Made by a program: the position numbers and the translations under genes. Positions 1 through 64,000 of a DNA stretch of 64,000 nt are shown piece by piece. The stretch's first letter is position 1. Each line of letters begins with the position of its first letter. Source of the DNA: Macrostomum lignano (taxonomy: Eukaryota); NCBI GenBank assembly GCA_002269645.1, contig NIVC01001050.1, positions 121,683 through 185,682 of the forward strand. Direction: 5' to 3'. The notes under the pieces are model-generated. The model searched no databases. It was not told the origin of the DNA and worked only from the letters and a program-made list of their open reading frames with translations.

Positions 1-845
1 CTTATTCTACATTATGATCCCAAATTTCTATTCTACATTATGATCCCAAATTCCTATTCTACATTATGATCCCAAATCCCTATTCTACATTATGATCCCA
101 AATTCTTATTCTACAATATGATCCCAAATTCCTATTCTACATTATGATCCCAAATTCCTATTCTACATTATGATCCCAAATTCCTATTCAACATTATGAT
201 CCCAAATCCCCGTTGTACATTATGATCCCAAATCCCCGTTGTACATTATGATCCCAAATCCCTGTTCTACATTATGATCCCAAATCCCTGTTCTACATTA
301 TGATCCCAAATCCCTATTCTACATTATGATCCCAAATCCCTATTCTACATTATGATCCCAAATCCCTATTCTACATTATGATCCCAAATTCTTATTTTAC
401 ATTATGATCCCAAATTCTTATTCTAAATTATGATCCCAAATTCCTATTCTACATTATGATCCCAAATTCCTATTCTACATTATGATCCCAAATCCATGTT
501 CTACATTATGATCCCAAATCCCCGTTGTACATTATGATCCCAAATCCCCGTTCTACATTATGATTCCAAATTCCTATTCTACATTATGATCCCAAATCCC
601 TGTTCTACATTATGATCCCAAATCCCCGTTCTACATTATGATCCCAAATCCCAATTCTACATTATAATCTAAAATCCCTATTCTACATTATGATCCCAAA
701 TCCCTGTTCTACATTATGATCCCAAATCCCTGTTCTACATTATAATCCCGAATCCCCGTTCTACATTCTAATCCCAAATCCCCATTCTATATTCCAATCC
801 CAAATCCTAAATCTACATTATAATCCCAAACCCCAATCCACTTCA
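1..845. repeat. 26-bp minisatellite (consensus ~CTATTCTACATTATGATCCCAAATCC), degenerating towards its right end; lies in adenylate cyclase intron 2
   Basis: ATG of the unit recurs at 14, 40, 66, 92 (period 26); roughly 30 copies. Confidence 0.95.
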
Positions 846-1569
846 TGATCCAAGAATTTATTAATTTAAATTGACTCACTCAGTCGGCACATCGAACTAT
901 CCAGTGTCACGATGTACTTTAAACGTAAAAGCCAACAAATAATTTGAAATCCAATCCATTCTGAGATGCAATGCCCAAATAACTGAAAAAAGATTTCTCT
1001 TTTTGTAGGAGACGAGATTTCGACGTCATATCAGCTGCGGACCGCTGGTCAGATCCCTTCTCCCATGAGACACGACGAAAATTGTCCCCAAAGTACCGCT
1101 GCACCAGACTCTCAGCTGCATCATTGCGAACTCAAAATCTAGAGAGACAGATTCTATCCCCTGTCTGATTAGGAGGAAACAGATTTATCCTCATTTGTAA
1201 AGTGCAACCCCCTTGGAGACGAAATGTACTTTTAGACACATCGGTTCCTCATCAATCCCTTACTAGCTTGCTCCCGTTCAATCAATCTTGCACTCCCACT
1301 GGGGGATGAGAAAATCCCCTTTTTCTTTAGGGAAAAAAGTTTGAAAGTCTGACTTAACAGCCGAATTTTTGTCACCTTTATTTGCTCTATGCTTTCTGCT
1401 GCTTTTTCTGGCTGTACTCTTGTAGGAGAAACAATTAATGCTGTTTATAAGAGATACAAGATAATCCCATTATTGATAAAGTTTATGGAATAGCGTATAG
1501 TGTAATAATTCCCATTTCCAGATCCCCAAGATTCCCGATTCTATAATTTTAATGTCTAGATCCTCAAAT

Positions 1570-1897
1570 TCATAATCCCTATAATCAAGTCCTAAATTTC
1601 ATAATTCCCATAGCCAGATCCCCAATTTCATAATTCCCATATCCAAATCCCCAATTTCATAATTCCCATATCCAAATCCCCAATTTCATAATTCCCATTT
1701 CCAAATACCAAATTTCATAATTCCCATATCCAAATCCCAAATTTCATAATTCCCATATCCAAATCCTCATTTTCATAATTCCCATATCCAAATCCCCAAT
1801 TTCGTAATTCCCAAATCCAAATTCCCAATTTCACGATTCCCATATCCAAATCCCCAATTTCACAATTCCCATATCCAAATCCCCAATTCCATAATTC
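1570..1897. repeat. 29-bp minisatellite (CCCCAATTTCATAATTCCCATATCCAAAT)
   Basis: AATTTCATAATTCCC recurs at 1624 and 1653 etc.; about 10 copies ending ~20 nt from the exon-2 donor. Confidence 0.9.
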
Positions 1898-1916
1898 TGC
1901 CTAGCAACTAGCTCAC

Positions 1917-2066
1917 CAGCTTGTAGGTCTCGTCCTCCAACTGCAGCTGATTGGCGATGCAGGCCTTGGTTTCCAGGAAACTGCGGCGCAACAGGCTGTC
2001 GCGAAAGCGCTGCAAACAGGCGCCACCCAGATTGGCGCAGAGCAGCACAAGTGATGAGGCGATCAG
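1917..2066 (-). CDS. Transmembrane adenylate cyclase, coding exon 2 (end of first TM cluster, start of C1a linker)
   Basis: ttccag acceptor and gtgagc donor on minus strand; 150 nt, phase 0/0; translates LIASSLVLLCANLGGACLQRFRDSLLRRSFLETKACIANQLQLEDETYKL, matching the AC motif 'qafleTr.Ci..rl.le.e' that precedes ERLLLSVLP; not in the ORF track. Confidence 0.85.
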
Positions 2067-2229
2067 CTGGAAAATTGGAAAAGAAAAAGTGATGTTGTTG
2101 TTGACTCTTGCTGGAGAAATTTAGGGATATTATCAGGGTTGATATTCTATGGGTGAGATTCGCTGAATTGAGGCTCTGTGGGGGTGAGACGCTGAGAAGT
2201 CAATCAAACTCTAAGCGGTTGAGATTCCG

Positions 2230-3420
2230 ATTGGTAAGATTTGACGGGTAAGAATCTGAGGGATGAGAATCTAGACGGTGAGATTCTAAGAATTTAAGGT
2301 TTGAGATTCTGAAGTGTAACATTTCGAGGGGTGAGATTCTGAGAGGTTGAATTCTGAGGGATGAGATTCTGAATTATGAGATTCTGAATTGTTAGATTCT
2401 GAAGGGTGAGATTATGAAGGGTGAGATTCCTAAGGGTGAGATTCCTAAGGGTGAGATTCCTAAGGGTGAGATTATGAAGGGTGAGATTCCTAAGGGTGGG
2501 ATTCCTAAGGGTGGGATTCCTAAGGGTGAGATTCCTAAGGGTGAGATTATGAAGGGTGACATTCCTAAGGGTGGGATTCCTAAGGGTGAGATTCTGAAGG
2601 GTGAGATTCCTAAGGGTGAGATTATGAAGGGTGAGATTCCTAAGGGTGAGATTCCTAAGGGTGAGATTCCTAGGGTGAGATTCCTAAGGGTGAGATTATG
2701 AAGGGTGAGATTCCTAAGGGTGGGATTCCTAAGGGTGAGATTCCTAAGGGTGAGATTATGAAGGGTGACATTCCTAAGGGTGGGATTCCTAAGGGTGAGA
2801 TTATGAAGGGTGAGATTCCTAAGGGTGGGATTCCTAAGGGTGAGATTCCTAAGGGTGGGATTATGAAGGGTGACATTCCTAAGGGTGGGATTCCTAAGGG
2901 TGAGATTCTGAAGGGTGAGATTCCTAAGGGTGGGATTCCTAAGGGTGAGATTCCTAAGGGTGAGATTATGAAGGGTGACATTCCTAAGGGTGGGATTCCT
3001 AAGGGTGAGATTCTGAAGGGTGAGATTCCTAAGGGTGAGATTATGAAGGGTGAGATTCCTAAGGGTGAGATTCCTAAGGGTGAGATTATGAAGGGTGAGA
3101 TTCCTAAGGGTGGGTTTCCTAAGGGTGAGATTCCTAAGGGTGAGATTCTGAAGGCTGAGATTCTGAAGGGTGAGATTCTGAAGGGTGAGATTCTGAAGGG
3201 TGATATTTTGAATTGTGAGATTCTGAGTGATGTGATTCTTAAAGATAAGATCCTAGGGGTGAGATTCTGAGAGATGAGATTCTGAATTCTGAGATTCTGA
3301 GGGATGAGATTTCGAAAGTTGAGATTCTAGGGGTGAGATTCTGAGAGATGAGATTCTGAATTCTGAGATTCTGAGGGGTGAGATTCTGAAGGATAAAATT
3401 CTAGGGGCGAGATTCTGCGA
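2230..3420. repeat. 15-bp minisatellite (GAGATTCCTAAGGGT / GAGATTATGAAGGGT), homogeneous core ~2405-3130 with degenerate flanks
   Basis: Direct inspection; explains the spurious KGEIP-repeat ORFs. Confidence 0.95.
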
Positions 3421-4029
3421 GGTAAGATTCCAAAAATGAGTTTCCATCGGGGTGAGAGTCGAATGAAGAAGGATTTTAATTCTATTGAGTGAAACCCAGC
3501 GAAACGGCGGTGATTTATCAGACATGATTTTGTAAGGATTAAAACTTGAATCGAAATTTTATCAATTCGAGAATTTACATGTACTTTAAAAAGCCAATTT
3601 TAAAGAAATCACAAAGCTTTTGAGCATCGATGGGAGAAATGTAAGGCTGCTGGACCCAAAAACTCCCAGCCAACACGGAGGGATAAAAACAGAGATAGAG
3701 AGAGAAAACTCGAAAGTTTGCCTTCTGAGGTCACTGGCAAACCCCACTTGACCTGACCCTCGCTTCCACACAGCACAGCTCCCATCGGATCGATTTAGAC
3801 TGGGAAATTGGAGGGCCTCCATGATAATCGGTTTTCAAGTTTAATAGTCAGAGCATTGGAATAAGAGTTCAGTTGTCCTGGGTTACGTTTCTAAATTGCT
3901 CAAAGCATTCTCGTTCCCTGTGCAATCGGTTGGTACTTAGCCGCATAATTTGCCTCGGTGCTTTCCTGTCGACTATTCTGGCAAAATTCCCTTTTTTCTG
4001 ACGTGCTACTGTCTGTATAACTAGCAGGA

Positions 4030-4680
4030 TTCTCTGTCTAACAGGTGTCTATCTTCTGTCTAACAGGTGTCTAGCTTCCGTCTAACAGGTGTCTATCTTC
4101 TGTCTAACAGGTGTCTATCTTCTGTCTAACAGGTGTCTATCTTCTGTCTAACAGGTGTCTATCTTCTGTCTAACAGGTGTCTAGCTTCTGTCTAACAGGT
4201 GTATATCTTCTGTCTAACAGGTGCCTATTTTCTGTTTAACAGGTGTCTATCTTCTGTCTAACAGGTGTCTATCAAATAAGAAGGCATCTACATTTATCTA
4301 ACAGGTTGGTGTTTATCTTACAGGTAAGCATCTATCAAACAGTTTGATGTCTATCTAACAGGTAGGTGTCTATCGAAAAGGTAAGTGTTTATCTAACAGG
4401 TAAGCATCTATCAAACAGGTATATGCCTATCTAACAGGTAGATGTCTATCTAACAGGTAGGTGTCTATCTAACAGGTAGGTGTTTATCTAACAAGTAGGT
4501 GTCTATCTAACAGGTAGGTGTCTATCTATCAAGTAGGTGTTTATCTAACAGGTAGGTGTCTATCTAACAGGTAGGTGTTAATCTAACAGGTAGATGTCTA
4601 TCTAACAGGTAGGTGTCTATCTAACAGGTAGGTGTCTATCTATCAAGTAGGTGTTTATCTAACAGGTAGGTGTCTATCAA
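4030..4680. repeat. Compound minisatellite: 22-bp CTGTCTAACAGGTGTCTATCTT units grading into 19-bp TAACAGGTAGGTGTCTATC units
   Basis: Period 22 at 4082/4104; period 19 from ~4440. Confidence 0.9.
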
Positions 4681-5254
4681 ACACAGGGACCGCAGCACCA
4701 ACATACAGCGCAGGTCACCTGGTCAACCCACACTGTATATTACTGATTATTGATTTCGGAAACATCTAATTCTTTAACTTTATGCACGCCGTTCTTCAAA
4801 CTTCAGCCAGTCAGTTAATTCCTAGAAAGATATTTTATGCGCTCCGACTAGCAAATAGGAATGAACGGGACAGCTGTTGGATCTGCTACACCGGCTGGCA
4901 TATTGGTTGGCTGTTCGGTCTGAATCTATCAAATTTGCGCAGTTAAAGGCGAAGGGACTTCAAAGCAGCTCGCAAAGTCATGACTGAACCTCACATAGCC
5001 CCCACTAGAGACAGCTCTTGACGCAGGGGAAATCTTCCTCGTTTGTATTGCGCAGATACTCGTACGTCGTGAATGATTCGAAACCATTCTGAAACAGGTG
5101 ATGCTACGAGAAGTATTGACGGTTTGGACGATGCGGGCATTGTTAATCCCATAAGGGCTACGGGACGTGCAGGAAAACGCTGGTTTTTAAGAATTTTACC
5201 GACGGACCGAGTGCGTTAAATGTGAACTGTTGGCCTCATTCAGACCCTCGGAGA

Positions 5255-5535
5255 TCTACACATGAAGACACTCAGAGAGTCACCCATGAAGGCACTCAGA
5301 AAGTCACACATGAAGACACTCAGAGAGTCACCCATGAAGACATTCAGAAAGTTACCCACGAAGACACCCAGAGAGTTACCTATGAAGAAACTCAGAGAGT
5401 TACCCATGACGACACTCAGAGTTACCCATGAAGACACTCAGAGAGTCACCCATGACGACACTCAGAGAGTCACCCATGACGACACTCAGAGAGTCAACCA
5501 TGACGACACTCAGAGAGTTACTCACGAAGTCACCC
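5255..5535. repeat. 24-bp minisatellite (CATGAAGACACTCAGAGAGTCACC), ~11 copies
   Basis: Direct inspection; explains the THEDTQRV-repeat ORFs. Confidence 0.9.
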
Positions 5536-5641
5536 AAAGATGCGCCTCTGACGCTCATTTTGAGCACATTCTATGCTTTAGCACCTAGCGGCCATCTCTG
5601 GTCATTTCATTGGCCCGCTTCTAACAAAAGTCTGTACTCAC

Positions 5642-6577
5642 AGAAGTCCAGTAGCTCTCAGTGATATGCTTGCGAGCAACGCTGTCAGCTCTGCTTGGCT
5701 CCACAAGCTGCTGCCTCGTGAGCACAGCCGAGCACGCCAGGTAGCAAAGGCTCAGAACCGATCCGTAGAGCGCCGTGGCCAGCAGCTGACCAGGCAGCAG
5801 GCAGTAGACTGCGAACACCGCGAATGCCACCTGCCACAGCCCGTCGGCCATGGTAAAAATCTGCTGTTGCTGGACTGTTGAAGCGCTGACCCAGCTGACG
5901 GGGAAAGCCGTGGCAGCGATCAGGCTGACTAGGAGCAGCACCAAAGCGCAGCCGGTGGACGTGTGCTCGGGCCGCATCAACCGGCTGTGTAGGAACACCG
6001 CGGCAAACAGGAACGCCGAGGCGGAGGCGACGTACACTGCGGCTTTGTAGGAAAACCGGTGACCGAATGCGTAGTCGATTGACGTCAGCGCCAGCAGCAG
6101 GCAGACGTAGGTCAGCAGGAAGCGGCTTAGCATGGCCCGCTCCAGTCGGAAAGCGTACTTCCGGTACAAACGTTCGACGCTCCAGTCGACGAAAGCGTCG
6201 CTGTTGCAGAAGCGGCACAGGCGCATCCGGAGTCGGCGCCAACGGGAGCGACCGCCGCCGCGGCCGCCCTCGCCAGCGTCGGACATTGTCGACGAGGCGG
6301 CGTCGGCGTACGAAGCCAAGTCGGTGTTCAACTCGGCGAAGAAGTGCGGCGCGAGCAGCTTCCGGTCGGAGCGATCGCTGCACGGCAACGGCTGCTGATG
6401 GTGGTGATGCAGGTGACTGCGAGGCGGGTCCGTGTCGATCAGAGAATGCTGGTTGCTGCCGCTGCCGAGGCTAACTGAAGCCGCCGCAGTCACCGGGGGT
6501 GTGCCGTTAGCGCATTGCGCGCCGCCTCCTCCGGCTAGGAGACTTTGATAGCCGTTGCAGTGCGAGTGGGAGCTCAT
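5642..6577 (-). CDS. Transmembrane adenylate cyclase (ADCY family), coding exon 1: low-complexity N-terminus, AC_N motif and first TM cluster
   Basis: FVDWSVERLYRKYAFRLERAML resembles the AC 'F...LERLYQRYFF' motif; DGLWQVAFAVFAVYCLLP resembles the AC TM motif 'DGIWW.VFFIY.IY.LLP'; donor TCT|gtgagt at 5641, phase 0, joins in frame to the exon at 1917-2066. Rest of gene is outside the window; subtype not assigned. Confidence 0.85.
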
Positions 6578-8429
6578 TTCTGCCTGCCCAATGGCCCCGA
6601 ATTGGGAACTGATGCCTGTCTCTCTCTGGTCTCGTGCGCGGGGAAGTTACCGTTGTTTATATTGCCTTACTTGGTTAGCTTTTGCAGAACGTTTTTATGA
6701 CGGATAGTCCACGTGACTCATTTCAGTAGGACAGAGGGGAGAGGGGAAGGCGGTGACCGACGGGACAAAGACTGGAGAATCAAACTATTGGGTGATTGTT
6801 AGCTCTTGTAAAAGTGGGAAGAAGTGTCTGAGGACAAAGGCTTTATAGTTATACTGGGGTGGGTTGTAACAGAATAAGGGAAGCCTATGAATATATAGCG
6901 ATGATTAACAGAAGTTTAAAGCCAAGCTCACTAGCTGACTTGCCGCTTTCTGAGACCGATATTAGCAGTGCGACACTTTGCACCTCCTTTCTCTGCTTGG
7001 CCTTGCCTCTCTTCGTATTGTTCGATCTTCTTCTTTATTTTTACTTTCTATTTTCCTGGGCTGCAATATTCCAGTGCGAAACGTAGCACCAGAAACCCCT
7101 CGAAGAAGCTAAAGCAGAGGAGGGCTTCTTTTTTGCTTTTCTCTTCTGGGCTGCTTTCTTCTTCTGTCTGTCTCTCTGTCTGCGTCTGAGGCTTTTGCGG
7201 TTGGCCCGCGAGGGGTCTTGCTTGTGGCTCGCGCGAGAGGCAGAGGAGGGAGAGAGGGAGAGCCGGCCAAAGCAGAAATATTTGGGGTCTGGTTGGCGGT
7301 TGCCGGCTTATGCAGTAGGGAAGGAGGAGGACGAGTGAGGCCTGGTGGGGCCGCTCTAATTTAGGGATAGAGCGAAGCCCGAGTGGAGGCCAGAATTGAA
7401 TCAAGTCGAATATCCAACGGTCGGTCGCCGCCTCCACCCCCCAGCTACGTATTTTGCGCGTACGATCACGGTACTGCCGCCCCCGCTTCTGTCCCCTCCA
7501 TGCCTCCCCTCCCTCTTCCCCTCCTCTTCCCGCCGCTTGACTCCAAACGCTAAACTGACACTTCAGACACGAGCATTGCGCCATTTTACGAGCCTTATAA
7601 TCCCAAATGCGAATCCTAACTGGATGGATAAATTCTGTCGCTGCTGTGCTGCATCGCTGTGTAAAAGCCGTCCTCCTTGACTTGCTCCCCCCCCCCAACC
7701 TAACAACCTCCCCAAATCGGGCCTTTCGAAATCGGAGGCGGCTTCATTCTATCCCCAGCCATTTCCACCGCTTCAGCTGTTCGCTGCAGCCATGAACGAT
7801 CGTATTATGCACAATATTATATTCGTACTTGCAAGCACAATCGATTCTAAACGGTATAATGGCCGACTAGATAGCACACACGGACACGTAGAGGCGTCGG
7901 AAACTTTTGCAACTGTTGTGGGAACTTTTGCAGCTCTTTCACTATCACTTTGCCGCAGCAGCAGTACAAATTCATGTACGCGGTGTACAACGTTAATAAT
8001 TTTCTATTATACATTCCATGCACATCTGGATCTTCCATGCAATTTGTGAATTCGAGCAGCGTGATGTTTGTTCCCAAGATGTGCGCCAAGGACCACTAGA
8101 AGTTCTTGTCACTGAAGGACCAAGGAACACTGGCCTACGGTCAGCACTGTATGTGTTACATGTACATGTACATGTATCTTGCACTGAAAATCTTTAGCAT
8201 TCTACTCGTACTGTTGTTTCCTGTGCAGCATTCCGAAGTAGTAGTCTGACGATAAATACATGTACATGTACGATTACGAGTATATCAAAAGCAAAAGCAT
8301 TGGCCATACATGTAACTGTACCGCCGACGTCGGATGGCTGTTCGGGCCGAAATGATTTGTAATTAAATTAACATAGAGTAACCCTTGCGATTTAATAAAA
8401 TAATAGTATATTACACCTGCCCTACCAAA

Positions 8430-8660
8430 TTGGGCCAGATATGCTCAGCCGCAGCTATTATGCGTAAGCGCATTTGAAGGCTGCGTCGGCTGTTCAGTCC
8501 AAGGACTGGGGGGGGGGGTCGCTATACACACCCTCAATTACCCCAGGTACTCATTTTACAACTGGGTGAACTGAAGCAATGCAGAGTTACATGTACATGT
8601 ACGTGTCTTGCTCAAGGCCACAAGTTGTTCAAGTGGGTCGAGAATCGAAACACCTTAATT
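8430..8660 (-). mobile_element. tRNA-derived SINE, family 2 (degenerate copy; related to 30670-30927)
   Basis: Shares GCTCAGCCGCAGCTATT, GGCTGTTCAGTCCAAGGACTGGGG, ACACCCTCAATTA, GGTGAACT.AAGCAATGC and AGTGGGTC.AGAATCGAA with the 30.7-kb copy. Confidence 0.7.
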
Positions 8661-9458
8661 GCTTTGCAATTTAGAATGTACATATGTACATTGCAATGCA
8701 TGTACATGTACATAATATCTAATCTACTTGTTACATGTACATCGTGTACATGCATATAAATTAAACACATGTACAGTGTATCATGCATTTAAATACAGCA
8801 AAATCGAAAACATGTACATGATGTAGCTTCCTAGGAAAGAGACAAGTTAAGTTGTATAAAATTTGTGTATTTTTTATTAAAAATGTTATGTTAAGTCAAA
8901 AGATGGTTCTGTTTCATCCACCCTCTATGCGAATGACTAAATTTGTGCACCTGTATAGACTTCGAATAAAATTCTGCTTGCTGCACCCCCCGGCTGCAGA
9001 CCATACATGTACGTACGTGTACACATGTACATGTACGTACGCAAAGCGCGCATATAAATCAACTTTTCTGCTTCAATATTGATTACGTGTCTATGAATAA
9101 AATCGCAAAAGGAGTTATTTTTAAATGCGGGATCAGGGGGACAATATTTTGTCTATTTTTGTCTAGGTTACAATAAAGGACGAGGGAGATTTATCAAGTT
9201 TCCTGCAGGCTACCTTTTTGAAAAAATCGAGCCATCATACAGTATTTTTGACTGGAACTTTACAATGAGAATTAAGCGTAAAGTCTTGTACTCGTGTTAA
9301 AAACGGATAGTAAGCTGACTCCATATTACACTATAGTTACTGTTACTGCACATTTAAATGAAGTATTGACAGACCTTTTATAACTAAAGGCTACTTGACC
9401 AACATTTTTAGGACTGACCTCTGTTTCTAAAATTCATCTCAAAGTTCTTAAAAACAAT

Positions 9459-9630
9459 CAGTGGCGGATTTAGGGGGGAGGCGCACAGGGCGCCCCCCGA
9501 CGATTTATAATTTTTTAAATTTTTAATAAGGAAAATACACATTATCGCGTACATATACATGTACATAATATACATATACATGTACTTAGTATCTGCGCCC
9601 CCCGTTCAAAATTTTCTGGATCCGTACCTG
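9459..9630. mobile_element. Short hAT-type MITE
   Basis: Imperfect TIRs CAGTGGCGGATT...GGATCCGTACCTG; 8-bp flanks AAAACAAT / AAAACGAT (7/8) fit a hAT-size target-site duplication. Confidence 0.65.
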
Positions 9631-11061
9631 AAAACGATAACTGCAATCTGCGCGAATAAACTTGTATTTGCCACTTAGGCCACGGTAACTGTTAAATAGC
9701 TCGTTATATTACGAATGGGTTTCTTCCGCGACATAGCGTCGAGCACAAGTTTAACTTGAAAATTCTAGTAGATTTTATTTGGCTCTTGGCCTGCCCCATC
9801 GCTTCAAGTAATCATATTTAAAATCGCACAGGCATTAAATAGATAGATAAAATAAAATTTAACACCCGTTTTGTCAATGTTTCTACGAGTGTATATTTAA
9901 AAAGTCTGTTAAATCAAAATATATTTACTGTACCTTTCAGCTTCATATAATTCACTTTTGAAAATTCGACAGTTGTGATAGTTTTCCTTTTGTACAATAT
10001 TATACTTAAGTAAGATACGTAAAGCCAAAAAATGAATTCTATCTCAATTGTAAGACTCCAATCATAGGACGAATATTTAACTAATTAAATAGCGAACAAA
10101 ACCTGTGCTTTAAGCTCTAGATTTCTAATTAATGTTTTTTGTTTCTTTTGTCCTAAGACAAGACAGACAGTGACAGTCTTACCTTTGGACAGAGAAACAA
10201 AAAATATTTTACTTCATCAAAACAGATCTAGGCTCCTCTAGATATTTTTTGTGTTTTCTAATTTATTATTATCATCATAGAATCGTTAAATGTAAGCCTT
10301 TCCTAAACATTATATAAATATTTCTTAAAAATATTTCAATAATACAGTTTATACTTTTATTTGTTTGCATTTATATTGACTTAGTTTTGACTTCGAATTA
10401 GTTTTATTTTGCTGCATAATTCAATTTTTGAAGTGCATTACTATCCTAGTATTTCAAAAATAAAATTAAACTGCTTGCTAATTCATTGTGATAATTTAAT
10501 AGACAAGACTAAAATACATTATATCTAAGGTAAAGAGGATTAATGTAAATGTCTAAGCGAGAATTTCACAGTTATAGTTCAATCAACTGAAAACAAAACC
10601 ATTGATTTTAATGTAAATATAAAATAGTCAGCTAACTTTATTGCGTGCATTAATCTATGAAAATTAACTACTCTCTATAACATTTTTGTCTCCTTTCAAT
10701 TCCTGCTTTTAAACGGCGGTTTTCTACATAGCAATATTAAAAGTAGCTACGCTTGGTCGCAATGCAAGTTGATCAAAACCTACTGGTCGAAAGTGACCGC
10801 ATTATATCATCGTATCCATTGGTTAGAGCTTTTCATATGCTAATTGTCAAGCAATCAATTAAGCCTGCGCTCATATTTATCACTCAAGTTTCACCCGTTA
10901 AAAAACTTTTAGCCTCAGCTGGCAGAGTTCACACCATATAAGGATGCCGACTTTCACCCAGTTGTAAAATCCACTTGCGCGACAAGACGCGGATCAACTA
11001 CTAGGTAAACACCATTGTGTGTACATATTATTCAGCTGAGGAATTACTCAAACTGGGATGT

Positions 11062-11405
11062 GGGCCGCAGCCCAGTGGTCCATCGCGGCGCTCTGATGTG
11101 CCAGCGGCCCGGGCTCGATTCCAAGTGCAGTCACGTTATTTTGGGCTGAATTGGAATCTCGGCTTGGCTCTGCTCGTGCAATTAACGCCATTGAAGGCCA
11201 GACCCCAAGGCGCAGTGAAGTGTACATGCCTAACGATAAATAAAATTAGGGCCGCTGTACACTCCTGCGTGAGTGAGTGCCTGTGCGTATGACTGCGTAC
11301 GTATCCGCGCGCTTGTGTGCCTGCTCAGGGGAGTCGGCGGAATGGGCAGTAATGCCTCTCGCCGATTGTGCAACAAGGTAGCTTGAGTGTTTAAGTGTCC
11401 ACACA
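11062..11405 (+). mobile_element. tRNA-derived SINE, family 1
   Basis: tRNA-like head with A box (GCAGCCCAGTGG) and B box (GGGCTCGATTCC); ~300 nt alignable to the inverted copy at 25462-25825. Confidence 0.8.
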
Positions 11406-12034
11406 GCCCTTTGACTCTTAAACATTGTGCTAATTTTACAAAGCATTTTCTGATGTCAGATAACCGGAGCGTGTAAAATGACTCATTGGAGGTGGGACAT
11501 GTACAGCAATTGGTACAGTACGCTCAAACCATGCAACCAGTTGATATGATAGGCGCACCACACACTACTACTGTTCTAATGAACAAGTAGCCAGGCACAG
11601 ACACACCACTCTGCATGTACCACACTGCCTAATCGCATAAAATTTTGTTTCTTGCCTGACGCGTTACAGTCACATAGGCTAAGCTGCAAAGTTAAGGGCT
11701 GGGGTTTTCTCAATCGCCTAAAATATACAATTTAGGCATCACCCACATAGCCCACTAGCCCACTGCTACCTTCAGTCAGATATCTGACAATGGAGTATTG
11801 AAAATTGATCCAGCATAAAAGATGCACCAGCTAAATATTTCTCATTTCATCGCGCTACAAGCTGTTGTAAAATTTGCCTTTCTCTTTAACTGTCAATGCT
11901 GGATAGTTGCCAGCCTCTCGTTGGCTATAAGAGAAGTAAAAAAATCAATAAAAACCAGCTGCATTTAACTGCGACATCTATCTGGATATTTGACAGTCAA
12001 CAAGGAGTGCCACAGTGGAGCTTCCAAACTGAAG

Positions 12035-12943
12035 ATGCTGTTGCAGCAAAGTCGCATTGTTCTCACAATAGTTCTGGTTGTGGCGGCCCATGCGGTCCTA
12101 ACTGCCGCATCAGCTCACTGTCTCAAATACCGTCGGTACTCGTTCAAACCGATTTGCCTGGACCCCGCGAAGTCCCTAAAGACTGCGAACGAAATTGACT
12201 GCGCAATCGCCTCGTCCATGCTAGACGCCGGGATCAGTATTGCTGTGACGTCATCAAATGGAGATCCGTGCCGGGTGACCGACGCCCTATGCCCTCGCTA
12301 CGAACTGTGCTTCACTGACTGTGCCGTGCTTATGCCAGTCAGCATGGTGAACACCCTTGAGCATCTTGTCATGAGCGTGAAGAGCGGCTGCGGTCACAAA
12401 GTGTTGAAGGTGCTGACAAACCCTGACCCGCCGCAACCTGACTACGTGATTCAACCGGCTCATCCGGATGCCGCCATTCTACCGGACACCTTCCGTTCCG
12501 CTCTTCTGGACGACATTCCGCGCTTGATCTCCAGCCTGACCCACAAGCAGTTCATCGTGCAGCTGTACAAGAACTCAGAAGTCGTAGTCAGACTCGTATT
12601 CGACGTTGGGACGAATTCTGCCAGCGTTGACATCACGAACTGGTTCGCTAAAAACAGACTCAGCGAGTCCTGGCCAATTACCGATATCGCTTCTCGGGAC
12701 ACCAACAAGTTTAGCATTGCCGGAGACAACAGTGAGCAGGTCAGCAGACATTTTTTTATCAACTACTTTTACGGCCACTGCCCCGGCGACACTGGATTCG
12801 TGGCTGTACTGGATATGTCTGACGGCTGCAGTCACTGGAGCTTCACTGACCCTATTCCGAAGATTGTCTACAATACTAAGCCTGACCAGCCGTGGTCAAC
12901 GAGCTCAATGTATGCCGACTACATCGCTGTGCTGGTGCGCTGA
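12035..12943 (+). CDS. Intronless gene, putative secreted 302-aa protein; Cys-rich N-terminal region plus a C-terminal domain of unknown function
   Basis: Uninterrupted ORF with GC-rich codon usage; first ATG at 12035 followed by hydrophobic signal-like IVLTIVLVVAAHAVLTAASA; C-terminal motif string VQLYKN..V..FD....NWF...RL..SW..DI....FSIAGD...RHFFIN.FYG.CPGD.G that I recall from uncharacterised marine-invertebrate proteins (recall, not a database result). Confidence 0.75.
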   Translation: MLLQQSRIVLTIVLVVAAHAVLTAASAHCLKYRRYSFKPICLDPAKSLKTANEIDCAIASSMLDAGISIAVTSSNGDPCRVTDALCPRYELCFTDCAVLMPVSMVNTLEHLVMSVKSGCGHKVLKVLTNPDPPQPDYVIQPAHPDAAILPDTFRSALLDDIPRLISSLTHKQFIVQLYKNSEVVVRLVFDVGTNSASVDITNWFAKNRLSESWPITDIASRDTNKFSIAGDNSEQVSRHFFINYFYGHCPGDTGFVAVLDMSDGCSHWSFTDPIPKIVYNTKPDQPWSTSSMYADYIAVLVR

Positions 12944-13511
12944 GGTCTGGCAGAACAGGGTCCGAGCAGTGGCCAGAATTTTAGGCTGTCGTCCCGATCT
13001 ACACTGAGGCTGAACTCATTCCAGCTAAACAGTTTCCAATACAAAGGTTAACTGAAACTGAATGTGCTGAAGTGATGTGGTGTGCATAAATAAGATGTAT
13101 CAGACGACAGACAAACCCGATCAAAATTAGAGAATGCATAGCTACCAGTAATTTATGTGGTTAAAAAGAATTTTTTCAAAATCCAAACTAACCTAGTCAA
13201 AATAAAAGTCTTAAATTTTTCTTTTGTTATCATGATTTTTTGCCTTGACTCTTAAATAAACGATTCGTTAACCGTAAAGTCCGTAAAGTTTTGTTAAATT
13301 GTACTTCAGAAAGAGACATTTCAAGTAAATAAAAATATTTTTCAAATTGCGACGGTGTCAATTGTTTTATTCAATCCTTTTTACTTTGCTCTGCTTTAAA
13401 TAAAGAAAAACTGAAGTGAGATTAAGAGTTACGAGCTAAAAATTTCGGTGACATGTTTTGAACATCTTTTTTTTCACTGTTGGCACTTGTCTGTTTGGAT
13501 TTCCATCTATC

Positions 13512-13722
<211 letters not shown>

Positions 13723-13724
13723 AG

Positions 13725-16200
13725 TACAACCGCAGCTCCAAAAGCCTGTCACCCACCCGCAGCTTCAAGACCTGCAAGTGCGTAGTGGTTGGCGAGGTGG
13801 CAGTCGGCAAGACTTCGCTAGTCAATCGATTCTGTCACAAAACCTTCCAACGCGACTACAAGGCCACAATTGGAGTGGACTTCGAGGTGGAGAAGCTGGC
13901 CGTGTTGGGAGTTCCGTTTCGGCTTCAAATGTGAGTCAGTAATAGTATTAAGTTTCAGTGTGGTATTGACAAAAAATGAGATTCACTGAAGCAGGCACCA
14001 AGAAAAGCATCAATACAAATAAAAAGTGCAGAGGCAAAAGGATAGGAAGAGGGAGAGAGGGAGAGATAGGCAGGGAGATGCAGGCAAGGAGAGAGGGAGG
14101 CAGGGAGAGAGGGAGGCAGGGAGAGAGGGAGGCAGGGAGAGAGGCAGGCAGGGAGAGAGGCAGGCAGGGAGAGGGGGAGGCAAGGGGAGAGGGAGGTAGG
14201 GAGAGAGGGAGGCAGGAAGAAAGGGAGGCAGGGAGAAAGGGAGAGAGGGAGGCAGGGAGAGAGGGAGGGGGAGAGGGAGGGTGAGAGGGAGGCAGGGAGA
14301 GAGGGAGGCAGGAAGAAAGGGAGGCAGGGAGAAAGGGAGAGAGGGAGAGGGATAGACAGAGTCAGAGAGGAAGGGGGAGGGAAGAACAGAAGGAGAGAGG
14401 GAGAGAGGCTACCCAAGGAGACACAGACTCAGCAGAAGCAAGCCATGATTCAAACCAGGTTATTGACTAGCGAAAGCTAGAGAAAGCTAGCCATAAAAAG
14501 CAAACGCACTACTATCCAAGCATTTTACAAAGTAGTATCGCGGCAAATTTTTCCAGCTGGGACACGGCAGGCCAGGAGAGGTTTCGCAGCATCGGCTCAG
14601 CCTACTACCGAGGCGCTCACGCCGTGATCGCGGCATTCGACCTGTCGGACCTGGCCACACTGGACCGGGCGGTGCAGTGGACCCAAGACGCCTGCCAGAC
14701 TGCCGGCGGAGAGTCGGTTTCCGCTACCAGCGGCGCCTGCCCGGTGAAGTTCCTGGTCGGCACCAAGCGGGATTCGATCGGCGACACGAAGTATCGAACT
14801 GCGGTTGCCGCAGCCTCGGCAGTTGCCGCCCGCCTCGGTTCGGAGTTCTGGCCGACCAGCGCGCTGACTGGGGAGGGCGTTGTCGAGCTGTTCCACCGGG
14901 CCGCCGCTCTCGCCTTCCAGGTCGCCGTGCTGCGAGACTCCGGGGAGGGCGGCGCTGCAGCCGGCGCGAACTCAGATGGCGGCGGGCAGAAAGTGGCATC
15001 TGCGATTCGTGAGTTCTGGGCTGGGGAGCTTTGGGGTTGAGGGGTGTCTGTTGGACAGGTGTGTTATGGTGTCTGTTAGACAGGTGTGTTATGGTGTCTG
15101 TTAGACAGGTGTGTTATGGTGTCTGTTAGACAGGTGTGTTATGGTGTCTGTTAGACAGGTGTGTTATGGTGTCTGTTAGACAGGTGTGTTATGGTATCTG
15201 TTGGACAGGTGTGTTATGGTATCTGTTGGACAGGTGTGTTATGGTGTCTGTTAGACAGGTGTGTTATGGTATCTGTTGGACAGGTGTGTTATGGTGTCTG
15301 TTAGACAGGTGTGTTATGGTGTCTGTTGGACAGGTGTGTTATAGTGTCTGTTGGACAGGTGTGTTATGGTGTCTGTTAGACAGATGGTGTCTGTTGGACA
15401 GGTGTGTTATGGTGTCTGTTAGACAGGTGTGTTATGGTGTCTGTTGGACAGGTGTGTTATGGTGTCTGTTAGACAGGTGTGTTATGGTATCTGTTAGACA
15501 GGTGTGTTATGGTATCTGTTGGACAGGTGTGTTATGGTGTCTGTTGGACAGGTGTGTTATGGTGTCTGTTAGACAGGTGTGTTATGGTGTCTGTTGGACA
15601 GGTGTGTTATGGTGTCTGTTAGACAGGTGTGTTATGGTATCTGTTGGACAGGTGTGTTATGGTGTCTGTTGGACAGATGGTGTCTGTTGGACAGGTGTGT
15701 TATGGTGTCTGTTAGATAGGTGTGTTATGGTATCTGTTAGACAGGTGTGTTATGGTGTCTGTTAGACAGGTGTGTTATGGTGTCTGTTAGACAGGTGTGC
15801 TATGGTGTCTGTTAGACAGATGTGTTATGGTGTCTGTTAGACAGGTGTGTTATGGTGTCTGTTGGACAGATGGTGTCTGTTGGACAGGTGTGTTATGGTG
15901 TCTGTTAGACAGGTGTGTTATGGTATCTGTTGGACAGGTGTGTTATGGTGTCTGTTAGACAGGTGTGTTATGGTGTCTGTTGGACAGGTGTGTTATGGTG
16001 CCTGTTGGACTTTCTATTAAGTATAAATACTTTTATGAGTCTACTATCAGTAAGTCATAAAATGCTAATTAACTCATACAGAAGTAAAACTTACAGACCA
16101 TTTTATCTGACTACTCAAAACTGTGCACTGCATTGCAGAACTAGGCCGCTCACCTGCTGGCCAGCCAGCTCGAAAGAGCTCAGTTAACTGCTGCAACTGA
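13725..16200 (+). CDS. RAB36-like: Rab34/Rab36-subfamily small GTPase, exons 13725-13930, 14557-15008, 16139-16200 (5' start exon not identified)
   Basis: G1 GEVAVGKTS, switch I YKATIGVDF, G3 (AT|C) IWDTAGQERF, SAYYRGA, G4 GTKRD (the atypical G(S/T)KxD of Rab34/36), G5 TSALTG. Canonical GT-AG sites give 720 nt in frame, ending SAIQLGRSPAGQPARKSSVNCCN* (CC prenylation motif). Confidence 0.9.
14040..14410. repeat. Purine-rich GGGAGAGA/GGCA low-complexity repeat in Rab intron
   Basis: Direct inspection. Confidence 0.9.
15043..16010. repeat. 25-bp minisatellite (GTGTTATGGTGTCTGTTAGACAGGT), ~38 copies, filling most of the last Rab intron
   Basis: Period 25 at 15061/15086. Confidence 0.95.
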
Positions 16201-16660
16201 CCCCAGCTCAGGCTCAGACATTTGACTAGTCCGAAAAAAGTCAAGTCTCCGATGCACTTTCATTGAAAGCCCGTGTTACAACATGCTACACCTGTTCAGT
16301 AATACTTCGTACGTACATATCTGCACAGAACTCAATAGAATATCGGTATTTGTTAAATAGCTGAAGCTACAGCTAAAACATGTATTGACCGCTTGCGGCC
16401 GAGTAGTGTAATATTCACTGCTATTTCACTGCTCTTCTCTCTTGTTGCTAAGTCATCTGTGCCTCGCAATATTTACGGGACTTCTGCTTAATCCGTCCAT
16501 CATGCAGTCACAGGCTGTGCGTTTCTTTGCGCTGATTCGAACTTCATTTAAACAAATAAAATCGCAATGGCGTCCCGTTCCAAGCAGCTGCGCTTGCTTC
16601 ACTTCCGCTTCAGCTGAATTTAGCTTGACAGGAGTTGTGTCTTTTTATTATTGTTAAACT

Positions 16661-16866
<206 letters not shown>

Positions 16867-17389
16867 CCATAGAGCTAGTTGGTGTGAAACAATTTTTTCA
16901 GTGGATTCGGCAGTCTGAGATCCAGTAAAACATCTCAAAATATCATTTTCTTCCCTCCCAAACCAGCAGAATGCAGAAACTCCACTTGATTAATTGAATA
17001 TCGACCTGTGCGGTAGCATAGGTGGATATAACACACGGAACCAACTGAGCCAACCGCTTTAGTTTTTTGAATCAATTCCCAGGAATTTCGACAGGGCAAA
17101 ATCTGTCAGCAAGCGTAATAGAGGTGGAGGCACTACGCATTCTCACAGAATTAGATTGCGCGAATTTGCTTCGAGCAATCAATAGCATCCAAATCCAAAG
17201 AAAGTTTTGCTTGAATTAGTTAAGGAGGAGAGGTTTTGGCAGGGTTCTATTAGCTGATGTGTGGAATTATCCAGAAAACGGGAATAGTTCCGGCCACAGA
17301 ATATCCACAGTATGCTCTGTATGAAGTCGCAGATACGCACTGAGCCTACTCTTTGGGGTAAAGAAATCAGGCACGAGTACATGTAGTAG

Positions 17390-18234
17390 AAACCATAGAC
17401 TATCTAAAAGCAGCTAATTGCTCAATGCTTACATGGAAGTCCTATAGTCTATGGTCAAGATTCAAGTGAACTCAAGCCTAAAGCAGTCAAGCTGCTGCTC
17501 AAGCGGCTGAGCAATTACTCTGAGTCTGAGTTTTTTGTTTATTCATACTGTATTGTTGCATTTGCTCGGACTCAGAGCATTTGCTCAGCCTCGAGCAAAT
17601 GCTCCAGCTCAGAGTGCGAGCATTTGCTCAAGAGCATTTGCTCAGTTTATTCATACGGCTTATAGTTTGACACTGATATGAGTCAAACACTTAGATATAG
17701 GAGCTTTTTCATTTCATTTGATAAGTAATAGCGCCTCAGCCCTAACTGGGCTCTTACGCTAATGGTACTTATATTTCAACCTATTTTTGAAAGTAAAATT
17801 CTTTTTACAAATCCCAGTTTAGAATTTAAGATCAAGGTGTCAAACTATAACCAGACTAACTAACTAACTAAAATAAGTAAAAAAGGGCGCCTCAGTCATT
17901 GAACAGGCTCCTACGCCACTAGGAATAAATAAGGTTCCAGGCTGGGAGTGTACTCAGGTACACTAAGCTTCTAAATTAGACTACGAGTATAGGAGACTGT
18001 GACCAATCAAGCCGAGCAGGCGACACCAGTCGTGCTGAGGGCGGGCCCTACCCCCAGCTGTCGGGGCGTCACACCTACTCCAAACTCAAAACTAAACCTC
18101 CCCGGGGCTAAAGGGGGTTGAATGAACCAATCAAGGTGTCAAACTATAACCAGACTCACAGCAGTGTCAAACTATAACCGCGATGAACGAAAAAGCATTG
18201 AGCAATTAGCTTCAGTTAGATTAACTATGGTTTG
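17390..18234. mobile_element. MITE-like element with ~40-bp imperfect terminal inverted repeats and internal repeated motifs
   Basis: AAACCATAGACTATCTAAAAGCAGCTAATTGCTCAATGC (17390) vs GCATTGAGCAATTAGCTTCAGTTAGATTAACTATGGTTT (ends 18234); internal GTGTCAAACTATAACC x3 plus an inverted copy, and a GAGCATTTGCTC cluster. Confidence 0.55.
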
Positions 18235-19204
18235 AACTACTTGCTTTCTTCTCCACAAGAGTAGTTTGTTCGCATATTAATTTCCAAACATCTCGCAACA
18301 GCCGATCGGGCATTCCGTGTATATTCTGTGGATTTGCCTCAACGCTGCTTGTGGAAGGATTTGCAGGACTAGCAAAATGTATAATTAACTCAGACAGCTG
18401 GCTGGGCGCGCCAAAACCAATATTAAGAGGGCAGCTAATTGATTATTACAGCGCAGGCACAAGCGCAGACCAAACAGGGAGACGTTTTCACGCCAATGCC
18501 AGGTTCGCGGCCCCAAGGTGATGCAGTCTCACGCACTCTTCGCTCAGCTGCTCAGGACTGCCTAAGCCAAACAGTTGCTAAGCGTCCACAACAAGGCCTG
18601 CCTCATCAATAGTTCATCAGCAGGGGAAGGCAGGCCCGATGGGAAACAGGCAACATCGGCCAACCAATGCCAGAGCTCGAACAGGGGGCAGGCTAGTGTT
18701 ACACTGAACTGCTTCTCACACCTTTATCGAAATATGAGGAGATGCCGGGGTTGAGACCGGAGCGTCGTCAATGCATAGAGCCTACTACAAACGAGCGAAG
18801 TCCAGATACCTTAACAGTCGAAAGGCGTCAATGTTTTGAACAAAACGGCTTTGTAAAAGCCAAAAACTAAACATCGTCAAGGCAACTGAAAGGTAAGGGA
18901 AGTTCTGTTTTCAATTTATAGAAACAGTAGCAAGTCAACGGTTGACAGTAGTTAGTTCCCAACGGCCCATATTTGGTAACAAGAAAACGCCAATCACTCA
19001 CGGCAACCGCATAAATTTATCCCCTATTGAAAATCGCATTCTACTCCCGACGCCTGCATCTGGATAATGAAAATTATTTTACAAGCAATATCGAATGTCA
19101 AAGGCCGATCTGAAAGATTGGAACCAGTTTACTTTGCTGGCGACTGGCCCTGTCTATATTTGTAGGCCAGGTTGAAATTCAAAGGCGGTGCTGCTAACAG
19201 CAAC

Positions 19205-22200
19205 ATGGCGGAAGCAATGGCGATAATCCTAGGGCTCCTGGTTGCTCAGGCCTCCGCTGTAAACCTAAAAGTTGGCGTAATCACGGAGGCCGGGAACTTG
19301 AACAGCTCGCTCATCGACGTCGCCTTCGCCAGACGGGTCAACTACAACTGGAGAGTGCTGCAGGGCCACACACTCTCATATGTGCATGTCAATGTGAGCT
19401 CGTGCAGCTCACACCAGGCTGTCAGGACTGGTGAGTTGAAGCATTTGCTACGCGACTCAATCGCTGCTCTGCTCAACCTGCTCAATCAATGCACACAATT
19501 GAAGCATGAATTGCACGAATGAAAATGTGAGTGCGAGCTGTGAAACTGTGCATGTGTCTGTGTGTCTCGCTCCGCAGTGTGCTCGGAGAGCGGCCTGTCA
19601 GGTCTGATTGGCGTCGGCAGCTGCTCTCTGCTGGATGAAGTGAGCTCACTGAGCAAGTCTCTGCAGCTGCCGCTGATCGCCCTGCCGACTGGACTGTGCG
19701 ACTCTGCTCGGCTGAGCAAAGGTAACTGAGATCGATTTCTGACATCTTGCCACCATTTCTATCTGTATTCGGTTTCGACATGAAATCACGCGGAAATTGC
19801 AGACATGACCATCGTGGGCAGCCACAGCTCGGAAAACATCGTCGCTGCAGCTGCCTCCGTCATCACTTCGGACTCCGTAGCCCGTGGTGTGGCCATTCTA
19901 TACGATAAACAGCAGAGTGAGTGATATTTTGACATTGATACAACAATTAGATGGCGTTTTTGAATGCCTCTATGACTTATTTTAAGTTATTTAGAAACTT
20001 ATTGTTTACAATTTTTAAAATGCTATGTATTGATTCACGCGTGTGCATCCGAATCGCTTCAGGTACAGCAGTGCTGCAGAACCTGCAGTCCAGTCTCTCC
20101 TCTGCCGGTGTGAGCAGTCTCACATTCCGAGTGGACGACACTGTCAACGCTTCTGTTACTCCTGACCTGGTGCACCACCTCAAGCGGCTGGTCAAGAAGA
20201 AAGTGTTCAAGCTGCTGCTGCTCGCCTCTCCTCGCAATGCTCTCAGTGTGCTCAGGCTCGCCAGGGAAGCTGCAGTGATGCAGCAGAACTACTTCTGGCT
20301 CGTGCTCGACACCGGACTGTCCAAGGCCGATGTGCTCAGCGTGACGCCGGCGAACGCGAACGTCGCTCTGCTGAGAGGCAGCGTGTTCACCGAGTGCACA
20401 GCAGCAGTGATGGATGTGTTTCCTCAGTGCCAGACGGACTGGCTTCGGGTGAGCGTTTCATGTGTGCTGCTTGATGGCTGCAGGGATTCATCATGCAGCT
20501 CCGCACGTGTGCAACGCATGCCACTGTCGCACTCGATCTCGCACTCGATCGTCGCATTCGACAGACTCTGGACGCTCGCTTCGTAGACGCCGTAGAAGCC
20601 ATGGCCAAGGCGCTCAACGACTCGCTGCTGGATCCGGGATTCTCTCCCGGAAACGCCTCGTGTGCGCCACTGCGCCACTGGACATCGGGCTCGACTGTGC
20701 TCAACAGACTCATGAGTGTGAGTGAGCTCACTAGCTAGCAAGCATTGACAAGCATTACTAGTTTCGAGCTGGTCTCTCCCCAATCCCTACTCGATGTGCA
20801 GATCAGCGACTATGACACTCAGCGAGGCCTGATCTCGTTCAACAGCTTGACCAGACACTTCAGCTCGCAACGAGTCGAAGTGGTCGCGTCCTACAATGAG
20901 CTGTGGTCGTCTCCGGTCTCGATGCTGAGGTCAGCTCAGTTCGATGCATCGAGCGGAGCTCTGAGCAAGCAGTTCCGCTACAAGGGAGTCGGTTTGGCAT
21001 TCCCCAACACCTTCATGGGATTCAAGAACCAGACCATTGTAGTTTGTACCCCGGAGGTATGTGCTTTACTTTTTTGTGAAATTTGCAGCCATATTTTGTG
21101 CTTTTTAAATTTAATTTACTGTTTGATTTCCGCAGAGTCCTCCAATGACAAATTTTGAGAAGAGGTTTTCCAACAGTACAGTGATTATTAACGGAATGAC
21201 TTTTGATCTGCTTAACATTCTCGCTTCAAAGCTTGAGTTCCGGTGAGGCATTGTGTCTTTTGAGTTATTGGCAGAACTCTGGTTGTATTATGCCAGAATT
21301 GGCTAAGTAGAATTGGTAGTTTTCCAATGCAAACGGAGAGACCCAAGCCTATATAAGAACCCATAACTACCCATTCTGCGCAGGTTCTACACAAAAGACT
21401 CCGACGATGGCAACTGGGGTGCTCCAGTTCCGAATCAGCCATATTTTAATGGATGCGTTGGGGAGTTGCAGCGAGGTGTAAGTAACATTAAAAAATTGTT
21501 GTGCGCCTCTTTTTAGGATAACTACAAGTTAGCTTCAAGTTCTGTAGCGCCGACTGACATTGAAAATTATCCGAAATTAGATTGAACTTTTTATGGTGAC
21601 AAATTTTGGTATTATACGAGCGCTGAGCATGGCTCAACGTGCTTCTTCAACATATCCCACTCTATATATTATCAAAAAATTATTTTTTGGCCCGAGTTTA
21701 GAATTTCTGTTGCTTGACACGAACTGAGTAATAAATACATCATTAAACCACTTTAAAGTTCACTCTCAGGGAGGTTATTGACATAGATTTTTTTGCGGGA
21801 TTTAATCGATAACTTTCCCGGACAGATTGCAAGGATTATTGTATGTATCTTCGCCCCCACACCCCCATCCCCAACTTCAACCATAGACATACAAGTATGG
21901 CTCCGGGATTTATCTGAATACATCCCGCAAAATTGAAGTAGTTTAAATAAGATATTCTATGGGTTTGAGGTCGGTATGCAATTAAATCCCGAGAGCCAAA
22001 GGTCAAAGGCTCGAGGGATTTAAGTGAAATACCGACCTCAAACCCATAGAATATCTTATACTTACCCACTTGTTTGACTTATCTATGGTCGTAAGCGGCT
22101 GAGGACGCGTTTATTGGCCAAAATAAATAAAACAAGTGGGGAATAACATATACTATTAATGGGTTTGGCGCTGCTAATGCGAGCTAGTTGCCATAAGATA

Positions 22201-25090
22201 ACTGCAAATGCTAAATAAAAAAATGCAGTCAAGTGTGTGAAGAATAAATACTCCCAAATCTACTTTACGCTCGTAGTTAGTCACGATCGCAGCCGGACCA
22301 TTCACGAGGACTACAACGAGAGACTCAGTGATTGACTACTCAACGCCTCTGTTTCAAGAGTCGAATGGCATTCTACTGCCCAGGCCTCCTCCAGCGTCGA
22401 AAATGTGGAACGTCTATTTGCCTTTTAACTACGACGTTTGGATTTCAGTAATTGTACTCTTGTTCATCTGCTCGTTTATCACCTGGATTCTAGCGTACTT
22501 TTCACCTTTCACTGCCTACAATCTCAAAGAAGAATACGCGATTGCTGACGAAGTCTGGTTCCAAGAGTACGTTTGGAGCGTCGTTGGAAGCTTCTTACAG
22601 CAGGGCCAGGACTTTTATCCCTTTGCAATGTCGCCAAGAACTATTCTGGCATTCTGGTGGATGTTTACGGTCATTATATATGGAGCTTACACTGGTAGGT
22701 CTTTTTTAGTAACAAGCGCGGACTGTGAAATTTTAGTGATCGTGCCTGAAGCTCTTCATATCTGCATATTTTACTTACTCCTACACAGGAGATTTAACAG
22801 CGCATCTGACCGTCACCATCACTGACTATCCGATCAAGACATTGTCGGATCTGGTGTCTCAAACCGCCATCAAGCCGTACGTTCCAGCTGGCACAAACTT
22901 GTACACCCTGTTCAAGGAGTCTAACTCAGGCGTCTACAAGCAGGTTGCGGATGTCATGGTGGATTTGGGGCCCTACGATTACTGCCCGGATTCCGTGAGT
23001 TGCCAGTGGTTGTATTGCCCTTGCAGAGACGTGCGAATGTCAGGATGTGACTCAAATTTTTACCCACAAAGAGACAGGGGCGCCCACCCAGAGACAGAGA
23101 AGTCCACCAAAAGACCAAATATTGAAGCCTCTCATCGTTGCGGCCCCATCCAGATAAAATTACTGCATACGTAACTGTTCGACAGTGAATTCAATGTTTA
23201 TAAGTACGGCATGCTTTTTCATAATGCTCATACCTAGTTTGATTCTGATGATTAGATAACATAAAATGCCGCCGTCTACGACCGTCTGCTATTTAGATTG
23301 CTTCATATAATTTGAGCTAATAGTATTGAAATATTTAATACCAGTTGAATTTGCGTTTATTAGGACATCCAGTATTTTTTCTTGTCTGCGACCCTGTCAG
23401 CAAAAGATGGAGCCAGACGAAACAACCTGTTTAGCCTTAATCATCAAACAAAACATTACATGAGTTGGGTATATTTTTCTCGCTGAATGCAGCTCATGTT
23501 TCTATTCAGCTTTCCAACTCCCATGTTGTCTGAAGCACTTCAAAGCACTTCATCAAGACTTACAAGTCAACTATGAAAATGAACACGAGGGGGGATCGAT
23601 GATGCGAGAGTGATGCAGGAGTTTTAGGGCGAGAATTCGGCCGTTAAAAACTATAATCAGGAAGTGGTGCCAGCTCTTTTAAGATGGTTGGGACACCGTT
23701 GAGGAAGCTCATCACAGTGGAAGAGCTGCCTCAACAGGACACCGAGCGTGTGCGTCACACAGGAGCTCTCAGAATTTGTTGGTCTGTCAACTCGAGCTGT
23801 CCATGAAATCTAGACTGCTGAGCACTGGAATGAGTCGCGTTATTGCAAGCGGGTTGCTAAGGCTGCTCAGCGACACCCAGCATTAAAACAGACTTGGAGC
23901 TTGCCGTCAGCTCTTGAATACCTACTGCACTCACAGGGCACGAATGGCAGTCACATTATGCCTAGCCTGAATCCAAAAGGCAGAGCAGCGTCTGAAATTG
24001 GGTGATGGATATTAGGGTCTGACTAGCAAATAGCAACCGTGTTCTCAGATAGGCAAGAAAAATCTTGCATATCGAGGAGAAATTTGTTATTTGTTACTTT
24101 TGAAAGTGTGTTGGGAAAAATTTATAAAAAAACTCCTAGATTCGAAATTCTCTGTGAATAAATCAGTTTTAAATTTCTGTTTTCAGGCAGGACCATATAG
24201 TATGGCCTTGTATTTTTTCTACTTTATACAATTTCAGGTTGTCAGACAAGAAAGGGCCTGTTTAAACGACTACACGTACCTATTGGCTATAGCCATGAAG
24301 AACTGCACACAATATTATCTTGCCGAAGAGACGTTCAACACGGCCACAGTGGCATTCATGTATCCCGACGATGCCTACTTCGCTGAGTATTTTGACTTCT
24401 AGTGAGTATACCAACAACGCTTATAATCCTATTTGGCTTTTGTTGCATGCTACATGTTCCAAGGTCCATGGAATTTTGGACGCAAAACCAAGACCTAAGC
24501 CTAGCTTGTGTAAAATTTGTCCGCAGTCAACTGTCGTGCTCCAACGTTTTCTGGACACTACGTAGAATTTAAAACTTACGAGTAGCAATTGTACCAAGTT
24601 AAATATGTTCATCGCTTTATCGAAACATTTTAGCAAGACCTATGGAATAAAGCTTTGTTAGTGCAGTAGCAAAACAGGCAAAATAAGCATGCCTGTCATG
24701 CATTGTAGAACACTTCAGGAAAAGTAAAACAATCATGTTTTAGAGCTATTCAAAGTGAATGCTTTACTATTTCTAGCATTATTGTCAAGCTGTTCATTAA
24801 CTACGGGCGTCAGTGACTACTCAGTTAAATAACTAATTCATTTATTTATTAGTATGCAGAAGCTGCTGGAGACTGGTCTGATGCAGCGGCTATTCAAAAT
24901 CTATTGGTCAAGCGACATCGTCTGCACTGTTGGCAAGTCGACCGAAGCTAACTCCATCAATTTCAAAGGCGTTGAAGGCTGCTTTATTGTCACTGGCTGC
25001 CTTTACGGCGTTGGTTTAATTCTGCTGCTGCTGGAATTGGCCTGGACTAAGCTGGCCAAAAAACAGCCCTTGGATTGTGTCATCTACTGA
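19205..25090 (+). CDS. iGluR-superfamily subunit, paralog A (834 aa, 12 exons)
   Basis: Exons 19205-19430, 19578-19721, 19803-19916, 20063-20448, 20565-20717, 20802-21056, 21136-21242, 21384-21477, 22277-22694, 22789-22994, 24238-24401, 24853-25090, all GT-AG, 2505 nt in frame. Signal peptide, ATD, S1 (DGNWG..FNGCVGELQRG; GPFTRTTTRDSVIDYS), M1, pore GSFLQQG, M3 AYTGDLTAHLT, S2, M4, short tail. Confidence 0.93.
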
Positions 25091-25299
25091 TTTTTTTAAC
25101 TCTATGATTGGTTCGAATTAACGGACAGAACTAATCTAGCTGCGTCTCTTGAGTTAAATACTATTTTAATAATTGACGTTCAGTGGCGTACGCTGAATTT
25201 TTATTGATGATGTCAGGCCTTGTCAAGCCTTGGAGGGGCCGCAACCATAGGGGTGCCGTTATTTTGTGTCTTAGTTGGCGCCCCGCCTCCTATTTGGCA

Positions 25300-25882
25300 T
25301 TCCTGTCTCTAGGCGACCGCTGCTGTCTCTAGGCGACCGCTCCTGTCTCTTGGTGACCGCTCTTGTCTCTTGGTGACCACTCCTGTCTCTTGGTGACCGC
25401 TCTTGTCTCTTGGTGACCGCTGTCTTGGTGACCGCTCTTGTCTATTGGTGACCGCTGTCTTTTTTTTTAATTCGAGGCAGGGGGGTTGTGTGCACCCTGG
25501 CGCACTTTAAGCGACATGGGCACACAACCGGCGAGAGGCATTACTGCCCATTCCGCCGACTCCCCTGAGCAGGCATACAAGCGCGCGGATACGTACGCAG
25601 GCACACACTCACACAGGAATGTACAGCGGCCCTAACTTTATATTATCGTTAGGCATGTACACTTCACTGCGCCTTAGGGGGTTGGCTCTCAAGGCCGTTA
25701 ATTGCACGAGCAGAGCCAAGCCGAGATTCCAATTCAGCCCCAAATTAATGTGACTGCACTTGGAATCGAGCCTGGGTCGCTGGCACACCAGAGCAGCTGC
25801 GCTACCGCTGGGCTACGGCCCCCCTTGACCGCTGTCTTGGTAACCGCTCCTGTCTCTTGGTGACCACTTCTGTCTCTTGGTA
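25300..25882. repeat. 20-bp minisatellite (CTGTCTCTTGGTGACCGCTC) split by a SINE insertion
   Basis: Units at ~25305-25460 and 25826-25882. Confidence 0.85.
25462..25825 (-). mobile_element. tRNA-derived SINE, family 1, with A-rich tail and 13-bp target-site duplication
   Basis: Minus-strand head GGGGCCGTAGCCCAGCGGTAGCGC...GGCTCGATTCC; T-run at 25461-25468; TSD TGACCGCTGTCTT at 25449-25461 and 25826-25838. Confidence 0.85.
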
Positions 25883-27774
25883 GGTATTTACTGCAGCTGT
25901 CCTGTCCAAGTGGTGCTTATCAGATGAAGCTCTTACCTTAAGATCTTACGATCTTACCGTTTATGTTCGAGTTTTCTGATTCAACTTTCGTTTGTGCTTT
26001 TGAATGGACAAATTATTTTAAGGGAAGGGCCATGACCCCCCCCCCTCCTCCAGTTGCACCTGCGTACGCCACTGTCGAAGTAAAATCTTTCTGAATGCTT
26101 AATAGGCATCAGAAGGAAATTTGCTTAAATCAAGTTTTTTAGATATACCAAGACAAAGGAATCAAAGTAATCAAAATCTGTTTATTTTTGAAAAAAATCA
26201 ACATTCAGAATAGAATAGTATAATACACAATCGATTCTGAACGGCTCATACGAGTGAAAAATATCAATCCGGACACAAAGTGTTTAAAATCATTTTTCAG
26301 ACAAATAATGCTTTATCTTTGCCATTGTTAAACAATTATTTTACGTTATATGTTTCATGAATTTCCTGAAATACTTAATTTTTTATGAATCTGAGTCTTT
26401 TTTACTAATTTTTCTTTTAATCACCAATTTAGCTAGTACTGCATGGTGTTCACTTTTGTATTCAGCTCGTGTGTTTTAATAACGCATGATAATAATCCGA
26501 ACGCTCGTACATGTACATGTAATTAAAATCAACGCAGCAAATTGATAAGCTGTAAAATATTTTTACTGACGAAAATCGGTTACGCACAAAGTTATTTTAT
26601 TAAAACAAATACGCACTAGCCTACACTAATGTCTACTTTAGAGATTATGATTTTTCACTCGTAAATCGATTTATATATAAATATTTATTTTTGCTGACAG
26701 TAATATAGCACGTTCTCTAGCATAAAATATGGCTCGTACTTAAGACTTTACTCTATTCTTTACAAACTACTTTTATCAGTAATCACATAATGGCAGCGAC
26801 TGTTAGAATGAATGGAATTAATTTTTTATTTCACAAAGCGGAGTCAGTCCCTAAAAATGGTTATCTATTTTATTAGGATTCAGTCAGGTCAACTTCCCAC
26901 GCAAATAAACTGGAAAGCAATTAGCTACCTAATTAAAATCATAATTAACTACTAATAACAATAATTCACAATCAGAAATAAACTCAGTTGTAGAAATATT
27001 GCACAGAAACGGATAAAACAGTAGATAATACTTTTAAAGTATTATATTTTTCTAGTTAGATTAAGAATAACAGCAGCATATAAAAAGTTGAATTCCCACG
27101 AAGAAATATATAATATGAACTTTCTATACCGTCTGATTTGTTAAAATTCGATAGTATTATCAGATATAACTTTAAAATAATTAAGCTCAATTCTATGTAA
27201 AATAAGTAAACAAAGAGGTATAGCACGTGCCTGCTACAACTTGATGTCAACGATCATAAAAACTTAGTTAGTGAACATCACATGTATATATACTCTCGTA
27301 GACATAATTAACATTTTACCTCCTGCAAAAATTCTAATTATTAATGTTAAGACTGGCAAAAAATTCAGTTTCTTAAGAAATTATAGAAATATTTTGTTGT
27401 CACTTGTAGTTAACTATATAAGTATTATATATAGTCAGTAATGATTATATTAAGCGGTAGGTAGCTTCATGCATGTACTTTAATTTCTAGGAATTAAAAA
27501 TCTATTAAAAGTAGAAATATAAACGCAAAAACGAGTTTTTGTTTAAACGAGTAAAGAAAGCAGCTCTTTAAGCACATAAAACCAAATAACATATAGCTAC
27601 AAAACATTAGGATTTATAAAAGATACCGTTATTTTAAAGAATAATATTACCAGCCAAACTATAAAATGAGTCTCTCATTTAAAAAAACTAGATTTTTGAG
27701 AAAATATTACATCGAACAACAGTTTAAACACTTATAGAACTCTTTTTTGGTTTCAAAAATGTTCCATATTGAGG

Positions 27775-33283
<5,509 letters not shown>

Positions 33284-33832
33284 TTCTGCTTTTTTATGTA
33301 AATGATTTTAAATATTAGCACAGCGCTATGCTTTAGTATTTTAGAACTTTTTAAATAGTGTATGGGAGGTAGAAAAATGGTTTGTGTTGAGCCCAAGTAG
33401 GACAGTTGAGTATGCTGATCTGTTTATAATCCTCAGTTTTTCCGTACTGGTAGGCATGCATGGGCGACGCTATTGGATAATTTTTTCGTTTGGTTGTAAG
33501 CTCGTAATTATCAAAATCCTTCTTTATTGGTTGAGAAAGGGCCAATATTTCTCTTTATCAGCAGTTTGATTGGGCTATCATATCAGCAACTTAGCTGCCT
33601 TTTGGCCATGAAAATGCACATTTTTGAGTTTTCGATGGATTTATTAGTCATAATCACTATTTAATTTGTTTCACGGTGATAAATGATCTATAGTCGTGTT
33701 TGTGTTTCTGTCTGCAACACTTACAATTGCTAATATCGATTTTTACAAAAGAATTATGACTTGCTTTAAGAAGAAGGCTGACTATGGAAAAGGTTTTCTT
33801 GGTATGGTCTTTGACTATTCAATCAACGGGTA

Positions 33833-34101
33833 TTGCCTTTGTCAGCCAAGTTGACAAGTTAAAAATTCACATTTAGCAGCAGTAGAGTTGGTCTTGCCCA
33901 TAGACATAAAAATGGCGGCAAAAGGCAACCAAGTCGATGAGAGATGTTTCCACTGGCATTCTTCTTTGTGCTGATGTCTATGGCTGATTTTATCAACTTG
34001 GCACTTGTGTGCCTTTTCTGTCTATGTCTTTCTGTCTATGGTCAAGACCAATTCTACTCTGCTGCCAAATAGAAATTCTCAACTTGGTTGACAGAAGCAA
34101 T
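33833..34101. mobile_element. MITE-like foldback with ~70-bp imperfect inverted repeats, in the B/C divergent intergenic region
   Basis: ATTGCCTTTGTCAGCCAAGTTG...GCAGCAGTAGAGTTGGTCTTGCCCATAGAC vs GTCTATGGTCAAGACCAATTCTACTCTGCTGC...CAACTTGGTTGACAGAAGCAAT. Confidence 0.6.
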
Positions 34102-34583
34102 AGTGACGCATTGTATAGAGCTGCGTACCGATGACTCAGCTTCTAAGTCACTTTTGTCGAATTCGAATTATGAATACTAAGAGGCATTGCTTCTATACGA
34201 GCGTACTGATCGTGGACTATGGGTATCTGGTGTTTTAGTTTGAGCGCATGCGGTCTGAGTAAGCTCAGAAAGCTAATTGTTGGTTTTTACAGCGTTAGAA
34301 CTGGCCTCTACCCACTCTGACAATTTGTGGCAATGTGACAATAATTAATGAGAAACCGATGCAGGAGGCCTGAAATTCCATTTGCTGGAGTGGCAAATTA
34401 ATAATTTACTAGATAGTGCTGTTTGCTGCAGCTCAACTGCGTAGCTCATTTTATGGACATAGATAGAAAAAAGAAGATTTATTGATTAAATTTTAGTAAG
34501 CCCGCAGCATCTACAGTGGCAAAAATAACTGTATATGAAAAACGATACTCTATTAACTTAATCTAATGGATGGATGCATAAGC

Positions 34584-34915
34584 CAAAGTCGGAAAACTTG
34601 TTTACCTCATCGGCCAGATGGAGAATTTTGCTCATGGCTCTGGGCCAGATGAGAGTGGAAAGGAGAGGGAATGGAAGAGTAGAAGAGAGGGGAGAGAAGA
34701 CAGAAGAGAGCAGAGTGGCGAGAGGGAGAAGAGAGGGAAGTGGGGAGAGGGGAGAGAGGAGAGGAGAGAGGAGAGAGGGGAGAAAATAAGAGAGGCAAGG
34801 GTAGGGACATGGAGAGAGAGAAGAGAAATAGCTGAGCAGACACACAAACCTCGAGGGGGCCGGATTCTGGGGGCCGGACAGAGAGGCTTCGAGGGCCGGA
34901 GTTTGCGGACCCCTG
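34584..34915 (+). mobile_element. hAT (Charlie-like) MITE with internal GA-rich tract; same family as 56968-57409
   Basis: Degenerate left end AGTCGGAAAACTTGTTTACCTCATCGGCCAGAT; right end GGGCCGGAGTTTGCGGACCCCTG; shared GGGCCGGA.AGAGAGGCTT. Confidence 0.65.
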
Positions 34916-35855
34916 ACCTGACCGATAACTATGAGTAGAGCCATGCCAAATTGTGTGCCAAATTGTGAGTTAATGAAATCGGTAAGCTTTTTTGGGACTT
35001 TGGGACAACCGTCAGCATGAATATGAGCGTAGTTAGCTATAAAAGGAGAACAATCGATTGAGTATCTGGGTCATTTGGTAAAGACACGTGTCAAATCCTG
35101 TACACTTGTACACGTGTAGATAGCTTCGGTTCAACACGCTGAAACGTGCTAGCAACACCCGGAAAACTAAGTTAGCTTCTCCTTGACAAAAATATATTAA
35201 CAAACGGCCAAAAAAATCTTGAAGCCATCTATGACCAAAAGCTTCTCGAGGTAATCCAAAAGTCTACTGCAATGAAAACGCGATGATTTGTCTATACAGC
35301 AACGCCAGTGCCTGTCAAAAAGTATATATTGTTTCCATGTGAACACAGGCTTAACAAAAAACATAGACGAAGCAGTGAAAAGCAGACTTCGGGCTACAAA
35401 TAAACTAAATCATGACAGACAATACCAAATTCTAACACAACAGAAGCGCAGAGTTTCACTTTTCCAGCATGTTAATTAAACATAAAAACCGATTAATTAG
35501 ATTTTTTCTGTGTTATGAAACCAGCAAATTAGTTTAATCTCCTTATATCTGACATCAAAAGAGTTTTCATTAAAAAATCAAGTGGGATCACAATTCATGA
35601 AATTCAAGCAGCTTTTAAGCAATGATGCACAGGCTTGCCTTCTTTTTGATTAGCTAGCCTGATTAGACACTCGAGAAGAGACCAAACTAGAAAAGAAACT
35701 CAAGTAGCTTTCACCGAAATTTAAACCGGAAAGATTTAAAAAACCAATGAAGCATCAAGCACGGCATGGAAAGCACCATATTTAGGCGAGAAAATTTTTT
35801 CTCAAACTAATTCCCTTACAATGTCAAGATTAATTTTCGAAAATATTGTCTAGAA

Positions 35856-38800
35856 ATGTCTTCAATTATTTCAATCATTGTCTGTTCGCTGCTTTTCGGC
35901 AGCACTAGAGCCCTGGACCTCAAGATAGGCGTGATCACGGATGCCGGAAGCTTGAACGGCTCGCTAATCGACGTCGCCTTCGCCAGACGGGTCAACTACA
36001 ACTGGAGAGTGCTGCAGGGCCACACACTCTCATATGTGCATGTCAATGTGAGCTCGTGCAGCTCACACCAGGCTGTCAGGACTGGTGAGTTGAAGCATTT
36101 GCTACGCGACTCAATCGCTGCTCTGCTCAACCTGCTCAATCAATGCACACAATTGAAGCATGAATTGCACGAATGCAAGTGTGAGTGCGAGCTGTGAAAC
36201 TGTGCATGTGTCTGTGTGTCTCGCTCCGCAGTGTGCTCGGAAAGCGGCCTGTCAGGTCTGATTGGCGTCGGCAGCTGCTCTCTGCTGGATGAAGTGAGCT
36301 CACTGAGCAAGTCTCTGCAGCTGCCGCTGATCGCCCTGCCGACTGGACTGTGCGACTCTGCTCGGCTGAGCAAAGGTAACTGAGATCGATTTCTGACATC
36401 TTTCCATCATTTCTATCTGTATTCGGTTTCGACATGAAAACACGCGGAAGTTGCAGACATGACCATCGTGGGCAGCCACAGCTCGGAAAACATCGTCGCT
36501 GCAGCCGCCACTGTCCTTACGTCAGATTCCATAGTTAGCAGTGTGGCAGTTTTCTTCGATGGTCTGCAAAGTGAGTGCTGTGAATACAGTAAAATCCTAG
36601 ATAGCTTCAATATTTTCAGTATATTTACGGATGTTTCTTCTATCAAAGTTCAAAAAGTCAGACATAACTAAAGTCTATACTTGATCACTGTAGGCACAAC
36701 AGTGCTGCAGAACCTGCAGTCCAGTCTCTCCTCTGCCGGTGTGAGCAGTCTCACATTCCGAGTGGACGACTCTGTCAACGCTTCTGTTACTCCTGACCTG
36801 GTGCACCACCTCAAGCGGCTGGTCAAGAAGAAAGTGTTCAAGCTGCTGCTGTTCGCCTCTCCTCGCAATGCTCTCAGTGTGCTCAGGCTCGCCAGGGAAG
36901 CTGCAGTGATGCAGCAGAACTACTTCTGGCTTGTGCTCGACACCGGACTGTCCAAGGCCGATGTGCTCAGCGTGACGCCGGCGAACGCGAACGTCGCTCT
37001 GCTGAGAGGCAGCGTGTTCACCGAGTGCACAGCAGCAGTGATGGATGTTTTTCCTCAGTGCCAGACGGACTGGCTTCGGGTGAGCGCTTGATGTGTGCTG
37101 CTTGATGGCTGCAGGGATTCATCATGCAGCACCGCACGTGTGCAACGCATGCCACTGTCGCACTCGATCTCGCACTCGATCTCGCATTTGCATTCGACAG
37201 ACTCTGGACGCTCGCTTCGTAGACGCCGTAGAAGCCATGGCCAAGGCGCTCAATGACTCGCTGTTGGATCCGGGATTCTCTCCCGGAAACGCCTCGTGTG
37301 CGCCACTGCGCCACTGGATATCAGGCTCGACTGTGCTCAACAGACTCATGAGTGTGAGTGAGCTCACTAGCTAGCAAGCATTGACAAGCATTACTAGTTT
37401 CGAGCTGGTCTCTCCCCAATCCTACTCGATGTGCAGATTAGCGACTATGACACTCAGCGAGGCCTGATCTCGTTCAACAGCTCGACCAGACACTTCAGCT
37501 CGCAACGAGTCGAAGTGGTCGCGTCCTACAATGAGCTGTGGTCGTCTCCGGTCTCGATGCTGAGATCGGCTCAGTTCGATGCATCGAGCGGAGCTTTGAG
37601 CAAGCAGTTCCGCTACAAGGGAGTCAGTTTGGCATTCCCGAACACCTTCATGGGGTTCAAGAACCAGACCATTGTAGTCTGTGCTCCGAAAGTAAATATT
37701 TTATGTTTTGAGCTATTTTAACGATTGATTTAACGTCTTAAATTCTTTAGGACGGTTTCTAGCTAACATTTCTTGAATTACTGTGTTTTAGACTAACCCA
37801 TTGACGATGTACTCAGCGTCATACCCTAATAACACTGTTATCATTACTGGTTATACGTCGAACGTTCTCAGCACTTTAGCTTCAAAAATGGAATTTAGGT
37901 TAGTTTATACTATTTTTGTTTTTATAATGTTGCCGCTCTTGACGAACGCATGTCGCTAGAATCTAAAGTTATTGTGAAATCTCAATTACAGGTACATTGT
38001 AAAAGAACCAGACGATGGAAGTTTCGGCAGTCCGACACCAGACTCCAGCTATTTTACCGGTTGCGTTGGCGAGCTGCAGAAAGGCGTAAGTCGCTATATT
38101 ACTGGGTTGTCTATTGTGCATTGAAGTCAAACATTTTATGTTCCATTTTGCTCGAATCGACGCACAGATGGCTACCCTGGCTGCCGGACCATTTACCAAA
38201 ACAACAACCCGCGACGATGTTGTTGACTTCTCCACTGCACTCTTCGAAGAGTCCAATGTTGTGCTCATTCCGAGACCCCCACGGGAGTCGAAGATTTGGA
38301 ATGTTTTCAAGTCTTTTACTGTTGAGACTTGGCTTTTGATTGTTGCGTTTGTGTTTTTGTCGTCGTTTGCCACTTGGACTTTAGCATTCTTCTCACCGTT
38401 TACGGCTTACAACCTGAAGGTTGACTACTCCGTTGCCGACGAGATCTGGCTGCAGGAGTACATCTGGAGTGCGGTAGGAAGTTTCATGCAGCAAGGCCAG
38501 GACTTTTACCCGTTCTCAATGTCACCAAGAATAACCATGGCGTTTTGGTGGATGTTCACCGTGGTTATTTATGCGTCGTACACAGGTGAGATCAAGCTTG
38601 CAATTTTGTTTTTAATAAAACAAAAATTATAGCTCACATTAGCGTTGACCATTGCAGGCGACCTTACCGCCCATCTCACGGTAACCGTAACGGATGTCCC
38701 TATCAAAACGCTGTCGGATCTTGTTTCCCAATCTTATATTAAGCCCTACGTGGAATCCGGATCAAATCTGGAAACTCTTATGCTGGAAGCAAAATCAGGC

Positions 38801-39876
38801 ATTTACAAGCAAATTGCTGAGAGGATGGTTATTATTAATGAAGTATGTACCACAGTAAGTACATGTAACTTGAAATTTTGCGTCTCAGTTTTTGTAAGCT
38901 TGTTTTCTATAATCTCAAGCAACAGCATTTTGACTCTAAAATCTTACGATCTCTTAAGACGTGGAAGCCGGACCAGGCCTGCTTAGGGGACTACACGCCC
39001 CGGCTTGCCTCTGCAATGAGGAACTGCTCGCTGTACTACCTGGCGGAGGAGCATTTTAACACGGCCACCATTGCGTTTGTTTATCCTGACGATGCTTTTT
39101 ACGCATCACTGATGGACTTCTAGTAAGTTATTAGGTATTCTAAGAGGGATGCACGTTTTGGAAAAGTAGCAACACAAGAAAATTTCTGAAGCAGCGCCTC
39201 CTTTTGGCGTGTTTAAAACGCAAGCTGTATATGAAATCACTGAAAATAGTTTCTGGACAATATATAGACAGTCGTAGCTTTAAGTTATTGTTACTTGTAA
39301 ATATTATATTACTCAACAAGGAACCCATGTATTAGTAATAGTATTTAGCTGAGCAGGGTATCAGGAAATTCCGTGGAAATTCCGTCACTAGTTCACATAC
39401 TGGAGAGATAGGTGACAATGTAAAAGATAGTAGCGCCAGGACGATCAGTAAGAGAGATTTAGTTTTTGGGAATTGCAGCTTTACTACGAGTATTAAAAGG
39501 AGTTTCCTTCAGCCACATGCTCTGCTAGCTCCTACTACTTTTATCTATTTATATAACAAATATCACTAAATAAAAGGCGCATTCAGCGACTAGAAGCAGC
39601 CTACTGAGCAAAATAAGAATCCAATTTATAACTTCCAGTATGCAGAAGATGCTGGAAACTGGCTTGACGCAGAGATTCTTCGCAAACGTCTGGACAAACT
39701 ACGACGCCTGCTCGTCGGGTCGCTCGACCGAGGCCGATTCTGTCAACTTGGAGGGCGCCGGCGGTTGCTTCATCATTGCACTCAGCCTGTACGGTCTGGG
39801 ACTGCTGATCCTGCTGGTCGAGCTCTGCTGGACCAAGCTGGCGAAGAAGCAGCCGCTGGACTGTCGAATCTATTGA
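35856..39876 (+). CDS. iGluR-superfamily subunit, paralog C (832 aa, 12 exons)
   Basis: Exons 35856-36084, 36232-36375, 36457-36570, 36694-37079, 37201-37353, 37437-37691, 37792-37898, 37992-38085, 38168-38585, 38658-38854 (3 codons shorter), 38959-39122, 39639-39876; 2499 nt in frame; ends KKQPLDCRIY*. Confidence 0.93.
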
Positions 39877-40972
39877 ATCTCAGAGGATTTAAGTTGATTG
39901 ATTTCGCAGAACTGGGTCGTTCGCAGATTACTGACCAATCATTAGCTGCAGACAACTGGTAACTGTCAGCGGTTGTTTTCAGCAAACGGTTGGAACTTAA
40001 AGTTTATCGTCAACACCACTGCAAGCAAGCACGGGGCCTACAAAACTATTTCCAGCACTGTCTATGATAAAAGGGTCGATTCAACGCAAAATTGCAACGA
40101 TTCCCTTACGCAATCTTTCACTGCAATCTTTCACTGAAAGTATTGCGGCTGATACACAAAAGTACAGTGCAAAATTTACAAAGTCTAGTTTTAGAACATA
40201 GCATATCAATAAATTCTTTTCTACTATTTCTTTTCAATATATTAGAATCGCTATGAAATTCTACACGCATAGCAAGTTTTCCACACAATTTCTTAAAGTT
40301 TTTTAAAAAGTACTAAGCATCGCATTGCACAAAATTATCCAAAAATGCGTTTTTATTTACCTTTGCACTTCTCAGTTTCAATTAAAATTAATTTTAGGCT
40401 TAACCTGGCATTAAAAGTAACGAATTCCGTCAAACCGCATGAACTATCAGACTCAGCCTTTGTACCAGTACAGTATCGTTTAATATCGAGTGTCTGTGCT
40501 TTAAAGCACTCATGGGCGAGGTTGAAAACATAAGAAAATCATAACAAACGTGTACCACCAACTGTGCTTTACAACGATGAGCAATTATAGCTAAGCTTTC
40601 ATTTGATTTTAGCTCATGGATAATCATAATCTACTGCTCATCGTTAAGCCTACGTGCATGAAATTTGCTAGTAAATGCGAACCTTTTACTAAAATACTTT
40701 CACTACTACTGCATGTGTCCGGCTCTCGCAAGTCAGGACCGCTGTGCACCCTGTGTGAGCGTGTGTTTGAATGCGTGCTTGGCTTCGCTCTCTCAACCAG
40801 CAAATTGCCGAGACTCGAGCTCGCGACTCAGCCAGCAAAGCCGCAGCTAGCGCTGTCAATCACCACATCCAAGGCGAAGACGCTCGCCACTCTGCCGAGT
40901 CCCAGCTTCAGTCTCCGGCTGTGTCTGTGGGCGAGATCGGCACTTGGTCACCGCCTCTGTCCGGCGAGGGAC

Positions 40973-41502
40973 AGCAGATCTGCCTCCCAGAGTGTCAGTT
41001 GCTAGGCCAGCCTCCCAGATCCCCAGTTGCTGGGCCAGCCTCCCAGATCCTCAGTTGCTAGGCCAGCCTCCCAGATCCCCAGTTGCTGGGCCAGCCTCCC
41101 AGATCCCCAGTTGCTGGACAAGCCTCCCAGATCCTCAGTTGCTGGGCCAGCCTCCCAGATCCTCAGTTGCTGGGCCAGCCTCCCAGATCCTCAGTTGCTG
41201 GGCCAGCCTCCCAGATCCCCAGTTGCTGGACAAGCCTCCCAGATTCCCAGTTGCTGGGCCAGCCTCCCAGATCCCCAGTTGCTGGACAAGCCTCCCAGAT
41301 CCTCAGTTGCTGGGCCAGCCTCCCAGATCCTCAGTTGCTGGACCAGCCTCCCAGATCCTCAGTTGCTGGGCCAGCCTCCCAGATCCCCAGTTGCTGGGCC
41401 AGCCTCCCAGATCCCCAGTTGCTGGACAAGCCTCCCAGATCCCCAGTTGCTGGGCCAGCCTCCTGGATCCCCAGTTGCTGGGCCAGCCTCCCAGATCCCT
41501 AG
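40973..41502. repeat. 28-bp minisatellite (CAGTTGCTGGGCCAGCCTCCCAGATCCC), ~18 copies
   Basis: CAGTTGC at 41052 and 41080 (period 28). Confidence 0.95.
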
Positions 41503-41725
41503 CTTCATCAATCAGCACTGAACCCCGCAGGCAGCAGCAGCATTCGCACAGTGATGGCTTGAACGCATCGGCGGTGCACCAGCCCCACCACCACCCTGCC
41601 CCACCATCTACCATACCAATCTGGCTATCTACCATACTTACTTACTTACTACTGACGGGGGGCGCAGGCGCCGCGAATAGGCCGCGAGGCCCCTATCGCA
41701 ACCCCAAGGTAAAAGAGCACAAGGA

Positions 41726-45119
<3,394 letters not shown>

Positions 45120-45452
45120 GGCTATCTACCATACCAATCTGTCTATTTACCATACCAATCTGTCTATTCTACTAGACTAATCTGCCTATCTACCATGCCA
45201 ATCTGTCTATTCTACTAGACTAATCTCCCTATTTACCATACCAATCTGTCTATTCTACTAGACTAATCTGCCTATCTACCATGCCAATCTGTCTATTCTA
45301 CTAGACTAATCTCCCTATTTACCATGCCAATCTGTCTATTCTACTAGACTAATCTCCCTATTGACCATACCAATCTGTCTATTCTACTAGACTAATCTCC
45401 CTATTTACCATACCAATCTGTCTATTCTACTAGACTAATCTGCCTATCTACT
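45120..45452. repeat. ~21-bp minisatellite with alternating variants (TCTACCATACCAATCTGTCTAT / TCTACTAGACTAATCTCCCTAT); LINE insertion site
   Basis: Units on both sides of the LINE (41605-41637 and 45120-45452). Confidence 0.85.
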
Positions 45453-46244
45453 AGGGGCCAAAAGAGAATGGAATAAAAATTATTTAATAAACTACATGTA
45501 GCTCCTTGACATCTCAGTCTTAACATCTCAGAAATTCTCCCGTAAGCCTTGATGACACTGTGAAAAGGGATGCAGTGCTACTGACTTAATCACAAAATAG
45601 AAATTTCAACACTTATGTTTTGTTTAAAGTCACTACAAAGTTAAATTCCTCCTACAAGAAGTGTTCCGCTCAAAGGACAAAAGAGGCTCAGAAAAAGTGT
45701 GGGACGAAGATTAGGAACGAACCATGTCACACATTTTGCTAAATTTTTTTTTACTGTAAGACTGTGGAAGCATTGAACGTTCTTTTAGAATAGTTATTCG
45801 ATTAGAGCCTCATCTTTAAACTTTGTTGAGTTTGTGGTTTTAGGACAGTGTGTGGTAGGCCACTGCAAGCAGTGAGCTTCGCTCTTGATTAGGGCCATTG
45901 GAGACAAACGGTAGTAGCACTGTATTCGTGTGCATGTTTACTGAGGTCATGGTGACACTAGGCCGACAGGATAGAATGTCTCAATACTCCACACGGTTAA
46001 AGAGAAAAAAAATCAATGCATAGCAACGTCAATTGGGCTCAGGTTTTTTAAAAACAAATCAAAAGTTTCCGATAATGCGGAGCCACAAACCATTAAATCC
46101 ATCGGAGGAAAACTGACCCATTGAAAATTAAAACTTAATTTGAGACTGAACGAAGCAAGAGACTTTAATTGTCTTCTATGCAGAAATACGAGTAAACTAA
46201 CTAGGGTTACACATTTAATTTAAAAGCACAAGTTGTAGATGTCT

Positions 46245-47748
<1,504 letters not shown>

Positions 47749-48082
47749 GTGTACAGTTTGAAAATATTAATGCATCAAAATGAATTTACGCTGACAAATT
47801 AAAAATCTAGCCCTGGGTGCCTTTAACGAGAACAAATTTTCCCTATCAAATTACAAATCGGTTTAATCCTAATGGAGCTTGAATCGATTGAGATTCTCAA
47901 AGCTAAGGCAAAGTGACCGAAAAAACCACTTCAATAGTGGAAGCAAAGAAACCACGGCGCTTGGTTGAAAACTCAATAATGGCAAATCGACGATTCCTAG
48001 CAAAAGCACACTGATGACAACTATTTAAGAAAATTAACTGACTTTGAAATAGCAACTTTCTACTTTAGAGAAATCGAAAAAA

Positions 48083-51000
48083 ATGTACAGGTTTATTTCA
48101 CTCATTTTAAGCTCATTGCTATTTGGCTCCAGTGCGCTGGACTTCAAGATAGGCGTGATCACGGAGGCCGGGAACTTGAACAGCTCGCTCATCGACGTCG
48201 CCTTCGCCAGACGGGTCAACTACAACTGGAGAGTGCTGCAGGGCCACACACTCTCATATGTGCATGTCAATGTGAGCTCGTGCAGCTCACACCAGGCTGT
48301 CAGGACTGGTGAGTTGAAGCATTTGCTACGCGACTCAATCGCTGCTCTGCTCAACCTGCTCAATCAATGCACACAATTGAAGCATGAATTGCACGAATGC
48401 AAGTGTGAGTGCGAGCTGTGAGACTGTGCATGTGTCTGTGTGTCTCGCTCCGCAGTGTGCTCGGAGAGCGGCCTGTCAGGTCTGATTGGCGTCGGCAGCT
48501 GCTCTCTGCTGGATGAAGTGAGCTCACTGAGCAAGTCTCTGCAGCTGCCGCTGATCGCCCTGTCGACTGGACTGTGCGACTCTGCTCGGCTGAGCAAAGG
48601 TAACTGAGATCGATTTCTGGCATCTTGCCACCATTTCTATCTGTATTCGGTTTCGACATGAAATCACGCGGAAGTTGCAGACATGACCATCGTGGGCAGC
48701 CACAGCTCGGAAAACATCGTCGCTGCAGCCGCCACCGTCCTTACGTCAGATTCCATAGTTAGCAGTGTGGCAGTTTTCTTCGATGGTCTGCAAAGTGAGT
48801 GCTGTGAATAAAGAAAAATTCTAGAGAGCTCCAATGTTTGCAGTATATTTACGGATGTTTCTTCTATCAAAGTTCAAAAAGTCAGACATAACTAAAGTCT
48901 ATACTTGATCACTGTAGGCACAACAGTGCTGCAGAGCCTGCAGTCCAGCCTCTCCTCTGCCGGTGTGAGCAGTCTTACATTCCGAGTGGACGACACTGTC
49001 AACGCTTCTGTTACTCCTGACCTGGTGCACCACCTCAAGCGGCTGGTCAAGAAGAAAGTGTTCAAGCTGCTGCTGTTCGCCTCTCCTCGCAATGCTCTCA
49101 GTGTGCTCAGGCTCGCCAGGGAAGCTGCAGTGATGCAGCAGAACTACTTCTGGCTTGTGCTCGACACCGGACTGTCCAAGGCCGATGTGCTCAGCGTGAC
49201 GCCGGCGAACGCGAACGTCGCTCTGCTGAGAGGCAGCGTGTTCACCGAGTGCACAGCAGCAGTGATGGATGTGTTTCCTCAGTGCCAGACGGACTGGCTT
49301 CGGGTGAGCGTTTCATGTGTGCTGCTTGATGGCTGCAGGTATTCATCATGCAGCACCGCACGTGTGCAATGCATGCCTCTGTCGCACTCGATCTCGCACT
49401 CGATCGTCGCATTCGCATTCGACAGACTCTGGACGCTCGCTTCGTAGACGCCGTAGAAGCCATGGCCAAGGCGCTCAACGACTCGCTGCTGGATCCGGGA
49501 TTCTCTCCCGGCAACGCCTCGTGTGCGCCACTGCGCCACTGGATATCGGGCTCGACTGTGCTCAACAGACTCATGAGTGTGAGTGAGCTCACTAGCTAGC
49601 AAGCATTGACAAGCATTACTAGTTTCGAGCTGGTCTCTCCCCAATCCTACTCGATGTGCAGATCAGCGACTATGACACTCAGCGAGGCCTGATCTCGTTC
49701 AACAGCTTGACCAGACACTTCAGCTCGCAACGAGTCGAAGTGGTCGCGTCCTACAATGAGCTGTGGTCGTCTCCGGTCTCGATGCTGAGGTCGGCTCAGT
49801 TCGATGCATCGAGCGGAGCTCTGAGCAAGCTGTTCCGCTACAAGGGAGTCAGTTTGGCATTCCCCAACACCTTCATGGGGTTCAAGAACCAGACTATTAT
49901 TATTTGTGCTCCTGAGGTATGTATGGCCATGAGAACTGATTTGAATGTGTTTGGACTTTCTAACTACAAATTAAGAGCTACATTCATCTCTGCATTGACT
50001 ACTTCAGAGTGCTCCAATGACTGTGTTTCAGCAGAAGTTTGCAAACAAGACTGTTGTAATGAGTGGAATGGTTTTAGATTTGCTTCAGGTTTTATCAAAA
50101 AAGCTTGAGTTCAAGTAAGTTTGTGTTGACCTCGTTTGCCGTTTATATTGAATCGTACAAGTAGGAGTCCAAAGGCATCAGCATTGATTTTTAGGTTCAT
50201 TACAAAGGACTCCCACGATGGAAACTGGGGCTCTCAAAGCGACTCAGTGTATTTCACTGGATGTGTTGGGGAGCTCCAACGAGGCGTAAGTAGAATGATG
50301 TTTTTATTAAAGGCTAATCGATTCTAAGAAGCTTTTCGCAACGTTTTTAGGAAGCAGCAGTTGCAGCGGGTCCTTTCACAAAGACTACCATTCGTGACTC
50401 TGTCGTGGACTTTTCAGCACCACTTTTCGAAGAGTCCAATGCAATTCTAATCCCGAGACCGCCCCCAGAGTCTAAACTCTGGAACGTGTTTGCACCGTTT
50501 TCAATTGGAATCTGGATGATGATAGTTGCCGCGATGCTGGTGGCAGCGTTTGTCACCTGGATAATAGCCTACTTTTCGCCGTTCACGGCTTACACTTTGA
50601 ATCTGGATTACGCAATCGCTGACGAGATATGGCTGCAGGAGTACCTGTGGAGCATCATTGGCAGCTTTATGCAGCAAGGTCAGGACTTTTATCCGTTCTG
50701 CATGTCCTCGAGAACTGTTCTGGCCTTCTGGTGGTTGTTTACAGTCATAATCTATGCTTCGTATACAGGTGAGACCTGGGGTTCCATAGTATTAGCTCAG
50801 TATTAGTATTAGTCCATAGCTCTACACGTGTACTTGCTACACTGTAAATGGAAGTTTTAGAATATGTTACAGTAAGCAGACTCTCTATAGCTTTTAATTT
50901 TTGCTTCCAGGTGATCTGACTGCGCACCTGACTGTAACGGTGACAGACTATCCAATCAAGACCCTTCAGGACCTGGTGTCACAGACAGCTATTAAGCCCT

Positions 51001-52065
51001 ACGTTTCTGTTGGAACAAATCTGCACACTTTGCTGGCTCAGTCGAATTCTGGAATTTACAAACAGATGGCCGACATGATGGTTGAGATTGGTCCGTACGA
51101 AGAATGCCCATCGTTTGTAAGTCCGCTAAACGCTTGTTTTTTAAATGCCAGAATATTTCAAGCTTTTTTCAAATCACGAGTACACTGAATGATTTGATGC
51201 GTATTTTGGTAACTTGGATTTTTCCTCATGTGTTGACAGCCTCGGAAAGCTGATGAAGGCTGCATGAACGATTATTCATTTCTTCTGGCAATCGCAATGA
51301 AAAATTGTTCTGAATACTATGTGGCCGATGAGCTGTTCAACACGGCGACTTTGGCTTTCATGTTTCCGGAGGACGCATACTATGCGGATTCGTTTAATTT
51401 TCAGTGAGCAATTTTACTTTAAATTTATGACACGGGCTACTTTTCCTGCAGTACTGCTTCAAAATGCGCAAGATTTATTTTACTGAAGTAAAAACTTTCT
51501 ATCAGAAAGGTGATGCAAACTTAGACACTGGAGTAGAGATCTAGACTTCATGTAAAGTGTTTTTCAGTGTTCTAGATCTGGCTTGAATTCCTAGTAGGAG
51601 AATGGTTTGATAAAATTGATATTTGGTTTTAAACTAAAAAACAATAGCTATTTGCAGTAGGTTATGAGCACCCTTACGTTGACATAAAATCCTAGTATTT
51701 ATATATCCCTTTAATCTGCTAGAGCCCAAAGCAGAGACCTAGATGAGATGTCTTGAAGTTCCTAAGATTAAAATAGCCTGACCTGCAGTTGGTTTGTCCA
51801 CAGCTAAATTGGTTCAACGTAATTCAGATTGCAGAAGCTGCACGAGTCGGGTCAAATACAGCGCTGGTTCGAGTTCTATTGGTCCAGCGACACAGTTTGC
51901 ACCGTTGGAAAATCAGCCGAAGCCGATGCTATTAACCTGGAAGGCGTAGGTGGCTGCTTCATCATCGCCCTGAGTCTGTTCGTGGCTGGACTTCTCATTC
52001 TGACGATTGAACTGATCTGGACTAATCTGGCCAAAAAGCAACCCCTTGACTGCCTGATTTACTGA
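48083..52065 (+). CDS. iGluR-superfamily subunit, paralog D (833 aa, 12 exons)
   Basis: Exons 48083-48308, 48456-48599, 48681-48794, 48918-49303, 49426-49578, 49662-49916, 50008-50114, 50195-50285 (1 codon shorter), 50351-50768, 50911-51116, 51240-51403, 51828-52065; 2502 nt in frame; ends KKQPLDCLIY*. Confidence 0.93.
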
Positions 52066-52226
52066 TGCAGATCGTGAAAATTCCAGATTGGGCTACGATT
52101 TCTACGTGTTAATCAAGGTTGCTCTATTTCTGTGTGATAGAAGGTATTACTATGATACTTTTTAACAGATAATGAAACCCTTTCAAATCAAATTACCTAA
52201 GACCAGTCACCGGTACTGGAATAACT

Positions 52227-52879
52227 ACACTCAGCAACAGTCAAAACCGCCACCCTACCGAGAGAGGCGACTTCTCTCTCACCTCACCTCAACTGCAAGT
52301 GACGTAACTTGCGCCACGGCGTGGCTAAAGCTGGGTGAGAGTGAATGCAGGAGAGGGCAATCAGGGGATGCACTTTACTTAGCAGATTAGATGTTGCCCC
52401 ATCTGCTTCTTTCACCCCACATTAGACGGAGCAGGTGGCTGGCGCGGTCGGAGTTCGCCTGACAATCCGCAGCAGACGTCGATTTGCCCTGGCTGTTGAG
52501 CCGCGGAGATCATGGCGCTAGCTGCCTATGGCTGCGTACTGAACACTACCAGTCTCTTGGGACTTCGTTAACAGCGCTCGAATTGTTGAACGTGATCGGC
52601 CAAATTGGCGAGCAGCTGCGCTGATGGATGCACCAGCTTCTAGCATGCCAACAGCGCGCCATCGTTCAGCGTCTGTCATATGCCTGACCATTTTCACGTG
52701 TACAGTGAATTGAATGTTGCACCCCCAACCCCAACCCCAGTCCCTTTTGTACTCTCACCCTGAAATTCACTCTCACCCAGCTTTAGCCACGCCGTGGCGC
52801 AAGTTACGTCACTTGCAGTTTAGGTGAGAGAGAAGTCGCCTCTCTCGGTAAGGTGGCGGTTTCGACTGTTGCTGAGTGT
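52227..52879. mobile_element. MITE with ~110-bp terminal inverted repeats
   Basis: ACACTCAGCAACAGTC.AAACCGCCACC...GCGCCACGGCGTGGCTAAAGCTGGGTGAGAGTGAAT and its reverse complement at ~52767-52879; TA on left flank, TG on right. Confidence 0.85.
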
Positions 52880-53269
52880 GGATATATCACTCGCAAGTCA
52901 ACCAACCAACTCAAACACTCTTTTTCAGTAGAAGAATCTGAGTTTTCTGATTTTATAACAGTAAAACAATGCATGTAAATTAATGTACTTTAAACATATT
53001 TAAAATTTAGCATCTGCAAAAATCGCATCTGGCTTTCTAATAGCGGATCCATTAAATTAGCATCTTCATCCTGTTTACTTTTACCTACCCCCCCCCAGAC
53101 AAGCCTTAGACTTGAAATTTTTTGAAAAGGAAATCAGCTTAAGTCTGAGGATTCTAGAAAAATTCAAAACACCCAAAATATAGAGAGCAGGGTTAGCGAC
53201 CCAGCCCCAGCCAGGCCGATAAACAGTTTGGCTTTCCTCTTGTTCGCTTGTGTCTGACTCTGACCTTTC

Positions 53270-53410
53270 TCCTTTCTGCTCTCTCATTGGCTGAGCTAGA
53301 TTGGGCCTGCCCCCTAGGCTGAATTTCGTCCGTCTGACTTTGACCTCTCTCCTTTCTGCTCTCTCATTGGCTGAGCAAGATTGGGTCTGCCCCCTAGGCT
53401 GAGTTTCTTC
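53270..53410. repeat. Tandem duplication of a ~70-bp unit containing ATTGG (CCAAT-box) motifs
   Basis: TGACCT.TCTCCTTTCTGCTCTCTCATTGGCTGAGC.AGATTGGG.CTGCCCCCTAGGCTGA.TTTC occurs twice. Confidence 0.8.
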
Positions 53411-54193
53411 AATCTCGCCTTCACTTATGTACATCGAGTTCAATGCCTGTACCTTGTTAATTCTTAACCTCATATGCTCCTGTAGCAAAACTCCGGTTGA
53501 TTGCGATTGATTTATCTATTCATCAAAGTATCTGTGAGGCTAGATGCTACATCTCACTGACGTTACGGAGAAGTTTTTTCGTAAAAAGTTATTACGAATC
53601 TTGTGTTTCAACATTATAGTGATGGAGTTTTTTATCCCTTCCTCCGTATTAACGGTAATTTGTTGCAGCAGCAGTTCTCTGCAGATGGCAGCCACGTCAC
53701 TAAACTGCCCAGCTGGATTGTTTTGAGAAGTTTTCAGTCTCTAACTCGTACTTATTTGTAGTACATTAGAGAACATCGCATAGTTTTTGCACTTCAAGAA
53801 GAGCTGCTATAAATTGAGAAAGCGCTGACTAGAGCGCAATAACATTTTAACAAACCTCACTACACTACTACATTCACTAAAAAAGCTGAAGCGCGTATTG
53901 TTTATTTTCTTGGCACTACACAGAAGTACAATTATTAGCTGGTTTCAGTTTCACATTTACAAGTATTTTTCACACCTTCAACATTATTTGCTATTCTATC
54001 CTTTTTGTTTTTATATTACTGTAATTTTTCACTGTAACAGTTGCCGATGCAGCCATGCTTTTTGTGTACTGTAAAACAATTCACTGTTTTCACTTGAATT
54101 AAAACACTGCCACATTGAGTTTGATATGACGCTCAGAGTAACCTAGAGACGACCAGATAGTCTGCTGGATTGATCTCAGGGTGGCCGAGAATA

Positions 54194-54490
54194 TATACTC
54201 AGCAACATTGAAAAGTCGCCACCCATTGCCCCAGTGAGCAGCAGTATCTTTCGACCAGCGTCTATCACCTGGCCAACCATTTTGATATTAAAAAAATGCT
54301 TGAAAAAACAGTGAAAACCGGTCGGAAGCTTCAATCCACCCAATCTTCACCCTCCGCTCTTCCCAATACCTTCTCACCCAGTTAAACTCTGCGTCACGTA
54401 ACGCAATTTGCGTCACTCAAAAGTCAATCCTTGAGCTAGAATTTACTGCGCACTCTCAAAGGTGGCGACTTTTTAATGTTGTTAAGTATA
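54194..54490. mobile_element. MITE related to 52227-52879, ~30-bp imperfect TIRs with TA ends
   Basis: TATACTCAGCAACATTGAAAAGTCGCCACC vs GGTGGCGACTTTTTAATGTTGTTAAGTATA. Confidence 0.7.
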
Positions 54491-55587
54491 ACTGACAGCT
54501 TGTTAAAATGACCTCAGAATGGTCGAGAAGCTAACCGTTAATAATAGAGTTAGTCAATCAAACTAATCTTCACTTCTTTCTATAAAAAGACGAAGTCTAG
54601 TGGCAAGGTTGTGAATTAAGTTGGAACCGTGAATCTTCATACCATAGAAAGCGCTGCCTACATGTATGGTGGAAATCAAATGGCAGTACGAGCGTATAAT
54701 CAAATCAAACAGAAGAGTTTACTGGAGAAGAATAATTTATCTGTCTCTAACACCCGTATAATTTGTTAAAAAGCATTGCTATTTCACAATTACCAGAAAT
54801 GAACTGCTAAAAAAACTGCCTGAAATACGAGTAATATTGCGAGGCAGACTAATTCAAAGTTGCAAGCATCGAAACATAAAAAGCCGGTTTGAAAATAAAG
54901 CTCAACGCCGCGAGAACAGCGATCTCAGCTCAAGGCGAGGCCTAAAAATGCACAGAGCACTGCCATCCACCCCAACGTCACAGACCCCATCCCCATGGGT
55001 GAAGCCAAACAGCTCCCTCCCAGCCAATCGCAAATGCCGGTTAACCTATGCCAAGCAAGCCGGTGTTACACTTTAGACTATCCGGGGCTTTTTTTCTGGC
55101 CCGGATATCCGAACGCACTCACGATATCCGCCCGGATACTGCCAAGCAAAAGACTTGCTTTATTTTCTCCTTCCCGGATATCTTGAGCTGCTTTGCAATG
55201 TCCGGGCAACTTTGAGGTGTCTCCCCCGGACATCCTACGGCACTGACTCTGCTATCCGGCCCGAGATCACAAGAAGGGGAAGTTGTCTTGGGACATCCGA
55301 CTGTAGGTTGAAAGGGAGGGGGTCAGTCTGGAGACAAAGGTTTGCTTTAGGACATCCGGCTACTGATATCCGGGGTTAGAAATCGCAAAATTTCGAGATT
55401 ACTTTTCACTAAGTAAAAAATAACTTTTTGATACTTTTTCAATTGGTAAACATCTGCGTCATGCTTATTTAACGCTGTATATTTCAATAACAATTTCGCG
55501 TTTCACACATCCAACAAAAATCGAAGCTACGCTCGCACTTCGTCAAACAAAAAGCAGTTTGTTACTCCATTCACCAATCTAATTCGA

Positions 55588-56790
55588 TCAATCAAAAACA
55601 GGCGATCCGCTGAATGAAGCGTGACGAGCCACAGCCTTCTTCAGATGCTCTCCGTTTACAAATTTTGAAAACACAGCCAGCTGAAAAGTATTTTTGCCGA
55701 GACATTTGATGATTCGGTAGACCCGCTCACTCCACGTCTTCTGTAGCTTTACGCCCTTCCTGTCGTCTCGGCGTGCATTTTGAAGTCTCACCCGATCTCG
55801 AACCTTGAACTTCTCAGCTCGAGTTCGTAAAGCTTCGTGGCGCCTTTTTATTCGCTATTGGCTCAATTTGATTCTCCGCGCGATGAATTTTCGGGATGCA
55901 GCTCGCTGTTTGTTCTTCTCGATCATCCAACCCCATTTACAGGTGCCAAATCGGGCTTCAAGGAAGTAGACAGCAGCGCCACTGTCTCGTTGCCTAGCAA
56001 AGGTTCGAAGCTAAATGCGGCCTGGAATGTTAAAATTCCAGTGACTGAATGTCGTCGGCTACTGTAGGTCAGTTGAATTTCATTGAGCCTGGTGTCCCAG
56101 TCAGTTGGATTATCTGATGAGCGATACTTTCTTAATAGACTGATGCAGTTCTGGTTCAAGCGCTCGGTCCGTCCGTTAGTCTCTGGGTTATATGCGCTCG
56201 TCTTTCAGTTCCACCAGATTCTAGAAGGACGTCAATAATTGAGTTGCGGAACTCCCGTCCCTGATCGCTGAGGATGATGCGCGGCAAACCGAACAGTGCA
56301 AAGAGGTCCTTCAGTTCCTTCGCGATGGGCGCAACTTGGATGTTAGACAGAGCCCGGAACACAGAAAACTTCGTAAATTTACAGCACACTGTCAGAATAT
56401 ACGAGTACTTGGATCCTGAATCAGTGGTTGTTGGCATCGTGATGCAGTCGACACAGAGAAACCAAAAAAGCCTGTTCGCATTGTCCGGAATTTCAATCGG
56501 ATGAATTTCGCTTTGCTTGGTTGAAAATTTCTTGTTGACAAATTCGCACTTGGCGCAAGCTTTCACAACGGATTTGGCTATTGGCGATACAGGGAATTCA
56601 ACGTCGCGAAGTATCGCGAAGTACGACGACGTAGAGAGGCTCAATGTGCTCTTTATACCTACGTAACTTCCCTGAATGTGCAAAGCTTGCATTTTGCTCT
56701 TGACTTCTGCGATGTCGTAAAAAACTTTGCGCTTCTCTTCAGACCTCTTTCTCTGACTGTCCGCTTTGTTCTTGACTTGACAGTACAACG
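55588..56790 (-). pseudogene. Decayed Gypsy-type/Ginger-like DDE integrase
   Basis: Zn-finger-like H..CAKC, catalytic VDCIT, SDQGREF and (after a frameshift near 56200) YNPETNGRTERLN; WDTRL; C-terminal FKVRDRV..RRDDRKGVKL..W..VY.I..LG...F.L...VNGEHLK; fragmented over three frames. Confidence 0.8.
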
Positions 56791-56967
56791 AGCCTTCTTC
56801 TCTCCTCTCTCTTCTCTTTTCTACTCTCCTAGCCTAATTCATCTCTCCTCTCCTCTCGTCTCCTCTTTGCTCCTTTATTCCCTCGCCTCTCCCTTCTCCT
56901 ATCTCCTTTCTTTCTTTTTATTACCTCTCATCTCCACCTTCTTCCGGACCGCAGTCATGCTCTAGGT

Positions 56968-57409
56968 CAGGGGTCGACAAACTTTTTTACCTCAAGGGCC
57001 AGATCGAGAACCTGGCGCATGACTGCGGGCCAGAGAAAGGGAGAGAGAAGAGGCTAGTGAATGAAGGAGAAGAGAAGAGATAAAATAGAGAGAGGTGGGG
57101 AGAGGAGAGACGGGAGGAGAGAGGAGGAAAGGGAGGAAGAAGATAGGGAAAAGGGGGGAGAAAAGAGAGAGGAGGGAAAGGAGAGGAGAAGGGAGAGGAA
57201 AGGAGAGAACTAGCATTAGAACAGAATTCGAGAGAGGAGAGGAGAGGACAGGAGAGATAAGAAGGGAGGTGAGAGAAGAAAACTGAGAAGAGACAAACCT
57301 TGAGCGGGCCGGATTGCTATTGTGAAGTTTCAAAGGACCCGAGGGCCGGATAGAGAGGCTTTGCGGGCCGCATGTGGCCCGCGGGCCGGAGGTTGCCGCG
57401 CGACCCATG
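56968..57409 (+). mobile_element. hAT (Charlie-like) MITE with GA-rich interior
   Basis: CAGGGGTCGACAAAC left end, GGCCCGCGGGCCG..GTTGCC..CGACCCATG right end, CTCTAG on both flanks. Confidence 0.7.
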
Positions 57410-57416
57410 CTCTAGC

Positions 57417-57616
57417 CTCTAGGTTCTTTATCTGGCCCTTGGGGTAAAACAGTTTGCTGACCCCTGCTCTAGGTTCTTTATCTGGCCCTTGGGGTAAAAC
57501 AGTTTACCGACCCCTGCTCTAGGTTCTCTATCTGGCCCTTGGGGTAAAAAAGTTTGCCGACTCCTGCTCTAGGTTCTTTATCTGGCCCTTGGAGTAAAAA
57601 AGTTCGCCGACCCCTG
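57417..57616 (-). repeat. Four tandem 50-bp copies of a hAT-MITE terminus
   Basis: AGGTTCT at 57421, 57471, 57521, 57571; minus strand reads CAGGGGTCGGCAAAC..TACCCCAAGGGCCAGATAAAGAACCTAGAG. Confidence 0.85.
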
Positions 57617-59064
57617 ACATAAGCGAAATGAGCAAGCGTGAAAAAACAGCGCGCCTGTTGGTTGCCGCTGGAACCCCTAGTAAACAAGGTGCAAGAAAAT
57701 CCTGTTCTATACGACCTTCGGCACCCTGACAATCGAAATACCTGGAAAAGGACGATCAAAAAAGTGCAATATGCTAGGTTTTTCGTTAGCTCGCGCCAGT
57801 TATATCAATAATTGCGCTGGCCTTTGTACTCTGATACAGACTGTACACTGGTATTAAATTCAAAGCACAAAATAGTTTTCTCAAACGTGCTGAAAATATG
57901 TACGATTTTTGGGCTCAGCTGGAGATATGTGCGCACAGTATTGCTCGAGTAACAAATTGGAAAACTTGCATCGCCCTCCTCTAAACCCCAGCCCAGTCAT
58001 TCTCCTCAGTATCAGTCAGTTGATTGCAGTGCGCTTATCAGGTAAATACATGCAACTTGACCAACTTGCCACCCCAATCTTTATTCACCCCGGACAGTTC
58101 AAGACCAAGAATATTTCAAAGCCGATTTTGTTGTGCCATGGATTAATCCAGCGTAGGATATCGCAAAGCGAAAAACATTTTGCTTTGCGATGTCCCCAGG
58201 ACAAATTAAGCCCCCCCCCCGGTGAACGGAGAGCCTAACACCGGCTAGGCAAACCGGTCAATATTGCTGTGAGCGGTCTATTTAGTAAACTCGTTCATGT
58301 CAGTGTAAGACTTTAAACTGGAACCCCAATCCCAGCTCCAGACGAAATCCCTGGGGTAAAGCAGATCAGTGGTAAAAGCTTATCACTCGCGCCACGACCC
58401 CTAGTTCGATTCGATGATCGGCCACATAAACTTGAGGCTTATATGCCATGTCGCTTTGTCCCAATAAATCTCTACTAAGACCTACATGTACTAAGAATCT
58501 GAGGCAAAGTTCAATGCAGAAAAAATCTGCCACTTGGCTAAATATACCGCAAGAAAAAGCGCATTGCGGACAAATCTCGGCGGGCACTTCGTCTGCGGGA
58601 ATTTCCAGTGCTCCCCAGAGGGACATACCTGACGATTAGAACGTTAGGGCCGCTGTGTGAGCGTGTGTGAGTGCGTGCCTGCGTACAGTATTGGCGCTCT
58701 GGCATCTGCTCAGGAGTCAGTGGAATGAGCAGAATTTCCTCAGCGCTGTTTGCAAGATGATGTCAAAAACTTGCATACGAAACCATCCAAACCAAATCCA
58801 AAAGGCAAGGCTCACCAACGCTAATAGTGCAAAAAAACTCAAATCAACAAAGCAAAATAGAAACCATAAAAATTTGAGATGATTCAAATCAATTGACTTG
58901 AAGGCATTTAGACTTTACCACAAAAAGAAAAAAAATTTTTCTGTAAATCTCAAATTTCTTGCACAATTGCCAACGACATGAAATCCGAAGCCACGAAACT
59001 TGAAACTGAACTGCCAGTGCCAATTAATTTGAAACATAAAACTGCAGAGATTCTTGGTTCTGGC

Positions 59065-59071
59065 TATAAAA
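59065..59071 (+). promoter_or_regulatory. Candidate TATA box upstream of paralog E
   Basis: TATAAAA about 65-70 nt upstream of the ATG at 59134; position only, region is AT-rich. Confidence 0.3.
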
Positions 59072-59133
59072 ACCCAAGGAATTAAATACTTGAGAAGCAG
59101 ATCTTTGATTATCCTATCTCATTTGCACTCAAC

Positions 59134-62100
59134 ATGAATAACTTCTTGATGCTGATTTCTATTCTATTTCTTGGCAGCATCTGCCAAAGCTCACATGGAC
59201 TGATCTTAAAAATAGGCGTCATCATAGAGGCCGGAAACTTGAACGGCTCGCTCATCGACGTCGCCTTCGCCAGACGGGTCAACTACAACTGGAGAGTGCT
59301 GCAGGGCCACACACTTTCATATGTGCATGTCAATGTGAGCTCGTGCAGCTCACACCAGGCTGTCAGGACTGGTGAGTTGAAGCATTTGCTACGCGACTCA
59401 ATCGCTGCTCTGCTCAACCTGCTCAATCAATGCACACAATTGAAGCATGAATTGCACGAATGCAAGTATGAGTGCGAGCTGTGAAACTGTGCATGTGTCT
59501 GTGTGTCTCGCTCCGCAGTGTGCTCGGAGAGCGGCCTGTCAGGTCTGATTGGCGTCGGCAGCTGCTCTCTGCTGGATGAAGTGAGCTCACTGAGCAAGTC
59601 TCTGCAGCTGCCGCTGATCGCCCTGCCGACTGGACTGTGCGACTCTGCTCGGCTGAGCAAAGGTAACTGAGATCGATTTCTGACATCTTTCCATCATTTC
59701 TATCTGTATTCGGTTTCGACATGAAATCACGCGGAATTGCAGGCATGACCATCGTGGGCAGCCACAGCTCAGCAAACATCGTCGCTGCAGCAGCCTCCGT
59801 CATCACTTCGGACTCCGTAGCCCGTGATGTGGCTATTCTATACGATAAACAGCAGAGTGAGTGATATTTTGACATTGATACAATAATTAGATGCCGTTTT
59901 TGAATGCGCTAGCCTCCATGACTTATTTAAGTTATTTAGAAACTTAATGTTAGGATTTTTAAATGCTACGTATTGACTCACGCGTGTGCATCCGAATCGC
60001 TTCAGGTACAGCAGTGCTGCAGAACCTGCAGTCCAGTCTCTCCTCTGCCGGTGTGAGCAGTCTCACATTCCGAGTGGACGACACTGTCAACGCTTCTGTT
60101 ACTCCTGACCTGGTGCACCACCTCAAGCGGCTGGTCAAGAAGAAAGTGTTCAAGCTGCTGCTGTTCGCCTCTCCTCGCAATGCTCTCAGTGTGCTCAGGC
60201 TCGCCAGGGAAGCTGCAGTGATGCAGCAGAACTACTTCTGGCTTGTGCTCGACACCGGACTGTCCAAGGCCGATGTGCTCAGCGTGACGCCGGCGAACGC
60301 GAACGTCGCTCTGCTGAGAGGCAGCGTGTTCACCGAGTGCACAGCAGCAGTGATGGATGTGTTTCCTCAGTGCCAGACGGACTGGCTTCGGGTGAGCGTT
60401 TCATGTGTGCTGCTTGATGGCTGCAGGGATTCATCATGCAGCTCCGCACGTGTGCAACGCATGCCACTGTCGCACTCGATCTCGCATTCGACCGTCGCAT
60501 TCGACAGACTCTGGACGCTCGCTTCGTAGACGCCGTAGAAGCCATGGCCAAGGCGCTCAATGACTCGCTGCTGGATCCGGGATTCTCTCCCGGCAACGCC
60601 TCGTGTGCGCCACTGCGCCACTGGACATCGGGCTCGACTGTGCTCAACAGACTCATGAGTGTGAGTGAGCTCACTAGCTAGCAAGCATTGACAAGCATTA
60701 CTAGTTTCGAGCTGGTCTCTCCCCAATCCCTACTCGATGTGCAGATCAGCGACTATGACACTCAGCGAGGCCTGATCTCGTTCAACAGCTTGACCAGACA
60801 CTTCAGCTCGCAACGAGTCGAAGTGGTCGCGTCCTACAATGAGCTGTGGTCGTCTCCGGTCTCGATGCTGAGGTCAGCTCAGTTCGATGCATCGAGCGGA
60901 GCTCTGAGCAAGCAGTTTCGCTACAAGGGAGTCAGTTTGGCATTCCCCAACACCTTCATGGGGTTTAAGAACCAGACCATCATTGTTTGTACACCTGAGG
61001 TACTGTTTCTCATTAACGTTTATTTGAGTCTATCTTTAGTGCACGTGCGTAGCTACGTTATATGTATACTAAACCGGAAATATATTTTTCAGAGCTCTCC
61101 ACAGACGGTGTTTCAGCAGATATTTCCAAACAAGACAGTTATTATCAGCGGAATGGTTTCGGATGTGCTTAGTTTTTTAGCGTGGAAGCTTGAATTTCGG
61201 TTGGTGCTTTGTTATCTGTTTAGTTACTATAAAAATCCTAATTTTAATAAGTCCTCTATTTTTTGTAAGGTTCATCACTAAGGACTCTAACGACGGAAAC
61301 TGGGGTACTCCTCAGAGTGATTCAATCTACTTTACGGGATGCGTTGGCGAACTACAAAGAGGAGTGAGTGGGATATAGCTGAATCTGAATGGCCGATTCA
61401 CGTCAGCTATTGTTTCGCATCTTGCCTTCTTAAATTGCAGGAGGTTTCACTAGCGGCAGGACCTTTCACAAAGACTGCCATCCGTGATTCCGTCATCGAC
61501 TATTCCTCAGATCTGTTTCAAGACGCCAATGCAATTCTGCTGCCAAGACCGCCGCCGAAATCGAAGATTTGGAATGTTTTTACTCCGTTTTCGATCGGGA
61601 TTTGGCTTTTGATATTGTCGTGTGTGTTTCTGACAGCTTTTATCACCTGGCTATTTGCTTTCTTCTCACCGTTCACGGCTTACAATATGAATCTTGATTA
61701 CGCAATCGCTGACGAGATCTGGCTGCAGGAGTATCTGTGGAGCATCATCGGCAGCTTTATGCAGCAAGGCCAGGACTTTTATCCGTTCTGTATGTCCTCG
61801 AGAACTGTTCTGGCTTTCTGGTGGATGCTCACCGTCATTATCTATGCTTCGTTTACAGGTGAAGCTTTGTCATATTTTCTTCTAGTTTGTTTGTTGGCGC
61901 TTTAGTATGCATCCAACTGCATTTTAAACCTGCATTTTGCAATTCCAGGTGATCTGACTGCCCACCTGACTGTGACGGTCATCGACTATCCAATTAAGTC
62001 CCTGCAGGATCTGGTGTCGCAGACAGCTATTAAGCCCTACGTATTCACTGGAACAAACCTGCATACTTTGCTGGCTCACTCAGAGTCCGGAATTTACAAA

Positions 62101-63942
62101 CAGGTGGCCGACAAGATGATCGAGCTTGGACCCTACGACGACTGCCCATCCAAGGTGAGTAAATTCGGTTTTGTCTTTGCCATGACCGCTGCTGGCGCCC
62201 CCCCACTCCACGAATATGCATCAATCCACGAATACCATTAGGGGCGACGTTGTTATTGGCATATTCGTGGAGTGGGGGGGGCGCCAGCAGCGGTGATATA
62301 CCGCGCCCCACAATGGCACGACCGAGATAGCACCCCTAAATCACATGCCCGAGATAGCAACCCTCAATCACATGATCGAGGTAGCACCCCTCAATTACGT
62401 GCCCGAGATAGCATCCCTCAATGGCATGCCCGAGATAGCATGCCCGAGATAGCATGCCCGAGATAGCATGCCCGAGATAGCATGCCCGAGATAGCATGCC
62501 CGAGATAGCATGCCCGAGATAGCATGCCCGAGATAGCATGCCCGAGATAGCATGCCCGAGATAGCATGCCCGAGATAGCATGCCCGAGATAGCATGCCCG
62601 AGATAGCATGCCCGAGATAGCATGCCCGAGATAGCATGCCCGAGATAGCATGCCCGAGATAGCATGCCCGAGATAGCATGCCCGAGATAGCATGCCCGAG
62701 ATAGCATGCCCGAGATAGCATGCCCGAGATAGCATGCCCGAGATAGCATGCCCGAGATAGCATGCCCGAGATAGCATGCCCGAGATAGCATGCCCGAGAT
62801 AGCATGCCCGAGATAGCATGCCCGAGATAGCATGCCCGAGATAGCATGCCCGAGATAGCATGCCCGAGATAGCATGCCCGAGATAGCATGCCCGAGATAG
62901 CATGCCCGAGATAGCATGCCCGAGATAGCATGCCCGAGATAGCATGCCCGAGATAGCATGCCCGAGATAGCATGCCCGAGATAGCATGCCCGAGATAGCA
63001 TGCCCGAGATAGCATGCCCGAGATAGCATGCCCGAGATAGCATGCCCGAGATAGCATGCCCGAGATAGCATGCCCGAGATAGCATGCCCGAGATAGCATG
63101 CCCGAGATAGCATGCCCGAGATAGCATGCCCGAGATAGCATGCCCGAGATAGCATGCCCGAGATAGCATGCCCGAGATAGCATGCCCGAGATAGCATGCC
63201 CGAGATAGCATGCCCGAGATAGCATGCCCGAGATAGCATGCCCGAGATAGCATGCCCGAGATAGCATGCCCGAGATAGCATGCCCGAGATAGCATGCCCG
63301 AGATAGCATGCCCGAGATAGCATGCCCGAGATAGCATGCCCGAGATAGCATGCCCGAGATAGCATGCCCGAGATAGCATGCCCGAGATAGCATGCCCGAG
63401 ATAGCATGCCCGAGATAGCATGCCCGAGATAGCATGCCCGAGATAGCATGCCCGAGATAGCATGCCCGAGATAGCATGCCCGAGATAGCATGCCCGAGAT
63501 AGCATGCCCGAGATAGCATGCCCGAGATAGCATGCCCGAGATAGCATGCCCGAGATAGCATGCCCGAGATAGCATGCCCGAGATAGCATGCCCGAGATAG
63601 CATGCCCGAGATAGCAGTCCTCAATGGCAAGCCAGAGATATTGCACCCTGCTATGACTTCGCCCTCGCCCCTCGCTGTCAACACTCCGCTGAACCCCAAA
63701 GATGATCCCTAATAAAAATCCTTGACGACTTGAAGTCTGATCCGCATGAATAACAATTCCGGGCCTTAACTCTTTCAGCCGGCACAACCCGACCAGGCCT
63801 GCATAGTTGACTACTCATACTTGCTGGCGATTGCTAGGAAAAATTGCTCCCAGTTCTACCTGGCCGATGAGCTATTCAACACGGCCACTTTGGCTTACAT
63901 GTTTCAGGAGGATGCCTACTTTGCCGATTTGTTTAATTTTCA
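59134..63942 (+). CDS. iGluR-superfamily subunit, paralog E (exons 1-11; final exon beyond window)
   Basis: Exons 59134-59371, 59519-59662, 59743-59856, 60006-60391, 60508-60660, 60745-60999, 61093-61199, 61270-61363, 61441-61858, 61949-62154, 63779-63942; all in frame with the same phases as A-D. Confidence 0.92.
62185..62294. repeat. ~35-bp near-perfect inverted repeat (hairpin) at the start of paralog E intron 10
   Basis: ACCGCTGCTGGCGCCCCCCCACTCCACGAATATGC (62185-62219) and GCATATTCGTGGAGTGGGGGGGGCGCCAGCAGCGGT (62259-62294). Confidence 0.9.
62420..63617. repeat. 14-bp satellite (GCATGCCCGAGATA), ~85 essentially perfect copies, in paralog E intron 10
   Basis: CGAGAT at 62431 and 62445 (period 14); explains the GMLSRACYLGHAIS ORFs. 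Confidence 0.98.
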
Positions 63943-64000
63943 GTAAGTTTCGCTTGGTTTAATTCAGTGATCACTTCAAATTGATAAATTCATTTCTAAG

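Follow-up and report, generated by a model that had tools for sequence, protein, structure and literature searches.

Probable repeated gene conversion of the amino-terminal domain in a cluster of five ionotropic glutamate receptor genes of Macrostomum lignano

Introduction

The clustered protocadherins of teleosts (fugu and zebrafish) undergo regional gene conversion, which has been diagnosed by the identity of synonymous sites together with a raised GC3 (PMC1852091). The Macrostomum lignano array described here resembles them in that tandem receptor paralogs have one coding part that is nearly identical at the nucleotide level and another that is diverse, the diverse part being the one that carries specificity in the teleost genes (PMC1852091). 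The two systems also differ in several respects. The homogenised sequences of the protocadherins are C-terminal ectodomains encoded in one large variable exon, whereas here an N-terminal domain spread over six exons and four introns is affected. Moreover, the protocadherins have a truly shared constant region joined by splicing, while every gene of the M. lignano array has its own copy, and only the latter includes one inverted copy and an old two-haplotype island within the tract.

In vertebrate ionotropic glutamate receptor (iGluR) families, it is in the amino-terminal domain (ATD) that subunits differ most from one another, whereas in the M. lignano array this domain is homogenised. The M. 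lignano genes share with vertebrate AMPA, kainate, and delta iGluRs (such as GluK2, PDB 5kuf) the succession ATD, S1, M1, pore loop, M3, S2, and M4, and the alignment of gene A of the array with GluK2 runs over the full length (residues 28-811, E = 2.6e-40). However, identity to the vertebrate receptors is only ~25-30%, the gate motif reads AYTGDLTAHLTV where the vertebrate receptors have SYTANLAAFLTV, and all five genes lack the acidic residue of S2 that contacts the alpha-amino group of the agonist, while keeping the Arg and Ser/Thr contacts. In the vertebrate receptors, ATD dimerisation governs subunit assembly and is the key step controlling it (PMC5665649).

The nearest relatives outside Macrostomum, according to an exhaustive search, are lophotrochozoan iGluRs from Haliotis, Pecten, Saccostrea, Lineus, and Owenia, automatically named 'delta-1-like' or 'kainate 3-like', which show 33-37% identity over the ligand-binding domain (LBD) and TMD and are without reported clustering or ATD homogenisation. 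The Macrostomum genes constitute a separate, expanded branch, whose members are at least 53% identical to one another. The cluster is best explained as five paralogs from a Macrostomum-expanded branch of AMPA/kainate/delta-type iGluRs.

Insect variant IRs and their co-receptors IR25a and IR8a are chemosensory, iGluR-derived receptors that combine a common assembly and trafficking element with variable ligand-tuning elements; the tuning IRs have lost one or more agonist-contact residues, and most of them are without an ATD. By analogy, the common element, which in insects is a separate co-receptor subunit, would correspond here to a homogenised domain, the ATD present on every subunit. Regional conversion is a known process, and its restriction to the ATD of an iGluR appears not to have been described before, which would make this array a clean new example of that evolutionary process in the iGluR family.

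Results

Gene models

The window (the whole stretch of 64,000 nucleotides of M. lignano DNA that was analysed) is the scope of this study of the iGluR gene cluster. Spliced models revealed in it five 12-exon genes in the arrangement A> <B C> D> E>, with intact ORFs and all introns GT-AG; exon 12 of gene E lies past the window end. The inversion of gene B is absent from the initial annotation.

Gene A (19205-25090, plus strand) encodes 834 aa in exons 19205-19430, 19578-19721, 19803-19916, 20063-20448, 20565-20717, 20802-21056, 21136-21242, 21384-21481, 22281-22694, 22789-22994, 24238-24401, and 24853-25090, with the Pfam domains ANF_receptor, Lig_chan-Glu_bd, and Lig_chan. Gene B (27775-33283, minus strand, 841 aa) is matched by the UniProt models P0004 (signal peptide, ATD, and S1) and P0030 (exons 9-10, identical). 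The signal peptide of gene C (35856-39876, plus strand, 832 aa) is carried by P0001 together with C-specific ATD variants and exons 10-11, and gene D (48083-52065, plus strand, 833 aa) is 100% identical to P0012 across 245 aa. For gene E (59134-63940, plus strand, 759 aa so far in exons 1-11), P0007 and P0002 carry the signal peptide and E-specific ATD variants. With their intact ORFs and low dN/dS (0.1-0.35 in the block described below, and 0.12-0.18 between D and E in S1, TMD, and S2), the five old paralogs look functional. Minisatellites are abundant across the window; one with a 14-nt period (62307-63640) lies in intron 10 of gene E (1624 nt), and a long tetranucleotide microsatellite (~28052-29150) is present in intron 11 of gene B (1145 nt).

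A homogenised block between diverged flanks

When the window is compared with itself by BLASTN, a ~1.75-kb block appears exactly five times at 96-98% identity, with coordinates within about 20 nt of those initially proposed. The block begins about 20 codons past the signal peptide, in the 3' part of exon 1, and ends at KNQT in exon 6, which is the ATD/S1 junction and lies 22 nt upstream of the exon-6 donor. It contains the mature ATD, including introns 1, 2, 4, and 5. In gene A it spans 19267-21034 (plus strand; self-BLASTN match 19266-21062), identity climbing across 19267-19312 and the exon-6 donor being at 21056. The other copies lie at 31457-33200 in B (inverted, minus strand; match 31429-33187), 35921-37669 in C (plus; match 35866/35928-37687), 48145-49894 in D (plus; match 48142-49922), and 59208-60977 in E (plus; match 59205-61006).

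Identity among the five copies of the block is 96-100% with introns included, and dS is 0.00-0.07. Introns 1, 2, 4, and 5 are 90-100% identical, and variable sites amount to 4.9% in introns versus 3.5% in exons. Pairwise divergence is ~1-3% for all pairs and 0.6-3.5% by sub-block: A and D have no synonymous differences in the 5' part, A and B differ at 3 of 480 positions in exon 4 plus intron 4, and the inverted B is as similar to D (8/538, 6/480, and 6/483 differences) as any direct pair. Including UniProt M. lignano models, the same ATD is found behind at least seven types of signal peptide.

Outside the block, the promoters and signal peptides of the five genes are old and mostly unalignable; exons 7-12 show 48-83% nucleotide identity, and their dS starts at 0.90 (D-E) and reaches saturation. 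Introns 6-11 are likewise mostly unalignable, with lengths between 65 and 1624 nt. Gene D finds its nearest paralog in E for the 3' half (76% aa identity, dS 0.90). Averaged over pairs, identity amounts to 0.95-1.00 in the block, but to 0.31-0.35 upstream of it and 0.45-0.54 downstream. This divergence, non-uniform along the spliced genes, agrees with the initial annotation, whose particulars were also reproduced: block edges just past the signal peptide and just past KNQT, an intron 1 of 147 nt in all five genes, two differences between A and E in the 386 nt of exon 4, intron-4 micro-indels of 5-6 nt in C and D, 21 of 36 identical residues between A and E in exon 7, unalignable introns 6-11, and an intron 8 of 799, 637, 82, 65, and 77 nt in A to E. 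Given a dS of 0.00-0.07 inside the block and from 0.9 to saturated outside it, chance similarity is no concern.

An internal patch with two haplotypes

The block is interrupted by a patch of 200-220 nt, which was overlooked in the initial annotation. It comprises the second half of exon 3, the whole of intron 3, and a few nucleotides at the start of exon 4, and it exists in two deeply diverged forms. Type 1 is found in A (19850-20070, plus strand; ...AASVITSDSVARGVAILYDKQQS followed by an AT-rich intron 3 of 146 nt) and E (59790-60013, plus; intron 3 of 149 nt), which differ from each other at 35 positions in 217 nt. Type 2 is found in B (32420-32617, minus; ...AATVLTSDSIVSSVAVFFDGLQS and an intron 3 of 123 nt), C (36504-36701, plus), and D (48728-48925, plus), intron 3 being also 123 nt in the last two. 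The two groups differ at 85-92 of 198 aligned nt (dS 1.4-2.1), and the type 2 patch of D is at odds with the sister relation of D and E in the 3' half. The description of the ATD as 'constant' has to be qualified for this reason: it holds for the block, 96-100% identical, but not for this stretch of exon 3 and intron 3, which has two ancient haplotypes.

Relatives outside the array

The relatives examined outside the array, one of them (F) located on another contig (NIVC01000845.1), escape homogenisation and are natural controls. Identity to the shared ATD is 50-51% for the ATD of F, whose remaining protein is 53-62% identical, and 50-60% for the ATDs of P0009/P0013 and P0021. In the LBD/TMD tree, the non-array members fall between the genes of the cluster, P0013 being joined to B (82% bootstrap). 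F, P0009, and P0021 show that the ATD of this family normally diverges at least at the pace of the LBD/TMD.

Evidence for gene conversion

These sequences point to repeated non-allelic gene conversion, which would homogenise the ATD and leave the remainder of every gene diverged; we assign this reading a probability of about 0.85. The initial annotation had likewise attributed the shared ATD to recurrent conversion, a proposal now well supported by the homogenised introns and synonymous sites, the inverted B, mosaic sites, topologies, base composition, and relatives. Since old, unalignable sequence lies on both sides of the block, two breakpoints per event are required, that is, an internal replacement and not a single unequal crossover. 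In addition, crossing-over cannot homogenise inverted copies, so the equal homogenisation of B argues for conversion.

The 14 informative sites outside the patch support six partitions that conflict with one another. Of their 91 pairs, 41 are incompatible by the four-gamete test, and the Hudson-Kaplan bound requires at least six events; chance would account for ~0.4 homoplasies in this set. Spatial clustering of the incompatibilities did not reach significance in a PHI-type permutation test, which had only these 14 sites to work with (p = 0.27). Three topologies succeed one another along the gene: C with D in the 5' flank, {A,E} versus {B,C,D} in the patch, and D with E in the 3' half (100% bootstrap).

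The homogenised introns 1, 4, and 5 have a GC content of 48-57%, compared with 30-36% in intron 3 (patch) and 26-46% in almost all of introns 6-11, and GC3 is 0.71-0.74 in the block versus 0.53-0.59 downstream. Singleton changes in the block comprise 31 S>W versus 8 W>S, an excess indicating that it lies above mutational equilibrium. In the non-homogenised F, GC is 0.43 in intron 4 and 0.40 in intron 5, and GC3 is 0.67 in the ATD versus 0.63 in the rest. This composition matches what GC-biased conversion would produce, although the signal is moderate and, as the GC3 of F suggests, may partly be a property of the ATD itself.

Species-wise clustering of paralogs is the classical proof of concerted evolution. 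The nucleotide data used here come from one assembly, and the second source is protein-level only, consisting of partly chimeric automatic UniProt models.

Discussion

Proposed mechanism

We infer that the ATD segment has been overwritten repeatedly between copies by non-allelic (ectopic) gene conversion, leading to concerted evolution at 1-3% divergence, while promoters, signal peptides, ligand-binding domain, channel, and introns 6-11 evolve independently and have diverged to saturation. The tract edges would stay put because the flanks, now too diverged, cannot support heteroduplex formation, and conversions extending into the ligand-binding domain are probably selected against too. The heterology island of 200-220 nt splits the block into two sub-blocks and persists as two old haplotypes, which would themselves have been carried between genes by occasional long tracts. 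The data directly show the sequence pattern, its mosaicism, its independence of orientation, and the escape of the relatives examined outside the array; the recombination mechanism, its repeated action through time, and any part played by selection in holding the edges are deduced from these. The subgenomes of M. lignano have diverged by 1.4-2.4% (PMC10733133); as block divergence is close to this value, the last exchanges among copies may date back to polyploidisation.

Alternative explanations

It is possible, though we hold it only tentatively, that selection maintains a common ATD for heteromerisation or for one common partner, while diversifying selection keeps the ligand-binding and pore modules distinct. 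This would fit the control of iGluR assembly by ATD dimerisation (PMC5665649), and also a 3' tract edge that coincides with a domain junction and not with an exon boundary, the purifying selection on the ATD, and its sharing by so many types of signal peptide. Nevertheless, the LBD/TMD shows only purifying selection at the available resolution (the D-E values above), neutral, self-limiting conversion would also place the edges where homology ends, and the patch means that the ATD is not strictly uniform. A neutral origin, with conversion allowed to persist in the ATD but removed or prevented in the other regions, is equally compatible. A repertoire of combinatorially co-assembling subunits with a chemosensory or neuromodulatory role, as suggested in the initial annotation, is plausible, the absence of the S2 acidic residue being the only hint that bears on such a role.

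A single recent burst or a few events, in which one donor ATD was copied into diverged paralogs or chimeras arose by unequal exchange, with the copies only gathering mutations ever since, is unlikely. Such a burst would account for the similar block divergence across all pairs, of the order of the subgenome divergence, for the 45 singletons found against 14 informative sites, and for the non-significant PHI-type test. However, it predicts a star tree with almost no sites splitting the copies two to three, and the 14 sites in six conflicting partitions imply at least six exchanges. Some pairs are nearly identical in particular sub-blocks (A-D in the 5' part, A-B in exon 4 and intron 4), unlike their other segments, and the elevated GC of the introns, together with the S>W excess, implies that fixation was biased over a long period. 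Identical tract ends in at least four independent copy events would also need explaining.

Very improbable is an artefact in which consensus calling homogenised the ATDs, or in which the array represents mis-assembled alleles or homeologs. Assemblies of this repeat-rich neopolyploid are certainly difficult, and the window is rich in minisatellites; in Mlig_3_7, chimeric scaffolds make up 36% of the assembly length, and multi-mapping affects 93% of read pairs (PMC10733133). Yet the copies are 1-3% different and hold copy-specific SNPs and indels, already taken as evidence against collapse in the initial annotation, an argument strengthened by the recurrence of E-specific G124, A134, and D152 and C-specific S188 in separately deposited UniProt models, which also repeat the pattern of different signal peptides before the same ATD. 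Cross-mapping erases small differences only and cannot turn ~50% divergence into 98% identity, and the two-haplotype patch survives inside the block. The 3' halves are synonymous-saturated, far past the ~2% divergence of homeologs, which indicates genes and not alleles or homeologs.

Finally, extreme purifying selection on the ATD without sequence exchange, in line with a block dN/dS below 1 (0.1-0.35), has a negligible probability, refuted as it is by the identity of introns 1, 2, 4, and 5 and of synonymous sites, whose conservation matches that of replacement sites, and contradicted by the diverged ATDs of F, P0009, and P0021.

Organization of the iGluR gene array

The five iGluR genes, designated A to E, are packed within 45 kb of the window, as modelled with a GeneWise-like spliced aligner. 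Genes A (19205-25090, + strand), B (33283-27775, - strand), C (35856-39876, + strand) and D (48083-52065, + strand) hold 12 exons each, while the last exon of gene E (59134 to beyond 63940, + strand) falls outside the window. All introns of these models are canonical GT-AG and the reading frames are intact. Gene B lies on the opposite strand to the other four, tail to tail with A and head to head with C, an inversion overlooked in the initial annotation. Every exon is present separately in each gene, together with its own start and stop codons, which rules out an arrangement of the protocadherin or UGT1A type, where shared constant exons are spliced to alternative variable exons.

The close protein matches of these genes are all M. 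lignano models. Gene D matches the UniProt model P0012 at 100% identity over 245 aa, and exons 9-10 of gene B have an identical counterpart in P0030. A third model, P0002, is a chimera of exons 1-2 of gene E fused to the ATD of a gene of the P0005 type (named after another UniProt model), whose signal peptide begins MAAIFFMCIY... Since this chimera joins the first exons of E to a different gene, the array seems to continue beyond E, and the sequence suggests a sixth member just downstream, past the end of the window (>64000). Counting the P0005 and P0006 types along with the five genes, the shared ATD bears at least seven distinct signal peptides.

No NCBI-annotated protein for A to E appeared among the matches of two homology searches, which returned only automatic UniProt models. 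NCBI entries exist for gene F (BOX15_Mlig017883g2), a relative on contig NIVC01000845.1, and for a more distant paralog in three copies (BOX15_Mlig020788g1-g3). If the NCBI annotation of M. lignano is transcript-based, the genes of the cluster may be weakly or very locally expressed. An Rfam scan of the whole window gave no match.

A near-identical block in otherwise diverged genes

Self-comparison of the window reveals five dispersed copies of a ~1.75-kb block encoding the ATD, 96-98% identical, one of which (31429-33187) is inverted. Exons 2, 4, 5 and 6 and introns 1, 2, 4 and 5 show 90-100% identity in all ten pairs, whereas identity is 48-83% in exons 7-12 and introns 6-11 are unalignable. 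Mean pairwise identity, calculated in 100-nt windows, is 0.31-0.35 before the start codons and 0.78 over the opening codons of the mature protein. Within the block it remains at 0.94-1.00, one internal patch apart, and it drops to 0.45 in the final 25 nt of exon 6. Synonymous divergence follows the same profile, with a dS of 0.00-0.07 in the block, and downstream of it 0.90 for D-E and saturation in every other pair.

The ends of the block are shared by the ten pairwise alignments to within ~15 nt at both the 5' and the 3' side, the exceptions being an older and weaker homology between C and D upstream and between D and E downstream. The 3' edge is located after the KNQT motif, 22 nt before the exon boundary, at a point that corresponds to the start of S1 (SNRSLIVTT) in the alignment with GluK2. 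At the 5' side, the edge is a short gradient covering ~15 codons from the start of the mature protein.

These data confirm the view, originally proposed from the sequence alone, of a nearly identical block within diverged genes. The spliced models reproduce an intron 1 of 147 nt in every copy and an intron 8 ranging from 65 to 799 nt, and the two differences between A and E in the 386 positions of exon 4, the 21 identical residues out of 36 in exon 7 of the same pair, and the small duplications in intron 4 of C and D were all recovered. The description of the ATD as constant holds for most of the block (0.94-1.00 identity), but it missed the patch, which exists in two forms.

This patch, of 200-220 nt (19850-20070 in gene A), extends from the 3' half of exon 3 through the whole of intron 3 into the first bases of exon 4. 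Its two deeply diverged forms, type 1 in A and E and type 2 in B, C and D, differ from each other at 85-92 positions in 198 nt (dS 1.4-2.1), while only 7-8 differences in 198 nt are found within the B, C and D group. In the alignment, the patch falls on residues ~130-152 of GluK2, which form the end of a helix and a strand. The model P0006, a family member from outside the window, holds a third variant (...AASIVTSDSIISSVAVFYDGLQS), intermediate between types 1 and 2, and several old patch alleles would therefore circulate among genes that share the remaining ATD.

Regional gene conversion as the probable origin of the block

The block has most likely been kept alike by regional non-allelic gene conversion, the mechanism put forward in the initial annotation, as judged from several independent features of the sequence. 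Each exchange needs two breakpoints, because both flanks of the block are old and unalignable. Furthermore, the inverted copy B is as near to the direct copies as these are to one another, and equal homogenization of an inverted copy points to non-crossover conversion. Simple unequal crossing-over is thus rejected on account of the two diverged flanks and the orientation of B.

The history of the block is also a mosaic. The 14 parsimony-informative sites outside the patch define six mutually conflicting groupings, 41 of their 91 pairs fail the four-gamete test, and the minimum number of exchange events (Rm) is at least 6, with less than one case of homoplasy expected by chance among informative sites. 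A PHI-type permutation test for clustered incompatibility, with only these 14 sites, was not significant (p = 0.27), and a Sawyer-type run test was significant in most pairs, but its signal is dominated by the patch. Moreover, the gene yields three different topologies depending on the segment: the 5' flank and signal peptide bring C closest to D, the patch unites A with E, and the 3' half makes D the sister of E (100% bootstrap).

Base composition provides a further argument. The homogenized introns 1, 4 and 5 have a GC content of 48-57%, in comparison with 30-36% for intron 3, located in the patch, and 26-46% for nearly all of introns 6-11, and GC3 is 0.71-0.74 in the block versus 0.53-0.59 downstream. 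Copy-specific changes in the block are 31 strong-to-weak versus 8 weak-to-strong, which places the block above its mutational equilibrium. This composition fits GC-biased conversion, and the effect is moderate. The array thus combines linked paralogs, near-identity at silent and non-coding sites limited to a tract, a mosaic history and GC enrichment, all of them expected of concerted evolution by regional conversion. Such conversion is well documented in tandem receptor clusters, the closest case being the protocadherins of teleosts, where it was likewise diagnosed by synonymous-site identity and raised GC3 (PMC1852091).

The heterology of the patch would normally halt conversion tracts, dividing the block into two sub-blocks of ~580 nt and ~970 nt. 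Occasional long tracts, however, have moved the patch between genes, since its distribution (A and E versus B, C and D) conflicts with the sisterhood of D and E. The process may have reached a self-limiting state, in which homology past the edges is too low for heteroduplex formation, and selection would probably remove any tracts entering the ligand-binding domain.

All the nucleotide evidence comes from one assembly, in which mis-polishing could blur small differences, although it could not turn ~50% identity into 98%. The copies of the block differ by 1-3%, each with its own SNPs and indels, and amino acid variants specific to E and to C recur in separately deposited UniProt models, which upholds the earlier argument against assembly collapse. 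The subgenomes of M. lignano differ by ~2% (PMC10733133). The 3' halves of A to E are far more diverged than this, and the genes are therefore neither alleles nor homeologs; in turn, the similarity between block divergence and subgenome divergence means that conversion need not be ongoing. As for purifying selection, constraint at the protein level alone is ruled out as the cause, because introns and synonymous sites are also nearly identical.

Relatives outside the array

Gene F shows 50-51% identity to the shared ATD, and 53-62% identity to the proteins of the array over its other parts; its introns 4 and 5 have only 40-43% GC, so that the GC of the homogenized copies is raised in comparison with this non-converted relative as well. 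The ATD of P0009, a UniProt model taken as the same gene as P0013/P0014 or its homeolog, is ~59% identical to the shared ATD, and in the tree built from the variable halves P0013 joins B with 82% bootstrap. Another model, P0021, shows 50% identity at the end of the ATD and 47-55% in S1-M2. As a rule, the ATD of this family diverges no more slowly than the remainder of the protein. Homogenization is thus a property of the cluster and not of ancestry, because the relatives outside it have diverged ATDs.

When the ATD of F was used as query for a second subcluster with a constant ATD, the models retrieved were three F-like fragments, none of them with a 3' half. Of the further family members whose genomic context was sought, P0010 (gene F) led to a contig, and none was found for the models P0008 and P0006, both of which are UniRef-only. 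P0010 also served as query in the search for distant relatives. All matches above 37% identity belong to M. lignano, in collections with no other Macrostomum sequences, and the nearest relatives outside the genus are mollusc, nemertean and annelid proteins with 33-37% identity, automatically named 'delta-1-like' or 'kainate 3-like'. In the model of gene F (L001 298-10081), exon 4 is in pieces, with GC-rich gaps of ~7.3 kb and ~2.1 kb, and NCBI annotates only a partial protein; this break is possibly an insertion into the ATD region or an error of the model.

Receptor architecture and agonist site

The five proteins exhibit a complete iGluR architecture, with the Pfam domains ANF_receptor, Lig_chan-Glu_bd and Lig_chan all above thresholds. 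The ATD is of the LIVBP/ANF-receptor type (PF01094, 57.2 bits in gene A and 49.4 bits in gene B; cut-off 25.4) and aligns with that of GluK2. It is followed by a bipartite S1/S2 ligand-binding domain split by the channel, recognized by PF10613 (54.8 and 47.2 bits, respectively; cut-off 30) and by PF00060 (91.9 and 74.8 bits; cut-off 30.8), which covers M1 to M4 including S2 and thus the channel core (M1, re-entrant pore loop, M3 and M4). The alignment to GluK2 extends from end to end (E = 2.6e-40), with AMPA and delta receptors scoring just behind, and places the pore sequence QQGQDFYP opposite QQGSELMP of GluK2. The SYTANLAAF gate motif of M3 has diverged to AYTGDLTAHLTV in A, SYTGDLTAHLTV in C and D, SFTGDLTAHLTV in E and CFAGNLTAYLTA in B, and it is still recognizable, with about half of its residues retained.

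Residue equivalences were assigned by HMMER alignment to GluK2 together with GluA2 numbering, in which R485 is the Arg contacting the agonist carboxylate, and E705 (GluK2 E738) the acidic residue of S2 contacting the alpha-amino group. The carboxylate contacts, Arg and Thr/Ser, are kept in all five genes, in the motifs GPFT...R(D/A)(S/D)V and G(T/S)N. On the contrary, the acidic residue of S2 is absent from all five: the corresponding region reads DYTYLLAIAMKNC in A, DYTALLALAMRNC in B, DYTPRLASAMRNC in C, DYSFLLAIAMKNC in D and DYSYLLAIARKNC in E, with neither D nor E where GluK2 reads LMEST, and with a six-residue gap in the alignment at that point. The loss of this residue in every copy weakly hints at ligands other than amino acids.

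Significance of a shared ATD

The five genes look functional, given their intact reading frames and low dN/dS, which is 0.1-0.35 in the block and, for S1, S2 and the transmembrane core of the pair D-E, 0.12-0.18. These last three regions have diverged to a similar degree (51-81% aa identity), and no sign of positive selection was detected in them at the available resolution.

In iGluRs, the ATD is usually the most divergent domain and the one that specifies assembly. The array reverses this rule and, by placing nearly identical ATDs on ligand-binding and channel modules that differ greatly, constitutes a natural experiment: what the ATD contributes to the assembly of subunits and to the binding of partners becomes directly testable in a tractable flatworm. 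Dimerization of the ATD has an established role in controlling iGluR assembly (PMC5665649), which makes the earlier proposal of co-assembly reasonable: subunits with a shared ATD might pair freely with one another, or dock to a partner that they have in common. The data are equally compatible with a neutral origin of the block pattern. An AlphaFold2 model of the shared ATD, based on an eight-sequence alignment, is unusable (mean pLDDT 35.6), its beta-alpha-beta pattern being at most compatible with the periplasmic-binding-protein fold.

A bolder and rather improbable extension is that the array encodes a flatworm chemosensory system, in which the constant ATD has been selected as a module that allows any of at least seven subunits to pair, or to dock to one partner, with patch classes and non-amino-acid ligands adding to the scheme. 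If so, sensing would be combinatorial, each subunit of the array contributing its own ligand-binding domain and pore. The old patch haplotypes, of which there are two or possibly three, would represent distinct assembly classes, and the retained carboxylate Arg together with the missing alpha-amino contact would point to ligands such as organic acids. Such a system would follow a principle unlike the insect solution of IRs and co-receptors: among the variant IRs, which are chemosensory, most tuning receptors lack the ATD, whereas genes A to E all encode a full one.

Gene conversion is a known process, and its occurrence in the ATD of an iGluR appears to be undescribed; our literature search retrieved no earlier account of it, nor of the Macrostomum iGluR family. 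The case is an unusually clean one of domain-restricted concerted evolution across exons and introns, and it is instructive for its multi-exon tract with homogenized introns and for three internal controls: an inverted member, an embedded old island with two haplotypes, and non-homogenized relatives in the same genome. In practical terms, trees and orthology assignments based on the ATD are misleading for this family, and short-read mapping to the exons of the block is ambiguous.

Surroundings of the genes

The blocks of B (31457-33200, - strand) and C (35921-37669, + strand) form a 1.75-kb inverted repeat of ~97% identity, separated by ~2.7 kb that contain both promoters and the 5' ends of both first exons; this repeat is a potential substrate for inversion of the segment between them. 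An inverted pair of ~310 nt (11062-11370 versus 25821-25523), 88% identical, surrounds gene A and probably represents fragments of a dispersed repeat.

A non-LTR retroelement is located between C and D (42091-45180, mixed strands). It seems rearranged or nested, because its endonuclease ORF (44635-45180, + strand) is opposite to those for reverse transcriptase (42868-44769, - strand) and RNase H (42091-42813, - strand). Between D and E, the stretch at 56156-56788 (- strand) is what remains of an integrase core (rve) from an LTR-type element or a DNA transposon.

The density of mini- and microsatellites is unusually high, with arrays at 1-860, 2210-3457, 4033-4683, 13488-13722, 15043-16010, 16660-16866, 28052-29150, 46244-47747 and 62307-63640. 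The array at 28052-29150 lies within intron 11 of B and corresponds to the reverse complement of that at 16660-16866; the one at 46244-47747 is AT-rich with a strong G skew, and the one at 62307-63640, with a 14-nt period, explains the length of intron 10 of E (1624 nt).

Upstream of the array, Pfam gives no match for a 317-aa ORF at 11990-12943 (+ strand) whose N-terminus is hydrophobic; this ORF may encode a secreted protein missing from the annotation, or may be spurious. A 318-aa ORF at 5621-6577 (- strand) resembles the N-terminal transmembrane region of adenylyl cyclases (PF16214, E = 3.9e-7, 30.0 bits against a cut-off of 30.9); it probably represents exon 1 of an adenylyl cyclase gene next to the array.
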